A stretch of DNA of 32,000 nucleotides. It comes from Acaryochloris thomasi RCC1774 (GTDB lineage Bacteria > Cyanobacteriota > Cyanobacteriia > Thermosynechococcales > Thermosynechococcaceae). Of this stretch, positions 1 to 32,000 are shown piece by piece. Positions within the stretch are counted from its first letter, which is position 1, and every line of letters begins with the position of its first letter. Below the pieces are notes generated by a model that worked only from the letters and a program-made list of their open reading frames with translations, was not told the origin of the DNA and did no database searches. A program made the translations under genes and the position numbers. The stretch is taken from positions 120,001-152,000 of the forward strand of contig NZ_PQWO01000009.1 in assembly GCF_003231495.1 (NCBI RefSeq), read 5' to 3'.

Positions 1-2172
1 GTTCGGTGACAGCGCATGAATCTGATCCACCAGACGCCAGTTCAGAGCTTCGCCGCCTAAAATGATTTGCTGATGGGGGAGAACGGGCTGTGATCCGGCC
101 AAGAGACTCCTTAGATGAGCAGGGACAATTTTCAAAACGTCAATGTCCTGGATATCTTCGGCAAAGGTCACGGCATCTAAGCAGCGTTCGGGGGCCAGAA
201 TATGCAGGCTGTGACCGTGGCAAAGGCAGGGAAACAAGATGGTATGGCCTAAGTCAGCGGCTAAGGTAGAAGCTAATCCCCAATGTCCGGCCTTGGGACT
301 GTTGATGCGTTCAGAAATACCGTGGATGTAATTTGTGAGCTGGCGATGTTCAACGCCGACGCCCTTGGGTTGCCCCGTGGAACCGGAGGTGAACATGATG
401 TAGGCCAGATTCTCTGCTGTTGCGCTGGTGTTTGGAGGTGTGGTGGGTTGCTCTGCCAGGGAGGCAATATCTTGATCAAGATAGAAAACGGGTGTGTTTG
501 GGGGGATGCGATGGTCGACCACCGGCCTTAGGCCATCGCAAAACTGTTCCAGCGTCAGAATCAATGTCGGCTCCACAATCTCAATGCGCTGCTGAAGGGC
601 CACTGCCGGAACCCCAGCATCGACAGGGACATAGGCCGCTCCTGCTTTTAAGATGCTGAAGATGGCGATGATTAGATCCGCGTTGCGATCGCCATACACG
701 ATCACCCGATGTTCAGGGCCAATCCCAAGACTTTGCAAATAGTGGGCGAGCTGGTTCGATCGTTCGTCGAGTTGCTGATAGGTCAACTGCTGGGCAACAT
801 CGACAAGCGCAGTTTGATTGGGGGTCAATGCAGCCTGGGATGCAAACCAGTCATGGACCGTTGGAAAAGGTGCAGGTGATGTCTGGGATGAATGCTTCGG
901 GATTAGACCTGGTAAGGTCAAATGTTCCACGGCTTGATTAGGTGTTGCGATCGCAACGTCTAGAAGCGCCTCAAACAAGACGGCAATTTGCTCAATGCCT
1001 TGCTCTGTGAACTGCTGCAAATCGTTATGCCATTCTAGATACAGAGCCTCACCCTGCTGAATACAGTGAAGCTGAAGCTCAAAGGGATGGAGGTAGCTGG
1101 CCTGCAAGAGCGGCTGCAACGATAGCTCAGAGGTCTTGATTTCAGTGGGCCATTGCGTGTACTCAAAACTGATGCGAGGTAGAGAATCACCAGGACTGAA
1201 ATATTCTTGGTACTGCTTTAGTTCTTGAGTGCGGCTTTCAACATCCTTAAGCACATGAGTAAAAGACTGTCCGGCGGTGAGATTGATCTGCACAGGTAAC
1301 GCTTTGGCAATCAAACCTGCAACTTCTTCTAGTTCTGCGTACTTCCGCCCATCTAAGATAAGGGCTAGTTTGAAGTCGGCGGCATCGGTTAACCGCGAGA
1401 TCAAGAGCTGAAAGGTGGCAAGGTAGATGCTCCGAGTAGAAATTCCTTGATTCTGGACGAACTGAGTGACCTTAGCTACGATATGCGGGGCTAAGGTACG
1501 CGAAATGCATTGAGGGGTAAACCCCACTTCTCTGGATGGCTGGATGGCGAAGGGTAATTTAAGACTCTTAGCCGGGGATTGCCTCTCCCAATACTGACGG
1601 CCTGCAGCAGTCTCTTCTGATTCTAGTAACTCGTTTTGCCATTCCGCGAGGTCTGCATACTGCATGGGTTCGGTGGCTAGAGTCAATTGCTCACAGCCAT
1701 AGAGATCGGCTAATTCTTGGCTGAGCTGTTGCCAAGTTGCGGCATCTGTACACAGTGCGGGGAGTGCTAACACTAAGAAGGCTTGCTCGTGGTAGGGAAG
1801 CAATATGGCTTGCAAACAGGCTCCTGAAGAGAGATCGGGTAGAGCAGAGGGCCAAGTCTTTAAAAATTGATGCAGTTCTGTGCGATCGGTGGAGACGCCC
1901 TTCGCTTGCCAATGCTTTAGGGGCAGTGGGGTGACTTCTTCGATCACCATTAGCGGGACGTTCATGCCGTCCAAAGATTGAAAGCTGGTGTGCAGAATTT
2001 CGTGGCGTTCCACGAGGGCATTGAGTGCTTTGACAAGCTGCTGCGTTTTAAGTTCACCTTGGCAAAGCAGGACACAATGACTCCAGTGCGGGAACTGGGG
2101 GTTTGCTTGGCGCAGTGATAGATAATGCTGCTGCTGTGGCGAGAGTCTAAAGCCTGCGATTTGTTGAGACAT
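1..2172 (-). CDS. Non-ribosomal peptide synthetase, 3'-truncated at window edge: non-catalytic C-like (interface-type) domain + Asp-type adenylation domain (N-terminal part)
   Basis: Missing from the ORF track only because this frame has no stop inside the window. Manual minus-strand translation from ATG 2172-2170 gives MSQQIAGFRLSPQQQHYLSL... I hand-translated 1-420 and 1681-1800 in this frame without stops, and the track lists no stop-bounded minus ORF in this frame, so it appears open for all 724 codons. The C-fold domain carries PALCTD (1744-1761) where HHxxxD is expected. A3 core LAYIMFTSGSTGQPKG lies at 361-408. Specificity residues read by eye against GrsA numbering are D-L-T (AADLGHT), K (LKIVPAH) and I-G (IILGGE), i.e. 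Asp-type. The start overlaps the upstream stop by 1 nt (TAATG). Confidence 0.85.
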   Translation of the reverse strand, partial: MSQQIAGFRLSPQQQHYLSLRQANPQFPHWSHCVLLCQGELKTQQLVKALNALVERHEILHTSFQSLDGMNVPLMVIEEVTPLPLKHWQAKGVSTDRTELHQFLKTWPSALPDLSSGACLQAILLPYHEQAFLVLALPALCTDAATWQQLSQELADLYGCEQLTLATEPMQYADLAEWQNELLESEETAAGRQYWERQSPAKSLKLPFAIQPSREVGFTPQCISRTLAPHIVAKVTQFVQNQGISTRSIYLATFQLLISRLTDAADFKLALILDGRKYAELEEVAGLIAKALPVQINLTAGQSFTHVLKDVESRTQELKQYQEYFSPGDSLPRISFEYTQWPTEIKTSELSLQPLLQASYLHPFELQLHCIQQGEALYLEWHNDLQQFTEQGIEQIAVLFEALLDVAIATPNQAVEHLTLPGLIPKHSSQTSPAPFPTVHDWFASQAALTPNQTALVDVAQQLTYQQLDERSNQLAHYLQSLGIGPEHRVIVYGDRNADLIIAIFSILKAGAAYVPVDAGVPAVALQQRIEIVEPTLILTLEQFCDGLRPVVDHRIPPNTPVFYLDQDIASLAEQPTTPPNTSATAENLAYIMFTSGSTGQPKGVGVEHRQLTNYIHGISERINSPKAGHWGLASTLAADLGHTILFPCLCHGHSLHILAPERCLDAVTFAEDIQDIDVLKIVPAHLRSLLAGSQPVLPHQQIILGGEALNWRLVDQIHALSPN
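912..2172 (-). other. Second C-fold domain lacking catalytic histidines (PALCTD), candidate interface domain
   Basis: LVLALPALCTDAATWQQLSQELADLY (PALCTD at 1744-1761). The N-terminus GFRLSPQQQHYLSL parallels GFQLSTQQRQLWSL of the 9462-12566 protein. It lies immediately downstream of the free-standing TauD gene. Confidence 0.7.
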
Positions 2173-3227
2173 TAGGGACTCTCCTGCGGCGACGGCTTCA
2201 ATTGATGAGTGCTATAGGGGTCGGCCATGCCTGCTAGGACGCGGCGGGAGCCTTTGAAGGGGCGGCGACCGTGGGCGGTGAGCATGTTATCTAGCAGCAA
2301 AACGTCTCCGGCCTGCCAGGGGAACAGAATTGTTTCTTGGGCGTAGGCAGCTCGAATGGTCGCTAGAGCCTCTTCAGGGATTTCGCTGCCGTCACCGAAG
2401 TAGGCGTTGCGGGGCCACTGTTTTTGGCTAAGGCTGGTTTGTAGCTGTTCTTGAGCGGCCCCTAGGTTTGAGACGTGGAAGAGATGGGCTTGGTTAAACC
2501 AGACGGTTTCGTGGGTGTGGGGATGGGTTGCGATCTCATCACAAATCTGTCGAGTCCGAAGCTGATCTTGCCCCCACCACTCGAACTCAATCGCTGCCTG
2601 CTGGCAATAAACCTCAACATCCTGATGATTTTCTGTTTGAAAGACTTCTTGCCAAGGGAGATCTAAACCGCCGCCATAATTGCGAATGTACAGAATGCCT
2701 AACCTTGAAAACTTCTCTTGAATCTCGGCAGGAATATGAGCTAAAACGCGCCGACTATCGGCAATCGGAGTTTCGCCTTGTTCCGTCGCAGGCTGTTCAC
2801 AGTAGAACGCTAGCGTCATCGGCCACTGGCGCGCATAGGCCATTTCGTTATGCAGTGGGATAGCCCGATCTGCAGGATATTCCGTGGAGGTATAGACTTT
2901 CCCTTCTACTTGGGTGCGAGGGGTAGAGCGATAGCTGTAGGTCATTGGGGTTTGGGAGATCGCTTCTATGAACTCTCCGAAGTCTGAGGCTCCGTTGATC
3001 AGGAAATTACGGAATAAAATGCCGCCGTGGGTTTTGAGGAGAGGGGAGATGCGATCGCGATTCTGCCCCGCCCAAGTCTTTAAGCTCAGCCCACTCACAG
3101 CAGGCTGGAAAATCAAAGGCAGTGACTGCGTTTCAGAGAAAAACGATTCCTGCACTAGTTCTTCGCTAGAGACCTGCACTAGACGACGGCGAGTCTTTAA
3201 TAATTTGAGAGAGGGTTTTGCAATCAT
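2172..3227 (-). CDS. Free-standing TauD/TfdA-family Fe(II)/2-oxoglutarate dioxygenase (SyrP-like; predicted aspartyl beta-hydroxylase)
   Basis: 351-aa ORF. It aligns by eye over its whole length with the C-terminal domain of the 2972-aa NRPS, e.g. GKVYTSTEYPADRAIPLHNE vs GKVYGSTPYPDDRAILFHNE and GDVLLLDNMLTAHGRRP vs GDVLMLDNMLMAHGRQP. The His-x-Glu (LHNE) plus distal His-Gly-Arg (AHGR) pattern is typical of the family. It is sandwiched by overlaps (ATGA upstream, TAATG downstream) between a C-terminated NRPS and an Asp-activating NRPS. Confidence 0.9.
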   Translation of the reverse strand: MIAKPSLKLLKTRRRLVQVSSEELVQESFFSETQSLPLIFQPAVSGLSLKTWAGQNRDRISPLLKTHGGILFRNFLINGASDFGEFIEAISQTPMTYSYRSTPRTQVEGKVYTSTEYPADRAIPLHNEMAYARQWPMTLAFYCEQPATEQGETPIADSRRVLAHIPAEIQEKFSRLGILYIRNYGGGLDLPWQEVFQTENHQDVEVYCQQAAIEFEWWGQDQLRTRQICDEIATHPHTHETVWFNQAHLFHVSNLGAAQEQLQTSLSQKQWPRNAYFGDGSEIPEEALATIRAAYAQETILFPWQAGDVLLLDNMLTAHGRRPFKGSRRVLAGMADPYSTHQLKPSPQESP

Positions 3228-6200
3228 GACGACACCTCCTGATTGTCGGGGGCAACCGCTTTGCGTCGAACTCGCTTGAGCTTACTTAAGCTAGAGGTTT
3301 CTAGCGTTTGCATCTGTTGATTCTGATTCTGTTGCTGCTCTACTTGCAAATTGTTGAGTAGATGCCCCACCGTCGTTTGAGAATCTGTCATCTGCCGAAG
3401 AACTGTGGCGAACTGCTGTAGCCAACGTTCAATCTGTGAGGTTTGGAATCTCGTTAAATCCACCATCATTTCTAGTTTGAGAGAGGCACCCGGTAGCACT
3501 CGGACGGTAAGCGGGTAGCTGTTGTTAGAGGTCGAGCGAAAGTCCTGCAACCTAACGGAAGCTGGCATATTTTGAAAGGCTGAGGCATCAACGGGATAAT
3601 TCTCAAACACCAGAAGACTCTCAAAAAGTGAAGTTCCCTTGGAAACGGCAGTGAGTTGCTGAACTTGAGTTAAAGAAGAGTATTCGTACTGGCGAACCGT
3701 GATTTGCTGCTGCTGCAGAGCCATTAACCAAGAAAGGATTTCTAGCTCCGGCTCAATTTGTATTCGCACAGGCAACGTATTGATGAACACTCCGACCATC
3801 TGCTCTGCACCGACGAGTTCAGGGGGGCGACCTGCAGTGGTGGCTCCAAAGACAACGTCTTGCTGAGCGCTGATATGACTCAGTAAGATGCCCCAGGCTC
3901 CTTGAGCGAGGGTATTGGTGGTTAGGCGGTGCCGCTGGCTGAATTCCTGGAGGGTGATTGAGACCTCTTCACTGACAACGTACTCAAGGCAGGTATAACC
4001 CTGTTCGCGATCTGCACGACTGCCCAGAATGGGGTTTGTCTTTCCGCCGAGGGAGGTGGGACTTGAAAAGCCCTGGAGGTACTGACGCCAAAATTGAGTG
4101 GCTTGGTCTTGGTCCTGCTTTGATAACCAGTGAATGTAATCGCGGTAGGGGCATGGGGTTAGGGCTGCAAAGGATTGGCTCTTCTCTAACGCACCGTAAT
4201 GCTGAAAGACCGTTTGCAGCACCAACGGAAGTGACCAGCCATCCAGAATTAGATGGTGGAAGCTCCAGATTAATTCGTGGGTGTCTTCGCTCAGGCGGAC
4301 AAGCTGCACACGCATGAGCGGAGCTTGGTCGAGCGCAAAGCCTTCAACTCGGTCGTCGTAAAGAATTTTTCCTAGAGACTGTTCTAGAGAGTGCTGCTGG
4401 GATGCAATATTGCTGCGTTGGCCCCGTTCGGCTGAACTCATATCGAAGCCTAAATCTCCCAAAATTGGAGGATTTTGATCGTCTCGACTCGAAGCGTCAG
4501 AAGGAACTAGGTCGATTGTGGTCCAAGGGAGACTGACCTGAGGCTCTACATATTGCAGCGGTTGGTCTAATCCTTCCCAGACAAAGGCTGTCCTCAATGC
4601 AGGATGCTGATCAATCACTGCCTGCCAAGCCTGTTGGAGTGCGTTAACGTTCAGATTCCCTTTGAGCTTGTAGGAAAACTGGGTGATGTAAAGGCCGCTG
4701 TTAGGAGCGTAGAGGGTGTGGAATAGAATGCCCTGCTGAGCTGGCGAGAGGGGGTACAGATCTGCAATTTTTCCTTTTGCTGTGATTAGGTGATCTAGCT
4801 GCCGCTGCTGGATGGGCGCGAGGGGGAAATCTGAGGGGGTAAAGCCGCAGTTGTTTGGATCAAGGCAGTGGGAGAGTTGCGATCGCAACTCTCCACAAAA
4901 AGACATCGCCATCGTTTCAATCGTGGCAGCCCGGTACTGGGCTTGACTATACCCAAACCGAAGAGTTAGTTGTCCTGCTGTGATTTCAGCATCAACCGTT
5001 AGTGCGTGTGTGCAGGGATTGTCTAACCCTTTCAATGGCCCCATCGACTCAGGAGCAACAGAAAAGAGAGCATCCGTTCCTAGCTCAAACTGTCCCAGAT
5101 AGTTGAATCGAATAGGCGCAGGGGCTTGGGATTGGAGTTCTGCGTCTCTCGCTAGGTAGCGCAAGACCCCATAACCTAACCCCTGATCAGGAACCTGCCG
5201 CAGTTGTTCTTTAATAGTCTTTAGCGCAGTGCTAAGTTCCGCTGCATCTGATAAATCAAACTGAACAGGATAGAGCGTCGTAAACCAGCCCACCGTCCGG
5301 GAAATATCTATCCCTAGGTCTGCCCGTCCGTGCCCCTCAAAGTCGATGCGGAGAGTTGGCTGTTTTGACCATTGGGTGATGGCGCGAACCAGCGCCGCCA
5401 CCAGCAAATCATTAATAGTCGCGGAGTAAGCTTTGGGGACTCGTTGTAATAACGTTGTGGTCTCTGCAGTTGAAAGCTGGATTTCGTGCGTTCTTCGAGT
5501 GGCGTAGGTATTGCTGCCGTCGGAAAAATCAATGGGCAATGGAGTTGCCTCTACTCCTTGCTGTAGCCAAAAGTCCTTTTGAGCAAGGGCATCATAACCC
5601 TTAAGCTGTTGATTCCATTGTCGAGCGGAGCAGGTTTTAGGGGGAAGGTTCTGCTGCTTGAGTAAGGCTTGAAAGTCGTCGAGCAAGATGCGCCAAGAGA
5701 TACCATCGACAACGAGATGATGGATCGTGATTAAAAGGCGATCTGCTTCTTGAGGGGCCGTGCGGAATAGAGCAATTTGAAGGAGGGGGCCAACTGTGAT
5801 GTTAAGGCTGGACTGTACTTGAGCGGCTGTCTCTGTGATGGCGAGGGACTGCTGTTCAGGAGGAAGCGAGGTAAGGCTGATCTCCTGGCAGAGGATTTCG
5901 TTTGTGGACTCTGGAATCGTTTGGGTCCAGTGGGATTGGGTCGGGGAAAATTGTGTCGGAGAGAATTGCGATCGCAACCCATCATGATGCTGCACTAACC
6001 GCTCAACACACCGCTGCAGTTCAACAAACGTCAGCGACGAAGGCACCTTCAATAGAACCGCTTGATTCCAATGGTCAGGATTTGGGAGTGCCTGCTCAAA
6101 GAACCAGTGCTGAATCGGCAAAAGTGAACTGTTTCCAGCAACCGCTTGCTCGGCTTTAATCACGGGAACCGTACCTGCCACCTGCGCGAGGGAGCGAATC

Positions 6201-9200
6201 GTCTGATGTTGAAATAGTTGTTTCGGCGTGAGCTGCAGGCCAGCTTGGGTTGCCCTCGACACCACCTGCAAGCTCAGAATAGAGTCTCCACCCAGCTCAA
6301 AAAAATTATCATCAATGCCAATAGAGGACACGTTCAGGAGCTGTGACCAGATATCAGCTAACAATTGCTCCGCAGTTGTCTGAGGAGGCTGCTGCTCACG
6401 TTTGTCTGACTCAAAGTGAGGCGGTACTAATGCCCGACGGTCGATCTTCCCATTGGGAGAGAGAGGAAGCTGTAGCAAAGGCACAAAAATCCCAGGCACC
6501 ATGTAGTCTGGCAACTTGGGCGCTAGCCACTTCTGTAGTTCCGCTATCTTCAGTTCACGCTCTAAAACGCCATAGGCCACAAGCTGTTTTGCCCCGGAGG
6601 GCGCGGTGTGGACCTTGACCGCAACTTCTTTAATCTGTGGGTGCTGCTGTAGGGTTGCTTCAATCTCGCCTAGCTCTATCCGTAACCCCCGAATCTTGAC
6701 TTGATGATCAATACGGCCCAAAAACTCCAGCACCCCTGTGGGTAGATAACGCACTAGGTCGCCGGTTTTATACAGCCGTGCCCCCGATTGATCGCAATAG
6801 GGGTCGGGGATGAATTTCTCTGCTGTGAGACCCGGACGATTGAGGTACCCCCGCGCCAAACCAATGCCCCCAATATGCAGCTCTCCCGGCACACCAATAG
6901 GGACGGGATGGAGAAACTGATCTAAAACGTGAAGCTGAATATTAGCGATCGGATATCCCAGCGGAATACTGAGCTGTTGATCGCTGGCTTGGCAGTGCCA
7001 ATGGCTAACGTCAATGGCTGCTTCCGTAGGGCCATAGAGGTTATGAAGTTGGGCTGGTAGATGCTGTTGAAGCTTCTCTTGCAGAGCGACGGGTAGCGCT
7101 TCGCCACTGGCAATCACGGTTTTGAGACAGGAGCATTGTTCAACATCAGGCGTTTCTAAAAAGGCGGAGAGCATCGCCGGAACAAAGTGGATTGTAGAGA
7201 TCTGCTCAGCCTTAATACAGTTGATCAGGTAGGTGCTATCCCGATGGCCTCCTGGCTTAGCCACCACTAACTTGGCTCCGGTCATTAAAGGCCAGAAAAA
7301 TTCCCATACCGACACATCGAAACTGAAAGGGGTTTTCTGCAAGACATGATCGGTTGCATCTAGAGCAAAGGTCTCCTGCATCCACAGCAATCGATTGCAG
7401 ATGGCCGCATGGGTATTCATGGCTCCCTTGGGCTTGCCGGTGGAGCCTGATGTGTAGATGACGTAGGCTAGGTTCGCTGAATGAACTGAACTGTGGAGGT
7501 GGGTTTGGGGCTGTGTGGCAATCTGGTCCTGTTCAAGGGGCAAGCAGGGGACATTCTCGGGTAGACGAGATCGCAACGTCTCCTGCGTCAGGACAAGCGC
7601 GGGCTGAGCATCGGCCACCATATAGGCGATTCTTTCTGCCGGATAGTCTGGGTCGAGAGAGACATAGGCACCGCCTGCTTTGAGAATGCCGAGCAGCGCA
7701 ACCACTAGATCTAGCGATCGCTCTAGGAAAACCCCGACCAGGATATCTGGGCCAATGCCCCTTTCTTTGAGGGTGTGGGCAAGTTGATTGGCGCGAGTAT
7801 CTAACTCTCTATAAGTGAGGGATTTTTGGGTTCCGTTTTCTTCAAGAGAAGCGAGGGAGGTTGCGATCGCATCCGGCGTCCGATCAACCTGCTGTTCAAT
7901 CCAAACATGAAGCGGCTGATCAAGTGGATAGCGGGTCTGGGTTTGGTTCCACTTCTGACGCTGTTCTAAATCGAAAGGTGTCAACAGCGGCAGATCACTA
8001 AGATTTGCTTGAGGATGCTCAACAATTCCCTCCAGCAAAGTATGCCAATGAGCCAACATCCGCTTGATGGTGGCGGAACTATATAAATCGGTGCTGAACT
8101 CCATCAGAGCAGTGAGGCCGTTATTCTGCTCTATACAAATCAAGGTCAAATCAAACTTGGTGGTGTGGGTGTCGTAGCGCAGGGGGGTGAGGGTCAGCCC
8201 TGGAACGGTTAAGGAGGTGGTGGGCACATTTTGTAAAATCAGCATCACCTGAAACAGTGGCGAGTGACTAAGATTACGCAGAACATCCAGCTCGTCTATG
8301 AGTTTTTCGAAGGGTAGATCCTGGTGACCGTAGGCCCCTAGCGTTCGCTCTCGAACTTGCTCTAGCAATTCTTTGAAGGTGGGATTGCCGGATAAATCGG
8401 CTCGCAGAGCCAGGGTATTGAGAAAAAAGCCGATCAGCCCTTCGATTTCTATCTGGTTGCGATTGGCAATGGGAGTACCCACCGTTATATCGGACTGGTG
8501 GGTGTAGCGGTGCAGCAAGACTTGAAAGCTTGCCAGCAAAACCATAAATAGGGTGCAGTCTGTCTCTTGAGCGAGTTGCTCTAGGGCTGCTGTCAACGGT
8601 TCAGGCAGCTCAATAGTGCAGCAATCGCCTTGGTAGGTTTGCTGAGCGGGACGAGGCCGATCTGTTGCAAGAGCTAGAACCGGCGGCAGGGTTTCAAACT
8701 GCTGTCGCCAATAGTCGAGCTGTGTTTCTAGACGCTTTGTTTGGTGCCGCTGCCAGTGGGCAAAGTCGGCGTACTGCATCGGTAAGGGAGGCAAAGCCAC
8801 AGGTTTTGACTGAAGAGCCGAGGTGTAGAGAAGCGCCAGTTCCCGGACAAAAATGCCTGTTGACCAGGCATCAGAAATGATGTGATGGAGCGTAAATAGC
8901 AGAACTGATTCTGCGGCAGAAAGCCCGATCAGCGTGACGCGCAGCAATGGTCCTTTACTGAGATCAAAGGCTTTTGCACCATCTAGAATGGCTAATCGCT
9001 CAATCTCTTGTTCTTGGCCTGCTTGAGATAGCTTCGATAAATTGATCTGCTCAATAGGGAAGCAATCCCATCTTGCGGTACTCTCCCCCCAGAGTTGGGG
9101 GGCCGGGGGGGCGAGTGCAACACCTTTGAAATCATTATTTAGATGCGGATGAATAATCTGCTGAGGCTGTTCGTCCACCGTGGCAAAAGTCGTCCGCAGA

Positions 9201-9520
9201 ATTTCGTGTCGGTCCACCATCTGATTGAGTGCCTGCTGGAAGGCATCAATATCAAGATCTCCCTCTAATCGCAGAGCAGTGGGAATGTTGTAGAAGGGAT
9301 GATTGGGTTCAAGCTGGGTCAGAAACCAGAGCCGCTGTTGCGAAAAAGATAGCGGTGCTGATGTTTTTGAAGGCCGCTGCGGAATGATGGCGCGAGGTTT
9401 CCTCTCTCCTCGGAGTCGCTTTGCGAGTAAGGCACGTTTGGCCGCTGAAAGCTGAGCTGTATTAGCTGGCATTGAGCTGCTCCTCTGCTTCGTCGTCGCT
9501 GAGAGCTTCAATTTCCGCAA
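3224..9520 (-). CDS. Non-ribosomal peptide synthetase, C-A(Ser)-T-E-C
   Basis: 2098-aa ORF. Motifs: C (HHIISDAWS); A (LAYVIYTSGSTGKPKG; code by eye DVWHISLIDK, Ser-type); T (FFELGGDSILSLQV); E (LLPIQHWFFEQ, HHLVVDGISWRIL); DCL-type C (LYPLSPAQQGILFH, HHLILDGWS). It ends after the C domain with a basic tail and no T or TE. An alternative start ATG at 9472-9470 (MPANTAQLSAAKRALL...) would cut the overlap with the upstream gene from 59 to 11 nt. The true start is undecidable from sequence alone. Confidence 0.95.
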   Translation of the reverse strand: MRKLKLSATTKQRSSSMPANTAQLSAAKRALLAKRLRGERKPRAIIPQRPSKTSAPLSFSQQRLWFLTQLEPNHPFYNIPTALRLEGDLDIDAFQQALNQMVDRHEILRTTFATVDEQPQQIIHPHLNNDFKGVALAPPAPQLWGESTARWDCFPIEQINLSKLSQAGQEQEIERLAILDGAKAFDLSKGPLLRVTLIGLSAAESVLLFTLHHIISDAWSTGIFVRELALLYTSALQSKPVALPPLPMQYADFAHWQRHQTKRLETQLDYWRQQFETLPPVLALATDRPRPAQQTYQGDCCTIELPEPLTAALEQLAQETDCTLFMVLLASFQVLLHRYTHQSDITVGTPIANRNQIEIEGLIGFFLNTLALRADLSGNPTFKELLEQVRERTLGAYGHQDLPFEKLIDELDVLRNLSHSPLFQVMLILQNVPTTSLTVPGLTLTPLRYDTHTTKFDLTLICIEQNNGLTALMEFSTDLYSSATIKRMLAHWHTLLEGIVEHPQANLSDLPLLTPFDLEQRQKWNQTQTRYPLDQPLHVWIEQQVDRTPDAIATSLASLEENGTQKSLTYRELDTRANQLAHTLKERGIGPDILVGVFLERSLDLVVALLGILKAGGAYVSLDPDYPAERIAYMVADAQPALVLTQETLRSRLPENVPCLPLEQDQIATQPQTHLHSSVHSANLAYVIYTSGSTGKPKGAMNTHAAICNRLLWMQETFALDATDHVLQKTPFSFDVSVWEFFWPLMTGAKLVVAKPGGHRDSTYLINCIKAEQISTIHFVPAMLSAFLETPDVEQCSCLKTVIASGEALPVALQEKLQQHLPAQLHNLYGPTEAAIDVSHWHCQASDQQLSIPLGYPIANIQLHVLDQFLHPVPIGVPGELHIGGIGLARGYLNRPGLTAEKFIPDPYCDQSGARLYKTGDLVRYLPTGVLEFLGRIDHQVKIRGLRIELGEIEATLQQHPQIKEVAVKVHTAPSGAKQLVAYGVLERELKIAELQKWLAPKLPDYMVPGIFVPLLQLPLSPNGKIDRRALVPPHFESDKREQQPPQTTAEQLLADIWSQLLNVSSIGIDDNFFELGGDSILSLQVVSRATQAGLQLTPKQLFQHQTIRSLAQVAGTVPVIKAEQAVAGNSSLLPIQHWFFEQALPNPDHWNQAVLLKVPSSLTFVELQRCVERLVQHHDGLRSQFSPTQFSPTQSHWTQTIPESTNEILCQEISLTSLPPEQQSLAITETAAQVQSSLNITVGPLLQIALFRTAPQEADRLLITIHHLVVDGISWRILLDDFQALLKQQNLPPKTCSARQWNQQLKGYDALAQKDFWLQQGVEATPLPIDFSDGSNTYATRRTHEIQLSTAETTTLLQRVPKAYSATINDLLVAALVRAITQWSKQPTLRIDFEGHGRADLGIDISRTVGWFTTLYPVQFDLSDAAELSTALKTIKEQLRQVPDQGLGYGVLRYLARDAELQSQAPAPIRFNYLGQFELGTDALFSVAPESMGPLKGLDNPCTHALTVDAEITAGQLTLRFGYSQAQYRAATIETMAMSFCGELRSQLSHCLDPNNCGFTPSDFPLAPIQQRQLDHLITAKGKIADLYPLSPAQQGILFHTLYAPNSGLYITQFSYKLKGNLNVNALQQAWQAVIDQHPALRTAFVWEGLDQPLQYVEPQVSLPWTTIDLVPSDASSRDDQNPPILGDLGFDMSSAERGQRSNIASQQHSLEQSLGKILYDDRVEGFALDQAPLMRVQLVRLSEDTHELIWSFHHLILDGWSLPLVLQTVFQHYGALEKSQSFAALTPCPYRDYIHWLSKQDQDQATQFWRQYLQGFSSPTSLGGKTNPILGSRADREQGYTCLEYVVSEEVSITLQEFSQRHRLTTNTLAQGAWGILLSHISAQQDVVFGATTAGRPPELVGAEQMVGVFINTLPVRIQIEPELEILSWLMALQQQQITVRQYEYSSLTQVQQLTAVSKGTSLFESLLVFENYPVDASAFQNMPASVRLQDFRSTSNNSYPLTVRVLPGASLKLEMMVDLTRFQTSQIERWLQQFATVLRQMTDSQTTVGHLLNNLQVEQQQNQNQQMQTLETSSLSKLKRVRRKAVAPDNQEVSS
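4440..4480. repeat. Possible heavily decayed relic of the same element in the DCL C domain
   Basis: aaatctcccaaaattggaggattttgatcg resembles tttccccccagaattggggggctagggggg with many GC-to-AT changes. The host peptide NPPILGDLG echoes SPPILGGK. The surrounding loop is about 25-30 aa longer than in sister C domains of this cluster. Confidence 0.3.
4870..6130 (-). other. Epimerization domain
   Basis: LLPIQHWFFEQ and HHLVVDGISWRILLDDF. It is preceded by a GGDSI-type T domain and followed by a DCL-type C domain (roughly 3330-4850). Confidence 0.85.
5939..5968 (-). repeat. Tandem 2 x 15-nt in-frame duplication (QFSPT-QFSPT) in the E domain
   Basis: The minus strand reads caattctctccgaca followed by caattttccccgacc. 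The three differences are all third-position and synonymous. The repeat directly abuts a HIP1 site at 5968-5975. Confidence 0.8.
9075..9119 (-). repeat. Solo arm of the G6/C6 palindromic element (copy A), in frame inside the first C domain of the 2098-aa NRPS
   Basis: ctctccccccagagttggggggccgggggggcgagtgca at 9081-9119. Across the G/C runs and hairpin it matches the arm at 19639-19678 except for one loop base, and the outer 8 nt also differ. No recognisable partner arm lies within 100 bp. Host translation is VALAPPAPQLWGES. Confidence 0.7.
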
Positions 9521-12500
9521 TTAAGACTTCTTCAATGACGTCGGCGATTTCTGCGACAGTATGGGCGTCAAACAGCCGTCTTAGAGGTAGCTCAATCTGA
9601 AAGGTTTCCCGCAGGCGGGACAGCACTTGAGTGGCGAGGAGGGAATGACCGCCGAGGTCAAAGAAGTTGTCGGTGACGCCGACGGTCTCGAGCTGGAGAA
9701 TGTCGCACCAGATAGTTGCGATCGCAACCTCAGTCTCAGTCCTGGGGGCCACAAAATTCTGACTTAACTCTGGCCGTACCTTCTCTGGGATCGGCAGCGC
9801 CTGACGGTTCACCTTACCGTTAGTGGTCAAGGGCAAGATCTTCAGCACTACAAGCAAACTCGGAATCATATAGTCCGGGAGCTGGGTCTGCAGATACTGC
9901 CGCAGGTCAGCCGTATCCGTCACGGTTTTGGTCCTCACAACATAGGCAACCAGCATCGGATTGTCTCGCTGATCTTCACGGACCACGACCACCGTTTCTT
10001 TTACGGCGTCGTGCTGGGTCAAGACGGCCTCAATTTCACCTAACTCAATCCGAAAACCATGCAGTTTGACTTGCTGATCGATTCGTCCCAAGAATTCATA
10101 TGAACCGTCGGGCAGCAGTCGAGCGCGATCTCCGGTTTTATAGAGTCGCTCTTCAGCACTATTTATCCCAACGGGAAGAGTAATAAATCGCTCAGTTGTG
10201 AGCTGAGGGCGATTGAGATACCCTCGCCCCACCGTTCGCCCTCCGACATAAACTTCTCCTGGCACTCCGATGGGGACGGGCTTTTGATGAGCATCTAGCA
10301 CATAAACTTGAACACCATCAAGGGGAATGCCAAGGGGAACGGTGGCACTGATGGCTTCTGCAATGGATTCGGTCGTTACGGCCTCGGTCATCACCCCTAC
10401 CGTTGTTTCAGTAGGGCCATAGTGATTGAAAATCTGACAGTGGGGTTGCAGCGCCATAATGCTCTCAATCAATGACCAGCGGCAGACTTCTCCCCCTAAA
10501 ATCAGTCGCTGTTGCGGCAGAACGCCAGAAGGACTTGGCCCCTTTAAGAGTGCCTGTAAATGAGAGGGGACTATTTTCAAGCAAGCAATCTGTTGTTGTT
10601 GACAGTAATCGGCAAAAGCTTGGCTATCGCAGACGCGCTCTGTTGCCAGTAGATGCAGCGTTCCCCCCTGGCAGAGGCTCGGGAACAGCATTGTATGCCC
10701 AAGGTCTGCCGCTAGCGTAGAGACAGAGGCATAGCTAGCGGAGGGAGGGAGCTGCAGGCGCTCAATGATGCCGTAAACATAGGTCATTAACTGACGGTGT
10801 TCCACTGCAACAGGCTTGGGTTGCCCTGTGGACCCTGAGGTATAGATTAGATAGGCCAAATTTTCGGGCGTGGCCTGACTCTGCGGCGGTTTGATTGGAT
10901 ACTGCTGGAGCCGTTCTTGTTCTGCTTCTAAGCAAAAGATAGGGGGGGAATCAGACGGTAAATTGGGCAGCAGCTCCGTTTGGGTAATGATGACGGGGAC
11001 TTTTGCATCCTCCAGTCTAAACGCTAGTCCTGCTGTTGGTAAGGCCGGATCAAGGGGCAAATAAGCGCTGCCTGATTTGAGAATGGCTAGAATTGCGACG
11101 ACGGCATCCACCGAACGTTCTAAATACAGTGCTACAGGGATATCGGGGCCAGCGCCACAGTGCTGCAGCGCATGGGCCAGTTGGTTGGCCCGTTGTTCTA
11201 GAGCCTGATAGGTAAGCTGCTGTTCTTCATACACGACCGCAGTTTGGTTGGGTTTCTGCAAAGCCTGCTGAGCAAATTGCTGATGGAAACAGTCGAGGAG
11301 TTGGGTTCCTGGATCAATTTTTATAGGGCTGGGCAGCTCCTCTTGCTTGAGTGTGAGAGGAATGTTGCCAAGTGATTGTTCTGGATTCTCTAGCGCATGA
11401 GTCAGTACTGCCTGCCACTGACTTGTAAATATCTTGATGGCCTCTTGCGATAGCAAACTGGAGCTGTAATAGAGTGCAGCCTTGAAGGTATTACCTTGGG
11501 CAGTACAGGTTAAATGGAGAGGAATATTACAACTTCCCCAGATCCGGTCAATCTCAAACGCTAAATCTCCCGCAGAGAGAAGCGGAATTGTCTGATACTC
11601 AAAGCCCACGGAATGCTTTTGCTCAACGCCAGGGAAGTAGTCCTGCCATTCTTCAAGCTGCTCCCATTCTTGTTGAACGTGTTGAACTAAGGTTGCAAAG
11701 GATATCGATTCAGAGAGACATCCCAGAAAAGGAAGAGGTTGCTGAAAGGCTCCGATGCCTGACTCAAGTTCTGGGTCAGAGCGATGTTGGGGAATGACTC
11801 CGATGGTGAAATCGGGTTGTTCTGTCTGCCGCCACAGCATCACTAGCCAACTGGCAAGCAGAATTGCACCAGAATTCGGCGAGGAACTAAGCTGTTCCTG
11901 CACAGATTTTGATAGCTGAATTTTGTGGACTTCAGTTTGATTGTCAGAAGGTGCATTCCTCCGACTCAAAGGAGCCGAGAGCGATGGCAGCTCTACTCGC
12001 CGTTGCCAAAAATCTTGTCCAGCGCTGGCTTCTTCATCATTCTCTAGGGACTGCTGCCAAGTTACGAATTCAGAAAATTGAACCAGCTCTTCAGAGTCGG
12101 TGAGTCTCTGTCCACCATAATGTTGCGCTAACTCAGTGACTAAGAGATGCAGGCTGTGATGGTCTGCACAGAGGGCGGGTACGGTCAGAAGTAGCCAATA
12201 TTCTTTGGCTTGCCCTCCTAAAACGGCTTTAATGACCGGGAGCTGTTCTAAGGTGTGGGGCTGTTGGCGAATGTCTGCAATGGCTTGCTCTAGAGTGATG
12301 TTTTCCTCAACACGCTGCAAACTTACAGGGGCTTGGGGTTCCACCACTTGGAGAGGCATCGTCAGCGTGGCCGGTTGGCGAAAGATCGTCCTCAAGCTTT
12401 CGTGACGTTTAACAACGGTCTCCAAGGCTTGACGAAGTTTTCCTCTATCGAGGTCTCCCTTCAATGACACAAGAATCTGATTGCAGTGAGCCTGCTCTGT

Positions 12501-12566
12501 CTGCAGTGACCAAAGTTGGCGCTGCTGAGTTGATAGTTGAAATCCGCTGAGGGTTTGAGACTGCAT
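9462..12566 (-). CDS. Non-ribosomal peptide synthetase, non-catalytic C-like (interface-type) domain-A(Asp)-T
   Basis: 1034-aa ORF. The N-terminal C-fold of about 420 aa has PALCAD (12162-12179) aligned to HHxxxD, so both catalytic His positions are replaced by Pro-Ala. A domain: LAYLIYTSGSTGQPKP, code by eye DLTKIGHVGK (Asp-type). T domain: FFDLGGHSLLATQV. Acidic C-terminal tail EALSDDEAEEQLNAS. Confidence 0.95.
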   Translation of the reverse strand: MQSQTLSGFQLSTQQRQLWSLQTEQAHCNQILVSLKGDLDRGKLRQALETVVKRHESLRTIFRQPATLTMPLQVVEPQAPVSLQRVEENITLEQAIADIRQQPHTLEQLPVIKAVLGGQAKEYWLLLTVPALCADHHSLHLLVTELAQHYGGQRLTDSEELVQFSEFVTWQQSLENDEEASAGQDFWQRRVELPSLSAPLSRRNAPSDNQTEVHKIQLSKSVQEQLSSSPNSGAILLASWLVMLWRQTEQPDFTIGVIPQHRSDPELESGIGAFQQPLPFLGCLSESISFATLVQHVQQEWEQLEEWQDYFPGVEQKHSVGFEYQTIPLLSAGDLAFEIDRIWGSCNIPLHLTCTAQGNTFKAALYYSSSLLSQEAIKIFTSQWQAVLTHALENPEQSLGNIPLTLKQEELPSPIKIDPGTQLLDCFHQQFAQQALQKPNQTAVVYEEQQLTYQALEQRANQLAHALQHCGAGPDIPVALYLERSVDAVVAILAILKSGSAYLPLDPALPTAGLAFRLEDAKVPVIITQTELLPNLPSDSPPIFCLEAEQERLQQYPIKPPQSQATPENLAYLIYTSGSTGQPKPVAVEHRQLMTYVYGIIERLQLPPSASYASVSTLAADLGHTMLFPSLCQGGTLHLLATERVCDSQAFADYCQQQQIACLKIVPSHLQALLKGPSPSGVLPQQRLILGGEVCRWSLIESIMALQPHCQIFNHYGPTETTVGVMTEAVTTESIAEAISATVPLGIPLDGVQVYVLDAHQKPVPIGVPGEVYVGGRTVGRGYLNRPQLTTERFITLPVGINSAEERLYKTGDRARLLPDGSYEFLGRIDQQVKLHGFRIELGEIEAVLTQHDAVKETVVVVREDQRDNPMLVAYVVRTKTVTDTADLRQYLQTQLPDYMIPSLLVVLKILPLTTNGKVNRQALPIPEKVRPELSQNFVAPRTETEVAIATIWCDILQLETVGVTDNFFDLGGHSLLATQVLSRLRETFQIELPLRRLFDAHTVAEIADVIEEVLIAEIEALSDDEAEEQLNAS
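11306..12566 (-). other. C-fold domain lacking catalytic histidines (PALCAD), candidate interface domain
   Basis: Aligned by eye, LLLTVPALCADHHSLHLLVTELAQHY corresponds to LLFTLHHIISDAWSTGIFVRELALLY of a canonical C domain in the same cluster. It lies immediately downstream of the fused TauD domain. Confidence 0.7.
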
Positions 12567-12569
12567 GGG

Positions 12570-15500
12570 TTAGGTTGCTGACTGAGTAGATGGAGAGTCG
12601 ATCATTTGTCCCAGGGCGACGACAATTTTGCGCGTACCTGTGTAGGGCTGGCGACCGTGGGCCATCAGCATGTTGTCCAGCATCAGCACGTCGCCTTTTT
12701 GCCAGGTGAACTGCTGGGCGCAGACCTGATAGGCGGCGTTGACTTCGGCTAAGACCTCTGGTTCAATTTCAGAGCCGTCGCCGTAATAAACCTGACGCGG
12801 CAGGCAGTCACCGCCCAGTAAAGAGCGCAGAGATGCTTGGGTCTCGGGGTCGATATAAGAGAAATGATGGAGCTGAAGCTGATTGAAGAACACTTGGTCT
12901 TGGGTCTGGGGATGGGTTGCGATCGCATCTCTCACCTGCCGAGTTCTCAACCCACCATCCTCAAGCCAAATACACTCAACCCCTTTGCTCTGACAGCGCC
13001 ACTCCACTACGGTGCGATCATCCGTCTGAAAGAAGTCTTGCCAACTGACATCTAGACCCGGCACAAAGTTACGCTCATACATCAGCTTCTTTTGAGCAAA
13101 GCGATCGCGCACCTCTGGACGCAGCCTTTGATAGAGCTGTCGACAATCAACAATCGGGGTCTCTCCGCCTGATACCGAAGGCTGAACACAAAAGAACCAG
13201 ATCTTCATCGGCCACTGTTCGAGGTGAGAGCTTTCGTTATGAAACAAGATCGCCCGATCGTCGGGATAGGGTGTAGAACCATAGACCTTGCCCCCAACCT
13301 CTGTGCGCGGCAGATCGCCATACTCACCAAACAGTTCAGGGCACATGGCCTTTGCCACATCTTCAAAGGCTGAAGCATCGGGGATATCAAACCCTCTAAA
13401 CAACAGCGCCCCAGACTGCTGAAGCTGCTGCTCTAGCTGTGGTCGTTGCTCCTGCGCCCAGGCGGCAAGATTCACTGCCGGGAGTTGGGGCTGATAGAGA
13501 CCAACGCCAGTGGGGTGGGTGCTGAAACCTACAACTTCTGTTGGGGAAACGGCTCGGTTTTTCTGCCGCTGAAAGCGCTTGCGTTTAGGAGGTGGCGCGG
13601 TGAACTGAGAAATGATGGCTTCAATCGAAGTCTCTGGAGCTTCCACTAACTTTTGGAGAAGATCTGTATATTGCTGCGCCAGCCGATTGATGGTGGTGTC
13701 CTGAAAGACATCGGTGCTGTAATTCCAGTTGATCACTAACCCCTCAGGTGTCTCTTGAATAAACAACGCTAGGTCAAATTTGGCTACCTGAGCCTCGGGC
13801 TGGGTGGGCGTCATCTTCAGGTCCGGCAGCTCTATCGCTGGCATCGGTGCATTCTGGAGTACAAACAAGACCTGAAATAGAGGCAGTAGACCCTCCTGAC
13901 GCTCAGGCTGTAGGACATCGACAAGCTGGGCAAAGGGAATATCTTGATGGTCATAAGCACCCAGCGCCACGGTCTTCACTCGCTGCAGTAGCGCTTTAAA
14001 GCTGGGATTACCAGAGAGATCGGTACGCAAGACCAACAAATTCACAAAGAAACCAATCAGACCTTCCAGTTCACTGCGAATGCGGTTGGCAACATCGGTG
14101 CCCACCCAGATGTCTCGCTGCTGGGTATGGCAGCTTAACAAGATCTTGAAGCCTGCCATCAGGGTCATAAACAGAGTCGTGTCTTCTTGTTGACTCAGTT
14201 TCACGAGCGCTTCAGACAGGTGGGGCGATAGCGTCAAAGAGACCGTCACGCCTTGATCGCTTCGCTGGGCAGGCCGGGGAGAATCCAGGGGTAACGCCAG
14301 GGTTGGCAGGTCTCCGCCTAGCTGTTGTCGCCAGTAGGTGAGCTGTGGTTCAAGGTCTTGCTGACGCTGCCAGAAGGCGAAATCTGCATATTGGATGGGG
14401 AGCGGGGGCAGAGTGACATCACGCTTTGAAACAATTTGGGTGTAGAGCTGCGAAAGGTCTTGAATTAAGACGCCCTTCGACCAGCCATCGGCAATGATGT
14501 GGTGCATTGTGAACAGCAGCACATGTTTCTCTGGGTCTAGTTTTAGGAGCTTGGTTCGTAGTAAGGGGCCTTGGGAGAGAGTGAAAGGGGTTTGAGTGTT
14601 TGCGATCGCAAGTTTCTCCAATACCAGCTCTTGTTCGTCTAAGGTCAAATCCTGTAAATCAACGACAGGAATATTGAGCGTCAGCGACTCAGCAATCAAC
14701 TGCACAGGTTGACCACCAACGCATGCGTGACCTTCTGCATTGCCCCCCCGGCCCCCCAATTCTGGGGGGAGAGTCTCAGAGGTTAGTTTGTTTCCCCCCA
14801 GAATTGGGGGGCTAGGGGGGCCAGTGAAATATCTGTGCTGGATTTCCGAGATCTGAGTAGACACCTCTGACTCCAGGCAGAAGGTCGTCCGCAGAATTTC
14901 GTGCCGCTCAACAATTACATTTAAACTCGACTGCAGAGCAGCAATATCTAAACGGCCTTCAAGCAACACTATTGCAGGCTCGTTATAGGCACTGTTTCCT
15001 GGAGTGAGCTGATCCATAAACCACAGCCGTTCCTGAGCAAAAGATAAGGGCAACGGCTGTTGACGACTGATCGGAACAAGGCGAGTAGCAGACTGCAGCG
15101 GCGGTGCTAAATCAATATGAGTCGCTAGAGTTGCTATCGTAGGGGAGCTAAACAGCAACTGAAGCGGCAGCTCCACGGAGAAATGACTGCGAATTCGAGA
15201 CACCACTTGAGTCGCGAGTAGCGAGTGACCCCCTAGCTCAAAGAAGTTGTCATCAACGCCTGCTTGTTCAATCCCTAAAATCTCAATCCAGATTTGCGCG
15301 AGCTGCTTTTCTGTCGGTGTTTGAGGCGTGACAAAGGCATGACTGCGTTTAGAATTCGAACCCTCTGTAGAGGCTAAGGCTCGACGATCTAGCTTACCGT
15401 TGGGCGTTAACGGAAACTCACTCACCCAGATGAATTGGGCTGGCATCATATAGTCGGGCAGAGATATCCGCAACCACTGCTGTAGCTCATTTAGCTTGGG

Positions 15501-18500
15501 TTCTGTTTCTTCTTGAAGCTGACCGTAAGCAACTAGCGTATCCGCACCCTCTGCAGAGATGACCACCGCTTGAGTAATGAGGGGATGCTGATTGAGACAC
15601 GTTTCAATTTCACCCAGTTCAATCCTGAAACCGCGCACCTTTACCTGATCATCTATCCGCCCTAAATGCCGGATGGAACCATCTTTTTGAACGCAGGCCA
15701 GATCGCCAGTTCGATAGAGCCTAGCTCCCGGCTTATTTGAAAACGGATTGGGGATAAACCGCTCGGCACTCAAACCCGGACGCTGATGATAGCCCCGTGC
15801 CAGACCTAAACCGCCGATATACAGTTCGCCTGTCACTCCAGTGGGAACCTGCTGTAGGTGAGAGTCGAGGATATAAACCTGCGTATTTGCGATCGCAAAG
15901 CCAATCCCTACGGCTTCCTTCGCTAAAACGGCTTGCTGAGTAGACCAAATCGTTGTTTCGGTGGGGCCATAGAGGTTCCATAGCTCAGACCCGCAGGTAA
16001 TGAGCTGCGCTGCTAAGTCTGACGACAACGCTTCGCCACCGCTCAATATTTTGAGATGCTGCTGCCCTGTCCAGCCCGAGGCGAGCAGCAAACGCCAAGT
16101 TGCGGGTGTGGCCTGCATCAAAGTGGCCTGCTGCAAAGACTGCCCTAGCTGAATCCCGTCTAGAGCCATTTCACGACTAGCGAGCAGAACTTTAGCTCCG
16201 TTCACCAGCGGCAGCAGCAGCTCTAGGACTGCAATATCAAACGATAAAGAAGTCACTGCGAACATCACATCGTCTGCAGTGATTCCAGGAGATTGACCGT
16301 GGGCTGTCAGGAAATTGATGACGGCCTGATGCGTAATTTGGACTCCCTTGGGCTTCCCTGTGGAGCCTGATGTATAGATCACGTAGGCCAGTTGCTCAGG
16401 GAAGGTTGTCAGCCCTAAGTTTTGGGTTGTTTGTTTTGCGATCGCAACTCTATCAATTGCCCCATTAATCACAACCTCTGACTCAATCAAAGGTTCACCA
16501 TCAGTGATCAAAACCTTTACCTGAGCATCAGCGACCATATAGCGCAATCGTTCAATCGGGTAGGCCGGATCGAGGGGGAGATAGGTTCCTCCTGCTTTGA
16601 GAACGGCCAACAGAGCCACCACCATCTCAGGGCTGCGATTGAGCAGTAGACCGACTCGATCTTCTGGGGCAATGCCTTTCACGAGTAGGTATCGGGCAAG
16701 CTGATTGGCTTGAGCATTGAGTTCTGCGTAGGTCAGCGTTTGGGATTTAAATTCAAGCGCAATAGACTCTGGTGTTTGCTCAACTTGATGCTCAAACCAA
16801 CGATGTAAACCCGACCATTGCGGAAGCTGAGTTTGTGCTCCCTGGATAAATTGCTGCTGCTCTAGAGCCGTCAAAAGCGGTAAGTTGCCAATGCTCTGTT
16901 CCGGCTCCTTAATGATGGCTTCTAAAAGCGTTTGATAATGCCCTGCAAGACGCTCAATTGTGGATAAATCAAATTGATCGGTGTTGTATTCCAGAACGCC
17001 AGTGATCTCAGCTTCTGTTTCTGTGATGGTCAGCGTTAAGTCAAACTTAGCGGTGTGAGTAGCAAGGGCATCCGGTGTAATCGTTAATCCTGGCACTGTT
17101 ACTTGTCCAGGAGCCGTTTGGTGAGCAAACATGACCTGAAAAAGCGGCGAGTGGCTCAAATCTCTCGGGAGCTGCAGCTCTTCCACTAGTTTTTCTAAGG
17201 GAAGATCGGGGTGAGCATAGGCATCTAGCGCTACATCTTTAACGCGCTGCAGTAGCATTGAAAAGCTGGGATTGCCTGCAAGGTCTGTTCGCAGAACTAA
17301 GGTGTTGGCAAATAGACCGATTAATCCTTCAATGTCGGCATTGTTGCGATTCACGATGGGGGAACCGATCGCAATATCCGTTTGCCCGGTGTAGCGATAG
17401 AGCAACACTTTGAAGACGGCAAGCAACACCATATAAGGCGTTGTTCCTGCAGATGGAGCTAGCGCTCGAAGGTCGGTCGGGGAAGACAGCTTAAAGTTAA
17501 AGGTCTCTCCGGCATAGGTTTGCGTGGGAGGACGAGGACGATCAAAAGGGAGGTCCAGTGATGCCGGTAAAGGCGTTAGCTGCTGTTGCCAATACTCTAA
17601 TTGAGTTGCTAAAAATTCACCCTGAAGGTTCTGCCGCTGCCAGTGGGCGTAGTCCACATACTGTAAGGGCAACTGGGGAATTTCCAGCTCCTGTCCTTGA
17701 GAAAATGTCTGATAAAACTCTGTCAATTCTCTGAGGAAAATCTGAGTGGAGCTGCCGTCCGCGATGATGTGATGGAGGGTGACAATTGCGATCGCATCCT
17801 CCAAACCCACCCGCACAATTTTGACTCTTAGCAGTGGGCCTTGCGCTAAATCAAAAGAGGCTTGCGTGTCTTGCTCAAGGAGCTGCTTCAACTGTTCGGA
17901 CTGCTGCTGGCGAGAGTCTCCCTCTAGATCAATGATCGGTAAATCTAAAGGTCTAGCTGGGTCGATTACCACTGTGGGTTGACCTTCGTGGGCGATAAAC
18001 CGAGTTCGCAGGATTTCGTGTCGTTCTACGATCTTGTCTAGACTTTGCTGGAGGGCCGTGAGCTGCAGATGCCCCTGTAGGTGAAGCTTCGTTGTGATGT
18101 GATAGGTGGCTCCAGTGGTTTCGAGTTGCTCAAGAAACCACAGTCGTTGTTGGGCAAAAGACAGAGGTAAATCCCCCGCTCGATTGATTTGAGAAATCCT
18201 GCTTTCCGCAGGACTGTGCTGCACATTTAGAGAAGCAGCCAACCCAGAGATTGTAGGGGTTTCAAATATTTGTCGAAGGGGCAGATCAATCCCAAAGTGC
18301 GTCTGGATATTGGTGATCACTTGGGTTGCCAGCATGGAGTGGCCCCCAAGTTCGAAGAAAGAGTCTTCGATTCCCACGTCTTGCCGATTGAGGACACGCT
18401 GCCAAATTTGTACAAGGTCGGTTTCCGTTTGATTGCGAGGCGCTACAACTGGTTTTTCTCGGGGTTGGTATTCAGGATGGGGAAGGGCTTTGCGATCCAC

Positions 18501-21488
18501 CTTGCCATTGGGGAGCAAAGGAAATTTCTCTAGTACCACAAACAGGCTGGGCACCATGTAGGTGGGTAATGTAGCAGTTAAGAACTGCCGCAGTTCTGCC
18601 GCTGGAATCTGCAGTTCATTTGGACAAAGACAGTAGGCCAAAAGTTGAGCATCATTATCTTGAGCATCAGCAATAACGATCGCATCTGTAATGGCTGGAT
18701 GCTGGACAAGATGGGTCTCTATTTCACCGAGTTCTATCCGTAGACCGCGCAGCTTGACCTGATGATCAAGGCGTCCTAGAAATGCGATCGCACCATCACT
18801 TCGATAACAGGCCAGATCGCCTGTCCGATAGAGCCGTGCCCCTGGTTCTGCACTAAAGGGATTCGGAATGAAGCTAGTCGCTGTCTGCCCCGGACGATTG
18901 AGATAGCCCCGCGCCAGTCCAACGCTGCTCACAAATAGCTCTCCCGGAACGCCCACGGGGAGTCGCTGAAATCGATGATCTAATATGTAGATCTGAGTAT
19001 TAGAAATGGGCGTCCCAATAGCGGGTAGGGCATCGTCTTCAGCGTTGTACACGGTGGCGCAGATGGTCGTCTCCGTGGGACCGTAGGCATTGAAAAACCG
19101 CCGTCCTGATCGCCATTTTTTGACGAGTTCTGCTGAGCAGGCTTCTCCTGCTGTAATGATCGTGGTCAGGTCCGGCAGCGCTTGCGGATCGAGGGGCGCT
19201 AGGGCCGTCGGCGGCAGGGTGGCATGGGTAATCTTTCGACTGAGCAAGAATTCCTGTAAAGGCTTTCCGGGTAAGAGCTGATCGCTCGTTCCGATATGGA
19301 GGGTGGCTCCAGCGCTCCAGGTCATTACCATTTCCCAGACCGAGGCATCGAAGCTGGCTGAGGCAAACTGAATGACTTGACTATCGGGATCGAGCTGAAA
19401 CAGATCTTGCTGAGCCTGACTCAAATTGGTAAGGCCGCGATGGGTGAGCATGACACCTTTAGGTTTGCCAGTGGAGCCAGAGGTATAGATGACGTAGGCT
19501 AAGTGGTCCAGTGTTTGAGGAGAGCGAGGATTCTGCGCTGGCCCCCTAACCCCCCCACTGGTGGGGGACTTTGAGTTCTGTTTTGTTCTAGACAGGACAA
19601 TCAAATCTAGCCCTGTGGATACAGACAAATTAACGGCACTCTCCCCCCAGAATTGGGGGGCCGGGGGGGCCAACGCAGGACCATCACTAGAAAACAGATC
19701 AATATAGGCAGGCTGAGTCAGCAAAACCTCAGCCTCAGCCACCATCATCTGCAACCGCTGTTCAGGATAGGTCGGGTCAAGGGGAATATAGGCTCCACCC
19801 GCTTTCCAGACCGCAAGAATCGCCACCATCAATTGCGGAGAGCGGTCTAAACAGATGCCCACCAGCGTTTCTGGACCGACGCCGTGATTTTGCAGCTCTC
19901 GCGCTAGATCGTTGGCCTGCTGATTAAAGTCTTGATAGGTGAGCTGTAGGTTTTTGGATGAAATCGCAACCTCCCTCCCCCTCTCCACTGCCTGACGCTC
20001 AATCAACTCATGGATACAAAATTGTGGGTAATGGCCTTGGGTTTGATTCCAGTCCTGAAACTGCTGGTGTTCAGAGAAACTGAGCAACTCAAGTTGACCA
20101 ATGGGCTGATCGGGTTGAGCCAGAATATCTGAGAGCAGAATGTTCCAGTGCTCGACGAGTCGTTCAATGGTCGCCCTATCAAACAAATCACGGCTGTGTT
20201 CAAACCATCCTTGTATCGATTGATCCCCTTCAAACAACTGCAGGACTAGATCAAACGGTGAGGTCTGTAGGTCAAGGGTGACGGGCTTTAGGGTCAGATC
20301 CGCGCAGCGAAAAGATTGGCTTGGATCGGCCTGTAGGCCAAACATCACCTGCAGGAGGGGGGCTGAACTTTGAGATCGCACCGGCGCTAGAACTTCAATC
20401 AACTTCTCAAAAGGCAAATCCTGTTGATCATTCGCTTCCGCCACCACAGAGCGAACCTGCTGCAGGACTTGGCGAAAGGTCCAGGTGGGTTTCAACTGGG
20501 CGCGAAGGGCGAGGGTATTCACAAACACCCCTATCAATCCTTCAGTTTGCACTTGGTTACGATTCGCCACTGGAGAACCCACCAGCAAATCCGTCCGTCC
20601 TGTATAGCGATAGAGCAAAGTGTAGAAAGCCGCGAGACCCACCATAAACGGCGTCGCGTTGGACTGCTGTGCCAAGTGCCTTAGCTTTGCAGTCTGATCT
20701 GCCGATAAACTGACGCTGATTCTACCGCTCTGCATCGACTGAATTGCAGGACGAGAGCGATCTGAAGGAAGTTCAAATAGCGTCGGCACGTCTTGAAGCT
20801 GCTGCCGCCAATAGTCTAAAAGGGTATTTAATTTCTGCCCTTGAAGTTGCTGACGTTGCCACAAAGTATAGTCTGCATACTGGATTGAGAGAGATGGCAA
20901 ATCGGTTGTTAAGTCACTGTAAAGAGTTGCCAATTCTCTAATCAACACGCCCAGCGACCAGCCATCGGCAATGATGTGATGAGCATTGAAGAGCAGGACA
21001 TGATCCTCAGCACTCAACCGGAGAATCGTAGTCCGCAGCAGCGGCGCTTGGGATAGATCAAAGGGCTGCTTTGTGGTTTCAACGATCAGACGCTCCACCG
21101 CCTGCGGTGAGCCATTGTCCTGAAGTTCAATCATCGGCAACTGCCAATCTAGAGCCGCCACAATATCTTGGACTGGATCGCCTGCTTCATTTGTGATGAA
21201 CTGAGTTCGCAGGGATTCATGGCGTTCACAGAGCCGCTGAAAACAGTCGCGCAAGCGTTCAATCTCTAATAGTCCTTTAATTTTGACCGCTGCTGGCAGC
21301 GTCAGACCCTCAGGCTGTAGCTGCTGGAGAAGCCAGAGACGTTGCTGGGCAAAGGCGAGCGGAAATGCTGTTTGCTCACGGGGCTGGCGGGCAATCTCGC
21401 CCGACGCTTGCTTTTGCTGCAGCCGTTGAGTGAGCTGAGCAAGTTGCTCTGGAGATAGTCCAGCAATCTGGTTCGCTAAGTTACTCAT
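12570..21488 (-). CDS. Non-ribosomal peptide synthetase, C-A(Phe)-T-C-A(Gly)-T-C-TauD (fused dioxygenase domain)
   Basis: 2972-aa ORF. Order: C (HHIIADGWS); A1 (code by eye DAWTIAAICK, identical to the GrsA Phe code); T (FFELGGHSMLATQV); C (HHIIADGSS); A2 (DILQLGLIWK, Gly code); T (FFELGGHSLLATQV); C (HHIIADGWS); basic linker PPPKRKRFQRQKNR; then a TauD/TfdA domain of about 325 aa. ATGA overlap with the upstream gene at 21485-21488. Confidence 0.95.
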   Translation of the reverse strand: MSNLANQIAGLSPEQLAQLTQRLQQKQASGEIARQPREQTAFPLAFAQQRLWLLQQLQPEGLTLPAAVKIKGLLEIERLRDCFQRLCERHESLRTQFITNEAGDPVQDIVAALDWQLPMIELQDNGSPQAVERLIVETTKQPFDLSQAPLLRTTILRLSAEDHVLLFNAHHIIADGWSLGVLIRELATLYSDLTTDLPSLSIQYADYTLWQRQQLQGQKLNTLLDYWRQQLQDVPTLFELPSDRSRPAIQSMQSGRISVSLSADQTAKLRHLAQQSNATPFMVGLAAFYTLLYRYTGRTDLLVGSPVANRNQVQTEGLIGVFVNTLALRAQLKPTWTFRQVLQQVRSVVAEANDQQDLPFEKLIEVLAPVRSQSSAPLLQVMFGLQADPSQSFRCADLTLKPVTLDLQTSPFDLVLQLFEGDQSIQGWFEHSRDLFDRATIERLVEHWNILLSDILAQPDQPIGQLELLSFSEHQQFQDWNQTQGHYPQFCIHELIERQAVERGREVAISSKNLQLTYQDFNQQANDLARELQNHGVGPETLVGICLDRSPQLMVAILAVWKAGGAYIPLDPTYPEQRLQMMVAEAEVLLTQPAYIDLFSSDGPALAPPAPQFWGESAVNLSVSTGLDLIVLSRTKQNSKSPTSGGVRGPAQNPRSPQTLDHLAYVIYTSGSTGKPKGVMLTHRGLTNLSQAQQDLFQLDPDSQVIQFASASFDASVWEMVMTWSAGATLHIGTSDQLLPGKPLQEFLLSRKITHATLPPTALAPLDPQALPDLTTIITAGEACSAELVKKWRSGRRFFNAYGPTETTICATVYNAEDDALPAIGTPISNTQIYILDHRFQRLPVGVPGELFVSSVGLARGYLNRPGQTATSFIPNPFSAEPGARLYRTGDLACYRSDGAIAFLGRLDHQVKLRGLRIELGEIETHLVQHPAITDAIVIADAQDNDAQLLAYCLCPNELQIPAAELRQFLTATLPTYMVPSLFVVLEKFPLLPNGKVDRKALPHPEYQPREKPVVAPRNQTETDLVQIWQRVLNRQDVGIEDSFFELGGHSMLATQVITNIQTHFGIDLPLRQIFETPTISGLAASLNVQHSPAESRISQINRAGDLPLSFAQQRLWFLEQLETTGATYHITTKLHLQGHLQLTALQQSLDKIVERHEILRTRFIAHEGQPTVVIDPARPLDLPIIDLEGDSRQQQSEQLKQLLEQDTQASFDLAQGPLLRVKIVRVGLEDAIAIVTLHHIIADGSSTQIFLRELTEFYQTFSQGQELEIPQLPLQYVDYAHWQRQNLQGEFLATQLEYWQQQLTPLPASLDLPFDRPRPPTQTYAGETFNFKLSSPTDLRALAPSAGTTPYMVLLAVFKVLLYRYTGQTDIAIGSPIVNRNNADIEGLIGLFANTLVLRTDLAGNPSFSMLLQRVKDVALDAYAHPDLPLEKLVEELQLPRDLSHSPLFQVMFAHQTAPGQVTVPGLTITPDALATHTAKFDLTLTITETEAEITGVLEYNTDQFDLSTIERLAGHYQTLLEAIIKEPEQSIGNLPLLTALEQQQFIQGAQTQLPQWSGLHRWFEHQVEQTPESIALEFKSQTLTYAELNAQANQLARYLLVKGIAPEDRVGLLLNRSPEMVVALLAVLKAGGTYLPLDPAYPIERLRYMVADAQVKVLITDGEPLIESEVVINGAIDRVAIAKQTTQNLGLTTFPEQLAYVIYTSGSTGKPKGVQITHQAVINFLTAHGQSPGITADDVMFAVTSLSFDIAVLELLLPLVNGAKVLLASREMALDGIQLGQSLQQATLMQATPATWRLLLASGWTGQQHLKILSGGEALSSDLAAQLITCGSELWNLYGPTETTIWSTQQAVLAKEAVGIGFAIANTQVYILDSHLQQVPTGVTGELYIGGLGLARGYHQRPGLSAERFIPNPFSNKPGARLYRTGDLACVQKDGSIRHLGRIDDQVKVRGFRIELGEIETCLNQHPLITQAVVISAEGADTLVAYGQLQEETEPKLNELQQWLRISLPDYMMPAQFIWVSEFPLTPNGKLDRRALASTEGSNSKRSHAFVTPQTPTEKQLAQIWIEILGIEQAGVDDNFFELGGHSLLATQVVSRIRSHFSVELPLQLLFSSPTIATLATHIDLAPPLQSATRLVPISRQQPLPLSFAQERLWFMDQLTPGNSAYNEPAIVLLEGRLDIAALQSSLNVIVERHEILRTTFCLESEVSTQISEIQHRYFTGPPSPPILGGNKLTSETLPPELGGRGGNAEGHACVGGQPVQLIAESLTLNIPVVDLQDLTLDEQELVLEKLAIANTQTPFTLSQGPLLRTKLLKLDPEKHVLLFTMHHIIADGWSKGVLIQDLSQLYTQIVSKRDVTLPPLPIQYADFAFWQRQQDLEPQLTYWRQQLGGDLPTLALPLDSPRPAQRSDQGVTVSLTLSPHLSEALVKLSQQEDTTLFMTLMAGFKILLSCHTQQRDIWVGTDVANRIRSELEGLIGFFVNLLVLRTDLSGNPSFKALLQRVKTVALGAYDHQDIPFAQLVDVLQPERQEGLLPLFQVLFVLQNAPMPAIELPDLKMTPTQPEAQVAKFDLALFIQETPEGLVINWNYSTDVFQDTTINRLAQQYTDLLQKLVEAPETSIEAIISQFTAPPPKRKRFQRQKNRAVSPTEVVGFSTHPTGVGLYQPQLPAVNLAAWAQEQRPQLEQQLQQSGALLFRGFDIPDASAFEDVAKAMCPELFGEYGDLPRTEVGGKVYGSTPYPDDRAILFHNESSHLEQWPMKIWFFCVQPSVSGGETPIVDCRQLYQRLRPEVRDRFAQKKLMYERNFVPGLDVSWQDFFQTDDRTVVEWRCQSKGVECIWLEDGGLRTRQVRDAIATHPQTQDQVFFNQLQLHHFSYIDPETQASLRSLLGGDCLPRQVYYGDGSEIEPEVLAEVNAAYQVCAQQFTWQKGDVLMLDNMLMAHGRQPYTGTRKIVVALGQMIDSPSTQSAT
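12573..13545 (-). other. TauD/TfdA dioxygenase domain fused to the C-terminus of the 2972-aa NRPS
   Basis: LLFRGFDIPD, GKVYGSTPYPDDRAILFHNESSH (His-x-Glu), GETPIVDCRQ, DNMLMAHGRQPY. It is a paralogue of the free-standing ORF at 2172-3227. Confidence 0.9.
14736..14829 (+). repeat. G6/C6 palindromic MITE-like element, complete short copy (copy B), in frame inside the third C domain
   Basis: Sequence: ctgcattgcccccccggccccccaattctggggggagag + 17-nt core + tttccccccagaattggggggctaggggggccagtgaa. The arms are imperfect inverted repeats, with the inner 19 nt identical. Host translation is FTGPPSPPILGGNKLTSETLPPELGGRGGNAEG. Boundaries are uncertain by about 10 bp. Confidence 0.75.
19533..19678 (-). 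repeat. G6/C6 palindromic MITE-like element, long copy in inverted orientation (copy C), in frame inside an A domain
   Basis: The left arm ctgcgctggccccctaacccccccactggtgggggactttgag is a diverged CTAG/CTAA-type arm with a different loop. A core of about 70 nt follows. The right arm is ctctccccccagaattggggggccgggggggccaacgcag. Host translation is ALAPPAPQFWGES...SKSPTSGGVRGPAQNPRS, located between the A2 and A3 cores. Confidence 0.75.
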
Positions 21489-24400
21489 GATTGGCTCCCT
21501 GGCGCGATCGTTTCTGGCTCTGCAATATCGGCTAGTTCCGCCAGCAGCTCCTCATTGACTTGGGCTGCTAACCCCTCAGCAATTGCGGTCGCAATAGTGG
21601 CTACCGTGGGGTCTTGGAAAAGCAATCGCAACGGCACTTCCACCTGAAATGTTTGGCGGACCCTAGCCATGAGTTGTGTGGCGAGCAGGGAATCTCCCCC
21701 CAGCTCAAAGAAGTTGTCGAGAACGCCCACCTTGTCCTGCTGGAGCAGATTAGCCCATAGGTCCGCTACCGCCGTTTCTAAAGCATTTCGAGGAGCAACA
21801 TAGCCCACAGAACTAGCGAGGGGACTCTCTACCCAGAGCGTTTGTAAATGGCGGCGATCCACTTTGCCATTGGCATTAAGGGGCAAAGCGTCCAAACAGA
21901 GGAACCCTTCTGGCACCATGTAGTCGGGAAGTTTTTGAGCTAAAAATTGAGTGAGCACTGAGGCTTGCCCGCTCGAACTTGGATCACCGGCTCCGTCCTG
22001 TCCTCCAGGCTCCTGGTCAGATGGCAACTCTTTAAGGACAATGCAGGCCACTAGCTTTTGTGGACTAGCCCCAATCACTAGGGCCGCCGCTGCACTCACA
22101 TCAGGATGCTGCTCTAGTGCCGTCTCAATTTCACCCAGCTCAATACGATATCCGCGCAGCTTCACCTGCTGATCTTCTCGGCCTAAAAATTCAATCTCAC
22201 CGTCCGGTCGATAGCAGCCCAAATCACCTGTTCGATACAGGCACTCTCCAGAAATAGGATGGGCAATAAAGCTGGCTGCGGTTTTCTCTGGCTCACCCCA
22301 ATACCCCTGAGCGAGACCTGAACCGCCAATATACAAGTGTCCGGGTACCCAAACTGGGCAGGGATTCAGGTGCTCATTCAATACATAGAACTGCTGATTC
22401 CTCATGGCACGACCGTAGGGAATGCTGCGCCAGCTTGGATCAATCTCGTTAATCGGGTAGAGAATAGACCAAATTGAAGCTTCCGTGGCACCGCCGAGGC
22501 TGATGATTTGGCTCTCAGGGCAAACCGCTCGAATCTTCTCTGGCAGTGCCAGGGGTATCCAGTCGCCACTCATTAGGATCAGTCGCAAAGATTGCAGGGA
22601 CTCTGGCTCACGGGTAATCAGCATCTGCATCAAAGCAGGCACCGTATTCCAAATCGTGACCTGATGTTTCTCAATCAGGCGTACCCAAACGGCTGCATCT
22701 TTCACATCCCGAGCAGCGGGAATGATCAATGTTCCGCCAGCGGCAATAGTGCCGAAAATATCGTAGACCGACAGATCAAAGCTAAGGGAAGATAGGGCTA
22801 AGATTCGATCCTGAGGGGTAATCTCAAAGCGATGATTGATATCTTCAATCGTGTTCATGGCTCCTTGATGATCGATCATCACGCCCTTAGGGGTGCCCGT
22901 TGAACCCGAGGTATAAATTACGTAGGCCAAGTCAGTGGGCTTTTGCAGAGGCGTGAGCGGTGCATCGTATTCTTGCCGTAACGCTTCAGAATCGACCGCA
23001 ATAATCTGAATTTGGACCGGCCATGCCATTCCAGACTGCAAATGATTTTGGCTGAGAACCCACTTGATATTGCCCTGATCCAAAAGGTGATCACGTCGCT
23101 CCATCGGTAGGGCCGGATCAATTGGTACATAGGCTGCACCGGCCATTAAAATGCCGTATACTGCCACGACCTGTTCCCATCCCTTTTCCATTGAGATAGC
23201 AACTAGCTCGTTGGCCTGCACACCCAAACGACGCAATCGCTGACCGACCTGCTGGGCGCGCTGGCACAGTTCACCGTAGGTTAACCGCAGCGTGGGCGTA
23301 ATGACAGCTAAATGCTGGGGCTGATGTTGTGCTTGGGAGACTAAACCGTCCTGGAGTAACGCGGTGGTCAAGGGGGCTTGAGTGCTTTGGGGCTGAACGT
23401 GAGTGATGGGGAGCGGCTGTGTCTCCTGCCAAGTCTGAGAATGGAGTGCTAGTTTTTCTAGCAGTTGGCCATAGGCCGAGAACATAGCATCCACCATCCC
23501 GTCGGGGAATAGACCTTCAACCACGTCCCAGTTGTAGACCAGTTCATCGTCTTCTTCGTAGACTTGATGATCGAGCCAAACCTGCGGCGTTTGGGCAATG
23601 CTGTGGACAAGCTTGCCCAGCCAATCGGTGTTAAAGGTAGAGCTGTTTTGAAGCTGTGGGTTGGCTAACAGGCTGGTAAACACAACAGGCATGGCAACTT
23701 GTTCTTGCGTTTGCGCCATCATCTCTCGCAGAACGCTGACCCCACTAACGAGGCTGTGTTCGAGATCTTGCCAGAGCTGGTTTTGGAGCTGTTGCGATCG
23801 CACCTCAAAAGTCCCCACTTCTCTATAGTCAACCGCTAGCAAAGTCAGTGAAGTGAAATCACCTACAAGACTCTGCACCTGCGGGTGAATAGGGAGTCGA
23901 TTAAACGTCGTGAGGTTAACGCAGAATCGTCGAGACTTGCTCCAGATCGCTAAAATCTCGGTATAGGCGGCCAGCAATGCCCCAGAGGGTGTGAGGCCCA
24001 GTTGTGTTGCTTGCTCTTTCAACAACTGCCACTGGTCAGCAGATAGCCTTGCGGTGCGGCGCACAAATCGAGGTCGAGTTATTTGTGCCGGTGCTACAGC
24101 TAGAGGAAGTTCTGGAGCTGAAGGTAAGTCTTGGAGTCGGGCCTGCCAATAGTTTTTAGACTGTAAATACCGTTCTGAAGGTTCAAAGGACTGCAGCGCC
24201 AGCACGTAGTCCCGAAATGAAAGCTTCAACGTGGGTAAATCATTATCTAACGATGTATAAAAATGCCCCCATTCCCGACAGATAATCCCGAGGCTGGCAC
24301 CGTCTACCAGCAGGTTATCAATGCTGAGAAAAACGTGAACGGTCTGCTCATCCAAGCGGGCTAGGCAGACCTCGAACAGCGGCCAAGCGTGGGGATCGAG

Positions 24401-27400
24401 CATTTGATGCGAAAGGCGATCGCGCAGTTGTTCAAGTTGCTGTTGTTTCAGGTCACTAGATAGAGAACGCCAGTCTAGAACGCTCATCTCGTAGGGCGGC
24501 AGATCTGCGAGCACCTGCTGCTGACCGTCAGGCAAAATCACCGTTCGCAACACGGGGTGGCGATCAATCACCTGTTGGAAAGCTTGCTGCAGGCGGTGGC
24601 AATCTAATTCCTGCCCCTCGAATTCTGCATAGACATGGGCGGCAATGTTCCCCATTTCAAAGGCACCGCTTCGGCCAATCCAGTAGGCAGTCTGAATATC
24701 GTTGAGCGGGAACGGCTGGTGACGCTGCGTGGGATTGAGTTCAATGTTGGGTAAGGTCTCGACCATGCCATCTAAATTGGCTAGAATCTGAGTCGCTAAG
24801 TCGGCAATGGTGGGACTGGTCAAGAACTGAACCAAGGGCACTGAATAGCCGAACTGCTTCTCTAGATCAAATTTGATCTCGGTGGTCATGATCGAATCGG
24901 CAGCCAAAGAACTAAGCGGTGTCGTGGCCGTAATTTGTTTTGGGTTTATGCCAATGGCACGGGCAAACCGTGTCTTTAAATCGCGCTCTAATTCGGCTTG
25001 ACGTTGTTCAGGGTTAAGAGAGGCAAAACTTTCGCGCGAAATTGCGGTCTCAGTGACTTTTGCAGATGGGGTAGGGCTGACCCTAGCACCCGAGGTGGCG
25101 AGATAGCTCCAATACCGCTGCCGCTGAAATGGATAGGTCGGCAATGGAATCCGTTGATGTTTAAAGCCGCGATAAAAACTGTCCCAATCAACTGTAAACC
25201 CCTGTTGATAGAGCTTTCTTAGGCTTAGCAGAATGTTGTCTGGCTGAGCTGCGATGGTCCAGTGGTCGCAGGTTCCCCAGCTTTGGGGCAGGTTGCCCAT
25301 AATCAGAAACTGCTCTGGCCCTTGAGGGGGTGCGATGGTCTGCCGATCGCCAGATCGAAGCCAGTCTAATAGGGTGGCGGTATCGACGGGCGTATCCGTT
25401 GAATCGCTGTAGAGAATGCCTGTGGCAGGCTGCAGTTGTTCGATGGGTGTTGCTTTGATAAGCCAGTGGAGGGCTTGCTCTAAGGTGAAGTATCCGGCTT
25501 GGCAGGCTGCGATTGTGCTTCCCATCAATCCACTCGGCTGAAAACCCCAGGATTGCCACAGTTCAGCAAGGGCGTAGGGCAACACAAAATTCAGAATGTC
25601 TGGATCTGACGTGGATTTGAAATCAATCAGATCTGCTTTTAGCTCTGACAAAATCTGGTTGGCTTGGTCAATGGTGGCCCGGAACACCGGATAAGTTTCA
25701 TAGAGTTGTTGGCCCCAAGTCAGGCTCTGCTTTTGTTCTGAAGGGAAGAAGAAAATTAGGTCGGGTGTTGTTTGTTGTATAGAAGATGAATCTACAGTGT
25801 ATAAAGATGTTTCGGAACTACCTTGAAGAGCTTGCGCTGGCCCCCCCGGCCCCCCAACCTTAGTGGGAGAGTCGCTGACGTTGGTTTGCTTTCCCCCCAG
25901 AATTGGGGAGCTAGGGGGGCAATGCAGGGTTGACTGGTTTTCCTCTAGTGATTTATATACATCGTTAGAGTACTGGGCTGTATTATTAGTTTCTAAATAT
26001 TCCTCTAGCGCTTGCTGTAGTTGGGGTATAGAGTTAACGACAAATGTACATCGATGGAGGAAGTGAGATCGCCCCACCCCTGCTGTAAAACAAAGATGAC
26101 CCAAGTCAGTCTCAGGGTGCGCCTGCAAAAACTGAAGATATCGATGAATCAGCTCGACCAAAGCCCCAGGAGTCTTTGCAGACAGAGGCAATAGATATAA
26201 AGGTCGTGTTTCTGATTGAACCGTTACAGTTGGAGCAGATTCCAGAACGGCATGGGCATTAGTCCCACTCATGCCAAAGGAGTTGATACCTGCAAGCTGT
26301 GGCCCCGAATGCTGAGGCCAAGGCGTTAGCTCAGTGGGAATTTTGGCCGGAATTTCACCTAGATCAATCTCAGGATTGAGGGTCTTTAAATTTAGATGGG
26401 GCGGCAGTTGCTGATGCTGCATCGATAGCACGACCTTGAGCAAGCTTGCCATCCCCGAAGCGGTCTCGGTGTGGCCGATGTTGGTCTTTACCGATGCGAT
26501 GTGGAGCGGGTCTTGTTGCGATCGCCCTTCTTTAAACACCTGACTCAGCGCCCGAACTTCAATGGCATCTCCCAGCGGCGTCCCTGTTCCTTGTGCTTCG
26601 ACATACTGAATCGCGCTAGCGGCCACGTTGGCCTGTGCCAACGCCGCTCGAACCACCGTCTGCTGAGCTGCACCATTGGGGATCGTTAATCCTCCACTGG
26701 CACCGCCATGATTGCAGGCCGTCCCTTTAATGACGGCCAAGATATTGTCGCCATCGGCTTGAGCATCTTTGAAGCGCTTGAGGGCCACGACCGCACAGCC
26801 TTCAGAGCGTACATAGCCATCAGCAGCAGCATCAAAGGTCTTGCAATGGCCGTCTGTCGCCATCATTCGGGTTGCAGAGAAGACGATATTTGATTCTGGC
26901 GAAAGCAGCAGATTCACGCCCCCCGCTAAAACCAAATCGCATTCTTCGTTACGCAAACTCTGACAACCCAAATGGACTGCCATCAATGAAGATGAACAGG
27001 CCGCATCAAGGGCCATATTCGGGCCCTGCAGCCCTAAAACATAGGACAACCGTCCTGCAGCAAAACAGAAACCACTTCCGGTCCCCGTGTAAGCATCAAT
27101 TCCTTCAGGGGTCTTGGCCTGCAGATTCGCATAATCGGAGGTGCCAATGGCAACATATACACCTGTTCGGCTCCCTTTGAGCTGCTGTGGTGCATAGCCT
27201 GCTCGTTCAAGCGCCTCCCAACTGACCTCTAGCAAAAGGCGCTGCTGCGGATCCATTGCAGTGGCTTCACGAGGACTAATGCCGAAAAAATCGGGGTCAA
27301 ACTGATCCACCTGATCTAAGAAACCGCCATGTCTGGTGTAGGTTTTCCCAGGCACGCTGGGATCGGCATCAAAATAAGCATCTACATCCCACCGCTGCTG

Positions 27401-27652
27401 AGGGACTTCTGTAATCGGGTCACGGCCCGACTGGAGTAATTGCCAATAAGCCTCTGGATCGTTGACGCCACCAGGAAATCGACAGCCCATGCCGACAATC
27501 GCGATTGATTCAGGCTGCTTTAGAGTCTCTAATTCCTCATGCAGCTCGTAGGCTAAAAGCGCAAGCCGTTTGGGAGAGAGGGTTTTAATGTGGTTGAGAA
27601 AATCACTCACTGGGGTCTTGCCTTGCAAATTTTTCGTCAAACAGCCGATCAA
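21485..27652 (-). CDS. Hybrid PKS/NRPS, KS(QGTGT variant)-AT remnant-ACP-Cy-A(Cys)-T
   Basis: 2055-aa ORF. KS: IAIVGMGCRFPGG, DAACSSS, NIGHTETASG. Degenerate AT. ACP: LSSLAADSIMT. Cy: FPLNDIQTAYWIGR, DNLLVDGAS. A: LAYVIYTSGSTGTPKG, SGDWIP, SLGGATEASIW; code by eye DLYNLSLIWK (Cys). T: FFELGGDSLLATQL. An alternative GTG start at 27610-27608 would reduce the overlap with the upstream PKS from 50 to 8 nt. Confidence 0.95.
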   Translation of the reverse strand: MIGCLTKNLQGKTPVSDFLNHIKTLSPKRLALLAYELHEELETLKQPESIAIVGMGCRFPGGVNDPEAYWQLLQSGRDPITEVPQQRWDVDAYFDADPSVPGKTYTRHGGFLDQVDQFDPDFFGISPREATAMDPQQRLLLEVSWEALERAGYAPQQLKGSRTGVYVAIGTSDYANLQAKTPEGIDAYTGTGSGFCFAAGRLSYVLGLQGPNMALDAACSSSLMAVHLGCQSLRNEECDLVLAGGVNLLLSPESNIVFSATRMMATDGHCKTFDAAADGYVRSEGCAVVALKRFKDAQADGDNILAVIKGTACNHGGASGGLTIPNGAAQQTVVRAALAQANVAASAIQYVEAQGTGTPLGDAIEVRALSQVFKEGRSQQDPLHIASVKTNIGHTETASGMASLLKVVLSMQHQQLPPHLNLKTLNPEIDLGEIPAKIPTELTPWPQHSGPQLAGINSFGMSGTNAHAVLESAPTVTVQSETRPLYLLPLSAKTPGALVELIHRYLQFLQAHPETDLGHLCFTAGVGRSHFLHRCTFVVNSIPQLQQALEEYLETNNTAQYSNDVYKSLEENQSTLHCPPSSPILGGKQTNVSDSPTKVGGPGGPAQALQGSSETSLYTVDSSSIQQTTPDLIFFFPSEQKQSLTWGQQLYETYPVFRATIDQANQILSELKADLIDFKSTSDPDILNFVLPYALAELWQSWGFQPSGLMGSTIAACQAGYFTLEQALHWLIKATPIEQLQPATGILYSDSTDTPVDTATLLDWLRSGDRQTIAPPQGPEQFLIMGNLPQSWGTCDHWTIAAQPDNILLSLRKLYQQGFTVDWDSFYRGFKHQRIPLPTYPFQRQRYWSYLATSGARVSPTPSAKVTETAISRESFASLNPEQRQAELERDLKTRFARAIGINPKQITATTPLSSLAADSIMTTEIKFDLEKQFGYSVPLVQFLTSPTIADLATQILANLDGMVETLPNIELNPTQRHQPFPLNDIQTAYWIGRSGAFEMGNIAAHVYAEFEGQELDCHRLQQAFQQVIDRHPVLRTVILPDGQQQVLADLPPYEMSVLDWRSLSSDLKQQQLEQLRDRLSHQMLDPHAWPLFEVCLARLDEQTVHVFLSIDNLLVDGASLGIICREWGHFYTSLDNDLPTLKLSFRDYVLALQSFEPSERYLQSKNYWQARLQDLPSAPELPLAVAPAQITRPRFVRRTARLSADQWQLLKEQATQLGLTPSGALLAAYTEILAIWSKSRRFCVNLTTFNRLPIHPQVQSLVGDFTSLTLLAVDYREVGTFEVRSQQLQNQLWQDLEHSLVSGVSVLREMMAQTQEQVAMPVVFTSLLANPQLQNSSTFNTDWLGKLVHSIAQTPQVWLDHQVYEEDDELVYNWDVVEGLFPDGMVDAMFSAYGQLLEKLALHSQTWQETQPLPITHVQPQSTQAPLTTALLQDGLVSQAQHQPQHLAVITPTLRLTYGELCQRAQQVGQRLRRLGVQANELVAISMEKGWEQVVAVYGILMAGAAYVPIDPALPMERRDHLLDQGNIKWVLSQNHLQSGMAWPVQIQIIAVDSEALRQEYDAPLTPLQKPTDLAYVIYTSGSTGTPKGVMIDHQGAMNTIEDINHRFEITPQDRILALSSLSFDLSVYDIFGTIAAGGTLIIPAARDVKDAAVWVRLIEKHQVTIWNTVPALMQMLITREPESLQSLRLILMSGDWIPLALPEKIRAVCPESQIISLGGATEASIWSILYPINEIDPSWRSIPYGRAMRNQQFYVLNEHLNPCPVWVPGHLYIGGSGLAQGYWGEPEKTAASFIAHPISGECLYRTGDLGCYRPDGEIEFLGREDQQVKLRGYRIELGEIETALEQHPDVSAAAALVIGASPQKLVACIVLKELPSDQEPGGQDGAGDPSSSGQASVLTQFLAQKLPDYMVPEGFLCLDALPLNANGKVDRRHLQTLWVESPLASSVGYVAPRNALETAVADLWANLLQQDKVGVLDNFFELGGDSLLATQLMARVRQTFQVEVPLRLLFQDPTVATIATAIAEGLAAQVNEELLAELADIAEPETIAPGSQS
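23408..24721 (-). other. Heterocyclization (Cy) domain
   Basis: FPLNDIQTAYWIGR at the N-terminus. DNLLVDGAS (24293-24319) matches the DxxxxDxxS motif that replaces HHxxxDG in Cy domains. Confidence 0.85.
25109..25765 (-). other. Degenerate, internally deleted acyltransferase remnant plus post-AT linker
   Basis: FFFPSEQ stands in for the GQGSQ start. LWQSWGFQPSGLMGSTIAACQAG stands in for the GHSxGE active site, which is shortened and lacks His. Only about 95 aa follow before the post-AT linker LYQQGFTVDWDSFY...LPTYPFQRQRYW, and no HAFH/YASH region is visible. Confidence 0.75.
25833..25927 (+). repeat. G6/C6 palindromic MITE-like element, complete short copy, partly decayed (copy D), in frame in the KS-AT linker
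   Basis: Sequence: tgcgctggcccccccggccccccaaccttagtgggagag + core + tttccccccagaattggggagctaggggggcaatgcag. Host translation is HCPPSSPILGGKQTNVSDSPTKVGGPGGPAQAL. Confidence 0.75.
26228..27511 (-). other. Ketosynthase domain with Cys-Gln-His instead of Cys-His-His
   Basis: The active-site Cys codon is at 26996-26998 (DAACSSS). The expected EAHGTGT reads EAQGTGT, with the Gln codon CAA at 26591-26593 (plus-strand ttg). The second His is retained in NIGHTETASG. Confidence 0.85.
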
Positions 27653-30600
27653 CGTCGTCGTCTGAGAGCTGTGAAATCTTGTCTAAGGTCGTCTCCGCAA
27701 CGGGGGCGGTTGCCGGAACTGACGGTGCTTCCCAGCCCAGCGTCGATTTGGCGAGATAGGTCGCCAAAGCATTGACGGTGGGATGCTCAAAGGCGGCCAC
27801 GGCGGGAATCGTTTCGCCCAGGCTGGTTTCTAGGTGATTTTTGACTTCTAGGGCCATGAGCGAATCCATGCCGCTTTCAAACAGTCCGCGATCAGGATCG
27901 ATGGCACTCGGAGACGAAATCCCCATCACCTGAGCCACAATTGCCTGGACATGGTTTTTGAGAGCCTGTAGTCGAGCTGCGGGGGGCAAGGCTTCCCAGT
28001 CTTGAAGTAGAGCTGGAGGGGGTTGGGAGTCTGAAGCTGAAGCTTGATTAGCAACATCAGCAAGCAGGGGTTGTGATTTAGCAGTAGGGAATAGATCAAA
28101 AAACTCTGACCAAGGCACGGGTAAGAATGCAATCTGTCCCTGCTCGTGCATGAGTTGCCCTAATGCCTGAAGTCCCTGCTCTGGTGTCAGAGTCCAGGAT
28201 TCGGGAAGGAGACGTTGTCCGGCTTTGATGGAACGCGATCGCAACCCAATCTCAGACCAATCTCCCCAGTCAATACTGAGGGCTGGTAAACCCAATGACC
28301 GTCGATGATGAGCAAGGCTATCTAAATAAGAATTCGCCATGCTGTAGCCGCTGAGCTGTTGCCCGACGGAACCCAGTAAACCTGCCCAAGAGGAAAACAG
28401 AACAAAGTAATCGAGGGATTGTTCTGCAAAATACTGATGGAGATTCCAGGCTCCTGCAGCTTTGGGACTCAGGATCTTGTCTAGCTGTTCTAAATCAACC
28501 TGCTCTATTGGAGCAAGCTGGGGTGGCTCCATTGCTAAGTGAAAAACGCCCTGAATAGGTGGCACATCGACGGACTCGATCTCTTGGGCTAGCTGCTCGG
28601 GGTCCGCGACATCTGCTGTGGCGAGATGAACCTGGGTTCCTTGGGCTTCAATGGCCTGAATCGCTTGAATCTTCTGGAAAGCTGTATCTTTGCTAGGGAG
28701 AGACAGCCATTGATGACGAGGTGGTAGAGACGTGCGACCTAATAGGATCAGATGCTTAGCACCTTGTTCTGATAGCCAGGTCGCGACCCGTAGACCTAAA
28801 TCGCCGAGACCGCCTGTGATTAGGTAGCTGGTAGCTTTGATCTGGGCTGAGTTCTGGGCTAGAGCCGCTCGGTACGGGGTGAGGTGAGGTGAAAAACTTT
28901 GGTTCTGGCGAAATGCGATTTTTCCATGCTGCATTGTCCTTCCAGGTTTGGAAGGAGAGACCCGAGAGTCCATCTGCTTTCCCCCCAGAATTGGGGGGCT
29001 AGGGGGGCCAGTGAAATCCTGCCGGGAAGTGTCCCGATCTAGATAGGCATCATTCGTTCTGCTTTGTGTGTTCTCTATTTCTAAGTTCTGCCCAGGAAGC
29101 ACTTCGCTCTGCGTTGGCCCCCCCGGCCCTCCAATTCTGGGGGGAGAGTGCCTGGAGTTGGTTGGTTTTTTCCTAAGATGGGGCTGAATACTTTGCAGCA
29201 GATCGGCTGCCGCTTGAGAGACGGACGCTGCTGGATCTAAATCAATGAGACCGCCGTACCGCTGGGGTTGCTCGACCGCCAACACTTGGCCTAAGCCCCA
29301 CAGCATTGATTGCGTGGCGTTGGTTTGACTCTCCGCAACTGACTGACTGCCCTGCGTCACTAGCCAGAGTGGAGTCTCAACATTGGCAGCTTCCATCGCC
29401 TGAATTAACGCTACAGGTGTGGCTGTATTCCAGGACGTTTCCAGGGGTGACTGATTCAGATCGTTCAATCCCCATAGGTAAACCACCCCTCGATAATCAT
29501 CAGAGGTCGATGAAGTAAACAGAGACTGAAATGAGGTCAGATCCGCTGAGTCTGTTTCAATGATTTGGCATATTTCCCCTCGAGATTGAAGCAATTCCGC
29601 AAAGGCTTTTCCGATACCAGCGAGATCGCAAAAAACAAGCCAAGTTCCGGGCTGTTGGCTGCGTTGACTAGAAGCCACTAGCACCGCTTGCTGAGATAGA
29701 CCGTCACGATTGGCTGCGATGATCTCAGCATCAAACTGGTTAGCCTGGAGCAGTTGCTGCCATTGTGCTGAACTAATTAGCGGATAGCTGGGTCTCAAAT
29801 CAGTATCGGTAAACGACCACCATCCCGGCGTCAGACCAAAAATCAGATCGAGCCAAGCCTGGGGTTCCATTCCCTCTAGCGCAATCAAGAGACCACCCGG
29901 TTCTAAGAGTTGGTGGATATGCTCCACAGTTTGCTGGAGATCGGCGGTGGCATGAAGGACGTTGGCAGCCAAAATGATGTCAAACGACTGAGACTCAAAT
30001 CCTTGTTCACTGGGTGCCTTTTCAATATCCAGCAGCCGATAGTCTATGAACGGATAGTCAGCAAACTTCTCTTCTGCCTTGGCGGTGAATAAAAAGGAGA
30101 CATCGGTGAAGGTATATTCAGTCCTGTAGCCGGGAAGCTGGGGCAAAACGTAGGCTGTTGTCCCGCCGGTACCTGCCCCAATTTCTAGAATTCGAATGGT
30201 GCGATCTGTAGGGAGATCTTGGATGGCGGTTGCGATCGCATCGACAACCCACTGATTCGCCACCTGAGCCGCCGGAGAATCTTGATACAGCGCCTCAACA
30301 TCGGCAACCGATCCGTCAGGGAACAATAGATTGAGCGGATCTTGGCCCTGCAAAACCGACGCTAATCCCTGTCCACATCGCCCCAACAAACTGATCTCAG
30401 CCTGACAAGCCGGATAATGAGTTTGAAGACCTTGAAGACGCTGGGCTGGCGCTTCAAGGGTGGGCACCTTCTTGATCTGCCATTGGTTTGCCCCTTGAGC
30501 AATGAGAATATCTTGCTCCGTCAAAACCTCAATCAGGCGATGCAGGAGCCGGTGATGCTGGGGCTGGATCTGCTGCCGTAGGGCAGCAAAAGGAAACGGC

Positions 30601-32000
30601 TGTCCAGGCTGCAAGTTCAGATCCATATCCCAAAAAGCCCAGAGAATAAAATCTCGACTCAAGGTATTGAGCTGGGGCAATAGATCTCGATAGACATCTA
30701 GCTTTTCTATACGAGTCTGCTGACGCACTTGATTAGCAATTTGGGACACAGAATCAAAGGTTAGAGTCGTATCCTGTAGTTCCGGCAAAGAGCAAGGACG
30801 CCACTCCACTTGATAGAACCAGTCTGCAATCTGGGAGCAAGGGATACTCATCGGCTGCAGCCGAATGCCCTGAAGCGTCATTTTGACGGTGCCGTCAGCG
30901 TCTAGAACCCGCACGTCCCCTGTCAGTTCGTCGGCCTGAGAGGTGAGAACTGCATGGCTATAAAGTGGGCCGTCAAGCGCCTCTAGAATGGTGAGTTCAC
31001 CGAGACCAATGGGTAAATAACTAACGGTGTCGGCTTCGGGTAGCGTTGCCCAAAGAACCTGTAGACAGGCATCTAACAGCGCGGGATGAGTACTGTAGTC
31101 GTCGGCATTGAGATGAGCGGGGAGCTTGATCGTTGCGATCGCTTCTCCTTCTGTTCGCCAAAGCTGCTCAATCCCCTGAAAGCTTGAATCTAGCTCAACC
31201 CCACGCGCTTTTAAGGTTTGGTAGAACGCCTTGTTTGCGATCGCATCACAGCGTCCTTGAATAGCGGCAATCGTGTTCCTTTTTAGATCTTGAACATCCT
31301 GAGCCGGGTCTTCTGAATCTGCCGCCATCTCTGGTAAGTGAACCGGAATGCTAACAGAGGCTTCAGTCAGTTCTTTACAGGCCGCGCGCAGCCGATTGAG
31401 ATGGGGAAGGGTTTGCAGAATTAAATCTGGATGCGGCCCAAAATCAAGGAGGCAGGCGATTTCGTTAACGCCGATATGATGAAGCTGCTCCACGAGGCTC
31501 TGACAGCTCTCAGAAGTGCCCAGCAAGGCTCTGCCCTCGCTATAGAATTTCTCGAAAATCCGATCCGTCATCTGATCAAGATCGGTCTCAGAAAGAGAGC
31601 CCAGATCGACAGACTGTCCTCGGCTGTAGCTCAACCCCTGCAGCAGCGGCAGATTGGCTTTCAGATAGCTGCAGTAGGGATGCCGCACTTCTTCCCGCAC
31701 TGTAGTCAAGTCATGGCCCATGTAGGTGTGCAGCGTCACCGTTACCTTGCCAGGGCAATGACCATATTCCACACTCGTTTGACGATACAGCGCAATATTC
31801 TGCGCTAGCGTCGCTAAATCTTGATCAAAGAGATGCGTGAGTAAATTTGCACCTAACTCCCCTGCTTTAGCAAAAGTTTTTGGGTTGCTAGCCGCCGTCA
31901 CCCATAGCGGGAGCTGCTTCTGTACCGGTGTCGGATAGACTCTAATCTCACGGAACTGACCATCACCACCCTGCACCGAAATAGAGTCGCCTCGCCAGAG
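27603..32000 (-). CDS. Type I polyketide synthase, 5'-truncated at window edge: ...LLM monooxygenase domain-DH (C-terminal half)-C-MT-KR-ACP
   Basis: The ORF track starts this gene at GTG 31976. However, the frame stays open to 32000 (LWRGDSISVQGGDG...) and the LLM domain is N-terminally incomplete, so the gene continues upstream of the window. Motifs: LLM (LWVTAASNPKTFAKAGELGANLLTH...VNEIACLLDFG); DH half (FYQTLKARGVELDSSFQGI, HPALLDACLQ); C-MT (ILEIGAGTGGTT, DIILAANVLHAT); KR (YLITGGLGDLG, SPKAAGAWNLH, FVLFSS, GYSMANSYLD); ACP (LFESGMDSLMALE). Confidence 0.9.
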   Translation of the reverse strand, partial: LWRGDSISVQGGDGQFREIRVYPTPVQKQLPLWVTAASNPKTFAKAGELGANLLTHLFDQDLATLAQNIALYRQTSVEYGHCPGKVTVTLHTYMGHDLTTVREEVRHPYCSYLKANLPLLQGLSYSRGQSVDLGSLSETDLDQMTDRIFEKFYSEGRALLGTSESCQSLVEQLHHIGVNEIACLLDFGPHPDLILQTLPHLNRLRAACKELTEASVSIPVHLPEMAADSEDPAQDVQDLKRNTIAAIQGRCDAIANKAFYQTLKARGVELDSSFQGIEQLWRTEGEAIATIKLPAHLNADDYSTHPALLDACLQVLWATLPEADTVSYLPIGLGELTILEALDGPLYSHAVLTSQADELTGDVRVLDADGTVKMTLQGIRLQPMSIPCSQIADWFYQVEWRPCSLPELQDTTLTFDSVSQIANQVRQQTRIEKLDVYRDLLPQLNTLSRDFILWAFWDMDLNLQPGQPFPFAALRQQIQPQHHRLLHRLIEVLTEQDILIAQGANQWQIKKVPTLEAPAQRLQGLQTHYPACQAEISLLGRCGQGLASVLQGQDPLNLLFPDGSVADVEALYQDSPAAQVANQWVVDAIATAIQDLPTDRTIRILEIGAGTGGTTAYVLPQLPGYRTEYTFTDVSFLFTAKAEEKFADYPFIDYRLLDIEKAPSEQGFESQSFDIILAANVLHATADLQQTVEHIHQLLEPGGLLIALEGMEPQAWLDLIFGLTPGWWSFTDTDLRPSYPLISSAQWQQLLQANQFDAEIIAANRDGLSQQAVLVASSQRSQQPGTWLVFCDLAGIGKAFAELLQSRGEICQIIETDSADLTSFQSLFTSSTSDDYRGVVYLWGLNDLNQSPLETSWNTATPVALIQAMEAANVETPLWLVTQGSQSVAESQTNATQSMLWGLGQVLAVEQPQRYGGLIDLDPAASVSQAAADLLQSIQPHLRKKPTNSRHSPPRIGGPGGPTQSEVLPGQNLEIENTQSRTNDAYLDRDTSRQDFTGPPSPPILGGKQMDSRVSPSKPGRTMQHGKIAFRQNQSFSPHLTPYRAALAQNSAQIKATSYLITGGLGDLGLRVATWLSEQGAKHLILLGRTSLPPRHQWLSLPSKDTAFQKIQAIQAIEAQGTQVHLATADVADPEQLAQEIESVDVPPIQGVFHLAMEPPQLAPIEQVDLEQLDKILSPKAAGAWNLHQYFAEQSLDYFVLFSSWAGLLGSVGQQLSGYSMANSYLDSLAHHRRSLGLPALSIDWGDWSEIGLRSRSIKAGQRLLPESWTLTPEQGLQALGQLMHEQGQIAFLPVPWSEFFDLFPTAKSQPLLADVANQASASDSQPPPALLQDWEALPPAARLQALKNHVQAIVAQVMGISSPSAIDPDRGLFESGMDSLMALEVKNHLETSLGETIPAVAAFEHPTVNALATYLAKSTLGWEAPSVPATAPVAETTLDKISQLSDDDVDRLFDEKFARQDPSE
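28242..28835 (-). other. PKS ketoreductase catalytic subdomain
   Basis: Rossmann motif YLITGGLGDLGL, with the Lys (SPKAAGAW), Ser (LFSS) and Tyr (GYSMAN) positions present. A 2-residue insertion lies near the Tyr, so activity is uncertain. Confidence 0.75.
28929..29015 (+). repeat. G6/C6 palindromic MITE-like element (copy E1): diverged left arm, intact right arm, in frame in the KR inter-subdomain loop
   Basis: Sequence: ctgcattgtccttccaggtttggaaggagag + core + tttccccccagaattggggggctaggggggccagtgaa. The right arm plus flank (28978-29017) is 40/40 identical to 14792-14831. Host translation is FTGPPSPPILGGKQMDSRVSPSKPGRTMQ. Confidence 0.7.
29109..29198 (+). repeat. G6/C6 palindromic MITE-like element (copy E2): intact left arm, possible decayed right arm
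   Basis: ctgcgttggcccccccggccctccaattctggggggagag has one mismatch to the reverse complement of the arm at 19639-19679. Downstream, gttggttggttttttcctaagatggggctgaatactttgcag weakly resembles core plus right arm (compare copy D, gttggtttgctttccccccagaattgggg...). Host translation is ...RKKPTNSRHSPPRIGGPGGPTQSE. The right boundary is weak. Confidence 0.6.
29817..30299 (-). other. PKS C-methyltransferase domain
   Basis: SAM motif I ILEIGAGTGGTT, then FTDVS, DIILAANVLHATADL and LLEPGGLLIALE. Confidence 0.85.
30843..31244 (-). other. C-terminal half of a PKS dehydratase fold (second hot-dog), following the LLM domain
   Basis: The GxxYGPxFQ-like FYQTLKARGVELDSSFQGI and the HPALLDACLQ (DxxxQ) motif are present. 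No HxxxGxxxxP half occurs between the LLM domain and this segment. Confidence 0.6.
31377..32000 (-). other. Luciferase-like (FMN-dependent) monooxygenase domain embedded in the PKS, C-terminal part
   Basis: Residues 1-200 of the tracked ORF resemble the natural-product LLM domain family found inside PKS/NRPS proteins: PLWVTAASNPKTF..GANLLTHL, TVREEVRHPYCSYLK, GTSESCQSLVEQLHHIGVNEIACLLDFG. Recognised by recall of the family, not by a search. Confidence 0.75.

Follow-up and report, generated by a model that had tools for sequence, protein, structure and literature searches.

The Rickettsia palindromic elements (RPEs; Ogata et al. 2000, 2002, as summarized in PMC10969869 and PMC3733652) are gene-less palindromes of ~100–150 nt, which according to these summaries occupy intergenic positions and also lie in frame within unrelated functional genes, where they are thought to be located at surface positions that the fold can accommodate. 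Intragenic GTAG/CGTC REPs lie inside open reading frames and leave the frame intact, presumably in loops or linkers (PMC3733652), and in-frame REPs occur in cyanobacterial tnpA_REP genes (PMC6006769). Bacterial MITEs, including Nezha in cyanobacteria, Correia and ERIC, occasionally form in-frame fusions with host ORFs, and MITE insertions that inactivate the gene are known from cyanobacterial toxin synthetase (mcy) clusters (PMC10969869, PMC3184786).

We analyzed a 32,000-nt stretch of the Acaryochloris thomasi RCC1774 genome (contig NZ_PQWO01000009.1, positions 120,001–152,000; hereafter the window), in which a siderophore assembly line very probably carries, in frame within its coding sequence, inserted copies of a palindromic repeat element that is non-coding and non-autonomous. 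Like the RPEs, as these are summarized in the sources above, it is a small gene-less palindrome with genic and intergenic copies, in which the element rather than the peptide is conserved, supporting the choice of RPEs as the closest analogue in the first-pass annotation of this DNA. The sequences are unrelated and the host phyla differ. While each RPE family is summarized as giving one conserved peptide in one frame, the present core is read in five of six; in addition, at least six copies occupy one gene cluster, and the core, a conserved centre with variable ends, is common to many genera and even phyla. The annotator knew of no such case in cyanobacterial NRPS/PKS genes, and none of the papers searched describes in-frame palindromic elements in them.

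The host genes (2172–31976, minus strand) constitute a cyanochelin-type hybrid NRPS/PKS siderophore cluster (Table 1). The orthologous proteins belong to the cyanochelin B clusters of Leptolyngbya NIES-3755, Myxacorys and Phormidesmis, and the NIES-3755 cluster has been experimentally validated (PMC12628792). The cluster is also syntenic with the orthologous locus L122, where a TonB receptor with an AMIN domain lies upstream.

Table 1 Host genes, inserts, arms and core matches in the window. Domains were assigned with Pfam.
Feature	Position	Strand	Size	Domains or site	Arms	Core matches
ORF	2172–3227	−		TauD
ORF	3224–9520	−		C-A-T-C...
ORF	9462–12566	−		C-A-T
ORF	12570–21488	−		C-A-T-C-A-T-C-TauD
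ORF	21485–27652	−		KS...C-A-T
ORF	27603–31976	−		luciferase-like, DH, MT, KR, ACP
Insert A	9062–9136	−	+25 aa (NDFKGVALAPPAPQLWGESTARWDC)	N-terminal lobe of first condensation domain, ORF 3224–9520	single, 9079–9124 (E = 1e-6 vs external profile)	9085
Insert B (best-preserved copy)	14727–14879	−	153 nt = 51 aa	directly after RHEILRTTF motif, third C domain, ORF 12570–21488	14736–14774; 14786–14833	14752(−); 14794
Insert C	~19533–19678	−	~146 nt, ~48 aa	adenylation motifs A2–A3, module 1, ORF 12570–21488	19636–19682 (strong); 19529–19557 (weak, diverged partner)	19643
Insert D	25798–25959	−	162-nt element; 192 nt extra vs L122	past KS C-terminal linker domain, ORF 21485–27652	25828–25857 (weak); 25885–25931	25893
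Inserts E2+E1	28920–29180	−	jointly 261 nt = 87 aa	linker immediately upstream of KR Rossmann motif, ORF 27603–31976	E1 28974–29020, degenerate partner 28929–28956; E2 29105–29151; E1/E2 boundary within 29021–29104	28981; 29127(−)

The window contains seven matches to the core CCCCCC-AGAATT-GGGGGG (CCCCCCAGAATTGGGGGG, ≤2 mismatches), where chance predicts 0.01, and none of 100 shuffled windows reached this number. An nhmmer profile built from 130 arms, all from other genomes and none from the window, detected seven strong arms (E = 2e-13 to 1e-6) and the weak partner arms of C (matched at 19534–19555) and D (matched at 25831–25857), and no others in the window. Complementarity is, for example, 93% between 14742–14770 and 14793–14821, and 98% between 19635–19678 and 29109–29152. 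All copies lie within four of the minus-strand ORFs, starting at 3224, 12570, 21485 and 27603. The recurrent hairpin, the arms as inverted repeats of each other, and the in-frame position of every copy within one of four giant ORFs, as described in the first-pass annotation, are thus borne out, and the peptides quoted there are correct on translation. The sites given for the copies were also right, but not their extents, the inserts being larger (75–260 nt).

The cluster contains at least six in-frame insertions, adding ~270 aa in loops and linkers. Comparison with orthologues, which had been proposed as a check, and with paralogues identified these segments as extra DNA. Insert A is extra relative to six paralogous C domains and the NIES-3755 orthologue, and insert C relative to five paralogous A domains and NIES-3755. 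Site B is empty in the alignment of Rubidibacter lacunae and seven other orthologues, site D is empty in L122, and E1 and E2 are both missing from P0121, P0122 (L122) and all distant orthologues. In NIES-3755, whose cyanochelin B cluster has been validated, all insert sites are empty. As single-stranded DNA, inserts B and C each retain a fold of −37 kcal/mol (z = −5.6 and −5.3, respectively), whereas the hairpin is lost in A (z = −0.8) and decayed in D (z = −0.4). We infer solely from the preserved reading frame that the inserts are transcribed and translated into Pro/Gly-rich segments. These probably form disordered excursions: in the AlphaFold model of insert B, pLDDT is 29–42 inside the insert and >84 on either side, within a confident C-domain fold.

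The copies are not all of one age, and the sequence of old ones decays as that of an unconstrained linker would, although they remain in frame. Insert A is present in L121. L122 carries insert C in decayed form, with 65.3% identity against 77.5% in its flanks, and the only indels are of 27 and 3 nt; the same locus lacks D and E. Both E1 and E2 are found in L124 (P0123), and D is probably there too, as the L124 contig terminates within an element at the equivalent position; in L125, E2 is only partial and E1 is deleted. D (probably), E1 and E2 thus occur in the more distant L124, yet are missing from the closer L122, a pattern that requires these sites to have been either emptied precisely or entered more than once.

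It is highly improbable that the inserts are excised on the way to the mature protein, in the manner of introns or inteins, or that they are assembly artefacts. Processing of the strong B and C hairpins is conceivable in principle, but an Rfam search returned no match and no intein or intron features were found; moreover, frame and freedom from stops are kept over long divergence, which argues against removal, since a removed sequence would not need them. Such repeats do break short-read assemblies, as the end of the L124 contig illustrates, but independent assemblies share the inserts at identical sites.

The search of other genomes, which the first-pass annotation had proposed, showed that the motif is abundant there and mostly intergenic. 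In genome sequences, 120 loci contain 133 exact cores between them, and the CCGG subtype was found in 62 further metagenome loci. Altogether the same core is present in >180 loci, mostly cyanobacterial; most of the genome copies are taken as intergenic because the median open span is 90 codons. The family is restricted neither to megasynthases nor to cyanobacteria: in-frame copies occur in other Pfam-confirmed genes encoding an NRPS (L016), a PUFA-type PKS (L156), a P-type ATPase (L051), NadB (L185), proline dehydrogenase (L186), an nSTAND-WD40 protein (L102) and others. Four reading frames of the core are used in the window and five of six across genomes in Pfam-confirmed genes; the sixth is represented by one unverified open stretch only (L181).

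These data bear on the reading of the repeats as a conserved Pro/Gly-rich linker motif of the synthetases rather than inserted DNA. Every copy in the window is in frame and gives a P/G-rich, linker-like peptide, as that reading would predict; it is nevertheless contradicted by the multiple frames, the intergenic copies and the insert-free orthologues and paralogues, and two copies lie within catalytic domains rather than linkers, so that we give it practically no credence. Conservation at the level of DNA rather than peptide, as the first-pass annotation had argued, is consistent with all of these observations, and the occurrence of the family elsewhere, the empty sites and the many frames support its view of the repeats as selfish or mobile, MITE-like DNA carried in frame.

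Full-length intergenic copies are long hairpins of 150–170 nt with terminal inverted repeats. Their conserved centre reads GCCCCCC-(CTAG/CCGG)-CCCCCC-AATTCT-GGGGGG, then a spacer, then CCCCCC-AGAATT-GGGGGG-(CTAG/CCGG)-GGGGGGC, and with its outer inverted repeats a complete copy is more than the arm, core and inverted arm described earlier. These outer repeats vary by lineage, the one core being found in shells of at least three types; in the window, the outer flanks of insert B are similar to the L034-type shell and the outer ends of insert D to the CAATACTGTTCGGATAA shell of L065. Described in Nostocales (heterocyst-forming cyanobacteria), small dispersed repeats (SDRs) are reportedly very small repeats of 21–27 nt, nested inside larger cyanobacterial repeats, for which in-frame gene colonisation is not known to be a hallmark; by description alone this resembles the present core inside its several shells, and nesting of the SDR type could account for it.

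The first-pass annotation had described the element as stop-free. This is true of the ~40-nt CCGG arm, which is open in all six frames (the CTAG arm in four), but not of whole elements. The copies at its coordinates are open in two to four frames, except for copy A, which has one arm and is open in all six, whereas full-length relatives are open in none or one, no more than random DNA. The open frames in this cluster thus reflect purifying selection that determined which insertions persisted.

The intergenic copy L065 (−52 kcal/mol, z = −11) is flanked by a perfect 10-bp target duplication, ATGACCACCC, the sole clean one among the intergenic copies; no target-site duplication was demonstrable at the window copies. 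By analogy with MITEs, this duplication and its terminal inverted repeats suggest that the element is moved by a transposase acting in trans. With bacterial MITEs the element shares its small size, non-coding and multicopy nature, terminal inverted repeats, long hairpin and target-site duplication. It differs in that no parent IS is known and, relative to the mcy insertions, in that the synthetase genes are not inactivated and carry the inserts in frame. Its conserved centre within variable ends of at least three types is the opposite of a classical MITE. A search for an autonomous element with matching ends found none, and no mobilising enzyme was found either.

Concerning the mechanism only, a less likely alternative is that the element is a REP/REPIN, two inverted REP hairpins moved by a single-copy HUH tyrosine transposase (RAYT) and not by a DDE enzyme as a MITE would be. 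The element resembles REPs and REPINs as an inverted doublet of short G/C hairpins around a spacer, with solo arms common, mainly extragenic, conserved in the hairpin but not the termini, and bearing a palindromic tetranucleotide at each hairpin foot. RAYT subclasses 2.4, 2.7 and 2.8 occur in cyanobacteria, where in-frame REPs have been reported within tnpA_REP genes (PMC6006769), and precise excision by RAYT-type enzymes would account for the clean empty L122 site. However, the tetranucleotide is CTAG, TTAG or CCGG, while the GT[AG]G guide of known REPs (PMC6006769) is rare, and neither of the only two RAYT-like ORFs among the 120 loci (L021, L115) has the element at its flanks; no RAYT association was seen in the loci examined. 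Full copies are also longer than REPs and REPINs and carry terminal inverted repeats, and the long terminal repeats and the duplication of L065 are not products of HUH transposition.

We also considered that the inserts are useful, as flexible Pro/Gly linkers, ribosome-pausing mRNA hairpins, or portable homology for recombination and module shuffling. Several are retained in frame across 10–30% nucleotide divergence, and the core is conserved across phyla. In Moorena bouillonii, ORF L071 consists of the 5' half of an ATPase gene fused to cobN exactly at an element, which the intact ATPase gene L051 carries at the identical codon. Usefulness is nonetheless improbable, as the validated cyanochelin B producers have no inserts, close relatives have lost or deleted them, and old copies lose hairpin and peptide and evolve faster than their flanks. 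The peptides vary by frame, and hence no single protein feature is under selection.

In the model that we favour, the insertion of a mobile palindrome carried in frame, copies arrived at different times in at least six places of the cluster. Those seen today are the ones that kept the frame, had no stop in the frame in which they are read and lie in a tolerant location, namely two condensation-domain loops, the adenylation A2–A3 loop, the post-KS linker and the pre-KR linker. After insertion they would evolve as weakly constrained linkers, with G/C runs and hairpin eroding and indels remaining multiples of three. The inserts provide a natural map of insertion tolerance in the giant enzymes of this cluster.

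The first-pass annotation had described a G/C-run hairpin (core C6-AGAATT-G6, arms of a CCGG or a CTAG subtype) that recurs in the giant ORFs of the window. With up to two mismatches allowed, CCCCCCAGAATTGGGGGG matched the 32-kb window seven times, against 0.01 matches expected, and 0 of 100 shuffles reached seven. A window-independent profile, built from 130 arms all taken from other genomes, recovered seven arms (E = 2e-13 to 1e-6) and two weak partner arms, and no further arms in the window. A repeat finder connected the sites as both direct and inverted repeats, with inverted pairs at 14742-14770/14793-14821 (93% complementary) and 19635-19678/29109-29152 (98% complementary). The large ORFs are all on the minus strand and almost abut one another; every copy lies within four of them, as had been annotated, and the peptides quoted for the copies are true translations of these ORFs. 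Overlaps of 4 nt at 3224-3227 and 21485-21488 are typical of translational coupling, while the longer overlaps at 9462-9520 (59 nt) and 27603-27652 (50 nt) are due only to ORF calling from the first TTG or GTG; starting ORF 3224-9520 at an ATG 16 codons further in does away with most of its overlap.

Element inserts, large ORFs and TauD-coding segments of the window, and RAYT-like ORFs in loci from other genomes. Fold z-scores are for window copies folded as single-stranded DNA.
Feature	Position	Strand	Location or evidence	Extra sequence	Absent from	Fold z
Insert A	9062-9136	-	first C domain, ORF 3224-9520	25 residues	six paralogous C domains, NIES-3755 orthologue	-0.8
Insert B	14727-14879	-	third C domain, ORF 12570-21488, right after RHEILRTTF	51 residues (153 nt)	Rubidibacter, seven other orthologues, NIES-3755	-5.6
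Insert C	~19533-19678	-	between adenylation motifs A2 and A3	~48 residues	five paralogous A domains, NIES-3755	-5.3
Insert D	25798-25959	-	after KS linker domain	192 nt, 162-nt element within	L122	-0.4
Insert E (E2 and E1)	28920-29180	-	linker before KR Rossmann motif	87 residues, two elements	L122, all distant orthologues	-2.0 (E1)
Large ORF, free-standing TauD gene	2172-3227	-	ORF listing, Pfam
Large ORF	3224-9520	-	ORF listing
Large ORF	9462-12566	-	ORF listing
Large ORF	12570-21488	-	ORF listing
TauD domain at C terminus of 2972-aa NRPS	about 12570-13470	-	Pfam
Large ORF	21485-27652	-	ORF listing
Large ORF	27603-31976	-	ORF listing
RAYT-like HUH tyrosine transposase ORF	L021:2659-3204	+	NHYH...YIHLNP
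RAYT-like HUH tyrosine transposase ORF	L115 about 6945-7778	-	NHVH...YIHGNP

By their Pfam domains, the window ORFs encode a hybrid NRPS/PKS assembly line that includes two TauD-type hydroxylases. Among named proteins, the best homologues come from the cyanochelin B clusters of Leptolyngbya NIES-3755 (plasmid 2), Myxacorys almedinensis and Phormidesmis, and a Rubidibacter lacunae synthetase is also among them. The window genes are collinear with those of the cyanochelin B cluster on NIES-3755 plasmid 2 (locus L126), a cluster described along with its producers (PMC12628792). In an orthologous metagenomic cluster (L122), genes for a TonB receptor with an AMIN domain, for a periplasmic binding protein and for an MFS transporter lie directly upstream. 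The HIP1 octamer GCGATCGC is common throughout the coding sequence, for example at 12916-12948, 17774-17798 and 30229-30261. Homology, collinearity, the neighbours of L122 and the frequent HIP1 sites together point to a cyanobacterial cluster for a beta-hydroxyaspartate lipopeptide siderophore of the cyanochelin type as the predicted product. Short repeat families containing HIP1, such as TTGCGATCGCA, form a second repeat layer in the same genes, which is unrelated and already known.

Alignment with orthologues, as proposed in the first-pass annotation, and with paralogues yielded host domains without the insert at all five sites and defined the insert positions. Individual inserts span 75-162 nt, and element-derived residues over the five sites total about 270. 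At site E, L122 and all distant orthologues have about three residues instead. No convincing target-site duplication was found when both flanks of site D were compared with the empty site in L122. The sequence GGGAGCGGATGCA at the empty E site of L122 was considered as an element remnant and rejected, as it is host sequence that also occurs downstream of the inserts in L124, another orthologous cluster. Recombination between A and B as a route to module deletion was likewise rejected, because their arms in direct orientation are read in different frames.

The first-pass annotation had proposed a search of other cyanobacterial genomes, and this search found the family, mostly in intergenic DNA. 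Scanning species-representative genomes with the core 18-mer gave at least 120 loci with at least 133 exact cores; copies in the source genome were counted within the window. The matches listed come mostly from diverse cyanobacteria, including Moorena, Okeania, Pseudanabaena, Petrachloros, Phormidium tenue, Pantanalinema, Acaryochloris, Altericista, Waterburya and a Gloeobacterales MAG, and also include a Sericytochromatia bin and some Chloroflexota and Armatimonadota bins. Some genomes have several loci, with at least 8 in Moorena bouillonii PNG and at least 16 in Cyanobacteriota Co_metawrap_621. Conservation extends outside the query, to a second hairpin upstream, CCCCCAATTCTGGGGG, and to (C/T)TAGGGGGGC downstream. 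The stop-free span around a core has a median of 90 codons among the matches listed, and most copies are therefore intergenic. In metagenomes, a first, too specific pattern gave 0 matches, and a second pattern, for the CCGG subtype, added 62 further loci (L127-L188), mostly on contigs of 59-74% G+C, for which a cyanobacterial origin is unlikely. Conservation of the core reaches from Gloeobacterales to Moorena and includes non-cyanobacterial bins of high G+C, and the element crosses phylum boundaries. Carriage by phages is unlikely, since viral contigs gave one core match in 2.9 million. BLAST of a full element against a plasmid collection matched no plasmids other than two from Pseudanabaena, where the matching DNA is unannotated. 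The window matches no Rfam family, and the repeat was therefore rejected as a known structured RNA.

To identify coding hosts, long ORFs spanning a core were examined for Pfam domains. An NRPS (L016) carries two copies, one in the first C domain and one between the adenylation core and the C-terminal subdomain, right before RLYKTGD. A PUFA-type PKS pair (L156) has copies in the KR-DH linker and in the linker from the KS region to the FabA-like domains. In L-aspartate oxidase (NadB, L185), a doublet lies between the two domains; in proline dehydrogenase (L186), the copy is within the Pro_dh domain; and in an nSTAND-WD40 protein (L102), it occupies an inter-domain linker. Domains are split in a Moorena bouillonii P-type ATPase (HAD domain, L051), an FAD oxidoreductase (L113) and a DUF4347 protein (L093). 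The CCGG core in particular is in frame in metagenome genes that include the PUFA-type PKS, NadB, proline dehydrogenase and an O-antigen ligase. In-frame insertion is thus a general trait of the family.

These hosts read the core as PPRIGG, PPELGG, PQNWG, PPILGG or PQFWG, so that five of the six frames are in use in Pfam-checked proteins (the sixth occurs in the unverified ORF L181 alone), and four are in use within the window. A conserved protein motif is ruled out by this variety of frames, and the view that conservation acts on DNA rather than on peptide holds across hosts. The family had also been called stop-free, and this is true of the CCGG arm (39-40 nt), which is open in 6/6 frames, as are 3.6% of random sequences of equal length; for the CTAG arm the figure is 4/6. 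It is not true of the whole element: six complete intergenic elements have 0-1 open frames, where random sequence of equal length is expected to have 0.5-0.66. The window copies, at the extents originally annotated, are open in two to four frames, and the single-arm copy A in all six. Core composition helps openness, and the whole element is not built for translation. Since whole elements are as open as random sequence, the open copies in the window are survivors of selection.

In one further ORF of Moorena bouillonii PNG (L071:2269-6441), a heavy-metal P-type ATPase, present with its first ~557 codons, is fused to CobN, present with its C-terminal two thirds, and the junction falls exactly at an element copy. 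The intact ATPase of the same genome (L051:1733-4255) carries the same element at the same codon. The chimera either arose at the repeat, by recombination or duplication, or is an artefact of chimeric assembly.

Complete intergenic copies in Petrachloros, Altericista and Acaryochloris relatives are 152-165 nt long. Around the G/C core they carry outer inverted repeats (the shell) of at least three unrelated types, with CAATACTGTTCGGATAA...TTATCCGAACAGTATTG ends in L065 and L114, GTGTACACACA...TGTGTGTACAC ends in L019, L027 and L038, and GAGAnnnTTTGAAAAG-type ends in L034, L072 and L117. The L065 copy pairs end to end (-52 kcal/mol, z = -11) and is bounded on each side by ATGACCACCC, a perfect duplication of 10 bp. 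At L019 there is a direct repeat of 13 bp that is displaced by a few nt, and no clear target-site duplication was found in the flanks of the intergenic copies at L114, L034, L027 and L038. At L038 the palindrome goes on past the shell. In the window, copy B runs on into sequence resembling the L034 type and copy D into sequence resembling the L065 type, which accounts for the full inserts being longer than the arms first annotated. The onion-like nesting of one core in several shells suggests that the core may move independently of the shells.

The inserts were then compared among orthologous clusters. In L121 (GCA_039814705.1, Cyanobacteria bacterium P01_A01_bin.17; 90.5% nucleotide identity), insert A is at the same place and is 90% identical, against 93.5% for neighbouring sequence. 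On another contig of this MAG (L125), the E2 arm is kept, and E1 and the intervening sequence are absent; in place of the stretch from the E2 arm to the E1 end there are 23 nt of unrelated sequence, CTTCGACGTGAGCTCAGCCGAAC (L125:3426-3520). The L122 cluster is 74-82% identical to the window, with clean empty sites at D and E and a decayed copy at site C, CCTAGCTTCCCAATCTTGGGGAGAG, which is 65.3% identical against 77.5% for 600 nt on each side; its sole indels are of 27 and 3 nt. These differences among relatives show that the inserts entered at different times and that after entry they evolve faster than catalytic sequence with the frame retained, as a translated, weakly constrained segment would. 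The L124 contig, about 70% identical to the window, has both E elements and stops within an element at the position of site D (L124:10926-10945), as expected if the repeat breaks short-read assemblies. The inserts at sites D and E are thus common to the more distant L124 and missing from the closer L122, a distribution that implies either precise loss or repeated insertion at the same positions and is awkward for a simple tree. By folding, the window copies form a decay series, from B and C through E1 to A and D.

The third C domain including insert B, modelled by AlphaFold from a 32-sequence alignment, had a mean pLDDT of 79.7 and a pTM of 0.78. Residues 93-123, inside the insert, have pLDDT below 50 (10-residue blocks average 42, 29 and 29), and the flanking strands are confident, so that insert B is predicted to leave the fold, which is otherwise normal, as a disordered segment. 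Judged by position, the other insert sites are loops or linkers. The A2-A3 region and the pre-KR linker of NRPS/PKS proteins vary in length. If the cluster is active, its NRPS/PKS line tolerates 25-87 extra residues at five regions and represents a natural insertion-tolerance screen. These regions lie in C domains (directly behind the C2 motif, and one strand further on), between A2 and A3 of an adenylation domain, downstream of the KS linker domain and ahead of the KR Rossmann fold, all candidate sites for tags, linkers and domain grafts. The repeats also matter for sequence analysis: they break short-read assemblies of biosynthetic clusters, inflate apparent sequence divergence and split Pfam domain matches.

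This dispersed repeat, extra relative to orthologues, polymorphic among relatives, kept in frame and decaying, is probably mobilised in trans, and its coding copies are probably translated and tolerated rather than useful. No mobilising enzyme was found in the loci examined, nor any matching pair of terminal repeats enclosing an ORF or transposase. A search of the six frames of the 120 listed loci for HUH...Y motifs returned two ORFs resembling RAYTs, the REP-associated HUH tyrosine transposases; the nearest element is 2.3 kb (L021) and about 7 kb (L115) away, and neither ORF is flanked. The element resembles REPs and REPINs in its inverted doublets and solo hairpins, in the window and elsewhere. 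However, known REPs are defined by a GT[AG]G guide tetranucleotide (PMC6006769), whereas nearly all of the 133 listed copies have CTAG, TTAG, CCGG, CTGG or TCGG at the hairpin foot, and GTAG is found in one or two. It resembles MITEs in being small and non-coding, with intergenic full copies of MITE-like size and few open frames, in its terminal inverted repeats and in its many dispersed copies per genome. The terminal inverted repeats and the one clean 10-bp duplication would favour a MITE moved by a DDE-type transposase. Unlike a classical MITE, the element has a conserved centre and variable ends, and in this it is closer to a REPIN or to a small element lying within larger repeats.

The Rickettsia palindromic elements (RPEs), proposed as the closest analogue in the first-pass annotation, remain so functionally: the element too is inserted in frame in unrelated functional genes at structurally tolerant positions, at the window sites and elsewhere. 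Its hosts, however, are cyanobacteria and Chloroflexota-like bins, and as its consensus is unrelated to RPEs, the likeness is one of functional analogy only. In-frame palindromic repeats are established in Rickettsia, in-frame GTAG/CGTC REPs occur in several proteobacteria and others (PMC3733652), and in-frame repeats occur in cyanobacterial tnpA_REP genes (PMC6006769); cyanobacterial microcystin clusters have been inactivated by MITEs (PMC10969869). The literature searched described no in-frame repeats for cyanobacterial NRPS/PKS genes and printed neither the core nor any 12-14-nt part of it in a relevant context. We therefore rate the element as a further case of a known kind, apparently undescribed; small dispersed repeats (SDRs), Synechococcus MITEs and Anabaena MITEs were also considered for comparison. 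Its unusual traits are the breadth of core conservation and the number of insertions in one biosynthetic cluster.

For mobile-DNA biology, the finding adds a widespread element without a description in the literature searched. We consider it improbable that the recognised and moved unit is the conserved nested G/C palindrome rather than the entire 150-nt element, with the palindrome invading palindromic repeats and coding sequence in cyanobacteria and other phyla and contributing to module and domain evolution rather than being mere junk; a core that invades other palindromic repeats would explain one core in many shells. If so, megasynthases and other multidomain proteins would repeatedly gain new inter-domain linkers from it in nature, and it would supply recombination junctions as well, of which the Moorena bouillonii ATPase-CobN chimera may be an example.

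Follow-up and report, generated by a model that had tools for sequence, protein, structure and literature searches.

The region described here is very probably the first of two beta-hydroxyaspartate modules in a cyanochelin-type hybrid PKS/NRPS siderophore assembly line. It lies in a window of Acaryochloris thomasi RCC1774, by which we mean the whole 32-kb stretch of DNA that was analyzed, and all large ORFs of this window are on the minus strand. The module spans two neighboring proteins. The first, a 2972-aa NRPS (12570-21488, minus strand), ends with a C domain that is joined by a Lys/Arg-rich linker to a TauD domain. The second, a 1034-aa protein (9462-12566), begins three bases past the stop codon of the first (12570-12572) and carries a C-fold domain with the motif PALCAD, an A domain, and a T domain. 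This domain order had been read in the original prediction, and is confirmed here by Pfam and by the motifs. The coordinates of the features of both modules are collected in Table 1.

Table 1. Features of the two beta-hydroxyaspartate modules, with positions in the window
Feature	Position	Strand	Basis and remarks
First module: catalytic C domain (the third in the 2972-aa NRPS), directly upstream of the hydroxylase	13596..15059 (aa 2144-2631)	-	phmmer domain envelopes
First module: Lys/Arg-rich linker, C to TauD	13476..13595	-	Sequence; KRKRFQRQKNR at 13554-13586
First module: fused TauD/TfdA-type Fe(II)/2-oxoglutarate beta-hydroxylase domain	12573..13475	-	Pfam PF02668, 154 bits
First module: interface-type domain, N-terminus of the 1034-aa protein; C-fold, both His missing	11334..12548	-	Pfam Condensation, alignment, clade, fold
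First module: adenylation domain of the 1034-aa protein, Asp code DLTKIGHVGK	9813..11276	-	Pfam AMP-binding and AMP-binding_C; code extraction
First module: thiolation (carrier) domain of the 1034-aa protein	9534..9725	-	Pfam PP-binding; GGHSL, Ser975 at 9642-9644
Second module: C domain at the end of the 2098-aa NRPS	3329..4765	-	HHLILDG; E domain precedes; stand-alone hydroxylase next
Second module: stand-alone TauD hydroxylase, 351 aa	2172..3227	-	Pfam TauD, 162 bits; CcsK orthologue
Second module: second interface-type domain	892..2148	-	Translation; PALCTD at 1744-1761; starts an ORF running off the window
Second module: truncated A domain	1..891	-	Translation; first six code positions DLTKIG, Asp type

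Condensation, AMP-binding, and PP-binding domains were found by Pfam in the 2972-aa protein, with a TauD domain at its C-terminal end (aa 2672-2957). Its last C domain has an intact HHIIADG motif (14484-14504). The linker that follows is of a kind typical of the homologues, in which the first 35 residues past the C domain contain on average 7.8 Lys and Arg versus 3.1 Asp and Glu (84 homologous loci). The basic stretch KRKRFQRQKNR is found just beyond position 13545, where the original prediction had ended. The fused TauD domain keeps the HxE...H iron ligands (HxE at 13233-13241, distal His at 12657-12659), and the HNE and AHGR columns are invariant in the TauD alignment. Its location at the C-terminal end of an NRPS, behind a C domain, is the arrangement expected of NRPS-fused Asp hydroxylases, and fusion is seen in 85 of the 90 TauD homologues that were examined. 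The nearest TauD match, 78% identical, was in an Acaryochloris MAG.

The 1034-aa protein scores weakly as Condensation over aa 12-409 (PF00668, 132 bits), and this match is followed by AMP-binding, AMP-binding_C, and PP-binding. In the HMMER alignment, the PALCAD motif (aa 130-135, 12162-12179) falls exactly on the HHSISD of the TycC C domain (2jgp). The AlphaFold model of the domain (pLDDT 85, pTM 0.86) has a complete C-domain fold, which Foldseek matched to solved C domains with TM scores of 0.70-0.78. By sequence and fold, the PALCAD domain belongs to the condensation-domain superfamily. A sequence search of the PDB retrieved no solved interface-domain structure, the best match being an ordinary C domain (E = 2e-17), and neither NCBIfam nor Pfam has a specific interface-domain model. 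Interface-domain profiles are included in antiSMASH 8 (PMC12230676). The A-domain code, obtained by aligning the domain on its core motifs, is DLTKIGHVGK. This is exactly the Asp-type code that had previously been read by eye, and CcsI and CcsL from the cyanochelin B cluster have the same code. The A and T domains of this protein (9534-11276) lie outside the stretch that the original prediction had delimited.

The wider distribution of this design was followed in 80 genome loci encoding a related TauD, nearly all of them cyanobacterial. Six proteobacterial plasmid loci were added to this cyanobacteria-dominated set for the A-code count and for a second domain tree. Both His were absent from the first C-fold domain downstream of TauD in 77/77 cases, and each time the replacement motif was [PS][AS][LIM][CY]AD. 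Among the remaining C-fold domains of these loci, 180 in number, none had a His-less motif (Fisher p = 1e-67), and the loss of the His in the post-TauD domains is not a chance feature. Behind the His-less domain, 73 of 75 A domains (the six proteobacterial loci included) have an Asp code, DLTK[IV]GH[IV]GK, a code found on no other A domain of those loci.

The interface domain evolves faster than the adjoining C domain, with a mean identity of 43.5% versus 58.8% over the same 76 loci, yet it has kept its full length and its own motif. Together with the absence of both catalytic His and the low Pfam score, this divergence could be taken to mean that the PALCAD domain is a decaying, functionless relic of an active C domain, and that the hydroxylase reaches the carrier-bound Asp without it. 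Such a scenario is extremely improbable, given the confident and complete predicted fold, and the conservation not only of the replacement motif, but also of further family-specific columns. Furthermore, almost every one of the 80 genome loci, and the six proteobacterial loci as well, still has the His-less domain, which invariably adjoins TauD and an A domain for Asp or His.

Phylogenetic placement was done by neighbor-joining on p-distances with 274 domains, among them the LCL, DCL, E, and Cy domains found in the TauD loci. In this tree, which like the second one was built without starter-C, dual E/C, and X-domain references, the His-less post-TauD domains form their own clade (100/100 bootstraps), apart from LCL, DCL, E, and Cy. 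The His-less domains of the six proteobacterial loci fall in the same clade, with a support of 65/100. The PALCxD domains had been proposed to be of the interface type, and this assignment is upheld by a C-fold that lacks both His and by a position outside the four subtypes in the tree, to which starter domains do not belong. A starter role of the PALCAD domain is excluded by its mid-assembly-line position only.

These modules contain two C-fold domains per Asp, while a single condensation is needed, and therefore one of the two is catalytically spare. The PALCAD domain occupies the usual C-domain position, at the start of a C-A-T module, and retains the Asp of HHxxxD. It could thus be imagined as a working C domain with a non-canonical site, which makes the Gly-Asp bond, with the C domain before TauD only docking or regulating the hydroxylase. 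We regard this as very improbable. The upstream C domain keeps HHxxxD, in the perfect form HHxxxDG, in 78/78 of the related TauD loci and is the more conserved of the pair, which would be hard to explain for a non-catalytic partner, and the His-less clade stands apart from all catalytic subtypes sampled.

The hydroxylases were likewise placed by neighbor-joining on p-distances, in a tree that does not include CucF, AltH, SyrP, DelD, or any Asn, Glu, or Arg hydroxylase. With a support of 200/200, and without a characterized IbH_Asp reference, the TauD domains split into the cyanobacterial and proteobacterial fused ones on one side, and the stand-alone ones, MobD, and others on the other. The fused domain of the window is on the NRPS-fused side, and is 60% identical to its counterpart in the cyanochelin B cluster (BAU16013). 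Along with the preserved iron ligands, this is in keeping with the proposal of a fused Asp beta-hydroxylase. The cyanochelin hydroxylases have been assigned to separate clades, CyanoBH_Asp1 and CyanoBH_Asp2, and not to IbH_Asp proper (PMC12971057).

The closest reference of known product is the cyanochelin B cluster (ccs) on plasmid 2 of Leptolyngbya sp. NIES-3755 (AP017310.1), where CcsFGH is BAU16013 and CcsI is BAU16012. All seven window ORFs are reciprocal best matches to BAU16012-16015 and BAU16061-16063, in conserved order, so that the window is colinear with this cluster in gene and domain order at 47-63% protein identity. Identity amounts to 51% over the full length of the 2972-aa NRPS, 47% for the I-A-T protein, and 63% for the stand-alone TauD (BAU16062), but to only 33% within the interface domain itself. 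The PALCAD motif is also present in CcsI. As in the window, beta-OH-Asp is assigned to two modules in the cyanochelin B cluster; the hydroxylase is fused to the NRPS in one and stands alone in the other. Further traits of ccs-type clusters, namely a fatty acyl-AMP ligase at the start, reductive release, and linked genes for TonB-dependent uptake, would fall outside the 32 kb, past its two ends. Comparison of the A-domain codes shows the Asp codes to be identical, the Cys and Gly codes to match, and the Ser code to be of a known type, and the first A domain is read by eye as Phe. The residue order predicted from these codes for the window, Cys-Phe-Gly-Asp-Ser-Asp, is that of cyanochelin B. One difference is that the Cy-A-T module of the window lacks the C-methyltransferase present in BAU16014, and therefore an unmethylated thiazoline is predicted.

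The second PALCxD domain and the second, stand-alone TauD that the original prediction had mentioned are both present, in the second module (Table 1). The terminal C domain of the 2098-aa NRPS has as nearest neighbor in the neighbor-joining tree the corresponding C domain of BAU16063, and the PALCTD domain has the CcsL interface domain. The stand-alone TauD is on the TbH_Asp side of the hydroxylase tree with MobD of Tistrella, to which it is 51% identical. The stand-alone TbH_Asp enzymes, such as MobD of tistrellabactin, DelD, and SyrP-like proteins, act on NRPS-bound Asp and have their enzyme family in common with the fused TauD, which is on the opposite side of the split from MobD. TbH_Asp enzymes have been described to partner with the type of T domain that precedes an E domain, and an interface domain is not mentioned for them (PMC10391617).

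Similar modules are not restricted to cyanobacteria. On plasmids of Janthinobacterium, Variovorax, Eleftheria, and Azospirillum, one NRPS likewise ends with C-TauD, and the next protein has a C-fold domain without the His, followed by an A domain with an Asp code and by a T domain. Their interface motifs are PALVAD, NPLAAD, SALAAD, and SPLVCD, and their codes are DLTK[IV]GH[IV]GK. Both the hydroxylases and the interface domains of these loci cluster with their cyanobacterial counterparts, at identities of 44-48% for TauD and about 25-30% for the interface domain. An NRPS interface domain together with a fused IbH_Asp was reportedly described by Reitz et al. in 2019 (PNAS 116:19805) for proteobacterial siderophores, for example cupriachelin, alterobactin, and potashchelin (PtcB).

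A further resemblance is that to the glycopeptide X domain. The X domain of teicoplanin (Tcp12; 4tx2, 4tx3) is among the best matches of the PALCAD domain both in structure (TM 0.70-0.72, E = 7e-27) and in sequence (E = 9e-15). The OxyB-bound X domain of teicoplanin is an inactive C-type domain that recruits an oxygenase to a carrier-bound substrate. However, X domains recruit cytochrome P450s and end the last module, whereas the PALCAD domain starts a module and adjoins a TauD enzyme. Membership of the PALCAD domain in the X-domain family was rejected on the grounds of this position and neighbor; what the two share is the fold and the lost catalytic residues only, a likeness best seen as a functional analogy.

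What the analysis shows directly is the order of the domains, the state of their motifs, the Asp code, the clades to which the domains belong, and the colinearity with a cluster of known product, and the reading as a beta-OH-Asp interface module made in the original prediction is supported. In the proposed mechanism, the A domain of the 1034-aa protein would load L-Asp onto its own T domain. The His-less PALCAD domain would form no peptide bond, but act as an adaptor that keeps the C-TauD terminus of the 2972-aa NRPS in contact with the carrier bearing Asp, where the fused Fe(II)/2-oxoglutarate TauD enzyme would hydroxylate C3 of the tethered Asp. The intact C domain upstream of TauD would then couple the chain ending in Gly to beta-OH-Asp across the protein boundary. 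In the literature, too, an adaptor function and the choice of the upstream C domain as the condensing one are inferred, and the part of it covered here, to which the papers of Reitz et al. (2019) and of Galica et al. (2021) do not belong, yielded no biochemical evidence for the adaptor role. Hydroxylation would take place on the carrier, and by analogy the product would be 3S, i.e. L-threo. In cyanochelin B, residue 4 was identified as L-threo-beta-OH-Asp by NMR and Marfey analysis, and was attributed to CcsFGH and CcsI (PMC12628792).

Unlike the cyanochelin B genes, those of the window contain repeats that were inserted in frame. A palindromic element occurs in seven copies inside the ORFs, giving inserts of 18-74 aa relative to the NIES-3755 orthologues. 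One is in the first A domain, and another, a 51-aa insert (14727-14879) absent from the four nearest homologues, is in the C domain upstream of TauD. With inserts in both the catalytic C domain and the first A domain, it is not certain that this cluster is active. The design could be as described above and the cluster nevertheless inactive, its catalytic C and other domains being disrupted by the repeats. We consider this unlikely, because every insertion keeps the reading frame, with no broken ORF across the 32 kb, and all catalytic motifs checked are intact. In addition, the insert in the C domain comes past the RHEILRTTF motif, presumably in a surface loop, at a place where its relatives have few residues.

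The original prediction had asked how well this architecture is documented in cyanobacteria. It is well documented, by cyanochelins A-C, by the CyanoBH_Asp clades, and by the interface-domain profiles of antiSMASH 8. The module of the window is another case of the design known from cyanochelins A-C, and its reading as such is correct, but ordinary.

The C-TauD and His-less C-fold-A-T module is present in the window with every element that the original prediction described. The 2972-aa protein ends with a C domain carrying an intact HHIIADG motif (aa 2144-2631), a Lys/Arg-rich basic linker (KRKRFQRQKNR), which lies slightly past the end that the prediction gave to the module, and a TauD domain (aa 2672-2957). 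The 1034-aa protein begins three bases beyond the stop codon of the 2972-aa protein. At its N-terminus is a domain with a weak match to Pfam Condensation (132 bits), in which PALCAD takes the HHxxxD position, exactly over HHSISD in a HMMER alignment with the C domain of TycC. The adjoining A domain indeed has the Asp-type code DLTKIGHVGK, as read from ten specificity positions in an alignment anchored on core motifs, and a T domain (GGHSL) is also present. A second PALCxD domain (PALCTD) and a second TauD both exist, as predicted. The 32-kb window is filled by seven minus-strand ORFs, six of them complete and one partial, and is the inner portion of a gene cluster with both ends outside.

Features of the cluster and of homologous loci. 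Genes are in transcription order. Positions refer to the window, except where an L-number names a homologous locus with its own coordinates.
Feature	Position	Strand	Corresponding ccs protein (identity)	Basis
PKS: luciferase-like monooxygenase, DH-like, C-methyltransferase, KR, ACP	27603-31976	minus	BAU16015 (47-54%)	Pfam, envelopes
KS-linker-ACP-Cy-A-T	21485-27652	minus	BAU16014 (54%)	Pfam, envelopes
C-A-T-C-A-T-C-TauD, 2972 aa	12570-21488	minus	BAU16013, CcsFGH (51%, full length)	Pfam, envelopes
C-fold-A-T, 1034 aa	9462-12566	minus	BAU16012, CcsI (47%)	Pfam, envelopes
C-A-T-E-C, 2098 aa	3224-9520	minus		Pfam, envelopes
Stand-alone TauD, 351 aa (part of second module)	2172-3227	minus	BAU16062, CcsK (63-64%)	Pfam, envelopes
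Partial ORF: another C-fold domain, then A domain	start 2172, leaves window	minus	BAU16061, CcsL (39%)	Pfam, envelopes
Basic linker	13554-13586			
Second beta-OH-Asp module	1-4765			
C domain, second module	3329-4765			
PALCTD domain, second module	892-2148			
PALCTD motif	1744-1761			
Partial A domain, second module	1-891			
Palindromic element	9085-9102, 14752-14811, 19643-19660, 25893-25910, 28981-28998, 29127-29144			DNA scan
Insert, possible further copy	4418-4507			PPILG peptide resemblance
51-aa insert in C domain before fused TauD	14727-14879			
Intervening-gene regions	L007 7038-7433; L012 7213-7965; L014 6935-7579; L025 7025-9911; L044 7035-7871; L067 6967-7953; L081 6893-7699; L082 7174-7944			
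Stand-alone TauD, then SPFCCD domain	L089 5860-8231			
mobD	L083 ~8606-9714			

A tblastn search of a plasmid collection led to plasmid 2 of Leptolyngbya sp. NIES-3755 (AP017310.1), the carrier of the cyanochelin B (ccs) cluster (PMC12628792). For every window protein the ccs counterpart is the best match, and the order is conserved. The window is not a near copy of this plasmid, as megablast of positions 9400-14000 against the plasmids gave no match. The A-domain codes predict Cys (DLYNLSLIWK), Phe (DAWTIAAICK, by eye at motif positions), Gly (DILQLGLIWK), Asp (the code of the 1034-aa protein), Ser (DVWHISLIDK) and a second Asp (DLTKIG.., truncated). This is the order in cyanochelin B, which consists of thiazoline, Phe, Gly, beta-OH-Asp, D-Ser, beta-OH-Asp and ethanolamine (PMC12628792). 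Its residue 4 is L-threo-beta-OH-Asp, attributed to CcsI and the fused CcsFGH hydroxylase, and its residue 6 is D-threo, assigned to the stand-alone CcsK with CcsL, which has an E domain (PMC12628792). BAU16014 (2382 aa) contains a C-methyltransferase between A and T, whereas the KS-ACP-Cy-A-T protein of the window (2055 aa) is without it and shows no methyltransferase Pfam match. As the Cy module lacks this methyltransferase, the thiazoline is predicted to be unmethylated and the product would probably be a desmethyl analogue of cyanochelin B.

The anatomy of the module is strictly conserved. Relatives of both TauD types were scanned with one genome per species, at least 582 were confirmed, and the loci of the best 80 of these, almost all cyanobacterial, were compared. 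The top locus, from an Acaryochloris MAG, shares 78% identity in TauD and only 54% in the His-less (interface) domain, and the source seems to have no closely related sequenced genome at this locus. An exact look-up of the stand-alone TauD protein gave no recorded copy. In 78 of the best 80 loci, TauD is preceded at about 140 nt by the end of a C-fold domain, and in 77 a further one starts after it. HHxxxD is kept in the preceding domain (78/78), and the following domain reads [PS][AS][LIM][CY]AD, with no His (77/77). All remaining 102 C-fold domains of these loci have HH (or Hx) or a Cy-type D motif, so that the His-less motif is confined to post-TauD domains (Fisher p = 1e-67). The code DLTK[IV]GH[IV]GK occupies 73 of the 75 A domains right after a His-less domain, and no other A domain of these loci has it. 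In nearly all of the best 80 loci the frame closes just past TauD and the His-less domain follows as a separate downstream frame, which rules out an assembly or frameshift artefact as the cause of the two-ORF split.

The proposed separation of the PALCxD domains from ordinary C domains held for LCL, DCL, E and Cy. In a distance-based tree (NJ, Poisson correction, 274 domains), limited to these four subtypes and the His-less domains, the latter were monophyletic in 100 of 100 bootstraps and apart from all four. The starter-C role is ruled out by position only: the PALCAD domain belongs to the residue 4 step in the assembly line, and in the orthologous product an amide joins Gly3 to beta-OH-Asp4. 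Six proteobacterial plasmid loci with the same layout, from Janthinobacterium, Variovorax, Eleftheria, Azospirillum, Bradyrhizobium and Methylocystis, have the motifs PALVAD, NPLAAD, SALAAD, SPLVCD, SALRAD and SPFCCD, and their His-less domains join the same clade (65/100, NJ).

A domain without the catalytic His might be regarded as a functionless relic, and across a shared set of 76 loci its mean identity is 43.5%, versus 58.8% for the adjacent catalytic C domain. Though less conserved, it retains its length and its own motifs, and we consider the probability of a relic to be low. The AlphaFold model of the PALCAD domain is confident (pLDDT 85, pTM 0.86) and resembles solved C domains (TM 0.70-0.78), and a sequence search of solved structures gave nothing closer than these. 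One of its structural matches is the X domain of teicoplanin in complex with OxyB, a C-type domain known to be inactive and to recruit an oxygenase. With the interface domain alone as query, a protein homologue search yielded 13 hits, and with a 24-sequence profile 23. These were short fragments, most of them without a name and none a characterised reference, and they were used only as alignment for structure prediction. NCBIfam holds no model specific to the interface domain or to these hydroxylases.

The ligand motifs HNE and AHGR are intact in both window TauDs. The fused TauD shares 60% identity with its counterpart in BAU16013 and 44-48% with proteobacterial fused domains; the stand-alone TauD is 51% identical to Tistrella MobD, a stand-alone TbH_Asp enzyme (PMC10391617), and only 35-37% to proteobacterial fused domains. 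Placing both in a tree of related hydroxylases, as the original prediction proposed, gave a fused versus stand-alone split, with MobD as the one characterised reference in the tree. All fused domains, cyanobacterial and four proteobacterial, separated from the stand-alone cyanobacterial ones, MobD, Bradyrhizobium and Methylocystis (200/200) in this distance-based NJ tree, whose columns were limited to the C-terminal 245 residues usable from MobD. This split is consistent with the reported cyanochelin B stereochemistry. PMC12971057 assigns the cyanochelin hydroxylases to two separate clades, CyanoBH_Asp1 and CyanoBH_Asp2, and we therefore claim no strict IbH_Asp membership for the fused TauD of the window. 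The mobD of the tistrellabactin cluster (Tistrella mobilis pTM2, NC_017966.1) lies in two reading frames with no annotated CDS, as the result of a frameshift or of an error in sequencing.

The mechanism of the original prediction is the best-supported reading. Asp would be loaded onto the T domain of the 1034-aa protein, and the His-less domain would act as an adaptor, keeping the preceding protein's C-TauD end in position. TauD would hydroxylate the Asp while tethered, and the intact C domain preceding TauD would make the Gly-beta-OH-Asp bond across the protein boundary. We infer that the upstream C domain condenses because there are two C-fold domains per Asp for one bond, and the upstream one is always intact and more conserved. 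The PALCAD domain could instead be an active non-canonical C domain; next to an always intact partner, this has a low probability. On experimental work with the interface domain, the literature search found nothing beyond citations.

In several cyanobacterial relatives the C-TauD and interface-A-T genes are separated by extra genes, which by eye resemble an aspartate decarboxylase (PanD), SAM methyltransferases, cupin/JmjC-like and HD-domain proteins, and an SbnA/SbnB-like pair. The genes of the two partners therefore do not have to be neighbours. On a Methylocystis bryophila plasmid (NZ_AP027150.1), a stand-alone TauD is followed by the SPFCCD domain, and the adjacent A domain has the code DSALIAEVWK, not the Asp code. 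This may be a beta-hydroxy-histidine version of the same design.

HIP1 (GCGATCGC) occurs in 22 copies versus 0.6 expected, which marks the source as a cyanobacterium. A G/C-rich palindromic element (core CCCCCCAGAATTGGGGGG) occurs in seven copies versus 0.03 expected, single or as inverted pairs of ~85 nt. A further insert is a possible additional copy by its peptide, unmatched in the DNA scan. Such insertions might have inactivated the cluster: the element-derived inserts span 18-74 aa and are missing from the NIES-3755 orthologues, and one of 51 aa, missing from the four nearest homologues, lies within the catalytic C domain that precedes the fused TauD. All copies sit within NRPS or PKS ORFs in frame, translating as PPSPPILGG, PPELGGRGG or APPAPQFWGES, and the probability of inactivation is low.

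Beta-hydroxyaspartate is an iron-binding, light-sensitive group of many aquatic siderophores, and recognition of its module therefore lets product structure and stereochemistry be predicted from sequence. The design is already known, and the window is a new, divergent cyanochelin-type cluster. Its definition, in proteobacterial siderophore NRPSs, is credited to Reitz et al. 2019, cited in PMC12230676, PMC12628792 and PMC7100376. How far it is documented in cyanobacteria, which the original prediction left undecided, is answered by cyanochelins A, B and C, and antiSMASH 8 calls interface domains and these hydroxylases as module parts (PMC12230676). The value of the finding is mainly confirmatory. 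The survey adds clean figures for a TauD preceded by an intact C domain and followed by a His-less C-fold and an Asp A domain, in 77-78 loci, nearly all cyanobacterial.

Positions 1-4765 of the window hold the second beta-OH-Asp module. Its stand-alone TauD falls on the TbH_Asp side with MobD (200/200), yet an interface-type His-less domain comes next. In CcsL, the NIES-3755 orthologue of the partial ORF, a GGDSI-type T domain occurs together with an E domain. In the proteobacterial literature consulted, the fused/interface and stand-alone/TbH schemes are described separately, whereas the second module of the window and CcsL combine them. As one cluster pairs interface domains with both an IbH-side fused and a TbH-side stand-alone hydroxylase, we suggest tentatively, with slightly less than even confidence, that the cyanobacterial interface domain could be a general hydroxylase adaptor, not bound to the fused lineage. 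If so, C3 stereochemistry would be set by the hydroxylase alone, and either hydroxylase could be transplanted to further Asp modules by means of interface domains.

Follow-up and report, generated by a model that had tools for sequence, protein, structure and literature searches.

The ketoreductase (KR) of an LLM-DH-cMT-KR-ACP polyketide synthase carries an in-frame insert of 255 nt (85 codons) at positions 28929-29183 of the 32,000-nucleotide stretch of DNA analysed here (the window). The insert consists of two copies of a palindromic repeat, E1 and E2, with a filler between them. It is missing from 59 of 60 homologous KRs, and it is old and inherited, because a 64%-identical orthologue (P0001/L001) carries the same E2-filler-E1 composite at the same KR site. 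One decayed arm of E1 retains a perfect hairpin in which two stem pairs have changed on both sides. Selection on the hairpin does not follow from this single compensated case, which is best explained by strand-symmetric GC>AT decay of a palindrome built from a C-run and a G-run.

Composition of the insert

The host KR and its insert comprise the following features, in window positions.

28251-28928, minus strand: beta-hairpin IAFRQNQ.., then the KR catalytic subdomain (Pfam KR, residues 1050-1242)
28929-29017, minus strand: E1, one palindromic repeat copy, with its outer arm (left on the plus strand) decayed and its loop and inner arm canonical (nhmmer E = 1.2e-12)
29018-29108, minus strand: filler of 91 bp; the E1 and E2 termini on either side of it face outward
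29109-29183, minus strand: E2, second repeat copy, in the orientation and reading frame of E1 (nhmmer E = 6.8e-9)
29184-29645, minus strand: KR structural subdomain, upstream of the insert, with the last helix ..AAADLLQSIQ

The element terminus CTGCATTG is present at 28929-28936 of E1. The left arm that follows reads CCTTCC (28938-28943), AGGTTT (28944-28949) and GGAAGG (28950-28955) and additionally lacks 8 nt of the outer C-run. The other arm of E1 (28977-29008) is canonical, as is the terminus CCAGTGAAAT that extends to 29017. The inner arm of E2 (29109-29148; CTGCGTTGG CCCCCCC GG CCCTCC AATTCT GGGGGG AGAG) keeps the terminus CTGCGTTGG and is canonical except for one C>T (CCCTCC, 29127-29132), and its outer arm (29166-29183, TTTTTTCCTAAGATGGGG) is a truncated, decayed remnant. 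The encoded peptides are FTGPPSPPILGGKQMDSRVSPSKPGRTMQ for E1 and PHLRKKPTNSRHSPPRIGGPGGPTQ for E2. A protein search with the 86-aa insert peptide found no matches, with only 6 candidates sharing query words, and is uninformative on distribution.

The original prediction had described a composite two-element insertion of ~270 bp in the KR. Its composite, element-derived character and its length of ~85-90 residues hold, and the size is corrected to 255 nt. E2, which had been taken to end at 29198, ends at ~29183, since bases 29184-29201 encode LLQSIQ, native conserved KR residues outside the element. The filler contains no native KR sequence and no recognisable repeat, and it is unalignable with the filler of the orthologue. 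A proposed resemblance between the spacer segment gttctgctttgtgtgttct and the core of another window copy (copy C, below) was not recovered by BLAST at word size 7 and E <= 10; searched against all loci, the filler and the copy C core were unrelated to each other or to anything else.

The host ketoreductase and its predicted loop

Judged by its sequence, the host domain has the Rossmann motif and the catalytic Lys, Ser, Tyr and Asn of a type I PKS ketoreductase. It matches Pfam KR with E = 8.8e-56, the NADPH-binding motif TGGLGDLG (T1054-G1061; Rossmann TGGxGxxG) is intact, and R1081 and the catalytic residues K1172, S1195, Y1211 and N1215 are all retained. Alignment with solved KR structures places ~80 extra residues between the two KR subdomains. 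In an AlphaFold2 model of the insert-bearing KR (pTM 0.84), the KR outside the insert is intact and confidently predicted, and model residues 177-246, between a helix (150-166) and a strand (250-254), have pLDDT < 50 and are without secondary structure. The Pro/Gly/Ser/Arg-rich stretch foreseen inside the KR is borne out, as a region of predicted disorder. We infer that the insert is translated, unspliced, as a Pro/Gly/Ser/Arg-rich disordered surface loop of this length, which the KR appears to tolerate. A structured RNA or self-splicing intron was considered and rejected: Rfam gave no intron or other RNA family match at E <= 1 across 28000-30000, and only the interior pairs of E1 covary.

It is worth noting that in P0021, a fully reducing homologue, the enoylreductase (ER) domain is inserted only ~19 residues downstream of this site. 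As in fully reducing PKS modules with an ER insertion, the inter-subdomain region of the KR accommodates a large insertion; here, in contrast, the loop lies before rather than after the beta-hairpin and would be a disordered repeat-derived peptide, not a folded domain. Over a long evolutionary span, a megasynthase KR can apparently bear 85 loop residues of repeat origin next to the natural ER site, and the insert site may be informative for the choice of permissive sites in PKS engineering.

The repeat family

The window contains six copies of the repeat (A, B, C, D, E1 and E2), all of them intragenic and leaving every ORF open. The four copies outside the KR are listed below.

9057-9120, minus strand: copy A, one clear arm, in frame, close to the N-terminal end of ORF 3224-9520
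14735-14830, minus strand: copy B, in frame, the best-preserved short element and the reference here; terminus variant CCAGTGAAAT common with E1
19530-19680, minus strand: copy C, long form with a ~75-nt core, in frame in the NRPS ORF 12570-21488
25832-25927, minus strand: copy D, in frame in the next ORF, past its KS-linker

The core 19-mer occurs seven times in the window at <= 3 mismatches, against 0 expected from shuffles. From the outside inwards, an arm comprises a C/G run, a short linker and a CCCCCC-AATTCT-GGGGGG hairpin; the repeat termini read TGCAYTNG...CNARTGCA, and short-form units are ~95 nt long, long-form units ~150 nt. Over 29 nt, the two arms of copy B show 93% complementarity. 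Two inverted arms fold as a ~95-nt super-hairpin (-34.7 kcal/mol, z = -6.3). Copies B, D, E1 and E2 share one reading frame (GPPSPPILGGKQ...SPPRIGGPGGPxQ), and A and C use another (LAPPAPQF/LWGES). Copy D is orthologous too, with a copy at the matching position in L001; a CTAG/CCGG linker swap between the copy D orthologues hints at gene conversion.

The core motif was found at >120 genomic loci from many cyanobacterial orders and a few Chloroflexota assemblies, and 910 kb of collected loci contain 163 repeat copies. Outside the window, 16/120 copies (~13%) are located in long frames without stops, among them PKS, NRPS and STAND-WD40 genes, and ~87% are intergenic. The flanks of the repeats in other genomes are often parts of larger mosaic repeats. 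A metagenome collection held the TGCA-terminated subfamily at only 3 loci, too few for added power, and a plasmid BLAST with copy B returned only 2 records, probably owing to the low-complexity filter. A literature search of incomplete coverage, which leaves novelty unproven, found no description of the motif strings or of in-frame cyanobacterial repeats. Odd Pro/Gly-rich stretches in cyanobacterial gene clusters may be such repeats, a point of interest for annotation.

Among known systems, Rickettsia palindromic elements (RPEs) are palindromic repeats found in frame in protein-coding genes, according to Ogata et al. 2000 and 2002 as summarised in PMC10969869. The present family resembles RPEs in being small, palindromic and multi-copy without a transposase gene, in lying repeatedly in ORFs with the frame kept, in adding peptide at fold-compatible sites (with translation presumed here) and in being retained in orthologues. 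The family differs from RPEs in its hosts (cyanobacteria and the few Chloroflexota assemblies), in C6/G6 arms that encode Pro/Gly-rich peptide, in the intergenic position of most copies, and in the concentration of six copies, two of which make up a composite, in one NRPS/PKS cluster. Because RPEs come from AT-rich Rickettsia and the repeat here is a C6/G6 element of cyanobacteria, we presume that no sequence relation is to be expected. By analogy, the repeat may work like an RPE, although we do not class it as one, and a family common to cyanobacterial orders would enter ORFs about as readily as RPEs do in Rickettsia.

The family also recalls REP sequences and the REPIN doublets mobilised by RAYT transposases, REPINs being extragenic (PMC3116915). 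A GC-rich hairpin in each arm, the inverted doublet and an abundant, dispersed distribution are common to both; unlike REPINs, however, the six window copies are intragenic, as are those in long open frames elsewhere. The small size, absence of transposase capacity, terminal inverted repeats and many dispersed copies are those of a MITE, and like Nezha of cyanobacteria and Correia of Neisseria the repeats are short, non-autonomous and land in genes.

The perfect stem in the decayed E1 arm

28937-28956, no strand assigned: hairpin in the decayed E1 arm, TCCTTCCA / GGTT / TGGAAGGA, 8 perfect pairs

The stem comprises the 6-bp stem, a flanking T and A, and an A/T closing pair. DNA folding gives -7.5 kcal/mol (z = -3.9), a value equalled by 0/200 shuffles. 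Relative to the canonical CCCCCC..GGGGGG, two stem pairs have changed from C-G to T-A, and the stem is still perfect with 3/4 loop bases and the outer run changed. The prediction that the two central stem positions had changed on both sides with the stem kept perfect is thus confirmed, the stem being actually 8 bp long, and so is the decay of the copy D left arm (CCCCCC AACCTT AGTGGG), on one side only.

If substitutions are neutral and independent between sites, 7 of them in the 18-nt hairpin would leave the six stem pairs fully complementary with p = 0.002-0.014, and four stem changes fall into two complete pairs with p = 0.03; the multiple-testing scope of these values is ~5-12 inspected arms. 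Unless a tandem hotspot is assumed and multiple testing is allowed for, such a pattern is not trivially expected. Polarised against the canonical arm over 21 nt, the changes are 0 window-specific, 7 L001-specific, 4 shared and 3 ambiguous (p = 0.008 to 0.046). Since there are no window-specific changes and the relative rates of the KR protein are symmetric between the window and L001 lineages, the E1 arm in the window is unusually static. A faster L001 lineage as the reason for this was rejected by the same symmetric relative-rate tests.

The arm could in principle be native KR or unrelated sequence that is merely arm-like. Its divergence from the consensus, and nothing more, speaks for such an origin, which is contradicted by the alignments: homologous KRs have nothing at the insert position; the CTGCATTG terminus and the AGAG junction flank the segment at canonical spacing from the intact partner arm; and nhmmer aligns model positions 16-95. 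We give this origin a next to negligible chance.

Stem changes across the family

The stem had been interpreted as covariation, reflecting selection or templated repair. Across the family it is a single case. In 61 aligned elements, the only interior changes on both sides are E1's own two cells, whereas the rest of the left hairpin has 10 cells that break a pair, and no compensated interior pair exists outside E1. Stem changes are exclusively single-sided among ~200 other arms, including the ~20 arms with stem changes in a free-stem census, and among 68 elements whose partner arm has no canonical hairpin, E1 alone keeps a drifted one. The larger alignment of copies therefore has no excess of compensatory over single-sided stem changes. 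The orthologous arm of L001 (ATTACT GAGGGT AGAAAG) forms no significant hairpin (z = -0.22) and retains 4/6 pairs, against ~3.75 expected under pure transitions. Long-range pairing of the left and right arms as a conserved structure was rejected, as the 61 elements display no covariation in this stem, with observed values below those of shuffles. Hairpin covariation, if true, would be evidence for structure-dependent maintenance of selfish DNA in genes, for which the present data are insufficient.

Template-switch mutagenesis at imperfect palindromes is a well-documented mutational mechanism of E. coli and would yield exactly such a complementary change in the second arm. A CC>TT change in one arm of the E1 hairpin may accordingly have been copied to the other by quasipalindrome template switching, the nascent strand folding back during replication, so that the stem became perfect again with no selection. 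This self-templated correction is consistent with the 8-bp stem staying perfect beside a changed loop and outer run, with its low nominal chance probability (0.002-0.03) and with the absence of window-specific changes since the L001 split. Against it, ~20 single-sided changes in the family stand uncorrected and none is corrected; within the window itself, copy D and E2 keep uncorrected single-sided changes; none of the 68 decayed partner arms besides E1 keeps a hairpin; and the L001 arm later broke. We regard correction of this kind as possible but unlikely.

A further possibility is that the CCTTCC/GGAAGG stem was inherited from a mobile source subfamily, whose enzyme would need the hairpin shape and not its sequence. 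Hairpins do persist across differing stems (C5/G5 and C6/G6), the outer pair is U-A in 43 elements and C-G in 13, and an CCCCTCTCCC/GGGAGAGGGG family occurs in L103 and L032. However, the 910 kb of element-rich loci contain no second CCTTCC..GGAAGG copy, the exact E1 arm has 0 matches in the metagenome collection, and the 8-nt deletion and loop changes of E1 are typical of decay in place, which makes such a source very unlikely.

Proposed history of the insert

Based on the above data, we propose that two ~95-bp palindromic non-coding repeats and an unrelated 91-bp filler were already fixed, in frame, within the KR when the window and L001 lineages split. The site would be the loop leading from the last helix of the structural subdomain to the beta-hairpin preceding the catalytic subdomain, and the mRNA would be read through without splicing to give the disordered surface loop. 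Later, both outer arms would have decayed by GC>AT changes and deletions, with both inner arms staying near the family consensus. The TT/AA of the stem most likely comes from one mutation class, probably tandem CC>TT, striking the central part of the C6 run on both strands of the palindrome. Because a C-G pair becomes T-A when C>T occurs on either side, complementarity survives without selection. Most stem changes in the family are G>A or C>T, ~1/6 are tandem, and a central GG>AA double change, uncompensated, recurs in L035 and L005/L092. Taken whole, this history of an old, read-through and tolerated two-copy insert with decayed outer arms and a stem from one mutation class is the one we consider probable. 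The low stem probabilities, the static window arm and the synonymous conservation of the inner arms (below) count against neutral decay of the stem.

Inner-arm conservation and a nuclease gene

Between the orthologues, 23/28 third codon positions of the inner arms are conserved versus ~0.45 in the flanks (p = 6e-5), and the arms are 85-88% identical where other synonymous sites are near saturation. This conservation of third positions indicates that some non-neutral or conversion process affects the element sequence at the locus. Pairing of the inner arms across the filler is predicted in both orthologues, with 0 substitutions compensated.

Local selection on the hairpin as a structure of the DNA or mRNA, acting for instance through translation, mRNA stability or protein binding, could account for the perfect E1 stem, the static window arm and the conserved synonymous sites. 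The RNA fold of the composite is also strong (z = -5.0), with the E1 hairpin separate and the inner arms pairing across the filler. Yet the hairpin is lost in L001, none of the window-versus-L001 differences in the inner-arm pairing forms a compensated pair, the long left-right stem lacks covariation in the aligned elements and Rfam offers no match; we hold such selection to be highly improbable.

Alternatively, the canonical arms may be actively maintained and not merely young. They would be maintained by ongoing gene conversion with the many copies in the genome as donors, or, more boldly, a DUF559 enzyme could act as a cognate partner that mobilises the repeats or performs motif-specific repair, an arrangement resembling REPIN/RAYT with another nuclease fold. 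Small DUF559 endonuclease genes were flanked by repeats in 7/9 cases examined. They encode Vsr-like PD-(D/E)XK nucleases and have hairpin modules on both sides in several cyanobacteria, which we treat as a lead only; in this the family departs from REPIN/RAYT. Were maintenance active, which seems quite unlikely, the drifted yet perfect E1 stem would have arisen as a by-product of repair directed at hairpins. The arms themselves occur in two states, either near consensus or departed from consensus and decaying fast.

Architecture of the composite insert

The window has a G+C content of 52%, is abundant in GCGATCGC and is filled by six long minus-strand ORFs that encode a hybrid NRPS/PKS assembly line. 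The core 19-mer of the repeat occurs seven times in the window, as opposed to none expected from shuffles, and the ORFs stay open through all six window copies, with one reading frame for B, D, E1 and E2 and another for A and C. The simplest reading of these open frames is that the repeats would be translated.

Repeat copies and main features (window coordinates)
9057-9120: copy A, in frame in a neighbouring NRPS/PKS ORF, frame LAPPAPQF/LWGES (common to A and C)
14735-14830: copy B, in frame in a neighbouring NRPS/PKS ORF, E1/E2 frame (GPPSPPILGGKQ...GGPGGPAQ)
19530-19680: copy C, in frame in a neighbouring NRPS/PKS ORF, frame LAPPAPQF/LWGES
25832-25927: copy D, in frame in a neighbouring NRPS/PKS ORF, E1/E2 frame (GPPSPPILGGKQ...GGPGGPAQ)
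27603-31976, minus strand: host ORF of the composite insert; product domains luciferase-like monooxygenase, DH, C-methyltransferase, KR and ACP
28929-28936: E1 element terminus, CTGCATTG
28938-28955: E1 hairpin, CCTTCC-AGGTTT-GGAAGG

The sequence features of the original prediction are all present as described, apart from the end of E2 and a likeness of the filler (the stretch between E1 and E2) to the core of copy C. E2 had been extended to 29198; its true end lies near 29183, and 29184-29201 encode the native, conserved LLQSIQ. The resemblance of the filler to copy C is non-significant. The second arm and terminus of E1 (to 29017) are identical base for base to copy B, the best copy of the window. 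The inner arm of E2 (29109-29148) is one C>T away from consensus, and its outer arm is a truncated, G>A-decayed remnant. Rfam gave no match for the insert region.

Predicted effect on the KR

The insert takes the place of a linker of ~7 residues between the last helix of the KR structural subdomain (..AAADLLQSIQ) and the β-strand IAFRQNQ, which leads into the catalytic subdomain. In an AlphaFold2 model built with 61 sequences (mean pLDDT 82.8, pTM 0.84), the sole low-confidence stretch is residues 177-246, which lie within the insert and lack secondary structure. Aligned with solved KRs, each subdomain matches on its own, and ~80 extra residues separate the two. The catalytic Lys, Ser, Tyr and Asn are present, as is the NADPH-binding motif. 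In P0021, an ER-containing homologue, a 332-residue ER enters 19 residues downstream of the insert position, which marks this part of the KR as naturally permissive. The composite insert is probably harmless to the KR.

Age of the insert

In the KR-region alignments, only one of 60 homologues has residues opposite the insert; the proposed element-derived composite insertion within the KR is confirmed. This protein, P0001 (64% identical; Logan assembly of SRR14117742), is encoded by locus L001, whose DNA has the same layout at the same site: E2 loop and intact arm, filler, E1 intact arm and loop, decayed arm. The insert is missing in the next closest homologues, P0002 (53%) and P0098 (from a Leptolyngbyaceae genome), and no arm was found in the fetched locus L002. 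The L001 contig stops within a perfect arm where the window has copy D, and the window and L001 proteins align up to ...VL RCPPGPPILGG and ...TL HCPPSSPILGG. Since insert and copy D are both found in the window and in L001, at least two insertions in the cluster are older than the split of the two lineages. The composite insert is, judged by this sequence comparison, old. At L001:4407-6029, a break in the DH region splits the orthologous PKS gene into three reading frames (4407-5795, 5629-5976 and 6029-9211), which may reflect an assembly error or early pseudogenisation.

Origin of the TT/AA stem

The original prediction read the CCTTCC/GGAAGG stem of E1 as covariation. The double change with retention of the stem holds: E1 differs from the canonical 18-nt hairpin by seven changes with 6/6 stem pairs still complementary, an outcome whose simulated probability ranges from 0.002 to 0.014 with the transition fraction; once four stem hits are fixed, two complete pairs have a probability of 0.03. 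The larger sample does not support the covariation reading. Among ~200 arms collected with free stems and anchored on the loop and outer run, ~20 have stem changes, all single-sided and most of them G>A or C>T. In a 61-element alignment, the interior both-sided changes are E1's two cells only; the rest of the left hairpin has 10 cells in which a pair is broken. The outermost pair alone truly differs on both sides (U-A in 43, C-G in 13) and divides the C5 from the C6 subfamilies.

The TT/AA stem is thus a single suggestive case, best explained by strand-symmetric decay: C>T on both strands of a C-run/G-run palindrome would produce T-A pairs without further cause. Of the stem changes, about one in six is a tandem double change. 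Tandem GG>AA (CC>TT) is recurrent in six-base runs (L035:2537-2636, L005:6217-6304, L092:13-99, L028:843-977), with four of five cases at the central two positions, and the central GG>AA stands without compensation in L035 and in the L005/L092 outer run. These cases hint that the middle of the C6 run is a mutational hotspot; two tandem events there, one per strand, would coincide with a probability that we estimate to be of the order of 0.1-0.2. In the window, moreover, 5-12 arms are open to inspection.

The main rival to such decay is self-templated (quasipalindrome) correction. Among 68 elements whose partner arm lacks the canonical hairpin, perfect stems on the inner side are no commoner than in control flanks, and E1 is the sole arm-derived drifted hairpin. 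The exact variant arm has no other occurrence in a metagenome collection scan, and is therefore not a propagating subfamily.

Selection would act on a hairpin (28937-28956) that, counting both the flanking T and A and the A/T closing pair, has a perfect stem of 8 bp around a GGTT loop (DNA folding energy -7.5 kcal/mol, z = -3.9); such selection is unlikely because the orthologue L001 has lost the hairpin. The L001 arm, ATTACT GAGGGT AGAAAG, keeps 4/6 pairs, as compared with ~3.75 expected from independent C>T and G>A hits given how far it has changed, and folds no better than shuffles. In favour of covariation, when 21 aligned bases are polarised by the canonical arm, four changes are shared with L001, seven are L001-specific, none is window-specific and three are ambiguous (p = 0.008-0.046), and the KR proteins of the two lineages evolve at symmetric rates. 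The shared changes take in three of the four TT/AA bases, so the TT/AA state is probably ancestral.

Conservation of the inner arms

In the flanking coding sequence, window and L001 proteins are 66-71% identical, with third codon positions only 42-49% identical. The two inner arms (window 28977-29017 and 29109-29148; L001:7688-7734 and 7816-7870) are 85-88% identical in DNA and match at 23/28 third positions (p = 6e-5), and the filler and outer arms are ~40-50% identical. Comparison of inner and outer arms therefore points to two states, one close to consensus and one in rapid decay. The conservation may come from gene conversion by other copies, from a reduced mutation rate of the intact motif, or from DNA-level selection. 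RNA folding predicts that the inner arms pair across the filler in both orthologues; the inner-arm differences between them include no compensated one, and across the family there is no covariation in the long arm-to-arm stem.

The repeat family

CCCCCCAGARTTGGGGGGC, searched for in one genome per species, matched at least 120 loci. Hosts among the matches listed include Moorena, Okeania, Waterburya, Pseudanabaena, Leptolyngbyaceae, Petrachloros, Pantanalinema and Acaryochloris, together with a few Chloroflexota assemblies. In most copies, a C5/G5 arm (GCCCCCTAAATCCCCCAATTCTGGGGGAC) is joined to one of the C6/G6 type (TCCCCCCAGAATTGGGGGGCTAGGGGGGC); in the window subfamily, as in Petrachloros, Acaryochloridaceae and Altericista, both arms are C6/G6 and the termini are TGCA. 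An HMM search of the fetched loci found 163 non-overlapping copies in 910 kb. Stop-free frames reaching at least 300 nt on both sides hold 16 of the 120 evaluable copies, in genes that include a PKS, an NRPS (two copies), a STAND-WD40 protein and a subtilase. The family behaves like the Rickettsia palindromic elements. Palindromic repeats living in frame in genes are a known kind, to which the composite insert belongs; no description of the family motifs was found in the searchable literature.

Many copies carry a second conserved motif ~20-30 nt past the C6/G6 arm, ACTTTTCA(A/G)A(C/T)A.C(C/T)TCT(T/A)AG or ...TGTGTGTACACGGTAG (for example L004, L005, L010, L014 and L015; also L016, L022, L071 and L048); the repeats are therefore mosaic, as are the BIMEs of E. 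coli. Small secondary insertions, including AATTCATAGCCCTAACGGGCATTCCAGAAA and the palindrome GAGCGAGGGATTGCTCGCTC, lie exactly in the C5/G5 hairpin loop (L011:4442-4553, L048:6658-6778, L078:7864-7967 and L114 near 2838), which suggests that still smaller elements target this loop.

Chloroflexota-labelled assemblies with the same arm are L023, L028, L067 and L115 (all four Thermomicrobiales) together with L068 and L072, with full two-arm elements in L028; they could reflect inter-phylum transfer or mis-binned cyanobacterial contigs. In Moorena bouillonii (L047:2269-6441, L031:1733-4255), the N-terminal part of a P-type ATPase (HMA, E1-E2 ATPase, partial hydrolase) and the C-terminal two thirds of CobN share one stop-free frame, linked by a single element; this may be a gene fusion mediated by the repeat or the junction of a rearrangement.

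DUF559 genes

DUF559 proteins are Vsr-like PD-(D/E)XK endonucleases. No DUF559 gene lies within the window. Small DUF559 genes (PF04480, E = 3e-39) have repeat hairpin modules on both sides in 7/9 cyanobacterial cases examined (L126:1475-2210, L048:108-560, L073:6650-7330, L111:2-340, L032:2750-3600, L127:415-1100 and L130:345-930). This recalls, as an unproven parallel, the RAYT genes bordered by REP/REPINs. In L126, the DUF559 stop codon is provided by the element's CCCCCCTAGCCCCCC.
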